From a virus: a DNA stretch of 64,000 nucleotides. The stretch is taken from positions 39,561 to 103,560 of IMG/VR virus record IMGVR_UViG_3300042356_001708; one strand, written 5' to 3'. A program made the position numbers and the translations under genes. Under the pieces are notes generated by a model. That model was given only the letters and a program-made list of their open reading frames with translations, ran no database searches and was not told the DNA's origin. Of this stretch, positions 1 through 64,000 are shown piece after piece; within the stretch, counting starts at the first letter, position 1, and the number at the start of each line of letters is the position of its first letter.

Positions 1-1
1 C

Positions 2-292
2 TCTAATGAAAAAAATTATATATCTGAAAAATTTTACGATTGTATTTTAACGGATACCATCCCAATCTATTTTGGTTGTAAAAATATTAAAGAAATATGG
101 TCATACAACGGGTACATTTTATTAGATAGTATTACCGATTATCAAAAAATTGAAGATATACTTAATTACATTCATACAAATTGCGATTACCTTTATGATG
201 TTATGTTACCTGAATTAAAAAAAATCAAAGAAGAGTATTTTAATAAAAATAATTTACTAAAGAAAATAAATGATATTGCCGGTAACATATGA
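2..292 (+). CDS. 5'-truncated glycosyltransferase, GT10 (alpha-1,3-fucosyltransferase)-like C-terminus
   Basis: Manual translation of frame 2: SNEKNYISEKFYDCILTDTIPIYFGCKNIKEIW..., resembling the GT10 motif Y(I/V)(T/S)EK...P(I/V)Y.G. TGA at 290-292 overlaps the next ATG (ATGA). Not in the ORF track. Confidence 0.7.
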   Translation, partial: SNEKNYISEKFYDCILTDTIPIYFGCKNIKEIWSYNGYILLDSITDYQKIEDILNYIHTNCDYLYDVMLPELKKIKEEYFNKNNLLKKINDIAGNI

Positions 293-1092
293 GATTTAAA
301 AGACCTATAACTCAAATAAGAATACATCATAGGAACTGTGGTTTTTTTTCAGATTTTTTAGTTATGTTATCCAACATTTATTATGTTAGGAATGAGTTAT
401 TTAATGATTTTCATATTGATTGGAGAACCTCACTATACTCATCAAATAATGAGAACATATATGATAAATATTTTTATCAACACAATGATGAAAACTGTAA
501 TTACAATAATGTTATAACTAATTTAACAGGGTATAATGCAATATTTGCAAATCATGTATTACATGAAGATGTGAGTGAAATTGAAATATATCGGTCATTA
601 TCATATGGTAATTTTTTAATGTATAATTACGGTCTACTTGAAGGTGAATTTTTTAAAAATTTTGATAGAAATTACTTCGGTGACCAAAAAATTTTAGGTA
701 TTCACAGACGGGGTACCGACCACGGACATCATGGTCAATTAATGTCTGACATAACATACTTAAATGAAATTAATAGAGAATTCAAAACAAATAATTACGA
801 TAAAATTTTTTTAATTACAGACCAATTAAGTTCGTTTGAATTCTTTAAAAAAGAACTTGGTAACTCATTAATTACCACCGACTCAACCATGTCGGATAGC
901 TCATGTGGTGTTCATTACAGACACGATGTAAGTCCTGAAAAAATCGCCTACGATGCATTAAGAGATTCTTATTTGTTGTCATTAACTGATTATAAATTAG
1001 TGACAAGAAGTAACCTATCAACATTTGCTTTATTATGTAATTTACAAAAAGATAATTTTAGACTAATTGATAAACATATTTTTTACCGATAA
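289..1092 (+). CDS. NodZ/GT23-like fucosyltransferase (GT-B, O-fucosyltransferase superfamily)
   Basis: Motifs CGFFS, LGIHRRGTD, KIFLITD and DSYLLSLTDYKLVTRSNLS match the three conserved fucosyltransferase motifs. Confidence 0.75.
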   Translation: MRFKRPITQIRIHHRNCGFFSDFLVMLSNIYYVRNELFNDFHIDWRTSLYSSNNENIYDKYFYQHNDENCNYNNVITNLTGYNAIFANHVLHEDVSEIEIYRSLSYGNFLMYNYGLLEGEFFKNFDRNYFGDQKILGIHRRGTDHGHHGQLMSDITYLNEINREFKTNNYDKIFLITDQLSSFEFFKKELGNSLITTDSTMSDSSCGVHYRHDVSPEKIAYDALRDSYLLSLTDYKLVTRSNLSTFALLCNLQKDNFRLIDKHIFYR

Positions 1093-1103
1093 AAAATAAT
1101 AAG

Positions 1104-3449
1104 ATGAAAAATTATAAAAATATATTTGACACAATATATAAAACTTGGGGATTTGGGGGCGGAGAGAGCCGTTCAGGGCCCGGAAGTACTTTACAGGAAA
1201 CTGAAGTAATACGAGAAAAAATTAAAAATTTAGTTAAGTATAAACGAATTAAATCTGTCGTTGATTTACCTTGCGGCGATTTTAATTGGATGAAAGAAAT
1301 TGTTGATTCTTTTGACTCGTACCACGGAGGGGACATTGTGGGCGAATTAATTGTTTCAAATATTGAGAAATATAAAACTAATAAAGTCCAATTTTCAGTA
1401 ATTGATGTTCTTAATGATGAAATACCTAAAGCCGATTTATTAATAGTAAGGGATATTATTGGGCATTACCCAATTGAGGATGGTAAAAAGATAGTTGAAA
1501 AAATCATTAATTCAGGGTGTAAATACCTATTATCAACCACTTGGTATAATGTTTTAGACAGTAAATATTATTTAAAACACGAAAATAGTGATGTAGAATA
1601 CGGTAGATTTTATCCCGTAAATTTAATGAGTGAGCCGTTTAATTTACCTGAACCTGAATTAATTATTGAGGAAGATGTTGTAGTTGATGGGTATAATTTA
1701 GGTAATCGTAAAACACTTGGGTTTTGGAATTTAGAAGATTTAAAAAATAGTAAGTCAAAGAACGAGATTCTTACATTAGTTACAGGTCTGTGGGATTTAA
1801 ATCGGGATTCTTTATCTGAAGGATGGGCTAGACCATTTGAGGAACATTACATTAGAAAATTCAGAGAGTTACTTAAAACTCCACATAATTTAATAATTTA
1901 TGGGGATAGAAATCTTGAGAAAATTGTTAAAGAGTTAAGGAAAGATTATAATACACAATTTATTTACCGAGATTTGGAATGGTTTAAAACCAACGACTAT
2001 TTTGATAAAATACAAAAAATAAGAACTGATAAAAATTGGACTGGTTTATCAGGATGGCTCGGGGACTCAACTCAAGCTAAACTTGAAATGTACAACCCGT
2101 TGGTCATGTCAAAAATGTTTTTATTAAATGATGCTAAATTATTAAGTAAATTTAATACTAAAAACATTTATTGGGTTGATGCGGGAATAACTAATACTGT
2201 CAGTATTGATTATTTTACAGATGAATCAATACTAAATAAACTACCTGAAAAATTCTCAAAATTTTCATTTGTTTGTTTTCCTTACGATGCGGTTAATGAG
2301 ATACACGGGTTCAAATACGACGCGATAAATAGATATTCTCAAAATAAAGTTAATAAAGTTGCGAGAGGGGGATTTTTTGGAGGAAATGTTGACACTATTA
2401 ATGAAGTTAATTCAATCTATTATAGATTATTAATTGAAACGTTAAACGAGGGTTTAATGGGAACTGAAGAATCAATCTTCACTATTATGATATATCGTTA
2501 TAATAAACTGATTGAGTACTCCGAAATTGATTCAAACGGATTGATTTATAAGTTTTTTGAAGATTTGAAGAATGACTCAATTGAAGTTAAAACTGAAACT
2601 ACTACTACATTTTCACCCATACAAAAAATGTCTAAAGATTTGAAAGTCGGTTTATACGTCCTTACTTTTAATAGTCCGAAACAATTCAAAACTTTAATTG
2701 ACTCAATGATACAATATGATAGTGACTTTATTAACAAATCTGAAAAGTATCTATTGGATAATTCTACGGACAAAACTACCAAAGTTGTGTATGATAAATT
2801 ATGTGAGGAATATAATTTTACTTACATATCTAAAGGGGAGAATTTAGGTATTTGTGGTGGTAGACAGTACATTGCCGAACATTTTGATAAGACAAAATTA
2901 GATGCCTATTATTTCTTTGAGGACGATATGTTTTTTTACCCAAAAGAAAATGAGAAATGTAAAAACGGATTTGGTAGAATGGTAAAAAATTTATTTATAA
3001 AATCCAATGATATCTTGTCAATGAATTCTTTTGATTTCCTTAAATTAAATTTTTCAGAGTTTTATGGAGATAATACAACGCAATGGGCGTGGTATAATGT
3101 TCCACAATCTGTAAGGGAAAAATTTTGGCCAAATTATTCGCAGTTACCAAAAATGGGATTAGACCCAAACGCTCCTAAAACAAAATTTAATAATATTATG
3201 TGTTATCAGGATGTACCATATGCTGATGGTGAGATATATTATTGTAATTGGCCTCAATTGGTTAGTCGTGAAGGTAATAAAAAAATGTTTTTGGATACTA
3301 CTTGGGCATACCCACACGAACAGACGTGGATGTCACATATGTACCAACTAACTAAAGAAGGTAAATTAAATCCTGGAATACTTTTATTAACACCTACGGA
3401 ACATAATAGATTTGACCACTATGAAAGAGAATTAAGAAAAGAATCTTAA
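1104..3449 (+). CDS. Three-domain fusion: class I SAM methyltransferase + HtrL/YibB-like domain + GT-A (GT2-like) glycosyltransferase
   Basis: N-terminus SGPGS...VVDLPCGDFNWM...YHGGDIV; middle TLVTGLWDL...YWVDAG...GGFFGG...MGTEES; C-terminus LYVLTFN...LDNSTD...NLGICGGRQ...FFEDDM. Confidence 0.7.
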   Translation: MKNYKNIFDTIYKTWGFGGGESRSGPGSTLQETEVIREKIKNLVKYKRIKSVVDLPCGDFNWMKEIVDSFDSYHGGDIVGELIVSNIEKYKTNKVQFSVIDVLNDEIPKADLLIVRDIIGHYPIEDGKKIVEKIINSGCKYLLSTTWYNVLDSKYYLKHENSDVEYGRFYPVNLMSEPFNLPEPELIIEEDVVVDGYNLGNRKTLGFWNLEDLKNSKSKNEILTLVTGLWDLNRDSLSEGWARPFEEHYIRKFRELLKTPHNLIIYGDRNLEKIVKELRKDYNTQFIYRDLEWFKTNDYFDKIQKIRTDKNWTGLSGWLGDSTQAKLEMYNPLVMSKMFLLNDAKLLSKFNTKNIYWVDAGITNTVSIDYFTDESILNKLPEKFSKFSFVCFPYDAVNEIHGFKYDAINRYSQNKVNKVARGGFFGGNVDTINEVNSIYYRLLIETLNEGLMGTEESIFTIMIYRYNKLIEYSEIDSNGLIYKFFEDLKNDSIEVKTETTTTFSPIQKMSKDLKVGLYVLTFNSPKQFKTLIDSMIQYDSDFINKSEKYLLDNSTDKTTKVVYDKLCEEYNFTYISKGENLGICGGRQYIAEHFDKTKLDAYYFFEDDMFFYPKENEKCKNGFGRMVKNLFIKSNDILSMNSFDFLKLNFSEFYGDNTTQWAWYNVPQSVREKFWPNYSQLPKMGLDPNAPKTKFNNIMCYQDVPYADGEIYYCNWPQLVSREGNKKMFLDTTWAYPHEQTWMSHMYQLTKEGKLNPGILLLTPTEHNRFDHYERELRKES

Positions 3450-3473
3450 TTGAATTTCGTAGTATTTATTGGT

Positions 3474-3854
3474 ATGGAATTTTACATTAAAAAAGGAGCT
3501 ACCCTACCATTATTAAAAATGCAAATTGTTAAAGATGGTAGAAGTGACTATCATAAATTTATGGATTTGATAGAAACTTCAACCATATTATTTTCAATGA
3601 TTGATGCCGATACGGGAATACCAAAATTCCTATCTAAACCTGCAGGTTTTGTTTCTAAAAATTTTTTAAATGAGGCTGCTTCAACTGAATACTATGTTTA
3701 TTATCAGTTTACGGCTAAAGACACAAATAAACCTGGTAGATATGAAGGTGAATTCCTCTTTAAAAATGAACAGGGAAATCTAATAGTTCCATTAAGAGAA
3801 AAACTTTACATTACAATTCAGGATAGTTTTATATCAGATAAGGCTTGTTGTTGA
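3474..3854 (+). CDS. BppU-N-like/Ig-like virion structural protein
   Basis: ATG at 3474 preferred over the TTG start at 3450. Pattern MEFYIKKGATLPLL...YQFTAKDTNKPGRYEGEF. Ends in CC. Confidence 0.5.
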   Translation: MEFYIKKGATLPLLKMQIVKDGRSDYHKFMDLIETSTILFSMIDADTGIPKFLSKPAGFVSKNFLNEAASTEYYVYYQFTAKDTNKPGRYEGEFLFKNEQGNLIVPLREKLYITIQDSFISDKACC

Positions 3855-3886
3855 TTTGACATTCTTTATTTAATATCTTAAATTTG
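3855..3886 (+). promoter_or_regulatory. Bacteroidota-type -33/-7 promoter for the DNA polymerase gene
   Basis: TTTG (3855-3858), 20-nt spacer, TAAATTTG (3879-3886) = TAnnTTTG. Confidence 0.7.
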
Positions 3887-3940
3887 CTTAAACGGTAAAC
3901 TCCAAGATAGTTTGGAAGCCAATATACCAATTTAAAATTT

Positions 3941-6736
3941 ATGATATCAAACGAAGAAATTGAGAATTTCCTGCAAGGAAATGATGATGAAAAATACATC
4001 ATCGGGGTAGAATACGATTACGTCAAAGATTGTGTTTGGAAAATTATTGAAGACCCAATTCACGGTAAACAAATTAAAAAAGATACATTCATCCCATTTG
4101 CTTGGGTTGGTGACTTACGTGGATTAAACTTTTATCAATCATCAAAGGCATTACAAAAAGAAGCAATGACAAAACATAAAATTGTTATTGAAAAATTGCG
4201 CACTGACGGTAATGAAAGATTAGAAAAAGGATTGACGTTCATGGTTAAATCATTGAATGGATATCGTTCTCTTATTCAATTTTTTAGAGATGGGGGTGTT
4301 GACCCCTGGGGAGAAAAAACAAAAGGGTTAATCCTAATCCTCCCTCCTGTTGAACAATTCTTAGTTACAAAAGAGAAACGATTGTTCAAGGGGTTTGACG
4401 ATTACAATAGTATCACGAGGTTTGTATTTGACTTAGAGACGACCGCATTAGAACCAAAGGATGGTCGTATTTTTATGATAGGGATGAAAACCAATAAAGG
4501 TTTTAGTCAGGTAATTGAGTGTTCAACTGAAGAACAAGAAAGAGAAGGTATCATCAAATTTTTTAACACAATAGATGAACTCAAACCAAGTATTATTGCA
4601 TCTTACAACGGGTTTAACTTTGACTGGTTTTGGATATTTGAAAGAGCGAAAGCGTTAAAATTGGACATTAAAAAGGTTGCTAAAACCTTAAATGCTATGA
4701 ATCCAATCAAACAATCTGAATCAATGTTAAAACTCGCAAACGAGGTTGAGAGGTTTAACCAAACCTCAATGTGGGGTTATAATGTTGTTGACACATTACA
4801 TGCTGTTAGACGAGCTCAAGCAATCAATTCGTCTATTAAATCAGCGGGTTTGAAGTATATTACTCAATATATTAAAGCTGAAGCCCCTGACCGTGTATAT
4901 ATTGACCATACAGACATTGGTCCGTTTTATGCAAAAAAAGAAGAATATTGGTTGAACATCCAAAATGGTAAATATAAGAAAGTGGGGATTGACCCCACAA
5001 TTGACGAAGCGTGTTCAAAACACACAAACGTATATATTAAGACAACGGGTGATGATTTGGTTGAGAGATATCTTGACGATGACTTGGAGGAAACTCTAAC
5101 AGTTGACGAAGAATTTAATCAAGGTTCATTCCTACTTGCGTCTTTGGTTCCGACAACATATGAAAGAGTTTCCACTATGGGAACTGCGACATTATGGGAA
5201 ATCCAAATGAGAGCTTGGTCATACAAACATAAATTAGCAATTCCTGCTAAAAATGAAAAGACAGAGTTTGTCGGGGGTTTATCACGATTACTAAAAGTAG
5301 GGTATTCAACAGATGTATTAAAACTTGACTTCTCGTCACTTTATCCGTCAATTCAGTTGGTTCACGATGTATTCCCAACCTGCGATATCACAGGGGCGAT
5401 GAAAGGAATGTTAAATTACTTCCGTAACACTCGTATCAAGTATAAAAACTTGGCTAAGGAATATCAGGATATTGACAAAAAACAAGCAACATCTTATGAC
5501 CGTAAGCAATTACCAATTAAGATTTTCATTAACTCAATGTTCGGTGCGTTGTCCGCTCCACAAGTATATCACTGGGGTGATATGTATATGGGTGAACAGA
5601 TTACTTGTACAGGGAGACAATACTTACGTCAGATGTTACGTTTCTTTATGAAACGAGGATATACTCCTCTTGTATGTGATACGGATGGTATGAACTTCTC
5701 ATTACCTGAAGGTGGTGTGGATGGTAGAACTTATATCGGTAAGGGTAACAATTGGTTGGTTAAAGAAGGTAAGGAATATAAAGGTTATGATGCTGATGTT
5801 GCTGAGTTTAACGATATGTTTATGAAAGGTGCTATGGGACTTGACTGTGATGGTACTTGGAAATCCTGTATGAACATTGCTCGTAAGAACTACGCAACAA
5901 TGGAACACAACGGAAAGATTAAACTTACAGGTAACTCTATTAAAAGTAAGAAACTACCTTTATATATTGAGGATTTCTTGGATAAAGGAATTAAGATGTT
6001 GTTAGAAGGTAATGGCCAAGATTTTGTTGAGTGGTATTATGAATACTTAGAAAAGATTTATAACAAACAAATTCCACTTATGAAGATTGCCCAAAGAGCA
6101 AAGGTTAAATTATCTATTGACGATTATAACAAACGTTCAAAAGAAAAGACCAAAGCAGGTAATGAAATGTCACGTATGGCACATATGGAACTTGCAATTA
6201 GAGATGGTATTGCGGTTAGTTTGGGTGATGTAATATTCTATGTTAATAATGGTGTTAAAGCATCACACGGGGATGTCCAAAAAGTTAACCAACCTAAGAA
6301 GGGATGGTCGCAATCTGATTTGGATAATATGATGGAAGGGTATGGTAAAATACCTAATGAAATGGTTGAATCGTATGTAAAACTTAATTGTTATAGATTA
6401 AATCCTGCTGAATTAGAATCAAATCCTGATATGACAGGTGAATATAACGTAGCAAGAGCCGTAGTAACATTTAATAAACGCATTGAACCATTGTTAATTG
6501 TGTTTGGTGAAGAAGTAAGAAATAACCTTATTGTTACTGACCCTAAAGATAGAGGATTGTTTACTAAAGACCAATGTAAATTAATCAATGGTATCCCGTT
6601 TGAACCTGCAGACCAAGATAGTATTGAAGATTTGTTAACAATAACTGACCAAGAAAAGATATATTGGGAAAAACGAGGAATTAACCCTGAGTATATTTAC
6701 GAATTAGCTGAGGAAGGGTGGGAAGAGATGGTCTAA
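3941..6736 (+). CDS. polB: Family B DNA polymerase with 3'-5' exonuclease domain
   Basis: Exo motifs FDLET and YNGFNFD; polymerase motifs LDFSSLYPSI, KIFINSMFG, DTDG, KNY. Confidence 0.95.
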   Translation: MISNEEIENFLQGNDDEKYIIGVEYDYVKDCVWKIIEDPIHGKQIKKDTFIPFAWVGDLRGLNFYQSSKALQKEAMTKHKIVIEKLRTDGNERLEKGLTFMVKSLNGYRSLIQFFRDGGVDPWGEKTKGLILILPPVEQFLVTKEKRLFKGFDDYNSITRFVFDLETTALEPKDGRIFMIGMKTNKGFSQVIECSTEEQEREGIIKFFNTIDELKPSIIASYNGFNFDWFWIFERAKALKLDIKKVAKTLNAMNPIKQSESMLKLANEVERFNQTSMWGYNVVDTLHAVRRAQAINSSIKSAGLKYITQYIKAEAPDRVYIDHTDIGPFYAKKEEYWLNIQNGKYKKVGIDPTIDEACSKHTNVYIKTTGDDLVERYLDDDLEETLTVDEEFNQGSFLLASLVPTTYERVSTMGTATLWEIQMRAWSYKHKLAIPAKNEKTEFVGGLSRLLKVGYSTDVLKLDFSSLYPSIQLVHDVFPTCDITGAMKGMLNYFRNTRIKYKNLAKEYQDIDKKQATSYDRKQLPIKIFINSMFGALSAPQVYHWGDMYMGEQITCTGRQYLRQMLRFFMKRGYTPLVCDTDGMNFSLPEGGVDGRTYIGKGNNWLVKEGKEYKGYDADVAEFNDMFMKGAMGLDCDGTWKSCMNIARKNYATMEHNGKIKLTGNSIKSKKLPLYIEDFLDKGIKMLLEGNGQDFVEWYYEYLEKIYNKQIPLMKIAQRAKVKLSIDDYNKRSKEKTKAGNEMSRMAHMELAIRDGIAVSLGDVIFYVNNGVKASHGDVQKVNQPKKGWSQSDLDNMMEGYGKIPNEMVESYVKLNCYRLNPAELESNPDMTGEYNVARAVVTFNKRIEPLLIVFGEEVRNNLIVTDPKDRGLFTKDQCKLINGIPFEPADQDSIEDLLTITDQEKIYWEKRGINPEYIYELAEEGWEEMV

Positions 6737-7068
6737 GACTGTTTCAACCCATCTGACGACAAGATATACCAATTACCTACAGCAAATACTAGCTCAACGC
6801 TTGCCCCATTCTCAAGTTCCATTTCGTCAAATTGTTCATCAATTTTACCAAAATCAGGTAATAAAAGTACTCGTGTGAGTGCTTTTATTGTTATACGGTC
6901 ATTCCTTGTTGAATTCAACTTGATTTTTGAAAAATTAATATTTTTAACAATAATTACACTTTCACCTGAACAATCATAATATGGTTCAGATACTAATGAT
7001 ACTTCAGAACTTGTGATAATTTGACCATTAATTATTCGGTCAATCGGTCTTGTTTTAATAATTGGCAT
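6733..7068 (-). CDS. Hypothetical small beta-rich protein, possibly structural
   Basis: 111 aa, directly downstream of the neck gene. Its stop codon overlaps the polB stop. Confidence 0.6.
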   Translation of the reverse strand: MPIIKTRPIDRIINGQIITSSEVSLVSEPYYDCSGESVIIVKNINFSKIKLNSTRNDRITIKALTRVLLLPDFGKIDEQFDEMELENGASVELVFAVGNWYILSSDGLKQS

Positions 7069-7071
7069 AAA

Positions 7072-8193
7072 TTAAATTACATAAATCTGACGAGGTGCTG
7101 CTCTGAATTTAAGAGACTTATTAAGATTTTCAGCAATTTGTGCTTCTCTTTCCATTACCTTCTCAGGTTTTAATCTTGTAAGTCTACCATCAGCCCCAAT
7201 CAACTCATCAATTAGTTTAGTTTTTTCATCTTTTGCTTCAGTTGCTAAAGATGTATAATCTAAAGTTAATTCAGAATCTGGAGTTTTCAAGTTTCCACTG
7301 TATTTTCCTCGTACTCTTGCTAAAGTTTCTTTACAATATGCGACAAACCATCTTCTAACCCATTGTTTTGAAGGGTTATTTAAATCATCCCATGTAAGTT
7401 CTTCATAAGGAACATCATTAGGCGTTCTAATAATGTCAGGGTTTGCCTTTAAACAAGAATTTTTATCTTCAGGACCTACATCATAGTACCAATACCAAAC
7501 TCTACCACCGGCAAACGTTGAACTACCAAAGTCAAATTTACCTCCAGGCGTATTCATTAAATGAACTGCTTTTTTACCATCGGGTAACGCTGTAACACGA
7601 TATGTAAGTTCAGAAGCAATTATTCTCCTTTGGATGTTAATTTGTTGCATTCTTAACATCATATCAAATGCCGGCATTAAGAAATAAGACCCACTATAAC
7701 CCAATTGTGCATATCCTCCAGGTCCTCCTATACCAGGTCCTCCCATACTACCAAAAGACCAAGGGTCAAATAAAAGATTTGTAAGTGTTGACGGAGTAAA
7801 CCAAAGTAACTCATTGAGTTCTCTTCCCGCAGGTATTTCATAAATTTGTTGACCTTTAACTAATTCAATATAATCTTTCTTTAATACCCAATCACCTCCA
7901 GTTTGTAAACCAACAATTTTAGAATATGCGTAAGTATATCTTGTTTCGTAATCTAAGGTCCTGGTAACAAATGCTCTAGATAAAGATTGTTCATCTAAAT
8001 TTAAATTATATAATGACGACCATTGAGATTCAGTTAGCCAATCTTGGATGTATTGGGAATAGTCATCAATAGAAAACTCTAAAAGAGAGTCCATTTGTTC
8101 ATCTTCCAATTCAATACCTCTTAAAGGTGCACCAAGTAAATGTTTTACTTTTGTGAATAACTTATTTCTTTCAGGTTGTGATATTTTAGACAT
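7072..8193 (-). CDS. Neck/head-tail adaptor protein (T4 gp13-like)
   Basis: N-terminal LLGAPLRGIELEDEQ and C-terminal WVRRW...KETLARVRGKY are typical of gp13-like neck proteins. Preceded by the TATTTAT motif. Confidence 0.7.
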   Translation of the reverse strand: MSKISQPERNKLFTKVKHLLGAPLRGIELEDEQMDSLLEFSIDDYSQYIQDWLTESQWSSLYNLNLDEQSLSRAFVTRTLDYETRYTYAYSKIVGLQTGGDWVLKKDYIELVKGQQIYEIPAGRELNELLWFTPSTLTNLLFDPWSFGSMGGPGIGGPGGYAQLGYSGSYFLMPAFDMMLRMQQINIQRRIIASELTYRVTALPDGKKAVHLMNTPGGKFDFGSSTFAGGRVWYWYYDVGPEDKNSCLKANPDIIRTPNDVPYEELTWDDLNNPSKQWVRRWFVAYCKETLARVRGKYSGNLKTPDSELTLDYTSLATEAKDEKTKLIDELIGADGRLTRLKPEKVMEREAQIAENLNKSLKFRAAPRQIYVI

Positions 8194-8229
8194 TGTTTTT
8201 TATTTTATAAATATCAATATCTAATTGAA

Positions 8230-9861
8230 TTATTTATATTTTGAACAATCTTCTAAATCAAGAGATTCATTGGTTGAAAAACTATGTATTAGGGAACCTG
8301 ATGGAAATACGTATGTCCCACTTGACACATCTAGTCCTGTATTTTTAAAAATTAAAACAACCTTATCAACAACGTTTACAAATACAAATAACGGAACTTT
8401 ATATAGTTGAACTGATGAACTTCCTAAAATTTTTATTTTGCCTTCCTCTTCAATAATTCTTGTAAATGGTTTTACTTGAGCTTCTTTCGTTCCATCTTCT
8501 AAATCAATTGTACAATCTGTTCCGAATGCATCTTTTTTAAGACCCAATCCTGAAGTTAATTTACAGACATTTTCACCAAGATTTCTATCAATAATTTGTT
8601 TAGCTGCGGTCTCATTTCGTTTTCCAATACAGTCTGAATAAGTTAATATTTTCCCAATTTTTTTATTTATTTCAGTGTTAGGATTGAATACTGTTTGTCT
8701 TAAAGAATCTAAAGCCGTGAAAAAGGTCTCCAAATTCAGTAGATTTTCCTCGTAGGTTCCCCCAAACTTAATATTCTCTTTACCAACCGAAGTTAGATAT
8801 GTGTTAACATATTTGACTAATAAACAAAGTGCGGTATATGATGACGTTAAGTTATTCAGTAAAGACCTGACAGTTTCTCCTTTAGATTTACGATACACAC
8901 CACTCATATGAGTTCTGGTCTCATTGTGCCAATTGTTCGGAAATTGTTTTTTAAGTAGATTACTAATGTTTGAAACAACAATTGATTTAAGAGTTTTTTT
9001 ACCACCCTTAATTTCTTGTGGGGTTAACTTATGTTGGAAAATTGTTGATTTAATTACCCCTAATTCTGAAGAACTACATCCTTCAGTAACAGGAATATCT
9101 AATAATGAAGAGTCATCTTGTTCTAATAACATTTCACTAACAAGTGACTCATTTATCTTGGTCTCAACTTTCATTTTGTATAATTGCTCAACAAAATCCC
9201 AATTAATTACATTCCAAAAGTTTTTAACATATTCATCTCTTTTATTTTTGTATTTCAAATAATAGGCATGTTCCCATAAATCCAATCCTAAAATAGGATA
9301 CCCACCTCCTTTGAAGTCGTTCATTAATGGATTGTCTTGATTTGGACTTGATACAATTTTTAATTTATTTTGACTTGTTACAACTAACCAAACCCATCCT
9401 GAACCAAATCTTTCTTTAGCTACCTCATTAAATTTTTTCTTAAACAATGAAAAGTCACCAAAATCTTTATCAATTCTTGCGGAAACTAATCTTTTTGGTT
9501 TTTGTGGTTTTGGGGATAACATTTTCCAAAACAATGCGTGATTGTAGGCACCACCTGCGTTGTTTCTAACATCTTTACTAAACTTAGTTATTGATTGGAC
9601 AATTTGTTCTAAATCTAAATCACCAAATTTTTTCTTACTTAACGCCGCGTTTAATTTGTCAACATACCCCTTATAATGTTTGTTATAATGAACATTCATT
9701 GTTTCGGGGTCAATAAAGGACTTTAAAGATGAATAAGAATATGGTAATTTTTCAATTCCAATTTTCTTCATTTCGGTCATTAAGAAATTCTCACTTATAT
9801 TTTGAGTCTCCTCTTTAATTTGAGATTCTATTAACTGAATCTTATTTTCAATAGATTTCAT
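8230..9861 (-). CDS. sodA: Mn-type superoxide dismutase fused to a ~300-aa C-terminal region with a PD-(D/E)xK-like motif
   Basis: LPYSY, HYNKHYKGY, NNAGGAYNHALFW, FGSGWVWL, NQDNP, DLWEHAYY. All four metal ligands present; GG and Q signatures suggest Mn specificity. Confidence 0.9.
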   Translation of the reverse strand: MKSIENKIQLIESQIKEETQNISENFLMTEMKKIGIEKLPYSYSSLKSFIDPETMNVHYNKHYKGYVDKLNAALSKKKFGDLDLEQIVQSITKFSKDVRNNAGGAYNHALFWKMLSPKPQKPKRLVSARIDKDFGDFSLFKKKFNEVAKERFGSGWVWLVVTSQNKLKIVSSPNQDNPLMNDFKGGGYPILGLDLWEHAYYLKYKNKRDEYVKNFWNVINWDFVEQLYKMKVETKINESLVSEMLLEQDDSSLLDIPVTEGCSSSELGVIKSTIFQHKLTPQEIKGGKKTLKSIVVSNISNLLKKQFPNNWHNETRTHMSGVYRKSKGETVRSLLNNLTSSYTALCLLVKYVNTYLTSVGKENIKFGGTYEENLLNLETFFTALDSLRQTVFNPNTEINKKIGKILTYSDCIGKRNETAAKQIIDRNLGENVCKLTSGLGLKKDAFGTDCTIDLEDGTKEAQVKPFTRIIEEEGKIKILGSSSVQLYKVPLFVFVNVVDKVVLIFKNTGLDVSSGTYVFPSGSLIHSFSTNESLDLEDCSKYK

Positions 9862-9898
9862 ACAGGACTAATTTATACTATATAAATAATCCTTTTTT

Positions 9899-11686
9899 TT
9901 AATTTTTCAATGTATTAATTGAATTCATTATTTCATACGCCATATCGGTTTTGTCCATATTATCCCCCATGACTGTTTCAAAGATATTTTTCTTACGAAT
10001 TAAAATGTCATAAATTATCCCTTCAATTGTATTTTCAAAAATTGGGTAATACACTGATACACAATTTTTTTGACCATATCTGTAAGCCCTATCTTCAGCC
10101 TGTGAATGGTCTGAAGGTAAAAATGACAAGTCATTCATAATTACAGCTTCTCCTGCAGTTAAAGTTAACCCGACACCTGCTGCTTTTATATTACCACAAA
10201 AAACCATAACTTTTTCATCTTCTTGGAAATCGTCAACTGCTTTTTGTCTTGCTGGTTTGGTTGTTGTACCATCTAAATAAACTGCTTTTTTACCAAAATG
10301 TTCGTAAATTTTTCTTAATGGTTCAGTGAAATTACTGAATATTATAACTTTTTTACCCTGTTCAATAATGTTTTCGACAATCTCAATTGTGTGAGGAACT
10401 TTCTCTTCAGCAATTACTTGTCTAACTTTAGTTAATTTGGTAAACTGAACAGATACTGAATTTGATTCATTTTGTTTATTATACCAATCATAATATTCTC
10501 CCATTAATTCTTCATAAAATCGGGAGTATAGTCTTAAATAAATTGGAGTAATAATTTTATCGGGTAAATCTAACACGTCAGTTTTCAGTCTTCGTAAAAC
10601 TTGTTTTGAAATCCTATCTCTCAATTCTTCTAAGTTTGACGCTCCTTGAACATTCCAAATCTTTCTTCCTTTACCAACACTAAATTGATATCCTTCACAA
10701 TAACGGATAACATAGGCCATCCAATTTTGGGCGACGGGACTATCAATAATTCTTAAAAGGTTATAGTAATTAATTGGTCGGGAAGTAATTGGTGTCCCCG
10801 TTAACAACCATATTTTTTTAACTTTATCAGTTATGTCATTTATTAATTTAGTTCTTTGTGCCTGAACATTACTTATATAATGTGCTTCGTCAATAATCAC
10901 CAAATCAAATTTAGATTTAAGAATTTGTGAATTTTCTTTATCCTTTGTGTCGTGAAAATTTTTAATGATATCATAATTTGAAATAACAAAATCTGACTCT
11001 TCATATTTCTTACCTTCACAAATATAGATTGACCTATCTGAATAATTTCTAATTTCTCTCTCCCAATTAAGTTTTAAAGATGCGGGACAAATAATCAATA
11101 TTCTTTTAGCACCACTCTCTAACGCTGCAATAATTGTAGATGTGGTTTTACCTAATCCCATATCATCGGCTAAAATAAACTTGTCATAAGCGAGTAGTTT
11201 TTCTATTGCCTCTTTTTGGTGAGATAAAGGAGGTCGGTTTGAATACTTAGAGTAATCAACATTAACCTCATTAACTTTCTGTTCCTTTATGATTGCCACT
11301 TTTGGGACCCAAAAATCGTGAGATGTTTCACCACTGAATATTTTACCCCAAATATGATAGGATTTATCTTTTTCTACCAATAATTTTTCAACATAAATTT
11401 TATCAGGTTCGGAAATAAACGGGTTACTCTCAACTAATTTTTTGGCAAAATAGTTATCAATTTCAACCCACTTTTTGGCAACTTTAGGTTCTTTATTGTG
11501 GAAACTTAGAATATATTCAGCTTGAGCTCTTGTAGGGTAAAACTTTTTATTAACAGACTGTTGTTGTTTTAACCTAAGAATATAGTTATTCGCTCCTGAA
11601 TAATTCTGAAGAATTTCAAGCGCTTCAACCTCTTTTATTTTAATTGAATTTTCTATCTTAAATAGTTTTGATAAAAGATAATACAA
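9899..11686 (-). CDS. SNF2-family helicase/translocase (SMARCAL1/HepA-like)
   Basis: LADDMGLGKT, DEAH, LLTGTP, LRRLK, AAGVGLTL, QAEDRAYRYGQ. Start codon uncertain (TTG at 11686; no nearby ATG). Confidence 0.9.
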   Translation of the reverse strand: MYYLLSKLFKIENSIKIKEVEALEILQNYSGANNYILRLKQQQSVNKKFYPTRAQAEYILSFHNKEPKVAKKWVEIDNYFAKKLVESNPFISEPDKIYVEKLLVEKDKSYHIWGKIFSGETSHDFWVPKVAIIKEQKVNEVNVDYSKYSNRPPLSHQKEAIEKLLAYDKFILADDMGLGKTTSTIIAALESGAKRILIICPASLKLNWEREIRNYSDRSIYICEGKKYEESDFVISNYDIIKNFHDTKDKENSQILKSKFDLVIIDEAHYISNVQAQRTKLINDITDKVKKIWLLTGTPITSRPINYYNLLRIIDSPVAQNWMAYVIRYCEGYQFSVGKGRKIWNVQGASNLEELRDRISKQVLRRLKTDVLDLPDKIITPIYLRLYSRFYEELMGEYYDWYNKQNESNSVSVQFTKLTKVRQVIAEEKVPHTIEIVENIIEQGKKVIIFSNFTEPLRKIYEHFGKKAVYLDGTTTKPARQKAVDDFQEDEKVMVFCGNIKAAGVGLTLTAGEAVIMNDLSFLPSDHSQAEDRAYRYGQKNCVSVYYPIFENTIEGIIYDILIRKKNIFETVMGDNMDKTDMAYEIMNSINTLKN

Positions 11687-11716
11687 AATTGGATATTTAT
11701 CAATAAGTGTATTACT

Positions 11717-12232
11717 ATGGCTAATAATAAAGTTCCAATAACGAGATTAGGTAAATTTTTTGGGGAGTCCGATTTTGATTTAGAATTGGAAATGGGTAAA
11801 GAATGGCTTCACGGGGATATGAATTTTACTTGTGTTTTGTATAAAGTTGATAGATATAGAACTAATACCGATGATGTTTATGGAGAGACTGTTCAAGATG
11901 GAATTAAGTTTCATCCTCCAATTGAATTTAAGGCGTATGTTAAAATTTTGGGAACTGAGAACAAGTATTTAGGTAACTCTAAGATTGAACAACTTGAGCC
12001 AGGAACAATGCAATTAAGTGTATATATTAAAGATTTAGAAGAAATCGGTGTTGATATTGAATACGGAGATTACATTGGTTATTACGAAAAAGAAAATCGT
12101 ATTAGATATTACACAGTTTCAAATGATGGAAGGGTTACTTCAGATAACAAACATAATTATGGAGGTTACAAACCGTATTATAGAACAATAGTATGTGCAC
12201 CTGTAACTAATAACGAATTTAGAGGACTATAA
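11717..12232 (+). CDS. Putative head-closure/neck protein (gp14-like)
   Basis: DDVYGE motif, size, position before the tail terminator and sheath, TATTTAT upstream. Confidence 0.55.
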   Translation: MANNKVPITRLGKFFGESDFDLELEMGKEWLHGDMNFTCVLYKVDRYRTNTDDVYGETVQDGIKFHPPIEFKAYVKILGTENKYLGNSKIEQLEPGTMQLSVYIKDLEEIGVDIEYGDYIGYYEKENRIRYYTVSNDGRVTSDNKHNYGGYKPYYRTIVCAPVTNNEFRGL

Positions 12233-12233
12233 T

Positions 12234-13274
12234 ATGCCATTCCCAAAACAAATTAAAAAAAATATTGATTTAATACCAAATAAAGTTGGTTTGGCGAGAA
12301 GAAAAGAAATGCTTCAAGAAATTGAACAGGATGGTACATTCTTACCAAAATCAGTATTACATGCCGATTTAGATAGAGGATTTTTAGATTTCGTTAAAGA
12401 AAATTTAGGGTTTAGTGTTGAAGGAAAACAAGTCCCTGTTGTTGATATAATTGTTACTACACAGAATTGGGCTCAGTTTACACAAACTTGGAAATTCCAA
12501 GATTTGGATAAAAATGCCTCACCTCCATTTGTAACTGCAATTCGTTCAAATGATATGAAGTATGGCTCAAATCCTTCATTACAATATACGATACCTGTTC
12601 GTAGAGAATTTTTTTACGCATATGTCCCAAGTTTTGACGGGCAAAGAACTACAGTTGACGTTTATCAAATTCCTCAACCAATTCCTGTAGATATCAAATA
12701 TACTTTAAAATTTATTTGTAATAGGGTTAGGGAAATTAATCAATTAAATAAAACTGTACTACAAAATTTTTCTTCAAGACAAGCATATACTCGTGTTAAA
12801 GGACACTATATTCCAATTATTTGGGATAATGTTTCCGATGAGTCAGTTATGGAAATTGAAAAAAGAAAATACTATATAGTTTCTTATGATTTCACTATGT
12901 TAGGATTTTTAATTGATGAAGAAGAATTCGTAATTAAACCAGGTATAACAAGAAATCTACAATTGTTAGAGGCTTCAGGAGGTAGGGCTAGAAGACAACC
13001 AAGAAAACCTCCATTTAATACTGATAAATTTTACGAAAATATTTTATTCAATCCAGGAATTACAATATTATCTGATAAATTCAATGAAAAGGTAAATTTA
13101 AAATTAATTTCAAGTTACAACATTGCAAACTATGAAATTTGGATTAATAACCTATACTATGGTTCAAATAGCAATTACATCCAAGTAAATTCGGGAGATT
13201 CAGTTAGATTTGAAATTACGAAAAAAGATGATAACTTGGAATCTAAATTAGGTTTCCAAAATATCTTAGTTTAA
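12234..13274 (+). CDS. Putative tail terminator/sheath stabiliser (gp15-like)
   Basis: QPIPVDIKYTL...INQLN...YDFTMLGFL pattern; position immediately before the sheath. Confidence 0.55.
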   Translation: MPFPKQIKKNIDLIPNKVGLARRKEMLQEIEQDGTFLPKSVLHADLDRGFLDFVKENLGFSVEGKQVPVVDIIVTTQNWAQFTQTWKFQDLDKNASPPFVTAIRSNDMKYGSNPSLQYTIPVRREFFYAYVPSFDGQRTTVDVYQIPQPIPVDIKYTLKFICNRVREINQLNKTVLQNFSSRQAYTRVKGHYIPIIWDNVSDESVMEIEKRKYYIVSYDFTMLGFLIDEEEFVIKPGITRNLQLLEASGGRARRQPRKPPFNTDKFYENILFNPGITILSDKFNEKVNLKLISSYNIANYEIWINNLYYGSNSNYIQVNSGDSVRFEITKKDDNLESKLGFQNILV

Positions 13275-13426
13275 TTTTCTCCGTAAACATCTTTCACTTC
13301 TTTACACTCTTTCATAATCAACTCTTCTAAAAATCGGTATACTTTATATCCTTTCTTATCACAATATTTTCTTAGCAGTGAGTGAGATTCCTCAGATATT
13401 TTAATGTTCTTGATATTCTTAGACAT
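13271..13426 (-). CDS. 51-aa ribbon-helix-helix (Arc/CopG-like) DNA-binding protein
   Basis: Manual translation MSKNIKNIKISEESHSLLRKYCDKKGYKVYRFLEELIMKECKEVKDVYGEN*: alternating beta strand, helix, Gly turn, helix. Has its own TATTTAT motif on the minus strand at 13462-13468. Confidence 0.75.
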   Translation of the reverse strand: MSKNIKNIKISEESHSLLRKYCDKKGYKVYRFLEELIMKECKEVKDVYGEN

Positions 13427-13438
13427 AGGTAGAAAAAA

Positions 13439-13456
13439 GGCAGAATAAAGTCTGCC
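13439..13456. promoter_or_regulatory. Palindromic putative operator GGCAGA-N6-TCTGCC
   Basis: Perfect 6-bp inverted repeat between the RHH start codon and its promoter motif, with an adjacent degenerate half-site GGTAGA at 13428-13433. Confidence 0.55.
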
Positions 13457-13505
13457 AATTTATAAATATGTTTAACAAAGTAAAGTTTTTTGAGGAAATT
13501 ACAAA

Positions 13506-13512
13506 TATTTAT
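13506..13512 (+). promoter_or_regulatory. Putative late promoter motif TATTTAT (representative copy, upstream of the sheath gene)
   Basis: The same 7-mer occurs on the coding strand upstream of about 15 genes on both strands (see findings). Confidence 0.7.
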
Positions 13513-13544
13513 ATAAAAATAAATTTAAGAAAGAAAAAAAAGTA

Positions 13545-16500
13545 ATGGCAACAGCAAACAAAGTATTCGTTTCACCTGGTGTTTATACATCAGAAAGGGA
13601 CTTGAGCTTTGTAACATCAAGCGTGGGTGTTACAACTTTGGGGTTAGTTGGGGAAGCTACCAAAGGTCCGGCTTTTGAACCAATTTTCATCACAAACTAT
13701 GATGAATTCCAAACTTATTTTGGTGGAACTACTCCTGAAAAATTTGTTAATACACAAATTCCAAAGTATGAAATGGCATATATTGCCAAAGCGTATCTAC
13801 AACAATCAAATCAATTATTCGTAACAAGAGTATTAGGTTTGTCAGGTTATGATGCGGGACCATCATGGTCAATTAAAACCGTAGCCAATGTTGATTCATC
13901 AACTGTTGGTTACACCTATAGTTGCTCAACAACACCAAATTTCTCAGTTGACCCAGCAATCTGTGAAACTAATTGTGTGATAACAGGAACGAGTGAAATC
14001 TCAGTCGCATTTACAGGATGTAGTAACTTTATTTCACAATTATCATTTTTAGACAATTTCCCATCAGATATTGAAGCAAAGTATACAAATACCTACACAC
14101 AATTTGATGGTGGAACTTCTACTTTACAAGATGATTTAAAATCATTTGTCCAAGGAATTTTATCTGATACAACTATGAGCGGTGATTCAATCGCGATTTG
14201 GGGTATTATACCTGGAGATGTTTACAACACTTACACAGGTGCAGGATTTACAAATGTAACTAACGTTATGGGGACTAGTGGAAACTCTTCGTATAACTGT
14301 AGTTTTACTTCACCGATTAATGACACATGGTATTATGGATTATTTGACCCAACGAGTGGTGAAAATTATTCAGGTTATTCTTTTGTTGTGGTTATTGAGA
14401 ATTTGGAATTACTTCCAGTTACAACAACAACTACACCATCACCAACAGTTACTGTAACGTCAACTTACAATCCTTGTGATGTAACACCGACACCTACACC
14501 AACTGTTACTACTACACCAACAACACCTAATGTATGTTACTCAGGAACTATTCATGGTTATGTATTTAACATGTCAGGTTTAACTTATTCTGATTATCAT
14601 GAATTAGTTGTTACAACAATGCGTTCAAGAGGTTTAACATTCTACACTGCAGATTCTAACGGACCATCTTATCAAGTAACAGGTTTAACTTCTGTTGGAT
14701 TAGATTTTAGTGGTAGTTATGCGGCAGTTGAGCAAAACCCATTTGCGCCATTTGCAATTACAGGAACAACTATTGATAATACAAACTTTAATTTAAAAGT
14801 TAGTTTATCTGAAACTGATGCAACCGCAATTAATAAAGTATTAGGTTACGGAAACTTTACAAAACCAAGAACTGAAGTTCCTTTAATGTTAGAAGAAAAT
14901 TATTCAACATTATTGACTTGGGCGTGGAGAAAAGGTTATATCCGTGGTTTAAGTTCTGAATTAGTTGCATTACCTGGATACAGACAAGATTATAACTCAG
15001 GAATATCAATCGCTTGGTATCTTGATAGATACCAAAGTCCATCATCTCCTTGGGTTGTATCTGAATTACGTGGTAATAATGTTTACAAATTGTTTAGATT
15101 TGTATCTATTGCTGATGGTAATTCTGCAAACTTCCAAGTTAAAATGTCAATTGCGAATATTTCATTTGCAAATGGAACATTTGATGTTATTGTAAGAAAT
15201 TACTATGATACTGATGAATCACCTGTGGTTTTAGAGAAATTTACAAATTGTTCTATGGACCCATCATTAAACAACTATATCGCTAAAAAGATTGGTTCTT
15301 CTGATGGTGAGTTTGTATTAAACTCTAAGTACGTAATGGTTGAGGTTGATATTGACGCTCCTGTAGATGCACTTCCTTGTGGATTTGAAGGTTTCAAATC
15401 AAGAGAGTATGCAGGTGCTAAGACAGGTTTCCCAATCTATAAAACTAAATATGATTTCCCTGGTGAAGTATTATACAATCCTCCATTCGGTATAACAGAT
15501 GGTAGTGATGTAGTAATCAGAAGTGGTGGAGATAATGTTAGAAGAACATACTTGGGTATTTCAGATACAATCGGATATGACGGTGACTATTTCCAATATA
15601 AAGGTAAACAAGGACCTCTTGACCCATGTGAAGATACAACTGGAGATGAATGGTCATTCGTATCTAAAGGTTTCCACATGGATAGTGGGGCAACCGTAGT
15701 TTTAATACCTTCAGGTTATACAACTTCAGGTGAATCAGCATTCCAAGTTGGGGCAGGTTCATTTAATTCTGAACCTACCAATAGTTCAAATCCATATTTC
15801 AGATTGTTCTCTCGTAAATTCAGTTTATTAGTTCAAGGTGGTTTTGACGGATGGGATATCTATCGTGAATCAAGAACTAACGGTGACTTATTCCAAGTAG
15901 GACAAAGAGGTTTCCTATATGGAGCTTGTGCGACCGCTCGTTATCCAAACGCATCAGGTGCGGGTATGTTTAAATTAATAACTGTAGGTGATAACACTCA
16001 AGATTGGGCGAATACTGACTACTACGCATACTTGTTAGGTATTAAGACATTTGCAAATCCTGAAGCTAACAACATTAATGTTTTCGCAACACCTGGTATT
16101 GATTGGTTAAACAACTCAAACTTAGTTGAAGAAGCGATTGAAATGATTGAATTTGACAGAGCTGACTCAATTTACGTATTGACAACCCCTGATATCAACT
16201 TGTTTGTCCCAACATTTACAGCGGATGATTTAATCTACCCTCAAGATGTTGTTGACTCATTAGAAGAGACAGGAATTGACTCTAACTATACAGCGACTTA
16301 CTACCCTTGGGTATTGACTCGTGATACAGTTAACAATACACAAATCTACATCCCACCAACTGCGGAAGTTTGTAGAAACTTAGCGTTAACCGATAACATT
16401 GCGTTCCCTTGGTTCGCATCAGCGGGTTACACACGTGGTATTGTAAATGCTGTTAAAGCACGTAAGAAGTTAACTCAAGAAGATAGAGATACTCTATACA

Positions 16501-16901
16501 AAGGAAGAATTAACCCAATCGCAACTTTCTCAGACGTAGGAACTGTAATTTGGGGTAACAAAACTCTTCAAGTTAGAGAATCGGCTCTTGACAGATTGAA
16601 CGTAAGAAGATTATTATTACAAGCTCGTAAGTTGATTTCGGCAGTCGCAGTTAGATTGTTGTTTGAACAAAACGACGCTAAGGTAAGACAAGATTTCTTA
16701 GACGCTGTTAATCCTATCTTAGACTCAATCAGAAGAGACAGAGGTTTATATGATTTCCGTGTAACTGTTTCATCTTCAGCTGAAGACTTGGACAGAAACC
16801 AATTAGTAGGTAAAATCTATGTTAAACCAACTAAATCTTTAGAGTTCATTGATATTGAATTCTTAATAACTCCAACAGGGGCATCATTTGACAATATCTA
16901 A
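13545..16901 (+). CDS. Contractile tail sheath protein with large insertions
   Basis: N-terminal SPGVYTSERD; C-terminal YYPWV, PWFASAGYTRG, LYKGRINPI, WGNKTLQ, LNVRRL, KPTKSLEFI. Confidence 0.95.
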   Translation: MATANKVFVSPGVYTSERDLSFVTSSVGVTTLGLVGEATKGPAFEPIFITNYDEFQTYFGGTTPEKFVNTQIPKYEMAYIAKAYLQQSNQLFVTRVLGLSGYDAGPSWSIKTVANVDSSTVGYTYSCSTTPNFSVDPAICETNCVITGTSEISVAFTGCSNFISQLSFLDNFPSDIEAKYTNTYTQFDGGTSTLQDDLKSFVQGILSDTTMSGDSIAIWGIIPGDVYNTYTGAGFTNVTNVMGTSGNSSYNCSFTSPINDTWYYGLFDPTSGENYSGYSFVVVIENLELLPVTTTTTPSPTVTVTSTYNPCDVTPTPTPTVTTTPTTPNVCYSGTIHGYVFNMSGLTYSDYHELVVTTMRSRGLTFYTADSNGPSYQVTGLTSVGLDFSGSYAAVEQNPFAPFAITGTTIDNTNFNLKVSLSETDATAINKVLGYGNFTKPRTEVPLMLEENYSTLLTWAWRKGYIRGLSSELVALPGYRQDYNSGISIAWYLDRYQSPSSPWVVSELRGNNVYKLFRFVSIADGNSANFQVKMSIANISFANGTFDVIVRNYYDTDESPVVLEKFTNCSMDPSLNNYIAKKIGSSDGEFVLNSKYVMVEVDIDAPVDALPCGFEGFKSREYAGAKTGFPIYKTKYDFPGEVLYNPPFGITDGSDVVIRSGGDNVRRTYLGISDTIGYDGDYFQYKGKQGPLDPCEDTTGDEWSFVSKGFHMDSGATVVLIPSGYTTSGESAFQVGAGSFNSEPTNSSNPYFRLFSRKFSLLVQGGFDGWDIYRESRTNGDLFQVGQRGFLYGACATARYPNASGAGMFKLITVGDNTQDWANTDYYAYLLGIKTFANPEANNINVFATPGIDWLNNSNLVEEAIEMIEFDRADSIYVLTTPDINLFVPTFTADDLIYPQDVVDSLEETGIDSNYTATYYPWVLTRDTVNNTQIYIPPTAEVCRNLALTDNIAFPWFASAGYTRGIVNAVKARKKLTQEDRDTLYKGRINPIATFSDVGTVIWGNKTLQVRESALDRLNVRRLLLQARKLISAVAVRLLFEQNDAKVRQDFLDAVNPILDSIRRDRGLYDFRVTVSSSAEDLDRNQLVGKIYVKPTKSLEFIDIEFLITPTGASFDNI

Positions 16902-16902
16902 T

Positions 16903-17754
16903 ATGAGATTGAATGATAAAAAATTGAACACCTTAATCCTCCGATTGCTGAGAGAATCAGCGTCGGAGGACGGTGTCCATAAGTTAAAATATTATGCATT
17001 TGATTGGGACGATAACCTTATGTATATGCCAACCGTAATTTATTTATTGGATGATAAAGGTAATGAAATAGGAATGTCAACCAAAGATTTTGCAAAGTAT
17101 AGAAGTAAAATTGGTGAAGAACCTTTCCAATACGAGGGTAAAAAAATTGTTGGATATGCTGAAGACAAATATCGTGATTTTGGAACCGAAGGAGATTCAA
17201 AATTTTTAATTGATTCTTTGATTGCACCAGTAGGTCCTGCTTGGGATGATTTTGTAGAATGTATTAACGGAGGTTCAATTTTTTCAATTATTACCGCTCG
17301 TGGACACAATCCTGAAACTCTAAAAGAGGCGTGTTATGATTTAATATTGTCTGGTAGAGACGGATTGAATATGAAATCATTAGTAGATAGTTTAAGAAAA
17401 TATCGTGACCTTTTTGATATGGAGGATATGGAGGATATTGAATTAATATGGGAGTATTTAGGACTATGTAAATTTCACCCAGTTACTTTCGGACAAGGTT
17501 CCGCGGCCAATCCCGAACATCTTAAAAAGATTGCATTTAGAGATTTTTTAAATTATTGTAGAGAACTGGCTAAAGAATTACATTTAAGAGCCATAATTAA
17601 AGACAAAATATCTAATAATTTTATACTAGATTTTCAGTTAGGAGTATCTGACGATGACCCAAAGAATGTTGAAATGTTTGATACTGAATTTGGAGATGAA
17701 CCAGGAGTAAAAGTTTATTCTACTCAATCAGGAAATAAAAGAAAAATTAATTAA
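16903..17754 (+). CDS. HAD-superfamily phosphatase-like protein
   Basis: AFDWDDNL (DxD), SIITARGH, conserved Lys, GVSDDD. ATG at 16903 preferred over the TTG start at 16888. Confidence 0.65.
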   Translation: MRLNDKKLNTLILRLLRESASEDGVHKLKYYAFDWDDNLMYMPTVIYLLDDKGNEIGMSTKDFAKYRSKIGEEPFQYEGKKIVGYAEDKYRDFGTEGDSKFLIDSLIAPVGPAWDDFVECINGGSIFSIITARGHNPETLKEACYDLILSGRDGLNMKSLVDSLRKYRDLFDMEDMEDIELIWEYLGLCKFHPVTFGQGSAANPEHLKKIAFRDFLNYCRELAKELHLRAIIKDKISNNFILDFQLGVSDDDPKNVEMFDTEFGDEPGVKVYSTQSGNKRKIN

Positions 17755-17880
17755 TAAATTATTATTTAATACTGGAACTGGAACTAGTAGAAGTTTAGAT
17801 TAAAAAAAACAAAAGTAAATAGAAAAAAATGCTAACCGCACTATTTATAAGTAATAAAACAAAATTAAAAATATAAAACA

Positions 17881-18369
17881 ATGGCTGATTTACTGATGAA
17901 AATGCCGGTTCCTTACGAACCCAAAAGACAAAACAGATTCATTTTGAGATTCCCTTCATCTTTAGGGATTAATGAGTGGTTCGTGGAATCAACATCAAGA
18001 CCAAATATAAAAATTAATTCAACTGAAATTCAATTTTTAAATACTTCAACATATGTTGCGGGTAGATTTACTTGGAATGAAATTAATGTTAAGTTCCGTG
18101 ACCCAATCGGACCTTCTGCGGCTCAAGCTTTAATGGAATGGGTTCGTTTACATGCTGAATCTGTTACAGGACGTATGGGATACGCAGCTGGATATAAGAA
18201 AGATATTGATTTGGAATTGTTAGACCCAACAGGAGTTGTTGTTGAGAAATGGATTCTACAAGGAACTTTCTTAACAAATGTGAACTTTGATAGTTTGAAT
18301 TACTCTCAAGACGCTTTGGCAACAATTTCGGCAAGTCTAAGACCTGACCGTTGTATCTTAGTATACTAA
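17881..18369 (+). CDS. Tail tube protein (T4 gp19-like)
   Basis: EPKRQNRF, YVAGRFTW, EWVR, YKKDIDLELLDPTG..VEKW.LQG; 162 aa; follows the sheath. Confidence 0.9.
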   Translation: MADLLMKMPVPYEPKRQNRFILRFPSSLGINEWFVESTSRPNIKINSTEIQFLNTSTYVAGRFTWNEINVKFRDPIGPSAAQALMEWVRLHAESVTGRMGYAAGYKKDIDLELLDPTGVVVEKWILQGTFLTNVNFDSLNYSQDALATISASLRPDRCILVY

Positions 18370-18395
18370 AATTTATTATTTATTAATAAAAATTT

Positions 18396-18430
18396 GTTCC
18401 ATATACTTATGTGTATGGAACTTTTTTTTT
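18396..18430 (+). terminator. Intrinsic terminator after the tail tube gene
   Basis: GTTCCATATAC-TTAT-GTGTATGGAAC followed by T9. Confidence 0.8.
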
Positions 18431-18528
18431 CAGGTAATACCGAATTTGTATGTCCAACTTGTGGTAAAAAATTTGAAACACAAGAAGAATTTGATAATAG
18501 ACATAACAAAAAAGAGAATAAGGATTGA
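18415..18528 (+). CDS. 37-aa zinc-finger-like peptide
   Basis: MELFFSGNTEFVCPTCGKKFETQEEFDNRHNKKENKD*: F-x-C-x2-C-x3-F as in C2H2 fingers, but only one His. Confidence 0.45.
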   Translation: MELFFSGNTEFVCPTCGKKFETQEEFDNRHNKKENKD

Positions 18529-18568
18529 TTTATTTCCTTAACTATTTATTTTTTTAAAAAAAAATACT

Positions 18569-19318
18569 ATGGACCAAACATCTCAATATGGACAAATGAA
18601 TTTTAGTCTACCACATGATGTAGTACCACTACCATCAAAGGGTAAATTTTATGCAAATAAAAAGAAAAGTTTAAAGATTGGGTATTTAACCGCAGCCGAC
18701 GAAAACATTTTAATGGGAGGGAGCACCAAAGAAGGATTAATGATGACTTTACTAAGAAATAAAATTTATGAACCAGACATCAGACCTGAAGAACTATTAA
18801 ATGGTGATGTTGAGGCGATTATGGTCTTTCTAAGAAACACATCATTTGGTCCTCAATATAATATTAAAGCGACTGACCCTGAAACAGGAAAACAATTTAG
18901 TACTGAATTAATTTTGACTGAGTTATACACTAAAGATACTCAGGTTGAACCAAATGACGAAGGTTTTTTTGAAACGGTTTTACCAAAATCAGGTTCAAAA
19001 GTTCTATTAAGACCTCTTACTGCTGGTGATAGTGCTGAAATTGACAGGATTATTGATTCGTACCCAGCTGGTAGAGTTGCTCCAAGACAAACTTTAAGAT
19101 TGTCAAAAATGATTGTTGAGATTGACGGAATTAGAAATAAGGAAGAACTTTCAAAATACATTGATAATATGCCAATTATGGATTCAAAACACATAAAGAA
19201 TTTTATGCTTGAAAATGAACCAAGATTGGATTTAAGACAAACAGTTATAGCCCCGTCAGGAAAAGAGGTCGTCGTAGATATTCTCTTTGGGGTTGAGTTT
19301 TTTCGTCCTTTCTTCTGA
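18569..19318 (+). CDS. Tail/baseplate-hub assembly chaperone (T4 gp26-like)
   Basis: VPLPSKGKFY, YLTAADENIL, LLNGD...FLRNTSFG, LPKSG..V.LRPLT, ending EFFRPFF. Lies between the tube and tape-measure genes. Confidence 0.75.
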   Translation: MDQTSQYGQMNFSLPHDVVPLPSKGKFYANKKKSLKIGYLTAADENILMGGSTKEGLMMTLLRNKIYEPDIRPEELLNGDVEAIMVFLRNTSFGPQYNIKATDPETGKQFSTELILTELYTKDTQVEPNDEGFFETVLPKSGSKVLLRPLTAGDSAEIDRIIDSYPAGRVAPRQTLRLSKMIVEIDGIRNKEELSKYIDNMPIMDSKHIKNFMLENEPRLDLRQTVIAPSGKEVVVDILFGVEFFRPFF

Positions 19319-19457
19319 TTACTCACAGGGTAGAAACCTTGAATTTTATTATTTAGCAAAATTTCTTCATATATCGTATAGTGATTTTATGATAATGCCT
19401 ATAAGCACTAGAAGATTTCTTTTGGATAAACTAGTAAGTGATAGCCGACAAGAGTAA
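19302..19457 (+). CDS. Frameshifted C-terminal extension of the tail chaperone (+1 frame)
   Basis: The +1 frame from TTT_TTT_CGT reads FVLSSDYSQGRNLEFYYLAKFLHISYSDFMIMPISTRRFLLDKLVSDSRQE*, with the chaperone-extension-like pattern S..D...MP...R. Confidence 0.7.
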   Translation, partial: FVLSSDYSQGRNLEFYYLAKFLHISYSDFMIMPISTRRFLLDKLVSDSRQE

Positions 19458-19492
19458 ATTTAGTTATTAAGGTATTTATTTAAAAAAAACTT

Positions 19493-21457
19493 ATGTTACA
19501 AACAGGAGAATCAGGTGAAGCTGGTAAAACAGAAAAACTGCAAACAAAAGATTTAGCCGACCCGTTAACGGAAGCCGGTGAAAGTATGGCAACGTATTTT
19601 AAAAATGCGTTTAATCCTGCTGAAATTTTAAAGTCGTTTGCATCAATTTTTAGTCAATTAGAAGGACTTGCATCGTCGTTTAATAAAACGATGGGTGGAG
19701 GTGATATATACTCTCAAAAAATTAAACAAAATCTTATTGCGGGTAAAGAAGCGGCTGAAGAATATGGTTTTACATTCGCAGATATTGCGTCTTTACAACA
19801 AAAAATTACTGAACAGGAACAAACTAATTTTACATTACAGGGGGACCAATATGAAAGATTTTTAGTTCAAGCTGAGTTAACAAAGGGTATATCACAAACT
19901 GCAGTTCAGGCTGCGTCTAGTAATTACGAAACTTTTAAAAATTTAGGATTAACCGTTCAAGGAACACTAAAAAGTTCTGAAGATATTATACAATCGGCAT
20001 CAAGATATGGTGTAAGTGCCAGTGCGGTATTTAAACAAATTAACGCAAATGCTTCTGAGTTAAATCTATTTAATTTTGATAATGGAGTTCAAGGAATGGC
20101 TAAAATGGCGACTGAATCAATTTTGTTTAAAGCTAATATGAAGACCACTTTGGATTTGGCAAACAATTTATTTGACCCTCAGAAGGCTCTTGATATGGCT
20201 GCGGGTCTACAAAGAATGGGGGTCCAAGTAACAGGAATGTTAGACCCAATATCTTTAATGAACATGGCTGAAAATGACCCTGCGGAGTTACAAAGAAATA
20301 TTGTTGAGATATCAAAATCATTTATGGAATTTGATGAAAAACAACAAAGATTTGTTGTTATGCCAGGGGCTCAAAGACAGATTAGAGAAGTTGCAGCAAC
20401 ATTAGGTATACCGGCTAAAGAGTTGGAAAAAATGGGTAGAAATGCTTTTGAATTGGAAGCTAAAATGGGACAAATTAAATTTCCAAGTATTGATGAATTT
20501 GCAAGTGAGGAAGCTAGAACGATGGTTGCGAATATGGCTCAACTTAATGAGACAACTGGAAAATATGAAATTGAAGTTTATGATAAAGACCTAGGTTATA
20601 ATGTTATTAAAGCTGTTGATGACCTTAAAAAAGATGATTTAAAGGGTGTTGAAAAAGCTCAACAAAACGCAAATAAAAGTACTGAGGAATTATTAAGAGA
20701 TGCGAATGGACATTTAGCGAATATTTCAAACGCATTTAAAGCGGGAACAAGTAGAGTTCCGACCGCTTTGGCAGCATCAAAAGTTGCTCAGGATAAAGTG
20801 TCGTTTGCAGGGGGGTCTGTTGAACCTGTTGTTCAGACATTAATGGATGTTTTATATGGAGAAGAAGGGACAAAAGGTATTACAACTAAAATTAACTTGG
20901 CGAGTAAACAAATTGACCAAATGTTAGAGTCCCTCATCAAGGGTGAAACAACTTTGGCAGATGCTGGAAAAAAACTGACAGAGGTTATTAAAGAGATTGG
21001 GGCAAAAAAAATAGAAGATTTTAAAGAATTTTCAGATGTTTATGGGAAAAACCAACAGGAAGCATTCCAAAGCAATCCCGAATACGACACCCCGTTTCAA
21101 ATTACTCCTGATATGATTAATGCCTTACAAAATTTTGTAAAATCTTTAATGAATGGTAGACAAGTTTCCGATGGTGTAATTAGTCCAGATGGTGGCTTAG
21201 TTGTAATGGGTGAAAAAGGAAGTTTTTTTGCTGATAAAGACGACTCAGTTTTATTATCTCCAAATATACCAACGGGTAGTTCTGATAATAAATCAGGGGG
21301 TCAAACCAATTCAACGGTTACTGCATCGGGTAAGGTTGAAATTGAACATAAGTTTAGTGGAGTTGAAGCGTGGTTTAAAGATTATATGTTATCCCAAGGG
21401 TTCTTGGCGGATTTCGTTCCAACTTTAGAAAAGTTTTTAACAAAAACGGAAGGTTAA
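19493..21457 (+). CDS. Putative tape measure protein
   Basis: Helical, Ala/Gln/Lys-rich; follows the chaperone genes; C-terminal DGVISPDGG motif. Confidence 0.7.
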   Translation: MLQTGESGEAGKTEKLQTKDLADPLTEAGESMATYFKNAFNPAEILKSFASIFSQLEGLASSFNKTMGGGDIYSQKIKQNLIAGKEAAEEYGFTFADIASLQQKITEQEQTNFTLQGDQYERFLVQAELTKGISQTAVQAASSNYETFKNLGLTVQGTLKSSEDIIQSASRYGVSASAVFKQINANASELNLFNFDNGVQGMAKMATESILFKANMKTTLDLANNLFDPQKALDMAAGLQRMGVQVTGMLDPISLMNMAENDPAELQRNIVEISKSFMEFDEKQQRFVVMPGAQRQIREVAATLGIPAKELEKMGRNAFELEAKMGQIKFPSIDEFASEEARTMVANMAQLNETTGKYEIEVYDKDLGYNVIKAVDDLKKDDLKGVEKAQQNANKSTEELLRDANGHLANISNAFKAGTSRVPTALAASKVAQDKVSFAGGSVEPVVQTLMDVLYGEEGTKGITTKINLASKQIDQMLESLIKGETTLADAGKKLTEVIKEIGAKKIEDFKEFSDVYGKNQQEAFQSNPEYDTPFQITPDMINALQNFVKSLMNGRQVSDGVISPDGGLVVMGEKGSFFADKDDSVLLSPNIPTGSSDNKSGGQTNSTVTASGKVEIEHKFSGVEAWFKDYMLSQGFLADFVPTLEKFLTKTEG

Positions 21458-21495
21458 AAATCATATAAAACTATATGAATAGTATTTATTAATGT

Positions 21496-24400
21496 ATGCC
21501 GATAGATAGTCCATTATCATTTTTTAATACTGAAAATTTCAGGAATGGTTTAGTCGTAAGAAACTTACAACCATATACGATTGCGGGTTCTTATACTCCA
21601 CCTGTTGCTCAACAAAATTTTGAATATGTTCAGAGTAATTTTTCAGTTATTGATTCACCTGATAGTTTAATTGCTGACCCACCCTCTAATTTAGTCCCAC
21701 CCCAATATCATGGATTATATGTTTTAAATGAATATGGACCTGAAGGTGGATATGGTGTGACAATAACACAATCTTTACCTTTAGTTCAAAACGCTAATGC
21801 TGGCGAGTATGATGTTATGGACGCTTCACTTCCACAACAAAGTTTAGTGGGACAAGGGTGGCCAAATTATGCTCAAGTTACGGCAGAACAAAATATTCCT
21901 GCGTTAAATAAGTATTCATTTGACCAAGTGTTCTTGGAGGAGATAAATAACTTACAATTTGTCCCAACGTATTCATTTTACGCCAACCCAACACCTGTTA
22001 ATTTTTTACCATCTTCATATTCTCCATATTCAATTCTTTTTGATAATACACCACAAGGAGATAATGGGTCACTTTCACAGGATAGTCAGTTGGCCCAACT
22101 TGGGGCGACCTTTTTAAGGGATGCGTTACAATATAGAGTAGATAGAGAAATTGAAAGAGCGACATTTGGTCGTGAGAATCTTTCAGAAGCTTTGAGTGAC
22201 CCTGTCGCATTGGCACAAGTTGCAAGTGGTAGAATTCCTTTAATTGAAAAGAATTACTCAATTACAGTTCCTGAAAATCCTATTGATTTTGCAGCTAATT
22301 TCTTATTGAAGTTATCAGGAACATATTTTCCAGCATCTCCTATTCCTGGTGATTACTTTGATGAAGATATGGCTCAGTGGAGACCTACTGCTGCCAATCA
22401 AATTGTTTCCGCATTTGCGGGAGGTAGAGACCCAAGAACAATATTTGGAAGTTTAGATACTAATACAGATTATTCACAAGTATTTTTAAGTAATACAGGG
22501 CAAGGACAAAGGTCTGCGTTATTTAATAACATTGATTATAACAAATATAAGCCAAGATATAATAGAGGTTTAGCAAGAAATCTTGGTAGAGGTCTTTTAG
22601 AAATTATTGAAAGATTAACTGATGGGGAAGAAGCTCCACCGTCAGATTTTTATATTGGACAGAATAACTCAGACCCATCATCAATTTTCTCACCTCCAGG
22701 TCAATTACCTACAAATTCAGTTGGACAACAGGTTAAATCACCTGTTATTGGACCTGATGCGATGGGTAAGTTGTATGAGGGGGAAGACCAAGATTTTAAA
22801 TTTGGTTTAAAAGGTAACCCAACAATTAATGCTGGAGGTATTGCTGGTGGTTTTGTTTGGACATCCCAAGGGTATAATAATCCTGGATTCGGAGCAAAAG
22901 TCGGAGGAGATTTTTCCTCAAGTCAAGACCCTGAATTTAATCAGATTAGTAGTCAATTTGATGGTAATTATAGTTCATCAAATGTTAATTTCAAAAATGG
23001 TAGTATATTAGATAATACTCAGAGATTATTAGACTCAACACCTGCAGGTACTGCTAGATTGGGACATGTCGGTAACGCAATTAATCAATTATCTAAAGTT
23101 TTCCATGACGGATATAGAGAGTTGACAAAAGGTTCAAGAGTTGTTAGTTATACGTATGATTCCGCGACAAACCAACATGGAGGGGGAGTAGAATATTGTA
23201 GAGTGTTTGCTAAAGATACTCCATACTATACTTATAATGATTTACAAAAGACAGACGGTATTACTACCTCTGGAAGAAAGTTCACATATTCAATAATTGA
23301 TAATACATACAATTTAAATATTGCTCCGTTAAAAAATCCAGGGTCAACAAATATTGTTGATAATAAAGTTAAAAAGTATATGTTCTCAATTGAGAATTTA
23401 GCTTGGAGAACTTCAAACAGACCTGGATTTACGTATGATGATTTACCTGTTTGTGAGAGAGGACCTAATGGAGGTAGAGTTATGTGGTTTCCACCGTATG
23501 ATTTATCATTTAATGAGACAATATCACCAAGGTTTGATAGTGTTGAAATTTTGGGAAGACCTGAGCCTGTTTATACTTATAGAAACACAACCCGTTCTGG
23601 TTCATTGAGTTGGAAAATGATTGTTGACCATCCTTCGGTATTGAATACAATCACTAATAAGATATTACAAAACGAGTCAAATGTTGAAAGAGTTAACTCA
23701 ATTGTTGATTCATTTTTTGCAGGATGTTTAAAATATGACCTGTATGAATTAGCGAGAAGATTTACAACTATCCCAACAAGAGATTTATTTACTTATCAAC
23801 AAATTATCACAAACCCATCTGTTAATGCTGACCAATTGGCTCAAGTTGGTGCTGAAGCGGGTATAAATACAACTAGTACTGATGAAGGGGTTATTGAAGG
23901 TGATGAGGGTATTAATGGTGGTGGAGGAGGAAACGGAACTGGAGGTTCTGAGACTAAACCTGAAACTAATAAAACGGACCCTGGTTCTGATTTAAACAAT
24001 AAATATTTGAATTTAGGATGGTATTTTCATAACGATGTTCCACCACCACAACAAAAGGGTGTTGCTACGGCTAGTTATAGTTGGAAAACAGCATATAACA
24101 GCTATATTGGAATGAAATCAAAGTATAATACTAACGCACCTGCTGCAAATAGACAACAAGTTGCAAATACTTTTACGAATGTTGTTGAACATAATGCCAC
24201 TATTGAAAAAGATTTTAGAAAAGATGTCGTATCAGTTTTAAATAATAATACAAATATTAAAACAATTACAATAACTTTAGTTGGAAGTGCGTCAAGACCT
24301 GCGACTATTCAATATAACGAGTGGTTATCTAAAAGAAGGATTGATTCTGTTTTACAATGGTTTAAAGAAGATACTACGGATTACGGTAAGGCCTTTCAAA

Positions 24401-26532
24401 AATTTATTGAAGATAAAAAAATTGTAATAAATCAAGAACCACAAGGTGAAGAGGCTGTTAATGTTGTTGCTAAGGAATTAGGGGCAACTAGTCCAAGTGT
24501 AAGTTGTAGTGACCAAGATTCTGCTAGTTCAAATAATAACTATAATACAATTTATTCTTACCAAGCGATGTGGTGTAGAAGAGTTGCAATTAAAGATATT
24601 AAAATTGAGACAGGTAATCCTTCAGGTGACCCAACAGGGGACCCAACAGGAGACCCAACAGGAGAGACTCCTCCTAATATTTTAAATAATATAGGTTCTA
24701 ACACAGTTCCGAGTATAAATACTCCAGTTATTACACCACCAACAATTACAACAACACAAAAAATTAAAGACGGAATTTCCAAAAAAGTTTTAAGAGACTT
24801 ATTATCTGAATGTGATTATTTTACCGCAATACAAGGTGAAAATCCTATGATATATGACTCAATAAAACAAAAATTAAAATATTTTACACCGGCTTTCCAC
24901 TCAATGACCCCCGAAGGTCTTAACTCAAGATTAACATTCCTAAACCAATGTTCAAGACCTGGGGATACGATACCAACAATTGGGGCGGATGGAAAACCAA
25001 AATACAATGCCGCGACTAACACCGCTTTTGGTGCTCCTCCCGTATTGATATTAAGAATTGGTGATTTTTATAATACGAGAATAATCCCGACTTCAATTAA
25101 TATTACTTATGAACCTGTATATGATTTTAATCCTGAGGGAATTGGTTTCCAACCTATGATTGCTAAAGTCACATTAGGATTTAACTTTGTTGGAGGTTCG
25201 GGATTGAAAGAACCAATTGATACATTACAAAATGCGTTGTCTTTTAATTATTATGCAAATACTGAAATATTTGATGAAAGGGCTGAATGGACTGATGACT
25301 CGTTCAAAAAATTAGATGAGGATTTGGTTAGACAAATATTAGAGGATAGAGGAGAACAATCAGGTTCAACAATTATTCAAAACGCGATTCAAAATAACGG
25401 AGGTGGATATATTGGAACTCAAGAAACAAGGGAGGAATTACCTGAATCAACAACAGGAGTTATCAACTATAAAGAATTCATGAATGGGTTCTCGGCATCT
25501 TGTCAAAATTATATTAATACTATAATTTCTAAACTTACCGATTTTAAAACACCCTATAACGGAACACTTATTCAAGTTTTTGGTTCTAAAAGAATATATT
25601 CTACGGGAACCGCAAGTTTACCTGATAGTTCGGCTAAAGTTGAAATTTTTGGTAAACCTGATGAAATTCAGGGAGAGATTGATTATTGGTTTGAAGATAT
25701 TATTGCAAATGTTAGTAGTGAAGGGTTATCATGGCAGATTGCAATTGAAAATAGAGACGGAGGGGTATTATCTAGACGAGACCAACGAAGAGTATATCAA
25801 AATTTGACAACATATATTGAAAATTATAAAAATAATTTCACAGTAGATTTGAGTAGAGTAATACAGGAAATATTATCACCTCAAGAACAACTTGTCATTA
25901 ATATGGAAAAGTCTGATTTTATTAGTTCTTTACACGACGGAAAAATTAATTCAGACCAATCCGTGGAAGTTTTAGACATTTCAGGTATTACTGAAAATAA
26001 TGTAAATACATTTACAAAATTTGGTGAAGATTATCAATCTATAACTAATCTATTAAATGGTTTTCATAGTTCTTTAAAAGATGTTGGATTGATTCCTTCC
26101 GATAGTTTTGATGTTAATGGATTACTTGGATTTGAGTCACCAGTTACCCCCGGAGATGCTAAATTTATGGTAATTATGGACCCTATTTTTAGAGATGACG
26201 CTAAGAAACAAGAATTTTTGACAGAGGTAGTTAAAGGTACTTCAAATGAGGAAAGTGTTAAACTATTGATAGTAGATTATATTTTTACAAGATTTTATGA
26301 TGTATATAAAAATAAAATATTGAATGTTGACACTATGATTAGTAATTGGAAGACAACATACGAACAACAGTATACAAAAATAGAAGGTGACACTAGTTTA
26401 GATAGGAAATTCACATATATCGTTAACACAAGTGCAAGTGAAGATTTACAAACCCAACTAAGGAATATATATTTAACAGGGAATAGTAATGATGATAAAC
26501 AAACATTCAATGGTAAACACAAATTTAACTAA
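21496..26532 (+). CDS. Large baseplate/tube-initiator-like protein with an inserted OmpA-like domain
   Basis: FPPYDLSFNE...LGRPEPVYTYRNTTR and GAPPVLILRIGD...ITYE flank LVGSASRPATIQYNEWLSKRRIDSV...RRVAI. Confidence 0.6.
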   Translation: MPIDSPLSFFNTENFRNGLVVRNLQPYTIAGSYTPPVAQQNFEYVQSNFSVIDSPDSLIADPPSNLVPPQYHGLYVLNEYGPEGGYGVTITQSLPLVQNANAGEYDVMDASLPQQSLVGQGWPNYAQVTAEQNIPALNKYSFDQVFLEEINNLQFVPTYSFYANPTPVNFLPSSYSPYSILFDNTPQGDNGSLSQDSQLAQLGATFLRDALQYRVDREIERATFGRENLSEALSDPVALAQVASGRIPLIEKNYSITVPENPIDFAANFLLKLSGTYFPASPIPGDYFDEDMAQWRPTAANQIVSAFAGGRDPRTIFGSLDTNTDYSQVFLSNTGQGQRSALFNNIDYNKYKPRYNRGLARNLGRGLLEIIERLTDGEEAPPSDFYIGQNNSDPSSIFSPPGQLPTNSVGQQVKSPVIGPDAMGKLYEGEDQDFKFGLKGNPTINAGGIAGGFVWTSQGYNNPGFGAKVGGDFSSSQDPEFNQISSQFDGNYSSSNVNFKNGSILDNTQRLLDSTPAGTARLGHVGNAINQLSKVFHDGYRELTKGSRVVSYTYDSATNQHGGGVEYCRVFAKDTPYYTYNDLQKTDGITTSGRKFTYSIIDNTYNLNIAPLKNPGSTNIVDNKVKKYMFSIENLAWRTSNRPGFTYDDLPVCERGPNGGRVMWFPPYDLSFNETISPRFDSVEILGRPEPVYTYRNTTRSGSLSWKMIVDHPSVLNTITNKILQNESNVERVNSIVDSFFAGCLKYDLYELARRFTTIPTRDLFTYQQIITNPSVNADQLAQVGAEAGINTTSTDEGVIEGDEGINGGGGGNGTGGSETKPETNKTDPGSDLNNKYLNLGWYFHNDVPPPQQKGVATASYSWKTAYNSYIGMKSKYNTNAPAANRQQVANTFTNVVEHNATIEKDFRKDVVSVLNNNTNIKTITITLVGSASRPATIQYNEWLSKRRIDSVLQWFKEDTTDYGKAFQKFIEDKKIVINQEPQGEEAVNVVAKELGATSPSVSCSDQDSASSNNNYNTIYSYQAMWCRRVAIKDIKIETGNPSGDPTGDPTGDPTGETPPNILNNIGSNTVPSINTPVITPPTITTTQKIKDGISKKVLRDLLSECDYFTAIQGENPMIYDSIKQKLKYFTPAFHSMTPEGLNSRLTFLNQCSRPGDTIPTIGADGKPKYNAATNTAFGAPPVLILRIGDFYNTRIIPTSINITYEPVYDFNPEGIGFQPMIAKVTLGFNFVGGSGLKEPIDTLQNALSFNYYANTEIFDERAEWTDDSFKKLDEDLVRQILEDRGEQSGSTIIQNAIQNNGGGYIGTQETREELPESTTGVINYKEFMNGFSASCQNYINTIISKLTDFKTPYNGTLIQVFGSKRIYSTGTASLPDSSAKVEIFGKPDEIQGEIDYWFEDIIANVSSEGLSWQIAIENRDGGVLSRRDQRRVYQNLTTYIENYKNNFTVDLSRVIQEILSPQEQLVINMEKSDFISSLHDGKINSDQSVEVLDISGITENNVNTFTKFGEDYQSITNLLNGFHSSLKDVGLIPSDSFDVNGLLGFESPVTPGDAKFMVIMDPIFRDDAKKQEFLTEVVKGTSNEESVKLLIVDYIFTRFYDVYKNKILNVDTMISNWKTTYEQQYTKIEGDTSLDRKFTYIVNTSASEDLQTQLRNIYLTGNSNDDKQTFNGKHKFN
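24625..24666 (+). repeat. 12-bp coding tandem repeat (GDPT)x3
   Basis: ggtgacccaaca ggggacccaaca ggagacccaaca ggagag; linker after the OmpA-like domain. Confidence 0.8.
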
Positions 26533-26855
26533 TGGCTGAAAGCACCTACGATAGATATTCTACATTTTTAATTAATGGTCAACAGACGGTAGTACCTGGT
26601 ATTAAGTTAAACTCTAAAGGTACTGATAAACGATATGTTTACATGGTTAATGTATCACGTTTGGATAAAATATCTCAGGAATATTATGGCTCTCCGTTAT
26701 TTGGGTGGTTAATCTTACAAGCTAATCCTCAGTATGGGGGATTAGAGATGAATATCCCTAATAATGGATTATTGACAATACCATTTCCATTAATACCGTC
26801 ATTACAAGATTATAAAGCTTTGTTAGATAACCATTTCTATTATTATGGTAGGTAA
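26532..26855 (+). CDS. Baseplate wedge LysM-like protein (T4 gp53/P2 gpX-like)
   Basis: RLDKISQEYYGSPLFGWLILQANP. Confidence 0.8.
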   Translation: MAESTYDRYSTFLINGQQTVVPGIKLNSKGTDKRYVYMVNVSRLDKISQEYYGSPLFGWLILQANPQYGGLEMNIPNNGLLTIPFPLIPSLQDYKALLDNHFYYYGR

Positions 26856-29800
26856 AGAAAAAAATATATTAGTTGAATTTGACTATGAAAACATTATCCT
26901 TGTTGACCCAAATAAAACTATTGATGAAGAAGGTAATGTTGGGGAAAGATTTTTACCCCCCGAAAATTTAGTTTGTTATGCAAATTTAGAATGTAATCTA
27001 TTCCCAAGAACCCGACTTGCATTGGGTTTAAATGGGGCCGCAACAGGAGAACTTGTTAATATTGCGTCAATAAATTTCATGAAACCTGGTGGAGGTAGTT
27101 CATTAACGAATGAATTTTACGATGAGTTCACAGGTGAAAACACAATTAAAGGTGAGGGACTTAATCAACCATCAGAACAAGGTCAAAAGATTTCATCTAC
27201 AGACAAACCAACGGAATTCTATTTTCAACAGCAAACTATAAATAATAAGGATACTGGATTACTCGGTATTCAAAGTATAACTATAACAAACAATTGGAAC
27301 CAACCTACAGTAAGAATTAAATTCGTAGATATTAGAGGTAGGGCTCTTTTTGAAAAAGGAGAAAATTCTCCATATGCAACATTTTTTAATTTTCCATATC
27401 CTATTTTTTATTTAACGATAAAAGGTTATTTGGGACAGGCCGTTAAATTACAGTTAACTCTTAACAAATTTAATTGTAGTTTTAATTCAACAACGGGAAA
27501 TTATGACATTGATACTGAATTTCAGGCGTTTAAATATAATATTTTAACAAGTATTATGATGTCCCATGCTTTGGCGACACCATATATGTATAATAAAAAA
27601 TATACTGTAACCCCAACAATTACTAATAGCTTAGCTAAATTAGGTACTAATGTTTTAACATTAAATGAGGCAAAGGGGTTACAAAAAATAAAAGAAGTAT
27701 ATTCTGAATACAAGGCTAAGAATTTAATACCTACGGATTTTCCTGAGATTACAATGCAGGAAATGATAGAGAGATTAACAAGATTAGAATCTTATATTTT
27801 AAAATCATTTGGTCAACAAGATTTAAGTCCACTTACAGATACTGACAAGTATAAAAGATTAGTTCAAGAGTATGAAGGGGATATCCAAACATACGTTGGT
27901 GGTAATAGTTGGTTTAACAAATATTGTGACCAAAATACATATTGGATTTTAAAGGACAGAGATATTAAAGTTTACCAACTTAGACCTGAATATGCATTTG
28001 GTGGTGGAATTCTTGAGGCGGTTAAAGATTTAGATACAAGATTAAAAACAAACAAAGATAAATTATTACTGAATAAAACATTTGGTGGGACCGGTGAGAT
28101 TTTAATTGATGGTAAAAAAATTGTAACTAAAATAAATCCAACAGGTATTAGTATTGATGATTTTTTAAGAAATTCTAAAAGTGAAAACGATATTAATTTT
28201 CAAAAAACATACGAGGAAAGGACAGGTAAAGTTGCTACTGCAAATGATATTGCCAAATTAAGAATTGAGTATAATACTCAGGTTTTATTACCTTTGAAGG
28301 CTTTAATTCAGACAACATTAGAAGGTGGTGGTAATAATCAAAGTAGTCAACAATCACAACAACAAGATGGTGGAGGTAAAAAAGAAATTACTATTGAATT
28401 AGAAAAATATGGAATAAAACCAGAATCAACCCCTTTATTTATAATTGAAGGTGATAATATAAATTCATTTGAAAGTTATATTAAAAAAATATACGCCCAA
28501 ATTGATGAAAAAAAGAAAACAATTGACGACGCTTTAAATGCTGCACTTGCTGAAAAAATAGGTAAATCTGAAGAAGGATTAGGTTTCCAACCGACAATAA
28601 GAAATGTATTAGCGGTTATTATGGCGAGTACTGAAGGATTTATCAGATTAATGGAAGATGTTCACGAATCGGCATGGAACCAAAGACAAAACAAATATAG
28701 GTTAGCTGCGGTATTAGGGGATGATAAAACGGCCCCATCTCCTGACTCAAAAGATTCAGTTAGGGGTGCTGATGGTAATTTAATACCTGTATATCCTTGG
28801 CCTCATTATTATGTTGAAACTAATAGTGATAAGGGTGAAAAATTTGAATTAAGATACCCTGGTGATAGTTCAGTAAAGTCAAAAACTAAGGGATATATAT
28901 ATCAATATTGGCCTGAAGTTGAATTTGTTGAAGAATATTTAAAGGGTAGATTACAAATTGACACCCCACCAAATAATCCTCAAATTGTTGGTAATAATGC
29001 TGAATTGATTAATAGAGCTTCATACAATGCTATTGAATACGAACTATCAAATGTTATAATGGCAAATAAAGAGGAGGTTAAATTCTTTTATGAGATGTAT
29101 GAAAGAATGATGTTACCTTTTTATTATCAGAGGTTTAATAAACCATCATTTATTTCATCCCAATCCTATTTACCAATTGGAGATGCTGAGTTCATTAATT
29201 TACAAAAATCTTTGGGAGCTGGTTCTCCATATTTAATACAGAAAATTAAAGAATATAACTTAAACTCTAATGTGTATTTGAATTTCTTAGCAGGAATTTC
29301 AAATAACGGAGTTGGACAAAGTTGGCAAAATTATATTAGAGGGTATTTCAATACTCCATATATTAAAGCTAAAGTTGAGAGTCCATTTGTTATATATGAT
29401 TTTGAATCCTTTAATACTAAAGTTTCAGTTGAATCTCCTGTTACTGAAGATAAAATCTCGGTTTACTTACAATCAACACAGAACAACGAAAAAAATATTG
29501 TAGATGTTTTTCCATTTGCAATTAATGGGTGGAATAGGAATCAAATGAGTTATGGTATTGGTTCAACAAACGAATCAATAATGAACACCTCAAAAACGTT
29601 ATTTTTATACGATACAAAAAATTTGGTAGCTAATTTTAACAATCAGAATTTTGCATCTGCCGATAAGGTAAAACCTGTTACTAACTTCTTATATTTAAGC
29701 GAAGCGGGTCCAATACAACCTGATGTTTTAGATTTTAAAAATTTCTATAGAAAATTTACGGATAGTAGAAAAATGTTTACAACTCAAGGAGCTGTAGAAT

Positions 29801-32800
29801 ACTCAAACTATAATGGTGGGTTATCAGGTAGTCAAACTACGTCAATAATTAACACACCTTATTTTGTAAATGCCATTTCAAAAGGGGTGGAAAAGTGGCA
29901 ATTAGGGGATGCTCATCCTTATAAAGCAGCTGCGTATCTTTTCCTAAACTCATTACCAATTGCAACCCTAAGGGAAAAATACCGTTCAAGAGAAAATGGG
30001 GTGGAAACCTCACTTGATTACATTTTTGCGGGTATGACTAAATTTGGAGGATTACATAAAGTACCATACGCCTTTATATTAAAAATTGGTTCAGTTTGGA
30101 ACAGATATAAAACATTTATTGAAACTGGAGTTGATTTTCTTGATGAAGTTTGGGATGATATTGATGTAAATAATATGTACGACCCAATTGGTAATAATCC
30201 ACAAACAACTTATCAATTTAATTATGGTTCAGGATTAAGAAAAATACAACTACAAACAACGCAAGAAATTAATGGGGTTGATACAACAATTATGAATGTT
30301 GGGTTTTATCCTAAATTGATTAATGATATTTCGTTATTTACAACAGGTCTTAATTTTTTAACAAATTACTCAAGTCAAGAAATTAATCAAAAAATACAAA
30401 GTGGAGATATAAGTGTTACCTATATGAATAATGACGGGGCCTCATTTACACTACCTGCGGGATATGATGATACTTTACCTAACCAAGCTTTAACTTTTAA
30501 TAGTTGGTCGGTAATTTTTAAAGACAATAATAGTGGAAGAAGTTATGTTGTTCCATCTGTTGGTGGACAACTTAATCAGGCTAAATATGATTGTTTAAAT
30601 ACACAATTAAATAAAGCTAAAAATAGTATACCAAACAATAGTTCGGTTTTTAATGGGTCGGCTAGAATGTTTTGGGCGGTGTCTCAATATGGGTATTTTA
30701 ATAATAATTTAATTACAAAACCGACACCAAAACAATGGATGAAAAAAATTAATAGTGATTCTGAAGACCAAATGGCTTTCCATTTGTCAAATCAATATTC
30801 ATCAATTGAAGATTTATTTGGAACATTCTCTAAAGAAGAATTGGACCAATTTGAAAACCACTTTTTAAATTTTAGTAAATCTGAATGGGAGTTTCAAATA
30901 TTAAAAAAACAAGAGACCAGTGTTGACACACAAGGAGTATTTAATGGAAATCAAGAAAATATTACGGTTAGTGAAGTCACTATTAGACAAACTATTAATA
31001 GAATACAAAATGTACCAAATAAAGAATATTTAAATTTCCAATTATTATTTAAAGAATTATTTGGATTTAATGGGTCAACAAACCCCAACGAGTTATTGAA
31101 ATTTTCAGAAAACTATAATACTCAGCTAAACAATTTTTTCACTAATTTCCAAGGGTTCATGAATTATGAAAAATTCATAAAAATTGGAAATCCATCAAAA
31201 TATGATAAAAGAGTATTTTATAGTTTTGCTTTGTCAACTGAGTTCTTTATTGAAGAACCATATACTTTTGGACAATATGAAATTGGTTCTTTACCATCAT
31301 TGAATGATACCACTACCTTAGCTCAATCCCAAGCATCTTTTCCTGAAACATGGAAAAAATTACAAATTTATGTTGGGTTTTCTGATTACCCTGGTATGGC
31401 ATATAGTAATAATTTTTCATATATAACTGATTTCTTTGTTGATAATAATGTGAGATTTTCTGAGGAAAATATTGAAATACTTGCACCACTTATCAAAATG
31501 TACGCAACGCAAAAACGTAATAACTCAATTTATAACGGTACAACATTCTTGGCAGATATTAGAAGTTATCTTAGAGAAACTCAAAATTATATGAATGTTG
31601 TGTTAAATTATTACTTGTTAAAAGCTAGAAATGAATTACCTAATGTTTCTGAAGTAAATGAAGCAACCCCTAAAGTTTCATATGATGGGGACCAAATGAA
31701 ATTTTTATTATATGATGATTTTAAGGCATTAAATGATACTTGGATTGCGGGTAATGATTATAGTGAAACTACATTATTTGAGGATTTTCTATTTTTAGAT
31801 AGAGCGAGTAGGGATATTGGTGACAAAATAATTGTGAATCCGTTTGAATTAAAAAACATGTTTAAGAATTTAAATAAATCGGCAAGTACTTTCACATTTA
31901 TTAATGGTATAATTATGGGACATAATATGTATACCATGATGATGCCTCAGTGGATTAATTTTTATAATGCTGATGAAGTTGCAACTCAAGACATACCAAG
32001 AGTAGATTCCACTTTAGAATTTGGAAATCAATTGTTTGGTACTTTTATGTCGGTAGATACCCGAAAAAGTTCACCAAAATTATTATGTATCTATAATGAT
32101 ACAAAATCTACGTATTTAGATATGGGTAATAATGATGATTACCGATATAAGTCAGATACATTTGAATTACGAAGAGCGTCAGACAATCCTTTAATTGAGA
32201 CATTACAGGGTAAGACGGATTATGCGAAATCAAATAGAGTAGTTGGGTTTAATGTTGACATTGGAATACGAAACCAAAATATATTCTCAACCTTTAATGT
32301 TAGTACTAATCCTGCTAAGATGACTAAAGAGGCTGCGGCAGCTCTTGACCAACAGATTAATCAGGCTTCAGGTAGAAAAACTATAACTCAAAATACGTCT
32401 CTTTGGAATTTTTATAGAAGTAGAAGTTATGAATGTTCGGTAACTTGTTTAGGTAATGCATTAATACAACCATTAATGTATTTTAACTTGAGACACGTTC
32501 CTATGTTTAATGGAACATATATGATTACTAAAGTTGAACACCAAATAAGTCCTGGTTCATTTAAAACCACTTTTGCTGGTAGTAGACAATCAATGTTCTC
32601 AATGCCACCAATTGATTCTTATGTTCAGGGTGCGATTAGGGAAATACTAGAAGATATTGTTGAAACAAGAAAACAAGAGGAAAATGCTGCGTCACAGATT
32701 AATAATCTCTCCAATAGTACTCAGGGTATTATTACGACAACAACAACTGCTGCCAATAATATAGACGGCTCAACAAAACCAATTACTCAAGAAATTAGTA

Positions 32801-33393
32801 ATACTGCCTCAAATAATGTTAATTGTGGTAATTTACTTAGTTCAAAGTTTAAAAATTATATATTTACTGGAGCTTCACAAACACAAGAACTTACACCTTC
32901 TATGTTACAACAAAAATTATCAGTTATAACAAATGAAAATGTTAGATGGTTAGTTTATAACACTATTTATGATTCAGAATCAAATGGAGCAAAAGGGTTT
33001 AATTATAATATAGGTAAGGTAAGATTAAATAGAGATTGGGGAGGAAATTTAGGTACCTTCTTTAATGAAACATATTATTGTCAACAAGATAGTAAGGGGA
33101 ACTCAATACCAATGGCATCTTTTGAAAGTTATGATAAGGCAATACAAATGATGGCAGCCTATTATAGTAATAGTGGTGGTAATTTAATAATACCTACAGA
33201 ATCTCAAATTCAAAGCGGGGAAATACCTGACGATTTCATAAATAATACTTTTTCAGAATATTCCAGGTTATGGCTGTCTATGACAGATAATCAGATTGAT
33301 TCTTTTAAGAGAGATAATAAAGATGTTTGGAATTTGTTTAAAAATGAAATTAAATCCGCATTAAAAAATGCTAAAGCATCAAGAGTTCTGTAA
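26845..33393 (+). CDS. Giant baseplate hub protein (gp27/gpD-like) with a possible C-terminal muralytic domain
   Basis: N-terminal LGIQSITI...F.DIRGRALF...FYLTIKGYLG; late CSVTCLGNALIQP..YF.L....FNGTYMITKVEHQI....FKTTF.G; follows the LysM-like gene. Confidence 0.65.
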   Translation: MVGKEKNILVEFDYENIILVDPNKTIDEEGNVGERFLPPENLVCYANLECNLFPRTRLALGLNGAATGELVNIASINFMKPGGGSSLTNEFYDEFTGENTIKGEGLNQPSEQGQKISSTDKPTEFYFQQQTINNKDTGLLGIQSITITNNWNQPTVRIKFVDIRGRALFEKGENSPYATFFNFPYPIFYLTIKGYLGQAVKLQLTLNKFNCSFNSTTGNYDIDTEFQAFKYNILTSIMMSHALATPYMYNKKYTVTPTITNSLAKLGTNVLTLNEAKGLQKIKEVYSEYKAKNLIPTDFPEITMQEMIERLTRLESYILKSFGQQDLSPLTDTDKYKRLVQEYEGDIQTYVGGNSWFNKYCDQNTYWILKDRDIKVYQLRPEYAFGGGILEAVKDLDTRLKTNKDKLLLNKTFGGTGEILIDGKKIVTKINPTGISIDDFLRNSKSENDINFQKTYEERTGKVATANDIAKLRIEYNTQVLLPLKALIQTTLEGGGNNQSSQQSQQQDGGGKKEITIELEKYGIKPESTPLFIIEGDNINSFESYIKKIYAQIDEKKKTIDDALNAALAEKIGKSEEGLGFQPTIRNVLAVIMASTEGFIRLMEDVHESAWNQRQNKYRLAAVLGDDKTAPSPDSKDSVRGADGNLIPVYPWPHYYVETNSDKGEKFELRYPGDSSVKSKTKGYIYQYWPEVEFVEEYLKGRLQIDTPPNNPQIVGNNAELINRASYNAIEYELSNVIMANKEEVKFFYEMYERMMLPFYYQRFNKPSFISSQSYLPIGDAEFINLQKSLGAGSPYLIQKIKEYNLNSNVYLNFLAGISNNGVGQSWQNYIRGYFNTPYIKAKVESPFVIYDFESFNTKVSVESPVTEDKISVYLQSTQNNEKNIVDVFPFAINGWNRNQMSYGIGSTNESIMNTSKTLFLYDTKNLVANFNNQNFASADKVKPVTNFLYLSEAGPIQPDVLDFKNFYRKFTDSRKMFTTQGAVEYSNYNGGLSGSQTTSIINTPYFVNAISKGVEKWQLGDAHPYKAAAYLFLNSLPIATLREKYRSRENGVETSLDYIFAGMTKFGGLHKVPYAFILKIGSVWNRYKTFIETGVDFLDEVWDDIDVNNMYDPIGNNPQTTYQFNYGSGLRKIQLQTTQEINGVDTTIMNVGFYPKLINDISLFTTGLNFLTNYSSQEINQKIQSGDISVTYMNNDGASFTLPAGYDDTLPNQALTFNSWSVIFKDNNSGRSYVVPSVGGQLNQAKYDCLNTQLNKAKNSIPNNSSVFNGSARMFWAVSQYGYFNNNLITKPTPKQWMKKINSDSEDQMAFHLSNQYSSIEDLFGTFSKEELDQFENHFLNFSKSEWEFQILKKQETSVDTQGVFNGNQENITVSEVTIRQTINRIQNVPNKEYLNFQLLFKELFGFNGSTNPNELLKFSENYNTQLNNFFTNFQGFMNYEKFIKIGNPSKYDKRVFYSFALSTEFFIEEPYTFGQYEIGSLPSLNDTTTLAQSQASFPETWKKLQIYVGFSDYPGMAYSNNFSYITDFFVDNNVRFSEENIEILAPLIKMYATQKRNNSIYNGTTFLADIRSYLRETQNYMNVVLNYYLLKARNELPNVSEVNEATPKVSYDGDQMKFLLYDDFKALNDTWIAGNDYSETTLFEDFLFLDRASRDIGDKIIVNPFELKNMFKNLNKSASTFTFINGIIMGHNMYTMMMPQWINFYNADEVATQDIPRVDSTLEFGNQLFGTFMSVDTRKSSPKLLCIYNDTKSTYLDMGNNDDYRYKSDTFELRRASDNPLIETLQGKTDYAKSNRVVGFNVDIGIRNQNIFSTFNVSTNPAKMTKEAAAALDQQINQASGRKTITQNTSLWNFYRSRSYECSVTCLGNALIQPLMYFNLRHVPMFNGTYMITKVEHQISPGSFKTTFAGSRQSMFSMPPIDSYVQGAIREILEDIVETRKQEENAASQINNLSNSTQGIITTTTTAANNIDGSTKPITQEISNTASNNVNCGNLLSSKFKNYIFTGASQTQELTPSMLQQKLSVITNENVRWLVYNTIYDSESNGAKGFNYNIGKVRLNRDWGGNLGTFFNETYYCQQDSKGNSIPMASFESYDKAIQMMAAYYSNSGGNLIIPTESQIQSGEIPDDFINNTFSEYSRLWLSMTDNQIDSFKRDNKDVWNLFKNEIKSALKNAKASRVL

Positions 33394-33432
33394 TTTCAGA
33401 TAATCAGTATATTTATATAAAAAAACAAAGTT

Positions 33433-33657
33433 ATGAGCTTACAATTAATTTTAGACAATTATCTTGGTAAAAGAACAAGATATTCAGAAAAAGATGCTGG
33501 AAACGGGTTCAAAGAGGTATGTGATTTAGACAGTGGAGATTGTTACACTGTTAGAATGAAAGATGGACTTATTGAAAGAGTAGATAACACAATGAGTGTT
33601 AATAAGAAAGTTAATGTTGAAACTCCAAACGGAATTAAAAGATTATTAAACGGATAA
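33433..33657 (+). CDS. Hypothetical protein (74 aa)
   Basis: Clean ORF, TATTTAT at 33410, A-rich leader. Confidence 0.7.
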   Translation: MSLQLILDNYLGKRTRYSEKDAGNGFKEVCDLDSGDCYTVRMKDGLIERVDNTMSVNKKVNVETPNGIKRLLNG

Positions 33658-33661
33658 TAAA

Positions 33662-34339
33662 ATGGCAATTGATAAAAAAATCATTTCTGAAATTAAGAGA
33701 TACAGAAGTATTAATCAATACTTAAATGAACAAGATGCTCTTCCACCTATAGAAGAGCCAATTCCTGGTGTAGGTGAAACACCACCAATTGGAGATACTG
33801 CAACACCACCTGCGGACCCAACTTTAGCCGGACCACCCGCACCTGCGGAACCTCAAGTTATTGATGTTGAGACAGATTCTGAAGTGGAAAAAATTGATGA
33901 CTCAGGTAAATCAGAAGAGGAAATGGATTCTGAAGAAACAGGTTCTGAGGAATTAGAGATAACTGATTTGGTAAATGCTCAGAAAGAAACTCAAACAAAA
34001 CAGGATGATTATTTTGGACAATTATTTGGACAACTTGAAGAATTAACATCTAAGTTGGCTGATATGGACCAAATCGTAGATAAAATAAATCAACTTGAAA
34101 TGAAAGTTGATAAAATGAGACCAAAAACTCCTGAAGAAAAATTAGAATTGAGAAGTTTAGATTCCTACCCATTTAATCAAAAATTAAGTGATTTTTTTGA
34201 AGATAAAGAAGAGGATTTAGAAAAAACTGGTAAAAACGAATACATTTTAACTTCTGATGAGGTTGAGGATTACTCTCCATCAGAAATTAAAAAAACATTC
34301 ATGCCACCGACTGACCAACAAGATTTGTACAAGATGTAA
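33662..34339 (+). CDS. Acidic, Pro-rich/coiled-coil protein, possibly head-associated
   Basis: Leader IISE...YLNEQ, Pro/Asp/Glu-rich tract, heptad region. Confidence 0.6.
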   Translation: MAIDKKIISEIKRYRSINQYLNEQDALPPIEEPIPGVGETPPIGDTATPPADPTLAGPPAPAEPQVIDVETDSEVEKIDDSGKSEEEMDSEETGSEELEITDLVNAQKETQTKQDDYFGQLFGQLEELTSKLADMDQIVDKINQLEMKVDKMRPKTPEEKLELRSLDSYPFNQKLSDFFEDKEEDLEKTGKNEYILTSDEVEDYSPSEIKKTFMPPTDQQDLYKM

Positions 34340-34370
34340 TTTGACTTTTGACTATTTTGGATTATATTTG
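34340..34370 (+). promoter_or_regulatory. Bacteroidota-type -33/-7 promoter for the SSB-RecA operon
   Basis: TTTG (34340-34343), 19-nt spacer, TATATTTG (34363-34370). Confidence 0.75.
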
Positions 34371-34403
34371 TTTTAATAATTAACTTTTTAAAACTTATAA
34401 TTT

Positions 34404-35249
34404 ATGTCATCAGTCTTAGATTCAGTTCTGGCACAGTACGAAAAATCAAAACAATCAGGCGGAGCGTCAAACAAAATGACGCAGGAAGAGCGAATGAAAA
34501 AGTATTTCGCAGCAATTCTTCCACAAAATCAATCATCGGCTCAAAAACGAGTTCGTATCCTTCCTACTAAGGACGGTAGTTCACCATTTGTTGAAGCGTG
34601 GTTTCACGAAGTTCAAATCGGAGGACAATGGAACAAGTTGTATGACCCAGGTAAAAACGACAATGAGGCAACACCTTTAACAGATGTTCATGATGCTCTT
34701 ATTAGTACAGGTAAAGATTCTGACAAAGAACTTGCTAAACAGTACAAAGCTCGTAAATTCTACATTGTTAAAGTTATTGACCGTGATAACGAAGCGGACG
34801 GACCAAAATTCTGGCGTTTCAAACACAACTATAAGAACGAAGGTGTTCTTGACAAAATCATTCCAATTTGGAAAGCAAAAGGAGATATTACAGACCCTGA
34901 AAAAGGACGTGACCTTATCATTGAATTAGCTAAAGCTAAAACTCCAAAAGGTAAGGAATATACAATCATCCAAACAGTTATGTATGATGATGCTACTCCA
35001 ATCCACACTGACGAGGCAACAGGTAAATCTTGGGTTAACGATGAGTTGACTTGGAGAGATGTTTACTCTAAAAAACCAACCGAATATCTTGAAGCAATTG
35101 CTCGTGGAGAAACTCCAAGATGGGATTCTGACAAAGGTGGTTATGTATATGGTAACAGTGAATCAGACGAAATGGTAATTGGTGGTGGTTCTACATCATA
35201 CACTGACCCACAAGCTGAGTCAGAACCTGATGGTGACTTACCATTCTAA
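34404..35249 (+). CDS. Single-stranded DNA-binding protein (T4 gp32-like)
   Basis: RVRILP, VKVIDRD...GPKFWRF, DITDPEKGRDL, acidic tail ending DLPF. Confidence 0.85.
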   Translation: MSSVLDSVLAQYEKSKQSGGASNKMTQEERMKKYFAAILPQNQSSAQKRVRILPTKDGSSPFVEAWFHEVQIGGQWNKLYDPGKNDNEATPLTDVHDALISTGKDSDKELAKQYKARKFYIVKVIDRDNEADGPKFWRFKHNYKNEGVLDKIIPIWKAKGDITDPEKGRDLIIELAKAKTPKGKEYTIIQTVMYDDATPIHTDEATGKSWVNDELTWRDVYSKKPTEYLEAIARGETPRWDSDKGGYVYGNSESDEMVIGGGSTSYTDPQAESEPDGDLPF

Positions 35250-35256
35250 TTTATAC

Positions 35257-35288
35257 GGATGGGCACTTGCATGGTGTCCATCCTTTTT
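35257..35288 (+). terminator. Intrinsic terminator after the SSB gene
   Basis: GGATGGGCAC-N7-GTGTCCATCC-TTTTT. Confidence 0.75.
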
Positions 35289-35324
35289 CATTTTCATACT
35301 AACAATTTAAACACATAGACATTT

Positions 35325-36317
35325 ATGGCTATAAAGAAAAAAGAATTCTCATTAGATGCGATTAAGGACAAATACTCCACAAAAACCAAATATAAAGAAA
35401 CAGACTTTTATGAAGTCGGTGAAGCTTTCCATAGTAGTTGCGGTTTACCTGGTCCTGCTTTGGGCAACATCAATATGTTCTTGGGGCACTCAAATTCTTC
35501 CAAAACGACGGCTCTTGTCAAAGCCGCTGTGTCTGCTCAGAAGAAGGGGCATTTGCCTGTTTTCATTATCACCGAGAAAAAATGGAGCTGGGACCACGCA
35601 GTTGAACTCGGTTTGGTGGCGGAGATGACCGACGGTGAATGGGACGGACAGTTCATATTCAACGACAACTTTGACTATATTGAACAAGTAACTGACTACA
35701 TTAATGAATTATTGGATGAACAAGAAAAGGGTAATATTCCTTATTCACTTTGTTTCCTTTGGGATTCAGTAGGTTCTATTCCTTGTAAGATGACCTTTGA
35801 TGGTAAAGGCGGTAAACAACATAATGCGTCGGTATTGGCAGATAAGATTGGTATGGGTATCCAAGCTCGTATTACTAAATCACGTAAGGAAGATTATCCG
35901 TATACAAATACAATGGTTGTAGTCAATCAACCTTGGGTTGAATTACCTGATAATCCATTTGGACAACCAACTATTAAAGCGAAGGGTGGTGAGGCACTTT
36001 GGTTAGCATCAGCTCTTGTATTCCTATTTGGTAATCAGAAAAATGCAGGTATTAATCACATTACGGCAACTAAAAATGGTAGAACAGTATCTTACGCTAT
36101 TAGAACTAAAATCTCTGTTCTAAAGAACCATATTAATGGATTAGGATATAAAGACGGTAAGATTATTGCAACACCGCAAGGATATATTGCTGACGATAAA
36201 GACGCTCTTGAAAAATACAAAAAAGAGTATTCACAATATTGGAACGCAATCCTTTCAGGTACAGGGGAAATTACCCTTGACGAGAATGAAGAAACTTTTG
36301 AAAACGAACAATTTTAA
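35325..36317 (+). CDS. recA: RecA/UvsX-like recombinase
   Basis: Walker A-like GHSNSSKTT, catalytic TE, Walker B FLWDSVG, VVNQ, KGGEAL, KN. Confidence 0.85.
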   Translation: MAIKKKEFSLDAIKDKYSTKTKYKETDFYEVGEAFHSSCGLPGPALGNINMFLGHSNSSKTTALVKAAVSAQKKGHLPVFIITEKKWSWDHAVELGLVAEMTDGEWDGQFIFNDNFDYIEQVTDYINELLDEQEKGNIPYSLCFLWDSVGSIPCKMTFDGKGGKQHNASVLADKIGMGIQARITKSRKEDYPYTNTMVVVNQPWVELPDNPFGQPTIKAKGGEALWLASALVFLFGNQKNAGINHITATKNGRTVSYAIRTKISVLKNHINGLGYKDGKIIATPQGYIADDKDALEKYKKEYSQYWNAILSGTGEITLDENEETFENEQF

Positions 36318-36327
36318 TTAGTTTTCA

Positions 36328-37332
36328 GTGAAAAAAACATTACTTGTTGACGGAAATAATCTGATGAAGATTGGGTTCCACGGAGTGAAAGATTACTTTC
36401 ATAATGGTGAACATATTGGAGCATTGTATCATTTTATGAATACTCTTCGTAAGTTCATTGACGAACAAAATTTTGACAAGGTAGTGGTATTTTGGGACGG
36501 TGAAGACTCCACGAGTTTGCGTGGGGTTCTTTATCCCCAATATAAACAAAATCGTAAATTAACGATGGAGGACGCAGTCTTTATGTCCTACCTAAAACAA
36601 AAAAATCGTATCAAACAATATCTTGAGGAAGTTTATATCAGACAACTTGAGATTAGTGGAAGAGAAGCTGATGACTTGATTGCCTATTATTGTCAAGTTT
36701 CTGAAAATGAGAACAAGTTAATTTTTTCTTCAGACAGGGACTTAACCCAACTTATTTCTGAAAAGGTGTCAGTATACTCACCATCACTTAAATCCACGTT
36801 TAAACACGGGGATAAGATTAAATTTGATAGTTTTGAATTCCCACACTATAATGTTAAAACTTTAAAAATATTAACAGGTGATAAATCTGATAACATAGAG
36901 GGTATATATTTGCTCGGAGAAAAAACATTAGTTAAATTTTTTCCTGAGATACTTGAAAAAGAAATTTCTTATAACGATATTTTAACAAAGGCTGAAGGTT
37001 TATTAAAGGAACAAAAAGATAATCAAACTTTAAAAAATCTTCTAACAGGTAAAACAAAATCAGGTATCTTTGAAAACGAATTTTTTATAGTAAATGAACA
37101 AATTGTTGATTTATCTAACCCTCTACTCACGGATGAGGACAAACAGGAAATTATTGAAATCGTTAACGAAACATTAGAGCAAGAAGGTAGAAGTTACAGA
37201 AACATTATTAAATATATGGTTGAAGATGGACTCTTCAAGTATCTACCTAAAGGTGATGACGCTTGGACATATTTCCTTAAACCATTTATGAAACTAACAA
37301 GAAAAGAAAAAAACAAACCAAAAAAAAGATAA
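36328..37332 (+). CDS. 5'-3' exonuclease/flap endonuclease (T4 RNase H-like)
   Basis: LLVDGNN, YKQNR, EADDLIA, SSDRDLTQL, GDKSDNIEGI..LGEKT. GTG start. Confidence 0.92.
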   Translation: MKKTLLVDGNNLMKIGFHGVKDYFHNGEHIGALYHFMNTLRKFIDEQNFDKVVVFWDGEDSTSLRGVLYPQYKQNRKLTMEDAVFMSYLKQKNRIKQYLEEVYIRQLEISGREADDLIAYYCQVSENENKLIFSSDRDLTQLISEKVSVYSPSLKSTFKHGDKIKFDSFEFPHYNVKTLKILTGDKSDNIEGIYLLGEKTLVKFFPEILEKEISYNDILTKAEGLLKEQKDNQTLKNLLTGKTKSGIFENEFFIVNEQIVDLSNPLLTDEDKQEIIEIVNETLEQEGRSYRNIIKYMVEDGLFKYLPKGDDAWTYFLKPFMKLTRKEKNKPKKR

Positions 37333-37335
37333 AAA

Positions 37336-37788
37336 ATGAATCAAAATGAAATGACAAAAATGGAGTTTTTGTTAACTCTAAATGACAACATCGTTGTTCA
37401 ACGTTTTTACAATGTCAGAGGGTATAACCCAAAGGCAAAAAACTCAATGGATGTTTATGACCAAGTTTATGACTTTACAGAAAGACTTCAAAAGTATTTG
37501 AAGATGAGGTCTGTGGATTATTTGCTTGAAAATGAATATCAAATATCTGAAGACCCACAAGTATTGGAAACTTCTTTTACTGATGGTCCCGAAAATTTTA
37601 ATATCTTTGTAAAAATTGACGGAGACATGATTCATCACAGACAATTTGATGCTAAGATTTACCCACCAAAAGTTAGATACACTGTTGATGTTAGATTCCT
37701 ATTGAAGGATTTACTCAGAGAATTGACAGAAATTTTTTCATCAAAAAATTTAACTTTAGATTACATGGGTGTTCGCTTGGCTCGTTAA
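37336..37788 (+). CDS. Hypothetical protein in the replication operon
   Basis: 150 aa, tightly packed between the exonuclease and helicase genes. Confidence 0.7.
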   Translation: MNQNEMTKMEFLLTLNDNIVVQRFYNVRGYNPKAKNSMDVYDQVYDFTERLQKYLKMRSVDYLLENEYQISEDPQVLETSFTDGPENFNIFVKIDGDMIHHRQFDAKIYPPKVRYTVDVRFLLKDLLRELTEIFSSKNLTLDYMGVRLAR

Positions 37789-37815
37789 TATTTATCAAAA
37801 AACCAACAGACACTT

Positions 37816-39189
37816 ATGAGTTCAGACAAGAATTTTGATTATTTAGGACAAACATTTCAGTTACAGTTACTGAATCAAATTATAACAGACAAGGACTTCT
37901 CACATTCAATTGTGGGGGTTCTTGAAGCTGGATATTTTGAAAACAAATATTATAAAATCATCATACAGATGATTAAGGAGTACTATTCTAAGTACGAAGC
38001 TAGCCCTAATTTTGAAACTCTGTCTCAAATCGCAAAAAGTGAAATTTCGCAAGAATTAGCAAGAAAAATTGTGTTAGATACGATAGGTGAGATTAAAATC
38101 GCACCTGACGAAGGTAAGTCATTCGTTCAAGAAAAGGCATTAAAATTCTGTAAACAACAAGAATTACAGAAGGTAATGGGTAAGGCTCAAAAAATCATTG
38201 ATTCAGGTGAGTTTGAGTCTTACGACCAACTTGAATCAATGGTAAGAGATGCGTTACAGGTAGGGAATGTAGACAGAGGAACAGAAAACGTATTTGATAA
38301 CCTTGATGACGTGTTATCTGACGATTACAGACATCCAATACCTATGGGTATACCAGGAATTGATAATCTATTAAAAGGTGGATTAGCAAAGGGGGAAATC
38401 GGAGTAATTTTAGCACCAACAGGTGTTGGTAAAACTACCGTAACTTCAAAAATTGCTAATCACGCTTTTAACATGGGGTTCAATGTTCTTCAAATATTTT
38501 TTGAGGACAATCCAAAGATTATCCAAAGAAAACATTTCACTATGTGGACAGGTATTGCTCCTGACAAATTAGGTGAACACAAAGAAGAAGTTTTGGAGAA
38601 AGTAAGAGTTATTAAGGAAACAATGCCAAATAAACTTTTACTAACTAAGTTACCTTCGGACACACTTACAATGTCCCAAATAAAAAGTCAGATTAGAAAA
38701 TTAATTGCTGATGGAACAAATATTGATGTAGTTATTTTGGATTACATTGATTGTGTAACCCCTGAAAAGGCATTAGAGGATGAATGGAAGAGTGAGGGTT
38801 CAGTAATGAGAGCATTTGAAGCAATGTGTCACGAACTGCACATCGCAGGTTGGACGGCAACTCAAGGTAATAGGAGTTCAATCTCGTCTGAGGTTGTTAC
38901 TACTGACCAAATGGGAGGTTCAATTAAGAAAGCTCAAGTTGGTCACGTTATTATCACAATTGCAAAATCTTTACAACAAAAAGAATTAAATTTGGCAACA
39001 ATTGCAATTACAAAGTCACGTATTGGTAAAGACGGGATTGTATTTGAAAATTGTAAATTTAATAATGAGTTGATGGAAATTGACACTGAAAGTTCTGTTA
39101 CTTTCTTAGGATTAGAAGAAAACAGAGAGCAACAGAAAAAAGACAGAATTAAAGAAGTTATGGAGAAAAGAAAACAACAACAAGCATAA
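37816..39189 (+). CDS. dnaB: Replicative DnaB-like helicase (T4 gp41-like)
   Basis: LAPTGVGKT, ILDYID, TATQGNR, KSRIG. Confidence 0.92.
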   Translation: MSSDKNFDYLGQTFQLQLLNQIITDKDFSHSIVGVLEAGYFENKYYKIIIQMIKEYYSKYEASPNFETLSQIAKSEISQELARKIVLDTIGEIKIAPDEGKSFVQEKALKFCKQQELQKVMGKAQKIIDSGEFESYDQLESMVRDALQVGNVDRGTENVFDNLDDVLSDDYRHPIPMGIPGIDNLLKGGLAKGEIGVILAPTGVGKTTVTSKIANHAFNMGFNVLQIFFEDNPKIIQRKHFTMWTGIAPDKLGEHKEEVLEKVRVIKETMPNKLLLTKLPSDTLTMSQIKSQIRKLIADGTNIDVVILDYIDCVTPEKALEDEWKSEGSVMRAFEAMCHELHIAGWTATQGNRSSISSEVVTTDQMGGSIKKAQVGHVIITIAKSLQQKELNLATIAITKSRIGKDGIVFENCKFNNELMEIDTESSVTFLGLEENREQQKKDRIKEVMEKRKQQQA

Positions 39190-39213
39190 TTATTAAAACA
39201 CAAAGTTATACAC

Positions 39214-40161
39214 ATGGAAAAAATATTAGTAGAAAACCCGAATAGATTTGTAATCTTCCCAATTCAATATAATGATATTTGGGAATTTTATAAAATGCAC
39301 CAAGCGGCATTTTGGACCGCTGAAGAAATTGATTTAAGTGGTGATATTAGAGATTGGGAAAATTTATCAGAAAACGAACAATACTTCATTAAGAACATTT
39401 TGTCGTTTTTTGCGGCTTCAGATGGAATTGTTAATGAAAATTTAGCTGAGAATTTCTATCGTGAGGTTCAGTACCCTGAAGCAAAATTCTTTTACGGAAT
39501 CCAACTTGCAATGGAAAATATCCATTCATTAATGTATTCTCTTCTTATTGATACTTACGTTTCAAATGAAGAGGAAAAAAATAAATGTTTTACAGCATTG
39601 GATAATCTTCCAGCAGTTCAAAAGAAAGCTAAATGGGCTTTGGATTGGATTGAAAACGCATCGTTCCAAGAAAGATTGGTAGCATTTGCTGCAGTAGAAG
39701 GAATCTTCTTCTCAGGTTCATTCTGTTCAATCTTTTGGTTAAAGTCTCGTGGTATTATGCAAGGTTTATGTAACGCTAACTCTTTAATCTTTAAAGATGA
39801 AAATTTACATTGTGATTTTGCAATTCATTTGTTGAATAATCATATTGAAAACAAACCAAGTGAGAAAAGAATTAAAGAAATTCTATTATCCGCTTTGGAA
39901 ATTGAAAAAGAATTTATCACAGAATCATTACCAGTATCTCTTATTGGAATGAACCAAAATTTAATGAAACAATATTTGGAGTTTGTGGTAGATGGTCTAC
40001 TTGTTAAATTTGGATGTAAGAAACAATTTAATGTTGAACAACCATTTAAATTTATGGAACAAATTGCCGTTGAAACAAAAGGTAATTTCTTTGAGTCTAG
40101 AACTGTTGAATATCAAAAAGCAAAGTTAAATGAGACTCTCTCCTTTACTGATGACTTTTAA
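39214..40161 (+). CDS. nrdB: Class Ia ribonucleotide reductase beta subunit
   Basis: [43 protein letters not shown]. Confidence 0.96.
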
Positions 40162-40180
40162 TTTACTATCTTTTTAAACT

Positions 40181-42613
40181 ATGATGTCACTAAGAATTAA
40201 AAAACGTAGTGGAGACGATGCGTCGTTCAATCCACAAAAAATTTATCAAAGAATTAAACGAGCTTCAAAAGGATTGAACGTTAATTCTGATGAAATCTTT
40301 ATTAAAGTGATAACCTCAGTTCCGACTGAGGGTCTTATCACTACAAAGGATTTGGATAAGTTAATTTATGAAATTGCTGCGGCTTTTACAGGAAGTCATC
40401 ATGACTATTCTCGTTTGGCTTCATCAGTTGCTATTTCATCTTACCATAAAGAAACTGACCCAAGTTTCTCAAATACGATGAGTATATTACACGTTGACGG
40501 TATTGTGAGTAATGAGTTAATGGAAATTGTTGAGTCTTACGGACCAAGTAAGATTGATGAGATTATCAATCACGATAACGATTATAACTTTGACTATTTT
40601 GCTTGGAGGTCTTTATCTGAAATGTATTTGTTGAAATTACCAAGTGGTAAGGTTGTTGAAAGACCACAACATATGTATATGAGAGTTGCTCTTTGGGTGA
40701 CCAATACATTTGAAGAGGCCGTTGAGTATTACCAAGCGTTATCAAGTCAAAGAATATCACCAGCGACTCCAATTATGATTAATGCGGGTACAAAGGTTCC
40801 ACAACTTGCATCTTGTGTTCTTCATTACAACGATTCAGATTCTCGTGAAGGATTGTTGAATACTATGAGAGACATCTCAACATATTCATCTGATGCTGCG
40901 GGTATTGGATTATCAATGTCAAATATTCGTAGTAAAGAAAGTCGTATTACATCTTCAGGTGGATATGCTGGTGGACTTTTGAAATACTTAAAGATTGTTA
41001 ATGAGTCACTTCGTTTCTTTAACCAACAAGGACGTAGACCTGGTTCAGCTGCCATCTATTTGGAACCTTGGCATAAAGATATCATGGATTTATTGGAGAT
41101 TAAAAAGAACACAGGTGCTGAAGAATTGAGAGCTCGTGATTTATTTACCGCACTTTGGATTCCTGATAACTTCATGAAAGCAGTTAAGGATAATGACGAT
41201 TGGTATTTGTTCTGTCCTAACGATATTGTTAAGGCGGGAATCAAACCATTACAAGAATCTTATGGTACTGAATATGAAGAAAATTATCAGTTAGCGGTTA
41301 ATATGGGTCTTGGTAAAAAGGTTAAAGCTCAAGAAATTTGGAATAAGATTATTGAATCTCAGATTGAAACAGGTGTTCCATATTTGTGTTCTAAAGACAA
41401 TGCTAACAAGAAAACAAATCACCAAAACATTGGTGTCATCAAACAATCAAATCTTTGTAATGAGATTTACCAATACACTGATGAAAAGACAACCGCAATC
41501 TGTACTCTATCATCTATGGTATTAAAGAACTACGTTAAGGACGGGGAGTTTGATTTTAATGGATTGTATGGAGAAACACGTAAAGTCGTTAGAGCATTAA
41601 ACAAAGTTGTTAATATCAATAACTACTCAACTGAGAAAGGACGTAAAGGTGGATTAGAACAAAGAGCAATTGCTATCGGTACCCAAGGATTGGCAGATGT
41701 ATTCTATTTGATGGATTATATTTTCACATCAGAAGAGGCTCGTAAGTTAAATAAAGAAATTTTTGAAACTATCTATTTCGCAGCAATTACTGAAAGTAAT
41801 AGATTGTGTATGGATGGTAAATATGAACCATACGCTCACTTTAACGGGTCACCTATGTCACAAGGAGTATTCCAATTTGATATGTGGGGATTGAAAGAAG
41901 ATGAGTTATCAGGAAGATGGCCTTGGCAAATCTTGAAAGAGAATGTTAGTAAATATGGTGTTTGTAACTCTTTATTTACGGCTCAAATGCCTGTCGCGTC
42001 ATCAGCAAAGATTACAGGTTCATATGAAATGACAGAACCCGCTCACTCAGCAATCTTTAACCGACGTGTTGTTGGTGGTGAGATTATGATTGTTAACAAG
42101 TATTTGATTAATGATTTTGAGAAGATTGGAATTTGGTCTGAAGATTTGAAGAATGAAATTATCATGAACGAAGGTTCAATTCAGAATATTAATTTCCTTA
42201 ATTACTTGGATACTGAAGATAAGAGATATAACTTTAAAGTTAAAAGAATTGAACATTTAATTCAGAAGTATAAAACAATTTGGGAAATTTCACAAAAGGC
42301 ATTGATTGAAATGGCTGCGGATAGAGCACCATTCATTGACCAATCACAATCAATGAACATTTATATGGGTAACCCAACGTTGTCTAAGATTTCTTCATCA
42401 CATTTTTATGGATGGGAAAAAGGATTGAAAACACTTTGTTACTATGTTAGAACAAAGGCAATCTCAACTGGAGCAAAACACTTGGCGGTTGACATTTCAA
42501 AGGTTAACAAACCAAATCCAACTCCTGAACCTCCAAAGGTTGATTACAGTTCAATGAACTTACCTCCAAAACCTGACAATAGTCAATTTGATTGTTTTGG
42601 ATGTTCTTCTTAA
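40181..42613 (+). CDS. nrdA: Class Ia ribonucleotide reductase alpha subunit with N-terminal ATP cone
   Basis: ERPQHMYMRVA, SPATP, LASC, SNLCNEI, KTLCYY, C-terminal CFGC. Confidence 0.97.
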   Translation: MMSLRIKKRSGDDASFNPQKIYQRIKRASKGLNVNSDEIFIKVITSVPTEGLITTKDLDKLIYEIAAAFTGSHHDYSRLASSVAISSYHKETDPSFSNTMSILHVDGIVSNELMEIVESYGPSKIDEIINHDNDYNFDYFAWRSLSEMYLLKLPSGKVVERPQHMYMRVALWVTNTFEEAVEYYQALSSQRISPATPIMINAGTKVPQLASCVLHYNDSDSREGLLNTMRDISTYSSDAAGIGLSMSNIRSKESRITSSGGYAGGLLKYLKIVNESLRFFNQQGRRPGSAAIYLEPWHKDIMDLLEIKKNTGAEELRARDLFTALWIPDNFMKAVKDNDDWYLFCPNDIVKAGIKPLQESYGTEYEENYQLAVNMGLGKKVKAQEIWNKIIESQIETGVPYLCSKDNANKKTNHQNIGVIKQSNLCNEIYQYTDEKTTAICTLSSMVLKNYVKDGEFDFNGLYGETRKVVRALNKVVNINNYSTEKGRKGGLEQRAIAIGTQGLADVFYLMDYIFTSEEARKLNKEIFETIYFAAITESNRLCMDGKYEPYAHFNGSPMSQGVFQFDMWGLKEDELSGRWPWQILKENVSKYGVCNSLFTAQMPVASSAKITGSYEMTEPAHSAIFNRRVVGGEIMIVNKYLINDFEKIGIWSEDLKNEIIMNEGSIQNINFLNYLDTEDKRYNFKVKRIEHLIQKYKTIWEISQKALIEMAADRAPFIDQSQSMNIYMGNPTLSKISSSHFYGWEKGLKTLCYYVRTKAISTGAKHLAVDISKVNKPNPTPEPPKVDYSSMNLPPKPDNSQFDCFGCSS

Positions 42614-42628
42614 CAAATCCGATGTGTT

Positions 42629-42658
42629 ATCCCGAGCTAGGTCGGGATTTTTTATTTT
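42629..42658 (+). terminator. Intrinsic terminator ending the replication block
   Basis: ATCCCGA-GCTAGG-TCGGGAT followed by a T-rich tail. Confidence 0.8.
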
Positions 42659-42699
42659 AACTATTTATCAAATAACAGAGGACTTTATATTTATTTGAT

Positions 42700-43158
42700 A
42701 TGGCAAATGGAAAAACATATGGTATAGATTTTCCTTTCAGAACATCTCAATTTGGTAAATATTTAAGTTTATCTCAAACTGCGGATGATGAAATCAGGAA
42801 TAACTTAGTGCATTTATTGTTGACTAGACGAGGTAGTAGATATTACCTACCTGATTTTGGAAGTAGATTGTATGATTATATTTTTGAGCCAATGGACAGT
42901 CTAACTTTTGATAGTATTGAGGCGGAGATTAGACAATCTTGTGAGAGATATATACCAAACCTTAAAATTTCAAAAATTTCAATTACTGATGCGTCAAATG
43001 ATGATGTTGATTCTGCAACATCTGTTGAGGATTCTGGTGGGAGAACATATAATATGACAGGAATGGGTAATAGAGAATACACCGCAAAAGTTAGAATTGA
43101 TTACGTTATCACCGATAATGTATTTAACTCTAAAGATTTTGTAATTATTAATATATAA
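42700..43158 (+). CDS. Baseplate wedge protein gp25-like
   Basis: GIDFPF, NLVHLLLTRRGSRYYLPDFGSRLYDYIFEP. Confidence 0.9.
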   Translation: MANGKTYGIDFPFRTSQFGKYLSLSQTADDEIRNNLVHLLLTRRGSRYYLPDFGSRLYDYIFEPMDSLTFDSIEAEIRQSCERYIPNLKISKISITDASNDDVDSATSVEDSGGRTYNMTGMGNREYTAKVRIDYVITDNVFNSKDFVIINI

Positions 43159-43162
43159 TATT

Positions 43163-45001
43163 ATGGCTGAAAAAAGAATATCCTATACAGTTAGGGACTT
43201 CCAAGGATTAAGAACTGAACTTGTTAATTATGTTAAAACTTATTATCCTGAATTAATTGATAATTTTAACGATGCTTCCGTGTTCTCTGTGTTTATGGAT
43301 TTAAACGCTGCGGTTGCAGATAACTTACATTATCATATTGATAGAAGTGTTCAAGAAACTGTCCTACAGTTTGCTCAACAACGCTCGTCGGTTTATAATT
43401 TGGCTAGAACTTATGGTTTAAAAATTCCCGGACAAAGACCGTCAGTATCATTAGTTGAATTCTCCATTACAGTTCCTGCGGCTGGTGATAAAGATGATGA
43501 AAGATATGAAGGTATATTAAGGAGAGGTTCTCAGGTTGTTGGCGCGGGACAAGTATTTGAAACCATTTATGATATTGATTTTACATCACCATATAATGCT
43601 CAAGGGTTTCCGAATAGGTTAAAAATTCCAAATTTTGATTCAAGAGGGAATCTTATTAACTATACAATTACTAAAAGAGAATTAGTTGTAAATGGTGTTA
43701 CAAAAGTATTTAAACAAGTAATAACCCCAAATGATGTTAGACCATTCTATGAAATTTTCTTACCTGGTAAAAATGTTTTAGGTATTACAAGTATCATCCA
43801 AAAAGATGGAACAAGTTATGCTAATGTCCCAAGTCCTCAAGAGTTCTTAGGTACTAATGGTAGATGGTATGAGGTTGATGCGTTGGCACAAGATAGGGTT
43901 TTTATTGAAGACTCAACTAAACCATCAGACAAGCCTGGTGTTAAAATTGGTAAGTGGATACAAACCAATAACCGATTTATCAGTGAGTTTACTCCTGAAG
44001 GATTTATGAAGTTAACATTTGGTGGTGGAACGGGTTCAGCTGAAGACCAACTTAGAGAATTTACAAATTCAGGTAACTTACCTACAATTCAAAATTTTTT
44101 AAATAACTTTTCATTAGGGTCAACCTTAAAGGCGAATACCACTTTGTTTATACAATATCGTTCAGGTGGTGGAGTTGGAAGTAATTTAGGTGTGAATACG
44201 ATTAATCAAATTGGAACTGTAATATTTGTTGTAAACGGACCTTCCGAAACTACAAATACTGCGGTTGTTAATTCATTGAGATGTAATAACGTAACTGCGG
44301 CTATTGGTGGGGCAGGACAACCAACGTTAGAAGAAGTTAGAAACTATGTGGCATTTAACTTTGCAAGCCAAAACAGAGCGGTAACTGTGAATGACTACGA
44401 AGCTTTAATTAGAAAGATGCCAAGTCAGTTTGGTGCACCTGCTAAAGTTGCGGTAATGGAAGAAGAGAATAAAATTAAAGTTAAGATTCTTTCATACGAT
44501 ACTAATGGGGCGTTAACTAATACGGTATCAAATGCGTTATTAGATAACTTAGCAACTTATTTATCAAACTATAGAATGATTAATGATTATATCGCAATTG
44601 AAACTGCGGATGTTGTTGACCTAAGTATTGACCTATATGTTGTATTAGAGTCAACTCAAAATCAGGGTAATATTATTACATCAATAATTGACAAGGTGTC
44701 AAGTTATTTCAATCCATCAAATAGAGAACTTGGTCAGAACGTTAACATATCTGAGATTAATAGAATTTTACAATCCGAAAATGGTGTAATTTCAGTAACT
44801 CAAATTGATATTTTTAACGAGGTTGGAGGTGAGTATTCGTCATCTCAAACATCAATGGCTTACTCAAATACAATAACTAGACAGATTGAACCTCAGGAAG
44901 GGACAATATTCGCATTGCCTAATCAAATATATCAAATTAGGTTCCCGACAAAGGACATTAGAGTGAGAGTTAAAAACTTCCAATCAGTTACACTTTCTTA
45001 A
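43163..45001 (+). CDS. Baseplate wedge protein gp6/P2 gpJ-like
   Basis: YTVRDF, AQQRSSVYNLARTYG, LTFGGG, YRSGGGVGSN, SQNRAVTVNDY. Confidence 0.9.
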   Translation: MAEKRISYTVRDFQGLRTELVNYVKTYYPELIDNFNDASVFSVFMDLNAAVADNLHYHIDRSVQETVLQFAQQRSSVYNLARTYGLKIPGQRPSVSLVEFSITVPAAGDKDDERYEGILRRGSQVVGAGQVFETIYDIDFTSPYNAQGFPNRLKIPNFDSRGNLINYTITKRELVVNGVTKVFKQVITPNDVRPFYEIFLPGKNVLGITSIIQKDGTSYANVPSPQEFLGTNGRWYEVDALAQDRVFIEDSTKPSDKPGVKIGKWIQTNNRFISEFTPEGFMKLTFGGGTGSAEDQLREFTNSGNLPTIQNFLNNFSLGSTLKANTTLFIQYRSGGGVGSNLGVNTINQIGTVIFVVNGPSETTNTAVVNSLRCNNVTAAIGGAGQPTLEEVRNYVAFNFASQNRAVTVNDYEALIRKMPSQFGAPAKVAVMEEENKIKVKILSYDTNGALTNTVSNALLDNLATYLSNYRMINDYIAIETADVVDLSIDLYVVLESTQNQGNIITSIIDKVSSYFNPSNRELGQNVNISEINRILQSENGVISVTQIDIFNEVGGEYSSSQTSMAYSNTITRQIEPQEGTIFALPNQIYQIRFPTKDIRVRVKNFQSVTLS

Positions 45002-45083
45002 TTTATTTTATTTATTTAGGACTTATAATTTAATTGATTGTGTTTATAAAATGCAGTCATAACTATTTATGAAATAAAGTCCG

Positions 45084-48000
45084 ATGAGTAAAATTTATAG
45101 GATAAAAACAACTCCTGGAATTGACCAAAATTTAACAGTAAACATAAACCAAGATTTTGAAGAGATTGAATTACTATCTCTTAAAATAAGACAAGAAGAT
45201 GTTTACCCAATCGGATGTGCCAATTATGGAGTCATTGCGGGAAGAGTATTTGTGAACGGGGGATATGGACTACCAAAGGCTAAAGTATCTGTATTTATAC
45301 CTCTTAGACCTGAAGATGAAGATAATCCTGTCTTAACTTCATACTATCCTTATAGAACTCTTGAGGATGTTAATGAAGATGGGTATAAATATAATTTGCT
45401 ACCATACGTAGCTTCTTATAGTGGACACTCACCGACAGGGACATTCCCAACAAGAGAAGATGTATTAAAAGACCCAGTTGCTTCGGAACTTTTTGAAAAG
45501 TATTACAAATATACTGTAACGACAAATGAAAGTGGAGACTATATGATTTATGGAGTCCCACTTGGGACTCACACGATAGTTTTAAATGTTGACTTATCTG
45601 ATATTGGGGAGTTCTCAATGACTCCTCAAGATTTAATTAGAATTGGAAGAGGAACTGAGAATCAATTTAATGGTAGTTTCTTTAGGTCTTCAAATAACTT
45701 TAATGAACTTCCGCAGATTGTTTACGAAACTAAGATAGTACAGGTTAATGCATTTTGGGGTCAAGATGATACCTGTCAAGTAGGAATTACTCGGGCAGAT
45801 TTTGATTTGAGTAGTGGGCAAAATAATATTACCATACAACCAACTGCGGTATTTATGGGTTCTATATTTTCTTCTGAAACCACTAAAAAAGTTAAAAGAA
45901 GATGTAAAGTTAAATCTAAATTAGGTCAATTATGTCAATTAACTACAGGACCTGGACAGATTATTGCTATTAGACAAACTATAGATATTGATGATGATGG
46001 GTATCCTGTCTTAGAAAAATATGATTTACCACAAAACGGTAAATTGATAGATGCTGACGGGACTTGGGTAATTGAAGTCCCTATGAACTTGGACTATGTT
46101 TACACTAATGAAAATGGTGAAAGAGTATTAAGTGATGACCCTAAATTAGGAATTCCTACAAATGGTAAATATAGATTTAAAATTAAATGGCAACAACCTG
46201 CGGGACTTACTGAAGAAAACAGAAGAGGGTATTTCTTAGTTCCAAACATTAAAGAACACGGATGGACAAACAGTGGGGAAGACCCTCTATTACAGGATAC
46301 TGAAACTTTTACTATTCAAACTAATGACCCAGTTATTAATATAGTCGGACAATCAGGTTATGTGTATCGTGTTAAGTCAAAAACAAATGTAACTGATTTT
46401 GTTGTTGAATTAGACGGTAACCCATACGTGGGTAACAAAAATGACATTTTATTAAATTCAAATGATATTATTTCTATAACTCCCACATATGAGGATGATG
46501 AAGCAACATCTACTTGGGTGTTTGAAAAAATACCTTTGGTAAAATATAGATTAGAAAGGTCATATGCATTTAGTTTAAGTTGGTATGATTACAATGACCC
46601 TCAGGAGGCTATTGATTGTATAGACACGTTTTATTTTATGAAATATAATAAAGTATATACTGTGTCACAATTATTAGATAGATATACGTCAAGAAGATTT
46701 ACTTGGAATACTTTACAGATAAAAAATATAAACACAGATGATTGTGATGAATCAACTAATAAATTACCTGTTAATGATGTTCAGTATAGATTTGTTCCAA
46801 TATTCATATTACTAAGTTTCTTTTTAACTCTTATGAAATTTTTGCTTAGGGCAATTATCATTCCTATGCATTTATTAGCGTTCTTATGGCCTGTAATCTT
46901 CTTGATTATGCAACTTGTGTGGGTTATACAAATGTTAATACACGGAATATGTAAGGCGTTAAATAAAATTAGAGGATGGTTAGGTAAAGCAAAAAAAGAA
47001 TGTGGTGAAAAACCAAAAAGAACAAAATATGCGGATAACTGGTTTAGAAATGTAAAACTACCTCTTTTATTATACACTGAAGATGGGTGTGAAAGATGTG
47101 ATTGTAAAGATTCTGAAATTGACCTTAGCGGTAATGAAACTGCCGATGGGTTACAACAAAACGCAACAGACGCTAGAACAGGAACAATAAATAGTAGCCC
47201 ACTTGCGGATTTTAATAGTGCAGATGCGTATACTGTAGGAGATTTCCAACAGGATTTTCCGTATCTATGGGAAGGACCAAATACGACTACGATTTATGAA
47301 GACACTCCTAATGATGCTAATGGACCTGAATATCTTGATGTTTTGTTCACAAATTCATTAACAATTGCTGAAAGATTAAATACTTTTAATTTAAAGGATA
47401 AATATTTTGATACTACAACTATTAACGGTGGTGTTGGTAGAAATCAAGTTAAGAGAACTGTAACAGGTAATGGTAATATCTACCATTATGATAATACAAT
47501 GGTCTTGGTTGTTGATGGTTCGGAATTAAGTAATTTTATTTCAGGACAACTAATTTCATTCAGCGACCCAACTTTATCTACCGACCCAAATCTTACAGGT
47601 GCGACTGTTAATACTGGAGGAACTAACTCAATAACAGGAACCCCGATTTCAAACGGGGCGCAATGGACGGTTAATTATGCTTCACCATCAAACCCAACTG
47701 TGAGTAATTCAGTTACTTATACGATTAACTATAGTGGAGAATCAAAGGATTACTTAACTTTCCCTACTGATATGGAATATTTTCAGGTATTGACTGGATT
47801 AACGTTAGGTACATTTTCCGCTTTAACTGAGAATCATACAAATATCAACAGTAATTTCTTAAATAGGTCTAATAAAACTGACTTCTTAAACAGGTATTTG
47901 AATAATCAAATGAGAGTTTATGATATTGTTGGGGATTATTTAGGTTCTAATGTTCAAAACCCATGTAAAGATGCTTTATGGAGAAGTATTGGTTTGGCTC

Positions 48001-50339
48001 CAAACCCTGGATTTGACGCTTCCTCATCTTCAAACATTCAGACTCCTTTATTCTACTATGACGGAGCCCAAAGTTTAGGTATTATTATACTACAAAGAGG
48101 TGTTGACCCGCACTCACCAAAAGTACAACAAGAAATTGACTTATCAAGAATATTTGGATGGGCAAACTATGGGCAGGCAGGTTTGACAATAACAGGGGAG
48201 TTTAATTTAAATATACCAATACAGTCATCGTCAAGTTCATTAAAATTGCCAAGACATAATCAGTTTACTACAAATAATGCGACTGACTTTGGTAGTAGTA
48301 TCTTCTTTCAAGGAACATTTGATGTTCAGGGAACATTCTCTTCTTACACAAGTAATTTATTACGGTATTACTCAAGATTAGGGGAGAACGGAAATTCAAC
48401 AACCGCATCTGTTCCATCCTCAAACTATTTAACAAAGGTCCAAACGGATAGCAATGCGGTTGCTAGTACGACTTCTTGCGGATGTGATACTTTTTACAAT
48501 TTAAAACTTGGTTGGTGGTTTACTCAAGGAAATAATTCTCAATATGGTTATAGTGTTGGGGAGTATGTTGAAGGGGGAAGTTACGCTGATTTGGGAATGT
48601 CAAACTCTATATCTACTTTTTGTGGAGAATCGGTACCAAATGAAGTTTCGGCGTACGCATCATATATTTCAAATATATACCCTTCAAGTACCACAGTTCA
48701 AATGGTTAATCCAAGTAAACTAGTAATGAGGACTGACAGATTACCATCTTCCACGCAAATTCCTTCAGGTGATACTACAGGAAACGGAATTTTATTAATG
48801 CATCAGAATCCTTCATTTACAATTTATTTATTAGATGAATCTGGTTCAGCTCAAGCTTTAGGAAGTGCTCCTGAAGTGTATACCTTCACTGAAATAGAAA
48901 CTGAGGATATACCATCACAATATATGAATGTGATTGAGTCACTTTCGGATTGTTCTAAAGCGGTTCCATTGGAATGTTATGTTGTTAATCCCGATAATAC
49001 AGTATCTATTAAACCTTGTGATGAAAGTAACGGAACTTGTTGTGGTAAAAATTATAATACAGGTGGATTTAGGTCTTGGTTTAATTATGGGTTTGGATGT
49101 TATAATTTAGTGTCATTCCCAATTATTTCCATTGTAAAAGATTTCAATTTAATAATTGAATTTATACAAAGATTAAAATTAAATATGGCGTTATGTTTTG
49201 ATGTGTTTTCACACACATTTGGAAATGCTTGGATAAACGGGACATTATATGCTTTCCCATTCCAAATGAATACATTTTTTGACACTCAAAACAAACCTAA
49301 CTACAATTATTGTAAAGAATTAATGTATTTTCATGACCCGACTAATAATTTTTATTATAGAAGTTCACCATATAATGATAATAATAATAAATTTATTGGT
49401 AGAGATGCAAATGAAAGAGCAAATGATAACGGAAATGAAAAACAATTAGGATTTCCAACAACTATGATGGACTTGGGACCAAAAGTTCCTTACTTACAGG
49501 AAATAGTTTTCAGTGATGATTATGATGGATATATTGTTGATAAATTAGATTCAACATCATTCAAAAATGTTTCTGACATATTGAATGTTATGATTTTAAG
49601 TAGATTTGTTAATGAGAATTTTCTCAGTCTATTTTTACCTGGTCTTGGTAGTGGTTCTGACCCATCAGTTGCGGGATTCTTTAGAAATAAAAGATGGAAC
49701 CCAAGTGGAAATATATTATTCCCTGGAACTATTGATGGGGATTACTCACAAATGGCGTCAGTTAATTCTGAATTTGGAATTGCTGAATTCTCACCTGAGG
49801 GATATGATATTAATACGTCATTTAAAGTTATGAGAGATAACTCTAATTATGCTTATTTTGAAATATTCTTTTCAGGTAATAATCAAGATAGAGATTACAT
49901 CACACCAAGAAGAAAAATATGGAATGAGAATGCGTCCACGGCTCCTCTACCATCTGATTTTGGATACATAAGTACATTTTCACAAGAAGTTCCATTCTAT
50001 GAATGGGAATTTAAAACTACTAACTCAGGAACTATTTTCGGTAATCAGAATAACAATTGGGATACAAATGAAAGTGGATTTTTTAAATACAAATATCAAT
50101 CAATTGATAGAATTTCACCGGCGTCCCATTCGGTAATTGTTGGGTCAAGTAATTCAAAATATTGGAAAGGGTTTATTTATAATGTAGATAGTAATGGAAA
50201 TGCGACTGACTCAATACCAAGCGGGTTCCAAGATAAAAGACAGGTTAATAATCCATTTTTCTTTTATTTTGGATTAAAGAAAGGGGCTAGTGCGTATGAC
50301 AAATTTAAAACTAAATATATAAATGAAACTGATTTATAA
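45084..50339 (+). CDS. Giant Cys-rich structural protein with an N-terminal prealbumin-like fold and an internal hydrophobic segment
   Basis: YGVIAGRV...AKVSVF...TTNESGDYMIYGVPLG. Located in the baseplate cluster with TATTTAT upstream. Confidence 0.55.
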   Translation: MSKIYRIKTTPGIDQNLTVNINQDFEEIELLSLKIRQEDVYPIGCANYGVIAGRVFVNGGYGLPKAKVSVFIPLRPEDEDNPVLTSYYPYRTLEDVNEDGYKYNLLPYVASYSGHSPTGTFPTREDVLKDPVASELFEKYYKYTVTTNESGDYMIYGVPLGTHTIVLNVDLSDIGEFSMTPQDLIRIGRGTENQFNGSFFRSSNNFNELPQIVYETKIVQVNAFWGQDDTCQVGITRADFDLSSGQNNITIQPTAVFMGSIFSSETTKKVKRRCKVKSKLGQLCQLTTGPGQIIAIRQTIDIDDDGYPVLEKYDLPQNGKLIDADGTWVIEVPMNLDYVYTNENGERVLSDDPKLGIPTNGKYRFKIKWQQPAGLTEENRRGYFLVPNIKEHGWTNSGEDPLLQDTETFTIQTNDPVINIVGQSGYVYRVKSKTNVTDFVVELDGNPYVGNKNDILLNSNDIISITPTYEDDEATSTWVFEKIPLVKYRLERSYAFSLSWYDYNDPQEAIDCIDTFYFMKYNKVYTVSQLLDRYTSRRFTWNTLQIKNINTDDCDESTNKLPVNDVQYRFVPIFILLSFFLTLMKFLLRAIIIPMHLLAFLWPVIFLIMQLVWVIQMLIHGICKALNKIRGWLGKAKKECGEKPKRTKYADNWFRNVKLPLLLYTEDGCERCDCKDSEIDLSGNETADGLQQNATDARTGTINSSPLADFNSADAYTVGDFQQDFPYLWEGPNTTTIYEDTPNDANGPEYLDVLFTNSLTIAERLNTFNLKDKYFDTTTINGGVGRNQVKRTVTGNGNIYHYDNTMVLVVDGSELSNFISGQLISFSDPTLSTDPNLTGATVNTGGTNSITGTPISNGAQWTVNYASPSNPTVSNSVTYTINYSGESKDYLTFPTDMEYFQVLTGLTLGTFSALTENHTNINSNFLNRSNKTDFLNRYLNNQMRVYDIVGDYLGSNVQNPCKDALWRSIGLAPNPGFDASSSSNIQTPLFYYDGAQSLGIIILQRGVDPHSPKVQQEIDLSRIFGWANYGQAGLTITGEFNLNIPIQSSSSSLKLPRHNQFTTNNATDFGSSIFFQGTFDVQGTFSSYTSNLLRYYSRLGENGNSTTASVPSSNYLTKVQTDSNAVASTTSCGCDTFYNLKLGWWFTQGNNSQYGYSVGEYVEGGSYADLGMSNSISTFCGESVPNEVSAYASYISNIYPSSTTVQMVNPSKLVMRTDRLPSSTQIPSGDTTGNGILLMHQNPSFTIYLLDESGSAQALGSAPEVYTFTEIETEDIPSQYMNVIESLSDCSKAVPLECYVVNPDNTVSIKPCDESNGTCCGKNYNTGGFRSWFNYGFGCYNLVSFPIISIVKDFNLIIEFIQRLKLNMALCFDVFSHTFGNAWINGTLYAFPFQMNTFFDTQNKPNYNYCKELMYFHDPTNNFYYRSSPYNDNNNKFIGRDANERANDNGNEKQLGFPTTMMDLGPKVPYLQEIVFSDDYDGYIVDKLDSTSFKNVSDILNVMILSRFVNENFLSLFLPGLGSGSDPSVAGFFRNKRWNPSGNILFPGTIDGDYSQMASVNSEFGIAEFSPEGYDINTSFKVMRDNSNYAYFEIFFSGNNQDRDYITPRRKIWNENASTAPLPSDFGYISTFSQEVPFYEWEFKTTNSGTIFGNQNNNWDTNESGFFKYKYQSIDRISPASHSVIVGSSNSKYWKGFIYNVDSNGNATDSIPSGFQDKRQVNNPFFFYFGLKKGASAYDKFKTKYINETDL

Positions 50340-52093
50340 TGGGTGGTTATGAAAATATAGAGATACTTTTAGGTTCTGCAAAATTTGCAACGAGTCCTAA
50401 TCGTAATATGAGAATAACTCCATTTTTGGATGGTAAAATTCAGGAACTTGAAGAATATGATAGGTCGGCAATTATAAATTTACCCGAACTTTATAATTCC
50501 GAAAGGCAGGAGTGTTCAATATTTAGACCATCGTTTTCAACCAAAGTAATTTTTTACAACGCTTATACTGGGACAACTAATATCAATGGAACAAGTTATG
50601 GTCCGTTTTTAAATGAATTATTGTATACTGATGCTGAGAATTCAATAGTTGGAGGAACTCATCCAGGGACTTGGTATGGATATCCACCATATAAAGAATT
50701 TAATTTTTATAGAAACGATACTGATAGTGTTCATGTTGATTTTGCAACAAAATCTGCATTGACTTACAATTGGGGATATTATCTAAGTTATGCTTTTGAA
50801 AATAACTCAGGAAAAACATTCCAACATTATTTCTCTCCAACCAATTCAATTACTTGGACTTGTTCCGAAGGGATTCCATTTATTATTTCAAGGCAAGAAA
50901 TGAACGGAAGGGTTTTCATAGTGTTTAGATGTCCGATGAAACATAATTTGCTAAAAGGTGATTATGTTGAAATTGAGTTCCAAGGTGGGTGGGACGGTAT
51001 TAATGGGAATAAGTATTTCCAAGTTGATATGTTAGGAACTGAAAGTTATGGTAGTGATGAGATAATTTTTAACATTCAGGATATCGGTTACGATAGTCCA
51101 TTTTTCGCAAACTCCTCAATTGGATTATTTAAGAAGGTTGTTGATATTACCAACCCTGAGGATACTAAATCAATCTACTACGTTAGAAGACATAAAATAC
51201 TGACTAACACACAGGATTCAATACCATTAAAAGCTGCGTTTTCACAGAACGGGTTCTTTAGTAAGAAAAAATTTTTGACGAGCGCTTTAACGCCTAATTA
51301 TGTTTCTAGAGTTGTAGAACAAGACGGGTCTCAAAACTTCAACATTACTTTTTCTAAAGACATTATAATATCAGGATATACTGATAATTTAAACCGACCA
51401 TTAAGTGAACTTTATTTAACAATAATTAATAAGGGATATTTTGGATGGTTTAACCGACCAAGACCCAACACTACAACTAATTCTGCCTTAAAACAAGGTC
51501 ATAAATTTAACATATCGTTTACCTCTGGAAATTGGTGGGACGACAACAATTTGTTGAACGATACTAATATTGGAACAAATTCATATACTAAAACATTTAA
51601 TGGTGAAAATTATGAATTTTATTATAATCAAGATTTAGTAAGTGGTGATACTATAGATGGAGATTTTTGTGAATATAATAGTTATTTGCAAGAAGAAAGT
51701 GTAATATCTGAATTTTATCATAAGTTTGAATTTAACAATTTGTTGTTTGATATAACATTTAGTGCGTCAACCAATAGAAACGGTTATTATTACAAACCAC
51801 ATAATGGTGTTACGATTAATGTATTTTCTGATTACATTGAGGAGAGTAATGTTTTAGGGATTTTAAATGTTCCACCATACGCCTTTTATTCTGAAACCTT
51901 GGGGACCCTAAGATGGAGAGACATTTACCCTTATGGTTATGTTGACTCAAACGGGAGAGGGGTTAATTTCCCATATATGAATAATGCTCATTATCCGTTA
52001 CAGAATATAGATTTTAAAATATATCCTGAAAATAACATAAACGAATTTGTATTTGGTGCGATACAATTACCTACAGTTGATGATTGTGAATAA
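50339..52093 (+). CDS. Putative baseplate/tail structural protein
   Basis: Translationally coupled (TAATG); WRDIYPYGYVD..G.GVNFPY.NNAHY near the C-terminus. Confidence 0.55.
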   Translation: MGGYENIEILLGSAKFATSPNRNMRITPFLDGKIQELEEYDRSAIINLPELYNSERQECSIFRPSFSTKVIFYNAYTGTTNINGTSYGPFLNELLYTDAENSIVGGTHPGTWYGYPPYKEFNFYRNDTDSVHVDFATKSALTYNWGYYLSYAFENNSGKTFQHYFSPTNSITWTCSEGIPFIISRQEMNGRVFIVFRCPMKHNLLKGDYVEIEFQGGWDGINGNKYFQVDMLGTESYGSDEIIFNIQDIGYDSPFFANSSIGLFKKVVDITNPEDTKSIYYVRRHKILTNTQDSIPLKAAFSQNGFFSKKKFLTSALTPNYVSRVVEQDGSQNFNITFSKDIIISGYTDNLNRPLSELYLTIINKGYFGWFNRPRPNTTTNSALKQGHKFNISFTSGNWWDDNNLLNDTNIGTNSYTKTFNGENYEFYYNQDLVSGDTIDGDFCEYNSYLQEESVISEFYHKFEFNNLLFDITFSASTNRNGYYYKPHNGVTINVFSDYIEESNVLGILNVPPYAFYSETLGTLRWRDIYPYGYVDSNGRGVNFPYMNNAHYPLQNIDFKIYPENNINEFVFGAIQLPTVDDCE

Positions 52094-52865
52094 ATTTAAA
52101 ATATTAGTAAATGACAACGATAGGGAGATAGTAATTCCTGTTGAAACAAATGAAGATTATTTAGACCAACTAAATAATATTGAGAACTATGATGACCAAG
52201 TAGTTAAGAGGGTTATTAACCCCAACGAAGATTACGAAGTTGCTAGATTTACTCACGCTCAACATGATGAATCATTAAGGACTGACGTTAATTATCAATT
52301 TTTTTTCACACCTACAGGGTCAACCCCATCAAATATAAATTATGTTAATTCATATGTTAGTGAAGGGTTTACACCCCAACAAATTTATTATTTTTCAAAT
52401 CCATTTAGAAACTCATTTTTTAAATTGGATTTTTACGATACCACTCAAGATACTAATCAAATTAATTACATTACAATAATATTACCTACAACTCAAGGAG
52501 AAACAGAACCTGCAGTTGTTGGAGTTAATAATGTGAATGTTAAAATACCAAAGTATAAATTAGATTTTTTAGGTGATAAAGAAGGGTTTTTCCTATATTG
52601 GTTACGAAGTACCCAATACCTAAACATATCTACTTTTTATATGAGTGCAAAGTTTTTTGATGCAAAATTAGGGATTTTTGTAAAGTTTATGAATGCTCCA
52701 CAAAATTCAATTGGAAGTGGGAATTCAAATTTTAATCCTTCAAATTATTTTTATTATAAGGTTGTTTTAGATTATGAAACTCTAACCTATAAAATTTTTA
52801 CATTAGATGATGTGAGAGTTGGAGAAACAACCCCAATAACCTGGTATGAATATGTTAACCCATAA
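52080..52865 (+). CDS. Putative structural protein
   Basis: Start probably ATG 52080 or GTG 52086; SFFKLDFYD, FYMSAKFFDAK. Confidence 0.55.
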   Translation: MIVNKFKILVNDNDREIVIPVETNEDYLDQLNNIENYDDQVVKRVINPNEDYEVARFTHAQHDESLRTDVNYQFFFTPTGSTPSNINYVNSYVSEGFTPQQIYYFSNPFRNSFFKLDFYDTTQDTNQINYITIILPTTQGETEPAVVGVNNVNVKIPKYKLDFLGDKEGFFLYWLRSTQYLNISTFYMSAKFFDAKLGIFVKFMNAPQNSIGSGNSNFNPSNYFYYKVVLDYETLTYKIFTLDDVRVGETTPITWYEYVNP

Positions 52866-54019
52866 TGGATAATCAAAATAAATATTATTTTAAAATATCT
52901 CCTGAAGTTATATTGAATAAAATTTTCACTATTCAATATCCATCGGGAACAACAAGTAATCAGTTAGATGAAGACCCTTGTTGTGAAGTTACTGCAACAA
53001 CTACTACGGTTGTTGATTATGGGTATGCTACAGTATATTCTTCTATGACTCAGTTGTTAAGTGGGGGAACTAATGGAGAATCAACTCTTACAGATTTATC
53101 GGTTCCAATTCTCTTGTTAGAAAGTGCTGTAGACTACGGACATTATTCAGTGTTTGATGGTGCGATTTCACAAAAAGAAGTGGTGTGTAATTTTATATTT
53201 TCCGCAAGTTCGGCCAATCCGTACACAGTAATTGTTTATAATACTTCCAATAATCTTTCAAATTTTATACAACAAACAACTTTTCAAATTGACTGGGGGG
53301 ATGGGTATGTTGAGGATATTAATACGTTTACACCTGAAAACTTAACACACACTTATAATAATTTTGGGGGACCTGTAACGTATATGATAAATTTAATACA
53401 GACGACTCCTTGGGGAATTAATTCTGTGGTTAAATATTTAGAAATACCTTATACGGGTGTGACAGTGGATAATCCGAACGGTACTGCATATTTCACACCT
53501 ATGAATGGTAATTGGGCTGATACATCAGTATCTTATGACTACATTTTTTCAGGAGATGCTGTAAATTTAGTAAGTGACCAAGTTAGTGGTAATTATATTG
53601 ATACTCCTTTCTTAATCACTGCTCAAACATCATCAAGATTATCAGAGTTAAGAAGTTACGGACCTCAAAAATACCGACAAACTCTAATAATCCAAAATGG
53701 TGAACCTTTTGGACAGATAACTGAAATAAATGAAAACTATACTGCTTATACAATCCAAAATAGTAGTTACGTTGATTTTACTGACGGAGCAACGATACAG
53801 GTGTTTGAATCATTTGGTTTAATTGATACTTGGTTAGTTCAAGAACCAATTGTGAAAGAAGAAGAATTAATTAATGTTGCATTTGAGCCCGAAATACAAA
53901 CGAATGTATTTATTGATAGAGGAAAAAATTCAGGACTTGAGAAAACAGAGAGATTAAATGAGGTGGATAGTATTGGGGACTTGGAAAAATATGGATATAA
54001 ATTTTTTAAATTTAGTTAA
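52865..54019 (+). CDS. Structural protein with a PKD-like Ig domain
   Basis: FQIDWGDG...LTHTY. Confidence 0.6.
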   Translation: MDNQNKYYFKISPEVILNKIFTIQYPSGTTSNQLDEDPCCEVTATTTTVVDYGYATVYSSMTQLLSGGTNGESTLTDLSVPILLLESAVDYGHYSVFDGAISQKEVVCNFIFSASSANPYTVIVYNTSNNLSNFIQQTTFQIDWGDGYVEDINTFTPENLTHTYNNFGGPVTYMINLIQTTPWGINSVVKYLEIPYTGVTVDNPNGTAYFTPMNGNWADTSVSYDYIFSGDAVNLVSDQVSGNYIDTPFLITAQTSSRLSELRSYGPQKYRQTLIIQNGEPFGQITEINENYTAYTIQNSSYVDFTDGATIQVFESFGLIDTWLVQEPIVKEEELINVAFEPEIQTNVFIDRGKNSGLEKTERLNEVDSIGDLEKYGYKFFKFS

Positions 54020-54021
54020 AA

Positions 54022-54930
54022 ATGGCAGTAGGTTCATATGGAACAATTAGACCAGCGGATGTCTCACCGGCAGATATTGAGGTAATATTAAATTACACCC
54101 CATCAAGGGATGTGACTAGTAATTTTATTCTGAAAAAATTAGATGCGAGAACAATTATTAGACCTTACTTTAATAATGGTGACACTGGAGGGAATCCTAA
54201 TATTGAGATATTAGGGGGGTTATATAATCTAACATTACCATCGTCTGAATTTAATAAGTTAGGTATCTATACTTTATATATAAGACCTGCACAAATCAGA
54301 ACTACAATAACGGATTGTGGAGTTTTGACCTCGTTACCAAACATTAAGGGGATTGTTATTGACATAAGTAATGTTCCTAATGAATTCCAAAATAAATTCA
54401 TTCCTCAAGAGTTGGTTGGACATCGTGTTGAATACCTAAGAGATTCAGGAGCTAAAATACCTAACTTTTTTAGATTAATCACATCAAATTTTTATTGTGA
54501 GGCGGTTACTGAAAATTTAGTTAACTCAGTACAAAAAGCTGTTAGATATAGATATACGGATTCTAAAACTAATTTGATGTTTTGTACTTTATCTCCATCT
54601 TCAGCACCTACTTCAAAACCAAATGCAACTCCATTTATCGGACAACCCGGACAAAATATAATAATTAGTAATACATTTTTTAACCCAACTTCTGTTGAAG
54701 TTGAGATGGTTGAACACGATGCTTCCACATTGGCAATTGCCTTGTTTGGTAATCAAACAAAATCTATTGATGATGGTATCTACACAATGTATGATAGTGG
54801 TAATAACATTTATAAACAATACAATTTGTTTGAAGTAAGAGACCAATATAATAAATTGTTATTTGAAGTTAGACAAGATAGAAATAATAACATTGACTTT
54901 AGTAAAAACTTTAACAATATAGTTCAGTAA
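54022..54930 (+). CDS. Putative structural protein
   Basis: In the same operon as the baseplate genes; no recognisable catalytic motif. Confidence 0.55.
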   Translation: MAVGSYGTIRPADVSPADIEVILNYTPSRDVTSNFILKKLDARTIIRPYFNNGDTGGNPNIEILGGLYNLTLPSSEFNKLGIYTLYIRPAQIRTTITDCGVLTSLPNIKGIVIDISNVPNEFQNKFIPQELVGHRVEYLRDSGAKIPNFFRLITSNFYCEAVTENLVNSVQKAVRYRYTDSKTNLMFCTLSPSSAPTSKPNATPFIGQPGQNIIISNTFFNPTSVEVEMVEHDASTLAIALFGNQTKSIDDGIYTMYDSGNNIYKQYNLFEVRDQYNKLLFEVRQDRNNNIDFSKNFNNIVQ

Positions 54931-57875
54931 TGGCGAGAAAGTTATATAGATATCCACCGAGACCATCTAGCGGAGCTGGCACGTTTTCGGATAATATTGT
55001 TGGATTCCAAGTGGTTGATGGGGGAGGTCTAACTCAAGGTAATTTTGAGTTTACGTCAAGTTTAACTGAAAAGGTTAACCGAACTTTCTCAATTGGAGCA
55101 TTTTCATCACCAATAACATTAGATAATTTACAGATAGAGTCTGTTGAGGAAACTAAACGAATTGTTGCTAAAGAATTTGGAGTTTATCCAAATTTTGACT
55201 TATCTAATGTAACTAAGTTCTCAACATATGGACCATTAACCAAAAGATTTGCATCTTCAATTACACATATTATTAATTATTTTCCTGCAGCAATTGAGTT
55301 ATATGCTTTAGGGGGTGATTTTATATCGGGTTATACTGCGGTTAACATTGAGTTTGATATTGAAGAAGATACGTCAACTTTTAGTATTCCGATTGGTAAG
55401 ATAAGTAATCCATTTGAAATTGATTTTACGTCTAATTCTACTAGAAATATTGAAACTAAAGAATTTGAGGTTTCATATCTGAGAAATATGACATTAGAGT
55501 ATAGTAAGTATGCGGTATATGTCAGAGATATCCAATACGAGATATTAAACATGACCCCAACTACTAGTTTAACTAGTGGTTATCTTAATTTAACTGTTGC
55601 AGGTAATCCATTTTCAGGTGAAGTTAATTCTTACGAAACTCTAATAATTAAACCTAACGATTATTACACCGAAGTTGCATTTACTGAACCGTTTGATGAA
55701 ATTGAGAAATATCTGTTAAATAGATTAGTAACTCCCAAATACAGTGCTATTTTCCAAGTTCCAAAACAAAATGACAACGGCTCAACATTTGTTGGTACTG
55801 AAACTGCCACTTGGCCATTGTACGGAAAATGGAATTTGGATATTATTACAAATAATTTCACATCGTATATTAACCAAATTAATACTATCGCTACAAATTT
55901 TGATAACTCAAAGACAAATTTAATTTCAAGATTTTTAGTAACGGACGCCTTTAAAGAATTTGATACTTACGACCAAAGAGTTGATAAAGTATTACATATA
56001 TATGGTAGAAGTTTTGATGAAGTTAAAAAATTCATTGACGCACTTGCGTATATGAATTCTGTAAATTATAATACTAAGAATGATATACCATCGGAACTAC
56101 TTAAAAATTTGTCACAAACATTAGGATGGAATATAAACGTATCTCCTGTGACTGAAGAAGATTTTTTGAAGTCGGTATTTGGGAATGATACTAAGTCCCC
56201 ATATCCTGGAATGTCAAGAAGTTTAACACCAAGTGAAATTAACTATCAATTTTATAAAAATTTAATTCTTAATTCGGCGTACCTATTTAAATCAAAAGGT
56301 ACGAGAAGAGCGTTAGAATTCTTATTAAGATTGGTTGGAGCTCCTGAAGCGTTAATTGAGTTTAATGAGACAGTTTATCTTGCTGACCAAAAAATTAATA
56401 TGAGAGATTTTAGAACTGAGTGGGCTAAAATATCTGGAGGAACTAAACTTGAAGAGACAATTAGTTTTAATCCTAATGACACATATTCAATTTTTGGACA
56501 AACTTTTTCAGGATATACTGCGACCACAAATGTTGTAACGGTAGATACTTTAGAAGGGGATTACCCTATAGATGAAGAGGGATACCCAAAAACACCTGCA
56601 AACACTAGTTCATTCTTCTTTCAGTTAGGTGCTGGTTGGTATGAGTTAACACCCCCTCACCAAAGTAATCAGGATGTTAATAATACCGAATCTGTATTCA
56701 CGGGGCAAAACACTAATGTTCAAACTGATTTTAAAAAATTCACTTATGGACAACAATATCTTGATAGATTTAGAAATTTCCCATATATGGATTTAGGTTT
56801 TAAATTAACCAAAATTAGTGATAATAAAAAGAGTTGGTCGTTTAGAGATAAAACTAGAATATCTAATGATGGAGGGTTTAATGCATTCTACTATGCAAAT
56901 GACGAGAGATTAGTATTGAACGTCAAAAACATTGATTTATTCATGAATCCTGCTGCGGGTCTTGTATTTGATGTGTGGACCATGTCATCAAAATATGGAT
57001 ATCCGATTTCAAATAATACAACACAACAAGTTTATGGTAATGGGATGAGGGTGACATCAAGTGTCCCACCTAATAAACAATCATTTTTTGAATTTGCTAA
57101 CACATTTTGGCAAAATAAAGTAAATGTTGCAAACCGACAAATATCAAGTGGTTATGATGACGTGTCATTAATTTATTGGAGGTATTTGGAATCTGCAAAT
57201 CAAGTTGGTATTCCTAATGATAATTTCACATATCAAAAATTAATTGATTATGTTAAAAATTTAGGTACGTATTGGCCAAAATTAGCGGAACAACTAATCC
57301 CATCGTCAACTATTTGGAATACGGGTATTAAATATAGTAACGCCCCATTCCAAAGACAAAAACACACATATAAGATTCCAAGAAGTTGTAGTGCGTTTAT
57401 TCCTCCGACACTTTGTAAACCCTGTATTATTGATGGGGATTTATTTTTACATGGAGCATGTCAGGGAGTAACATCATTTCCAATTTTTCCTTGGTTAAAT
57501 GGAACGACTAGTTACACAAGTTTCCAATCATTGTTAAATGAAATAATTTTTAATTACGTTTCTCAGAAAATATCGCAAGGGTATACATGTAATCAAAATT
57601 CTGTCTCAACAACATGGAAGATGATAGTGTCAATAGATGGTATTGATGTAATTTCAAGTATTATATATAATGGCAATGGACCTACGGATACTCCAAGTAA
57701 TTCGGATTGGACCAATGCTTTAAATCAATATTTACCGAATTTGGTTAGTTATGGTTATACTTTTGAGATTATTGATAGTAATGTTTTAATAAAGTATTTA
57801 GGATTTAGTCCTATTGCGAATAGTAGTAGTATTGAAATAAAATTAAACGTAGATTTTAGTATAAGTTGTAGTTAA
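54930..57875 (+). CDS. Baseplate wedge protein with a P2 gpI/T4 gp7-like core
   Basis: IPSELLKNLSQTLGW...YLFKSKGTRRALEFLLRLVG...E. Confidence 0.65.
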   Translation: MARKLYRYPPRPSSGAGTFSDNIVGFQVVDGGGLTQGNFEFTSSLTEKVNRTFSIGAFSSPITLDNLQIESVEETKRIVAKEFGVYPNFDLSNVTKFSTYGPLTKRFASSITHIINYFPAAIELYALGGDFISGYTAVNIEFDIEEDTSTFSIPIGKISNPFEIDFTSNSTRNIETKEFEVSYLRNMTLEYSKYAVYVRDIQYEILNMTPTTSLTSGYLNLTVAGNPFSGEVNSYETLIIKPNDYYTEVAFTEPFDEIEKYLLNRLVTPKYSAIFQVPKQNDNGSTFVGTETATWPLYGKWNLDIITNNFTSYINQINTIATNFDNSKTNLISRFLVTDAFKEFDTYDQRVDKVLHIYGRSFDEVKKFIDALAYMNSVNYNTKNDIPSELLKNLSQTLGWNINVSPVTEEDFLKSVFGNDTKSPYPGMSRSLTPSEINYQFYKNLILNSAYLFKSKGTRRALEFLLRLVGAPEALIEFNETVYLADQKINMRDFRTEWAKISGGTKLEETISFNPNDTYSIFGQTFSGYTATTNVVTVDTLEGDYPIDEEGYPKTPANTSSFFFQLGAGWYELTPPHQSNQDVNNTESVFTGQNTNVQTDFKKFTYGQQYLDRFRNFPYMDLGFKLTKISDNKKSWSFRDKTRISNDGGFNAFYYANDERLVLNVKNIDLFMNPAAGLVFDVWTMSSKYGYPISNNTTQQVYGNGMRVTSSVPPNKQSFFEFANTFWQNKVNVANRQISSGYDDVSLIYWRYLESANQVGIPNDNFTYQKLIDYVKNLGTYWPKLAEQLIPSSTIWNTGIKYSNAPFQRQKHTYKIPRSCSAFIPPTLCKPCIIDGDLFLHGACQGVTSFPIFPWLNGTTSYTSFQSLLNEIIFNYVSQKISQGYTCNQNSVSTTWKMIVSIDGIDVISSIIYNGNGPTDTPSNSDWTNALNQYLPNLVSYGYTFEIIDSNVLIKYLGFSPIANSSSIEIKLNVDFSISCS

Positions 57876-60800
57876 TGGCACAGAATGTAATTGGTTTAGA
57901 AATCCTTGGATTAACCGGATGTTGTGATGGTAATATTTTATGTAGTAGTGGTGCTGCGACACTTAACATATTAACTGGTAGTGGCCCATTTGTTGCACAA
58001 ATTATTTCACCATATGTTGGAACTTCAGTTTTATTAGTTAGAGAGGCCTATACTTTCACAGGGTTATCTGCAGGTACATATACAATATTTGTTAGTGATT
58101 ATGACACTCCAGTAAATAATACGGCAACAATTGATTTTTATATTTCATCAGGAATATCGGCAAATACAATTGCTGTTGATAGCACTTGTGGTTTAAATAA
58201 TGGGGAAATTGAAATCACATTATCACCAAATTTAGGTAATTCAAATACCTTTAGTTTGTACGATGTAGATGATACTTTATTATCTGTAACACAATCAACA
58301 GACAATCCATACACAATATCAGGATTATCACCGAATGCTTATTATGTTATTATAGAAGATGGTGGAGGATGTAGTGCCAACACAGGAACTATGGTTATTG
58401 ATAGTTCTTATGGTAGTTTATCAATTAACGCTGAAGTTACTAATACATCACCATGTGCTTTAACCCCAAATGGTGAAATTTTATTAACACTATATAATGA
58501 AATACCTCCTGTTACAGTTACTTGGTCAACTAATGTTGGTGTACAGTCAAGTGATTATAATTTAACAGGATTAACAAATACAAATTATGTTGTAACAGTT
58601 AGTGATGGTTCAGGTTGTGAAGTTACTCAAACTGTTATAGTTGGGTTAGACGATAGATTAGGAATTGCGGAATTTTCATTCACAAATCCATCTTGTTTTT
58701 TAAGTGATGGCGTTGTTAATATAACATTATCAGGAGGTTCTTTACCTATCACATATTACACGTCAAATGGCTCAACATTTACAAGTGGTAGAACGGTATC
58801 ATTTACAGGTTTATCTTCAGGGGCGTTTAGTTTTACGGGAGTAAGTAGTACTTGTAATGTAAGTCAAACCTTTAATTTACAAACTGCAAATTCATTCGGA
58901 GTAATTTCGTCAAATAATGGATTTAGAGATTGTTCAAATAATAGTGGGTTTATATCAACCACAATTAATGGGGGAGGTGCTCCGTTATCCGCATCCTGTG
59001 TTAGTAACAACGGATTTGTTTCTACCCAATCCAATTTACCTGCAAATTCTACAATTACTTTTGGTAGTTTAACTGCTGGGACGTATACAATTAGTATCAC
59101 TGATGCGACATCCGCCTGTACTTACACTGATACTATAACTTTAACTCAAGATTTAGGATTTGATTTTGAACTTATACCTACTAACACCACTTGTGGAATT
59201 AATAATGGGACCTGTTTTATTGATATTACAACAACAATAACTGGACAAACATTCACTTTGGGGTTATCTAACGGAGCGACTATAAGAAATTTAACAACTG
59301 ATTACACCTTACAAAATATCCCACAAGGAAGTTACGGGGTAACGTTAACAAATAATTCAGGTTGTTCTATAACTAAAAATTTTACAGTAGGTGGTTCAAA
59401 TGGAGTTGATTTTAATTTAGTTAATTCAGGATGTTTACCACAAGGAACATTAACCGCATTTATTAATAGTGGGACACCTCCTTATACATTAACTTGGGAG
59501 GGAGATGTTTCGGGTCAAACAGGATTTGCGGTTTACAATTTAAGTAATGGAAATTATGGATTAACAGTCACAGATTCACAAGGATGCTCAACAAGAAAAA
59601 CCGTAACAGTAAAATGTGAATTAAGAGAAGTTACAACATATAGTTATGATTTCGGTAGTGGTGATTTTGTTTGTGGAAATGATGATACTGTAGGATTTTT
59701 GCAGATGTTAAATCAAACATTTGTTGAATTAACTAACGGACAATCAAATTGTTTAATGAACCTGGCTTATTTTTATGTTGATATTGAAGTGGGAACTACT
59801 GCGACAACACTAGATTTATACACGTCTACATCTTTAACTGATGTTCCAACAAATTTACAGTATGCCCAGATTGTTCAAAATTATTTAAATAGTTTAGGAG
59901 TATTTGGAAGTTTAATTGTTGATTATGAAAGTGGAAGAATTGTTATAAATAGTTTGTGTGATAATCCTTTACAACCTTCTGATATAGTTAAAATCTCGGT
60001 TAGAATTTTAATGAATGTTACTTGTGACCAAGTAATACAAATAACACCAACACCAAGTATCACCCCAACATCAACATCAGGATTAATTCCTGTCCCATCA
60101 CCTGAAGTTAGTGTCACACCAACATTAACTCCTCAACCTTCCTTCACGCCAACAGTTACTCCAACAGTTACGGTTACCCCTACAAATACTGTAACACCTA
60201 CAAAAACGATTACCCCAACACCTTCAGACGCAAGTCCATGCTCAATTACTATTGATAGTATTAGTCCATCGGCTTGTGACCCAAATACCTCAACGTATTA
60301 CATTTCAGGAACTAATGTGGTTCATGTATCTAATCCACCATCAACAGGAACGTTAATAATTGCAAATGGATGTTCTCGTACACAAACAATTTATTATCCA
60401 CCATTTAGTTCTGATTACAATATATCATTTACAGATATTACTGCTGACGGTCAATACTGCTCAATATATGTTACATTTAGTGATGCTAACTGTAGTGCGT
60501 TGTATACATATAAAGCTCCTGATTATTGCAGTAATACACCAACACCAACGGTGACTCCTACTAAAACACCAACACCAACGGTGACTAAAACAGTTACTCC
60601 TACTGTAACTAAAACTCCTACAACCACACCCACTCCTACTGTAACTAAAACTCCTACAACTACACCTACACCGACAAAAACAACAATTACATTACCAACA
60701 CCTACAGTTACACCGACTAAGACAGTAACTCCAACGGTAACTAAGACAGTAACACCTACGGTCACTCCGACTAAAACACCAACACCAACACCAACTAAAA

Positions 60801-61075
60801 CATCACCAGCTTGTGAATGTTATAATGTTAATAATACTAACCCAAGCCCTGTGTCAATTACCTACATTGATTGTATAGATAGAGAGGTAATTATAACTGT
60901 TAATGGATTAACGACTAGTCCTAATTTCTGTGCTAAAGGATTCAAACCACCAACACCACCATTTAGAGTATCTTATAATAAGGTTGGAGCTTGTTCCGGA
61001 GGATTCTGTCTTACGACCCCAACACCAACACCAACAAAAACAAAAACACCAACCCCAACCTCGGTAAAGAAGTAA
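57875..61075 (+). CDS. SprB-repeat, Cys-rich fibre/adhesin-like protein with mucin-like Pro/Thr tracts
   Basis: Repeated units TCG..NG.I.I...G..P...W......L..G.Y.VTV.D..GC; PT tracts near the C-terminus. Confidence 0.75.
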   Translation: MAQNVIGLEILGLTGCCDGNILCSSGAATLNILTGSGPFVAQIISPYVGTSVLLVREAYTFTGLSAGTYTIFVSDYDTPVNNTATIDFYISSGISANTIAVDSTCGLNNGEIEITLSPNLGNSNTFSLYDVDDTLLSVTQSTDNPYTISGLSPNAYYVIIEDGGGCSANTGTMVIDSSYGSLSINAEVTNTSPCALTPNGEILLTLYNEIPPVTVTWSTNVGVQSSDYNLTGLTNTNYVVTVSDGSGCEVTQTVIVGLDDRLGIAEFSFTNPSCFLSDGVVNITLSGGSLPITYYTSNGSTFTSGRTVSFTGLSSGAFSFTGVSSTCNVSQTFNLQTANSFGVISSNNGFRDCSNNSGFISTTINGGGAPLSASCVSNNGFVSTQSNLPANSTITFGSLTAGTYTISITDATSACTYTDTITLTQDLGFDFELIPTNTTCGINNGTCFIDITTTITGQTFTLGLSNGATIRNLTTDYTLQNIPQGSYGVTLTNNSGCSITKNFTVGGSNGVDFNLVNSGCLPQGTLTAFINSGTPPYTLTWEGDVSGQTGFAVYNLSNGNYGLTVTDSQGCSTRKTVTVKCELREVTTYSYDFGSGDFVCGNDDTVGFLQMLNQTFVELTNGQSNCLMNLAYFYVDIEVGTTATTLDLYTSTSLTDVPTNLQYAQIVQNYLNSLGVFGSLIVDYESGRIVINSLCDNPLQPSDIVKISVRILMNVTCDQVIQITPTPSITPTSTSGLIPVPSPEVSVTPTLTPQPSFTPTVTPTVTVTPTNTVTPTKTITPTPSDASPCSITIDSISPSACDPNTSTYYISGTNVVHVSNPPSTGTLIIANGCSRTQTIYYPPFSSDYNISFTDITADGQYCSIYVTFSDANCSALYTYKAPDYCSNTPTPTVTPTKTPTPTVTKTVTPTVTKTPTTTPTPTVTKTPTTTPTPTKTTITLPTPTVTPTKTVTPTVTKTVTPTVTPTKTPTPTPTKTSPACECYNVNNTNPSPVSITYIDCIDREVIITVNGLTTSPNFCAKGFKPPTPPFRVSYNKVGACSGGFCLTTPTPTPTKTKTPTPTSVKK
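60535..60808 (+). repeat. Imperfect coding tandem repeats (TPTPTVTKTPT)
   Basis: acaccaacaccaacggtgact repeated with a 30-bp period; actcctactgtaactaaaactcctacaac repeated with a 36-bp period. Confidence 0.85.
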
Positions 61076-61133
61076 AAACTAGTTACAAAATTATTTGAGT
61101 TGATATATTTATGAAATAAAGAAATAATATATT

Positions 61134-63668
61134 ATGGCTCAAATATTAATCACCAACTATACCGGTACAGTAACTTCGGATATTGTGGTATGTGAAGCTA
61201 ATCCAGGACCAACAATTGGGACTTGTTATAATTTAGCAACATTATATGGAACTGCTGGTCAAATATCCCCAACAACACCATTACCCGCTTGGTATACGTT
61301 ACCAAATGACTTTGATTATGACACATATTGTTATATTCAATTATCGGCGAGTACGACATTAGTCACAGTTCCCCAATTAATTCAATGCGGAGTAGTGCCG
61401 GAAGAAACTTGGGGATTTGAATCTTGTGGACAACCACTCAATAAAAATATTTATGTATTTTATGATACATCAGGTTCTTATCCTGACGGAATAAATATTA
61501 CGGGGGAAACTTATGAAACTTTAAGTGGAGCATCTCAATCTATTAGAAATTGGTATTTTGGATTAGTACAAAATAGTGGGTATACAGGACAATTATTTGA
61601 AATACCTGTTGCTAATGAAAGATATATAAATTGGGCATGTTACCCTTATTTAGGGTCAACTACTGGAGGAACACTATCAGACTCATCTACGGTTCAAATT
61701 CAAATGGGTAGAATTACACATGCTAGTAATGGTCCCCAAGGGCCTACCGCAACTGCAATATGGACAAGTCCTATTGTTGAAAGAATTGCGTTAGGTTTAG
61801 ATTTACAGACAGGATTCCCTTTTCCTTCCGCACCTGGATATAGTTTAGGAGTACCCTTCAACCACGATAATTATAATAGTATTGGTTGTAAATTAGGTGA
61901 GTTTGCTGGTGGGGATACTAATTATATTGCAATCATGGTGTTGAATGAAGTTGGACAAACGGGAGGAGATTGTTCGCCTATTTCTAATAATGGAGGAGCG
62001 GACTTTATACAACCATATTTTACTTTTGAAAACAACCCATCAAATAATAGTTTCATACATTTGTCAAATAGTTCAGGACAATTAAACCCAAGTAACCCTT
62101 TATCCTCAATTTATGTTCCTGATTATTGCGGACCGGTATTTTCCTCAAGCCCTTCAATTAGGAGAGATTATGAATCTTGGTTAAAAGTTTGGGAGGATGT
62201 TGAGATAAATCTTAATGGATTTGCTAAAGCGTTTTTATTCCCGGTACCAACAAAAAGAGTTACCGCTCAAATCATTGATGAGTTTCCAAATAATCCTGCG
62301 GTAAACCGTTATGACGGGGCTCCCAATGGATTTGGGACGCTTTATCAAGCAATTGAAATTATTGAGGGAGAAGTACCGCAGGCCCCCTCGTTCTTCCAAT
62401 CAAATTATTGTGAAGGAATTTTTGGTAGTACAAACACTGTGTGGCCTTATCCTAATAAACGTTATAATGAGTTTTCGGCGTATACATATTGCCAAGGTCA
62501 ATATTATGACTTTAGTCCATTGAGTTATTATAATAAGTTTACAGTATTCACTGGAACTACCGCTTATTCAAACTTACCTACACAGTATAAAAATGGTGCG
62601 GGTTTGAAAAATTTTGGATGGACAGTTGACGCAACTATTACGGGATTTACACAATCGTTAGTTGAAAATGACCTTAACGGTTATTTAAATACTGTTTTAG
62701 CGGGAACTAAAATATACTCAACTACTGAACCCTCAGGTGCTAATGAAGGTAATGTGTATACACTTCAAGATTTTGAAGGTTGTTGGACATATACCGGACC
62801 AAGACTTGATGGACAACCTAGTTATGTTAATGTGAACACAATATATGAATTTACAAGTTGTGAAGAATGTCAAGGAGATGTAGACCCACAAATTGTTTCA
62901 TTTAAATATAACGGATATAAAAACTCTTTCCAAACTGGTGGTATTGTATCAACTGGAGGAACCCAAGACGCTAAAATTGCAATACATGGAATACCTTTTG
63001 ATAGTGTTGACATTCAGATGACTTGGCCACTATCCTTAGGTTCAGACATTGCGGGAGGGTTATTCTATTTAGACCACCCATCAACGTGGACACAATACAC
63101 TATGGGTGTAACTACCGCAATAACAGTGACATTAGATGCTTATGGAATTCATGAAATCAATTGGAGATTGTTAAATGGGGGTTCAGGATATGAATACATT
63201 AATTTTGAAATTACCGGTACAACAAGTTTGGCAACAATTACTCCAGCTTTAAGTGAATTATATTTAACGGATGCGGATAATGGTGACTTATCGCCTAATC
63301 CGAGTACGTATTCTTTAGTTTTATGTAAATATCCTTCAGGATTACTGTTTAATTATATAATGGTTGTTGGGGAATCATCGGTAACTGCGACAACTAGTGG
63401 GGATGCTTGTTCATCATTTGCAATTGATAAATCTTATTTAATAAACGGGTTATCAAATACGGCCACCTATCAGGACTTTTTAACTCATAATTTAATTTCA
63501 AATCCATTGGTTTTAAAAGATGGCCAAACAGTTGCTCCTATTAACGGAAGTAATAATTGGATTGCGGTTACCATAGGTATGTATTACGTTGATGGGTACT
63601 CATTTAAGAAACTTGCGTTACAAATTAACAGTTTAGGAACAATAATAAACATTGTAGAATGTCCATAA
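61134..63668 (+). CDS. Cys-rich appendage protein with a vWA/MIDAS-like motif
   Basis: IYVFYDTSGS (DxSxS after a hydrophobic strand); TATTTAT upstream. Confidence 0.55.
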   Translation: MAQILITNYTGTVTSDIVVCEANPGPTIGTCYNLATLYGTAGQISPTTPLPAWYTLPNDFDYDTYCYIQLSASTTLVTVPQLIQCGVVPEETWGFESCGQPLNKNIYVFYDTSGSYPDGINITGETYETLSGASQSIRNWYFGLVQNSGYTGQLFEIPVANERYINWACYPYLGSTTGGTLSDSSTVQIQMGRITHASNGPQGPTATAIWTSPIVERIALGLDLQTGFPFPSAPGYSLGVPFNHDNYNSIGCKLGEFAGGDTNYIAIMVLNEVGQTGGDCSPISNNGGADFIQPYFTFENNPSNNSFIHLSNSSGQLNPSNPLSSIYVPDYCGPVFSSSPSIRRDYESWLKVWEDVEINLNGFAKAFLFPVPTKRVTAQIIDEFPNNPAVNRYDGAPNGFGTLYQAIEIIEGEVPQAPSFFQSNYCEGIFGSTNTVWPYPNKRYNEFSAYTYCQGQYYDFSPLSYYNKFTVFTGTTAYSNLPTQYKNGAGLKNFGWTVDATITGFTQSLVENDLNGYLNTVLAGTKIYSTTEPSGANEGNVYTLQDFEGCWTYTGPRLDGQPSYVNVNTIYEFTSCEECQGDVDPQIVSFKYNGYKNSFQTGGIVSTGGTQDAKIAIHGIPFDSVDIQMTWPLSLGSDIAGGLFYLDHPSTWTQYTMGVTTAITVTLDAYGIHEINWRLLNGGSGYEYINFEITGTTSLATITPALSELYLTDADNGDLSPNPSTYSLVLCKYPSGLLFNYIMVVGESSVTATTSGDACSSFAIDKSYLINGLSNTATYQDFLTHNLISNPLVLKDGQTVAPINGSNNWIAVTIGMYYVDGYSFKKLALQINSLGTIINIVECP

Positions 63669-63688
63669 AAAAATAAAAAAATAAAAAA

Positions 63689-64000
63689 ATGCCATACGTT
63701 TATATAACATCATTTTCGGGACCACCGGCAACAATTTCAGTTTGTGATACGTTAACTGGAACAATTTGCTATACTTACCCAACGCAACTTACAGATTTGG
63801 GACCATTCCCATTTATCATAAATTTACCACCTGATTTTAATGAGGTTGGTGGTATAACGTTGACCGCACAATCGGATAATGGATGTTCCATTGTAGACTC
63901 TACTATCTGTTCAATATTACCAACACCATCGGCGACTTCAGGGCCGGTACCTTGTTTTGAGGTTGTTATTAATGGTGATTTTGATGGAAGTTTATCAGGA
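63689..64000 (+). CDS. 3'-truncated Cys-containing appendage protein
   Basis: Manual translation MPYVYITSFSGPPATISVCDTLTGTICYTYP...LPPDF... open to the window end. Not in the ORF track. Confidence 0.75.
   Translation, partial: MPYVYITSFSGPPATISVCDTLTGTICYTYPTQLTDLGPFPFIINLPPDFNEVGGITLTAQSDNGCSIVDSTICSILPTPSATSGPVPCFEVVINGDFDGSLSG

Follow-up and report, generated by a model that had tools for sequence, protein, structure and literature searches.

Mycobacteriophages, siphoviruses of Actinobacteria, are said to offer a proven precedent for virion glycosylation: their glycosyltransferases (GTs) reportedly modify S/T-rich segments of the structural proteins of the same phage while these are in the cytoplasm, the acceptors lying in extensions at the C-termini of capsid and tail-tube proteins. 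For mycobacteriophage virion glycosylation by phage-encoded GTs, this work is cited, as Freeman et al. 2023, in a passage of PMC12582341. Among protists, the GT60 enzymes of Dictyostelium and Trypanosoma cruzi initiate mucin-type O-glycosylation on Ser/Thr-rich tracts (PMC8724618). Thr/Pro-rich mucin tracts are known substrates of the GT60/GT27 family (PMC8724618, PMC7185993), and DxH replaces DxD in GT27 and GT60 (PMC7185993). At least two Schiff-positive glycoprotein bands were found in virions of Xanthomonas phage XacN1, at band level and with no protein or GT assigned; its authors drew no link from the glycoproteins to TP tracts or the GT60 family (Yoshikawa et al., 2018; PMC5852040).

The phage locus and its putative glycosylation island

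The stretch of DNA analysed (the window, 64,000 nucleotides) forms the right-hand end of a 103.5-kb fragment from a ~300-kb T4-like jumbo phage, a member of a large uncultured clade; by completeness estimate, the fragment represents only 35% of the genome. Its features are collected in Table 1. The GT genes that an initial annotation had placed at 1-3449 were confirmed. They belong to an island whose conserved core is GT60 plus a methyltransferase-HtrL-GT2 fusion, the latter lying beside GT60 in 68 of 80 related loci.

The GT60 protein matched PF11397 at E 9e-73, its DxH motif (D92-S93-H94) is invariant, and neither a signal peptide nor a membrane segment was found at its N-terminus. Its AF2 model (pLDDT 95.8) includes a C-terminal beta-domain of its own (aa ~326-415), and the top ~44 PDB matches of that model (Foldseek, E ~1e-10) were all mucin-type polypeptide GalNAc-transferases. 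By HMM, DxH motif and fold, the enzyme is predicted to be a soluble polypeptide alpha-GlcNAc-transferase. The fusion comprises a SAM methyltransferase (aa ~10-200; Methyltransf_2, E 0.0012; 33-35% identity to annotated phage methyltransferases), an HtrL_YibB domain (aa 224-471; PF09612, E 1.1e-9) and a GT2 domain (aa ~519-619; PF00535, below its cut-off), and across its HtrL-GT2 part it shares 39-41% identity with proteins of XacN1, Xoo-sp13, CM1 and RAS14.

Between the core genes lies a cassette that varies among phages: here an FkbM/SAM methyltransferase, a GT10 fucosyltransferase and a NodZ/FUT8-like enzyme, and in relatives GT10, GT61, GT25 and RXYLT1-like enzymes. The full GT10 ORF (305 aa) begins 626 nt upstream of the window and matched PF00852 at E 6.8e-13 (3.4e-6 on the window fragment); GT10 occurs in 16 of the 80 loci. 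The 289-1092 protein had no Pfam match, and its Atlas neighbours, at 0.95-0.96 by features and TM 0.82 by structure, belong to the NodZ, FUT8_N_cat and O-FucT families, a lead toward a fucosyltransferase of that kind. Given these tailoring genes (FkbM and other methyltransferases, GT10, NodZ/FUT8-like), the fucosylated, possibly methylated glycan that had been proposed is plausible in this genome, although only 12-16 of 80 relatives have them. Together with GT60, they lend support by gene content to the proposed means for cytoplasmic glycosylation of the phage's own proteins.

Table 1. Features of the window and of the adjoining fragment (positions in the window unless marked as genome)
Feature	Position	Strand	Basis or remark
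GT60 gene	genome 35633-36883, ~2.7 kb upstream of window		PF11397
Second, clade-specific GT cluster (GT2_5+GT2, GT92-like, GT2)	genome 12587-18316		
GT10-family fucosyltransferase, 3' end	2..292	+	PF00852
NodZ/FUT8/O-FucT-like (GT23-type) putative fucosyltransferase, 267 aa	289..1092	+	Atlas neighbours
Methyltransferase + HtrL_YibB + GT2 fusion, 781 aa	1104..3449	+	PF09612, PF00535
Tail sheath protein, 1118 aa	13545..16901	+	Phage_sheath_1C and Phage_sheath_1, C-terminal
Sheath insertion domain, aa ~110-430	13872..14834	+	8 of 13 motif sites
Sheath mucin-like Thr-run/TP loop, aa 289-330	14409..14534	+	composition
Distal baseplate/fibre-like gene block	45084..57875	+	motif excess
Fibre-like protein, 1066 aa	57875..61075	+	tandem ~80-aa beta-domains, then (TPTxT)n tracts
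Mucin-like PT tracts of 57875-61075 protein, aa 722-1064	60038..61066	+	
Fibre-like protein, 844 aa	61134..63668	+	motif excess, without PT tract

Thr/Pro tracts as candidate acceptors

Mucin-like tracts received only a passing mention in the initial annotation. Their presence in virion proteins is real: they occur in the sheath and in the 57875-61075 protein, which has weak SprB-repeat, SdrD_B and Y_Y_Y matches and carries six PT tracts in the style of TPTPTVTPTKT, the longest of 70 aa. The sheath T/P loop lies at the same position in 68 of 79 homologues; its sequence is hypervariable with T/P composition kept, a conserved NPC...C pair flanks its second half, and it was modelled as disordered (AF2, pLDDT 31-40). 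No such loop was found in the sheaths of T4, Mel-JY01, immuto or XacN1. Among candidate acceptors we rank this loop first; the protein that bears it is certain to be part of the virion and is present there in high copy number.

The block upstream of GT60 contains four co-oriented ORFs that encode Thr runs or TP repeats, in one case a TP repeat of 138 aa. Of 80 related loci, 74 have a PT-tract ORF no more than 10 kb from GT60, and most often the two are neighbours. Virion proteins of the control phages without GT60 (T4, Mel-JY01 and immuto) had no long tracts. XacN1 encodes GT60 (ORF334, 49% identity) and HtrL-GT2 (ORF330, 41%), and several ORFs around its sheath gene (350, 369, 370, 372 and 384) contain very long TP tracts; this is the phage whose virions have Schiff-positive proteins. 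Because of the GT60 family, the linkage of tracts to its gene, and the presence in XacN1 of tracts without an excess of the motif discussed below, the Thr/Pro tracts are likely acceptors, and better candidates than that motif.

A protein O-glycosylation island whose GT60 core targets Thr/Pro tracts, with the motif most likely not the core signal, is our preferred explanation, to which we would give about an even chance. It draws on what was observed of gene content and synteny, the family and fold of the enzyme, the conservation of the tracts and the statistics of the motif. In the infected-cell cytoplasm, GT60 would attach GlcNAc to Thr/Ser residues within disordered Thr runs and (TP)n tracts, namely those of the sheath loop, the stalks of fibre-like proteins and the four tract-bearing proteins encoded upstream; cassette enzymes would afterwards lengthen the sugar and cap it, in this phage probably by fucosylation and methylation, to yield a virion bearing mucin-like, phage-specific glycan patches. 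In this scheme the sugar and its acceptor sites are inferred, as are the timing and the function of the island.

The [S/T]-G-x-[S/T] motif of outer virion proteins

The tetrapeptide [S/T]-G-x-[S/T] had been proposed as the sequon of this machinery. All 13 sheath tetrapeptides named for it, every example quoted between 45084 and 63668, and the total of 3 copies across PolB, NrdA, DnaB, UvsX/RecA, gp32/SSB and SNF2 were found as written. The enrichment over composition-matched shuffles put forward as its check was also obtained: virion proteins hold 60 copies against 30.7 expected (0 of 2000 whole-protein shuffles reached 60), and non-structural proteins 8 against 6.0 (p 0.25). By the same shuffles, the sheath has 13 against 3.1 and the remaining virion proteins 47 against 27.6 (p 0.001). 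Block shuffles of 20-100 aa, controlling for local S/T/G-rich patches, agreed (virion, 60 against 31, z 5; sheath, 13 against 3.5). The component pairs stand at 1.08x ([ST]G), 1.19x (G.[ST]) and 0.91x ([ST]..[ST]), and dipeptides do not explain the excess. The [S/T]-A-x-T variant is likewise enriched in virion proteins (20 against 9.4; others 0 against 2.1). When all 8,000 a-b-x-c patterns were scanned without bias in 24 putative virion proteins, SG.T (32 against 9.7) and TG.T (34 against 11.9) came top after the PT-tract patterns, with Thr preferred at position +3.

The excess is confined to outer virion proteins, falling in the sheath insertion and in distal tail proteins (sheath plus distal, ~50 against 21), the tube, wedge and giant inner proteins having 10 copies against 9 expected. 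Following gp25/gp6-like wedge genes, the distal block comprises 45084-50339 (6 copies, 3.4 expected), 50339-52093 (4, 1.0), 52047-52865 (2, 0.2), 52865-54019 (3, 0.9), 54022-54930 (0, 0.4) and 54930-57875 (3, 1.9), none with a PHROG or Pfam family match. Downstream, the 57875-61075 protein has 11 sites against 7.2 expected and the 61134-63668 protein, without a family match in profile searches, 8 against 2.9 (p 0.007). Among the control phages no excess was found in T4 (33 against 28.8), Microcystis phage Mel-JY01 (13 against 13.9) or XacN1 (31 against 28.0; sheath copies 0), and a mild one was found in Flavobacterium phage immuto (54 against 38.5), which lacks GT60. In a 98%-complete relative, G001, the sheath has 15 copies against 5.0, and homologues of the distal baseplate/fibre-like proteins are enriched 2-5x. 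Across 79 sheath homologues the mean is 6.9 sites against 3.0 (range 4-13), the present sheath standing at the extreme of its family. Over-representation of the motif on outer virion proteins is thus real and clade-wide.

Its proposed role as the signal for this machinery was not supported. XacN1, with GT60, HtrL-GT2, TP tracts and Schiff-positive virion proteins, has no motif excess; immuto, without GT60, is mildly enriched; the excess in the sheath family is supplied by six conserved alignment columns, the remaining sites (2.7 per sequence) being at chance level; and four of the 11 sites of the 57875-61075 protein (aa 62, 149, 231 and 311) are one position of its tandem ~80-aa repeat, with the common context y-x-[FIL]-[ST]-G-L-[ST]-x-x-x-[YF]. 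In relatives, about one-quarter of motif contexts have the period-3 Gly pattern of low-complexity G-x-x runs. Sites had been expected on surface loops; in the confident part of the AF2 sheath model (pLDDT ~80-87 at aa 110-290 and 330-430), most lie instead at the ends of beta-strands (157, 344 and 406); site 147 belongs to a hairpin turn, 276 opens a strand, and coil regions hold 212 and 245. The best-supported reading is that the motif is a conserved strand-end/turn signature of the clade's surface beta-domains, a reading weakly founded on the secondary-structure string of one AF2 model with a mean pLDDT of 48.

Set against that structural reading are the restriction to outer virion proteins, the recurrence in the 98%-complete relative and the pattern in the N-terminal domain family of a 1319-aa protein. 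There the motif is enriched 7x (11.7 against 1.7 expected), with ten conserved columns in which S and T are freely exchanged, the x position is hypervariable and A is the only substitute for G, and sites outside these columns are also 2.6x above chance; such a pattern would suit a functional signal carrying a hydroxyl no less well than a turn. Also weighed is the reading of [S/T]-[G/A]-x-[S/T] as a true O-glycosylation sequon on folded outer virion domains, recognized by a GT other than the GT60 core, either from the clade-specific second GT cluster or the NodZ/O-FucT-like enzyme, such that two kinds of glycan attachment would exist on the virion. The robust, outer-virion-specific and clade-wide excess speaks for it, as does the absence of excess from T4, Mel-JY01 and XacN1, all without the second cluster, a homologue of which was found in none of the four control phages. 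The motif is also rare in the island's own enzymes (0.2-0.46x, data points that are not independent because the sequences are homologous). Nevertheless, no enzyme could be linked to the motif, immuto is mildly enriched without the candidate GTs, modelled sites fall within or at the ends of strands, the fixed sheath columns with chance-level turnover elsewhere count against it, repeated domains and, in relatives, G-x-x runs contribute some of the signal, and the acceptors known for the sole polypeptide-GT family identified in this phage are disordered Thr/Pro segments. We regard a true sequon as unlikely. Of the initial interpretation, the gene content for self-protein glycosylation therefore found support and the motif as its sequon, with no enzyme linked, did not.

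Alternative roles of the island and comparison with known systems

GT-rich islands of phages may serve the modification of DNA or of host glycans, a point against our preferred explanation. It is conceivable, and in our judgement distinctly improbable, that the virion is not glycosylated at all, the island modifying phage DNA, host surface polysaccharide/LPS or a phage-made polysaccharide, the tracts being linkers and the motif structural. HtrL/YibB, GT2, GT25 and GT9-type families are typical of LPS/polysaccharide synthesis, the island adjoins the DNA polymerase gene, and classic phage GTs, such as T4 a-gt and b-gt, modify DNA. Yet the conserved lead enzyme belongs by HMM, motif and fold to a polypeptide-transferase family, GT60 is tightly linked to tract ORFs in the 74 loci and in a second lineage, and XacN1 virions contain Schiff-positive proteins; the 103-kb fragment also has no thymidylate-synthase/dCMP-hydroxymethylase homologue, weak evidence because it is 35% complete. 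Finally, as the GT60 family includes the Hyp-specific Gnt1, GT60 might act in the manner of Skp1-type Gnt1 on Hyp made in the tracts by a 2OG-Fe(II) hydroxylase, rather than on Thr/Ser, for which a 209-aa ORF among the tract genes (genome 31225-31854; H116-x-D118...H164; Asp_Arg_Hydrox sub-threshold, E 0.11; Atlas neighbours in 2OG-Fe(II) oxygenase families, 0.93-0.95) is a candidate, but a PF13640 search of the fragment gave no match and the ORF lies outside the conserved system, since just one of the 80 loci has it close to GT60 and five large relatives, one 98% complete, lack it, and this route is very improbable.

Motif-directed O-glycosylation of folded domains is carried out by EOGT, on EGF C-x-x-G-x-[S/T]-G-x-x-C, and by POFUT1/2. 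Were the motif a true sequon, these would be the nearest analogy, with a short S/T-Gly signal on a folded beta-rich domain, GT61 in a relative's cassette and the O-FucT/NodZ-like gene here; unlike theirs, the motif lies outside any EGF or TSR context, lacks conserved cysteines nearby and has no enzyme assigned. The mycobacteriophage system differs in its GT families, with no GT60, and in having no defined four-residue sequon. Chlorovirus PBCV-1 resembles this phage in its virus-encoded cytoplasmic machinery, GT/methyltransferase fusions and non-host sequons, its capsid having atypical sequons, fucose and methylated sugars; it differs as a eukaryotic algal virus with unrelated enzymes and N-linkage to Asn. 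The same analogy was also drawn by the XacN1 authors (PMC5852040).

For GT60-directed glycosylation of Thr/Pro tracts, the explanation preferred here, XacN1 shares both core enzymes and long TP tracts near the sheath gene; unlike this phage, it has no motif excess, its sheath is without tract or motif, and its accessory enzymes are a carbamoyltransferase and GT9. Among solved structures, metazoan GT27 enzymes (GalNAc-T1, -T2, -T4, -T10 and others) come closest to the phage model, with the GT-A fold and DxH in common at 10-17% identity; they are Golgi enzymes that use UDP-GalNAc and carry a lectin domain. The protist GT60 enzymes of Dictyostelium and T. cruzi, like that of the phage, combine PF11397 and DxH with no ricin-type lectin domain, and protist mucins, like the predicted phage acceptors, contain Thr runs and (PTxT)n tracts (PMC8724618, PMC7185993). 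Unlike its protist counterparts, the phage enzyme has the C-terminal beta-domain and no membrane anchor, and is predicted to act as a soluble protein in the bacterial cytoplasm, with virion proteins as its predicted targets.

Gene content and the predicted glycosylation island

The record that holds the window (bases 39561-103560) is 103,560 bp long and was rated 35% complete by CheckV; its GC content is about 32% and no tRNAs were found. Its capsid, tail, and replication genes (see table) point to a distant T4-like myovirus. Sheaths of cultured phages share only 29-36% identity with the sheath encoded here, over its C-terminal core, and sheaths 60-66% identical over their full length occur on hundreds of IMG/VR contigs; one relative, with a record of 294.9 kb, is rated 98% complete. 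Weak matches to SprB repeats and a T9SS sorting domain, together with sheath matches to Flavobacterium phages, give only a hint of a Bacteroidota host. The neighbour of the major capsid gene encodes a CAP (cysteine-rich secretory protein) domain, which is unusual for a phage. In a larger protein, a complete Fe/Mn superoxide dismutase (Sod_Fe_N and Sod_Fe_C, residues 37-226) precedes about 300 residues that match no family; this protein is kept beside PolB in relatives.

Features of the phage record (genome, position in the whole record; window, position in the window; L002 and L003, stretches of the same record)
Feature	Position	Remarks
Capsid protein	upstream of window	gp23-type
CAP domain protein, 204 aa	genome 2905-3519 (L002, - strand)	
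Second glycosyltransferase cluster	genome 12587-18866, other strand	GT2, GT2_5+GT2, GT92-like protein, methyltransferase
Fibre-like protein, 731 aa	genome 28123-30318 (L003:8123-10318)	
209-aa ORF	genome 31225-31854 (L003:11225-11854)	H116-x-D118...H164
Three tandem tract genes	genome 31882-35578 (L003:11882-15578)	common ~65-residue N-terminal module, then Thr run
GT60 enzyme (PF11397)	genome 35633-36883	polypeptide alpha-GlcNAc-transferase family of CAZy; 246 bits, cut-off 21, E 9.2e-73
FkbM + Methyltransf_24 protein	between GT60 and GT10	
GT10 fucosyltransferase	3' end at window 2-292, rest upstream	PF00852, 49.1 bits, cut-off 23.9, full 305-aa ORF
NodZ/FUT8/O-FucT-like protein	window 289-1092	267 aa
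HtrL-GT2	window 1104-3449	SAM-methyltransferase + HtrL_YibB + GT2 fusion, 781 aa
Superoxide dismutase protein, 543 aa	window 8230-9861, - strand	
Sheath	window 13545-16901	
Sheath Thr-run/TP loop	sheath aa 289-330	
Sheath Cys frame	sheath aa ~305-332 (window ~14457-14540)	
57875 protein	window 57875-61075	six tracts, aa 722-1064
Other tail genes		gp19-like tube, T4 baseplate protein, gp25- and gp6-like wedge subunits
Replication and nucleotide genes		PolB, SNF2 helicase, gp32, UvsX, DnaB, NrdAB

The initial annotation had placed a glycosyltransferase (GT) cluster at positions 1-3449. That cluster is present, but it constitutes only the last part of a larger island beginning upstream of the window. 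Family score, a DxH motif, and a GT-A fold assign the leading enzyme of the island to GT60, and it is predicted to transfer GlcNAc from UDP-GlcNAc to Ser/Thr (or Hyp) residues of a polypeptide. The DxH motif, which replaces DxD in both GT27 and GT60 (PMC7185993), is D92-S93-H94; in 41 relatives, the most distant at 35% identity, D92 and H94 never vary, and S93 is kept in at least 90%. Searches of PDB sequences with the single sequence and with a profile yielded no significant match, and hence a fold search was needed; with a model of pLDDT 95.8, the top ~44 PDB fold matches were all mucin-type polypeptide GalNAc-transferases (probability 1.00). The enzyme starts at the first GT-A strand and lacks a hydrophobic N-terminal anchor. 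Its GT-A core is followed by a confidently modelled, all-beta C-terminal domain (aa ~326-415) that may bind substrate or glycan; animal ppGalNAc-Ts, in contrast, possess a ricin-type lectin domain at this location. GT60 relatives number more than 7,000 at 90% clustering and form 4,688 clusters at 50% identity, and among them are giant proteins of 800-2,460 aa (P0122, P0123, P0125, P0132, and others) with two to four tandem GT60 domains. In Dictyostelium and T. cruzi, GT60 enzymes start the mucin-type O-glycosylation of Ser/Thr-rich tracts (PMC8724618).

The organization of the island was compared across 80 IMG/VR loci found with the GT60 enzyme (64-78% identity). HtrL-GT2 lies downstream of GT60 in 68 of these, with PolB next in 45, and a methyltransferase or GT10 is present in only 12-16. 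The genes between GT60 and HtrL-GT2 vary among the phages, and include those for GT10, GT61, GT25, and RXYLT1-like enzymes. The glycan cassette of one relative encodes a 482-aa protein (L034:17063-18508) with a uridine-kinase/phosphoribulokinase domain (E 2.5e-34), which hints that this phage supplies nucleotide-sugar precursors too.

Thr/Pro tracts as predicted acceptors

In the block upstream of GT60, four co-oriented ORFs bear Thr runs or (TP)n repeats, and three of the four directly precede it. The C-terminal parts of these three differ, comprising a papain-like peptidase region, a 138-residue TP repeat, and a Cys-rich part, respectively; a papain-family protease is also encoded near a TP-rich giant ORF in Xanthomonas phage XacN1. 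A tract-bearing ORF was found within 10 kb of GT60 in 74 of the 80 loci, mostly directly upstream. The tract loop of the sheath is predicted to be disordered. Of 79 homologues, 68 have a loop at this position, hypervariable in sequence but with the T/P composition retained. In most homologues (L087-L166), the second half of this loop lies within a conserved Asn-Pro-Cys ... Cys-[YF]-[ST]-Gly frame, which suggests closure by a disulfide or a metal.

Only four cultured phages, XacN1, Xoo-sp13, CM1, and RAS14, were found to encode GT60 (45-49% identity), and the same four encode HtrL-GT2 (39-41% identity). In XacN1, TP tracts of great length are present in ORFs 350, 369, 370, 372, and 384, which surround the sheath gene, and purified virions displayed at least two Schiff-positive glycoprotein bands, for which its authors suggested phage GTs as the makers (PMC5852040). 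T4, Microcystis phage Mel-JY01, and Flavobacterium phage immuto have neither GT60 nor long tracts. Thus, the tracts, unlike the motif discussed below, accompany the conserved enzyme pair in two lineages. It is likely, as proposed in the initial annotation, that the phage encodes a virion O-glycosylation system, and the Thr/Pro tracts are the most probable acceptors.

It seems less likely that the island serves instead to modify DNA or a host glycan. This would leave both the polypeptide-transferase fold and the linkage to tracts unexplained, and PF00303 (thymidylate synthase/dCMP hydroxymethylase), a pointer to glycosylated hmC DNA, had no match in the fragment, itself only 35% complete. A Skp1-like route through hydroxyproline, with a phage 2OG-Fe(II) oxygenase, was also considered given a 209-aa ORF among the tract genes, a probable hydroxylase judging from its H-x-D...H residues, a sub-threshold Asp_Arg_Hydrox match, and 2OG-oxygenase neighbours in the Atlas; it was demoted because the prolyl-hydroxylase family PF13640 is unmatched in the phage's own fragment and the ORF is missing from five large relatives, as it is from 79 of the 80 loci.

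The [S/T]-G-x-[S/T] motif

The initial annotation had further assigned to this system its own sequon, [S/T]-G-x-[S/T]. As observations, its counts were accurate: the 13 tetrapeptides listed for the sheath are exactly those found there, all of the examples quoted for 45084-63668 were located, and 3 copies were counted in the six named replication proteins, for which about 3 had been reported. Enrichment over composition-matched shuffles of whole proteins was also confirmed, with 60 motifs in virion proteins compared to 30.7 expected (z 5.1; none of 2000 shuffles reached 60), 47 compared to 27.6 with the sheath omitted, and no excess in non-structural proteins (8 vs 6.0). Confining the shuffling to blocks of 20-100 residues, as a control for local S/T/G-rich patches, left the excess unchanged. 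A DNA-level or dipeptide origin was rejected because [ST]G (1.08x) and G.[ST] (1.19x) are near expectation, as is [ST]..[ST] (0.91x), while the three-position combination reaches 1.9x. The motif was the clear outlier among 40 [ST]X.[ST] and [ST].X[ST] patterns, followed by [ST]A.T (20 vs 9.4). As a guard against post-hoc choice, all 8,000 single-residue a-b-x-c patterns were scanned, using 24 putative virion proteins from across the entire fragment; the highest ranks behind the Pro/Thr-tract patterns went to SG.T (32 vs 9.7) and TG.T (34 vs 11.9), with Thr preferred at +3. The excess is held by the sheath and distal tail proteins (~50 vs 21), the latter without families in PHROGs or Pfam; no excess is seen in the tube protein, in wedge subunits, or in the pair of giant proteins after the tube (10 vs 9).

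Over-representation of the motif extends throughout the clade. No excess was found in virion proteins of T4 (33 vs 28.8, with 0 in the gp18 sheath), in Mel-JY01 (13 vs 13.9), or in the virion-region proteins of XacN1 (31 vs 28.0), the sheath of which has neither motif nor tract; immuto has a mild excess (54 vs 38.5). The T4, Mel-JY01, and XacN1 counts show that beta-rich phage tail proteins are not enriched in general, and the motif is at least clade-specific because [ST]G[ST] is not enriched here (31 vs 30.9). A clade-wide figure of 2.4x, for ORFs that precede GT60, is too high owing to homologous sequences and (G-x-x)n low-complexity runs, and its z-score was consequently not relied upon.

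The motif is probably not the sequon of the predicted O-glycosylation system: it does not co-vary with the GT60 and HtrL-GT2 pair, since XacN1 encodes both enzymes yet lacks the excess. A structural signature is the likelier reading, with roughly an even chance of being correct. In the sheath family, the excess is concentrated in six alignment columns where half or more of the sequences carry the motif, the remaining sites (2.7 per sequence) being no more frequent than by chance (3.0); the sheath encoded here is the extreme among 79, with 8 sites outside these columns. The full-length AF2 model of the sheath had a mean pLDDT of 48, usable for the insertion domain only. By secondary structure alone, seven sites in its confident parts appear to end beta-strands (157, 344, and 406), form a hairpin turn (147), start a strand (276), or lie in coil (212 and 245). 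Four sites in the 57875 protein map to one position, y-x-[FIL]-[ST]-G-L-[ST]-x-x-x-[YF], within an ~80-residue domain that is repeated in tandem, and a quarter of the motif contexts in relatives have a period-3 Gly pattern, being low-complexity G-x-x runs.

It seems unlikely that phi-[S/T]-[G/A]-x-[S/T] constitutes a second, private signal beside tract glycosylation, read by a clade-specific cytoplasmic GT on folded surface domains of sheath, baseplate, and fibre proteins. A clade-specific enzyme-motif pair can be entertained because homologues of the second GT cluster are missing from every control phage. Consistent with this notion, and counting against a purely structural reading, the N-terminal domain of a 1319-aa protein encoded beside the island has 11.7 motif sites per ~650 residues compared to 1.7 expected (20 sequences, only 47-59% identical); in ten conserved columns S and T are freely swapped, x is hypervariable, and G is exchanged only with A, and the non-conserved sites are also 2.6x above chance. 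The 2-5x excess recurs in the 98%-complete relative, in both its distal proteins and its sheath (15 vs 5.0), which has no tract. The 731-aa fibre-like protein has 11 motif sites, mostly in its N-terminal third; its C-terminal two thirds consist of arrayed, short, Asn-rich repeats of the type N-N-x-I-G-x-x-F that probably form a beta-helix.

Implications and relation to known systems

No account of phage GT60/PF11397 enzymes, of their link to tracts, or of Thr-rich glycosylated jumbo-phage proteins was found in the searchable literature beyond the remark on XacN1. If the tracts are glycosylated, very abundant uncultured jumbo phages would coat their tails, including the hundreds of copies of the contractile sheath subunit, with mucin-like glycans built by a changeable gene cassette, with consequences for phage stability, adhesion, and evasion of recognition by hosts or grazers. 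As GT60 and GT27 are, to our knowledge, otherwise known from eukaryotes, the evolutionary origin of mucin-type glycosylation would be concerned as well. The idea is directly testable because XacN1, with the same enzyme pair, is in culture. The motif provides a caution, and also a lead, in that strong and specific enrichment of a short pattern on virion surfaces need not tie it to the obvious transferase. If it does turn out to be a sequon, no earlier one would have been defined for a phage; as a second signal, and if other T4-like clades have S/T motifs of their own, it would imply private pairs of sequon and transferase in different phage lineages, serving to coat the virion.

Virion glycosylation of the mycobacteriophage type involves phage GTs together with S/T-rich C-terminal extensions on capsid and tail-tube subunits. 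The system predicted here does not conform to this type: the 162-aa tube protein bears neither tract nor motif, the enzymes belong to other families, and the tracts, rather than extending C-termini, form internal loops and stalks of sheath and fibre-like proteins.
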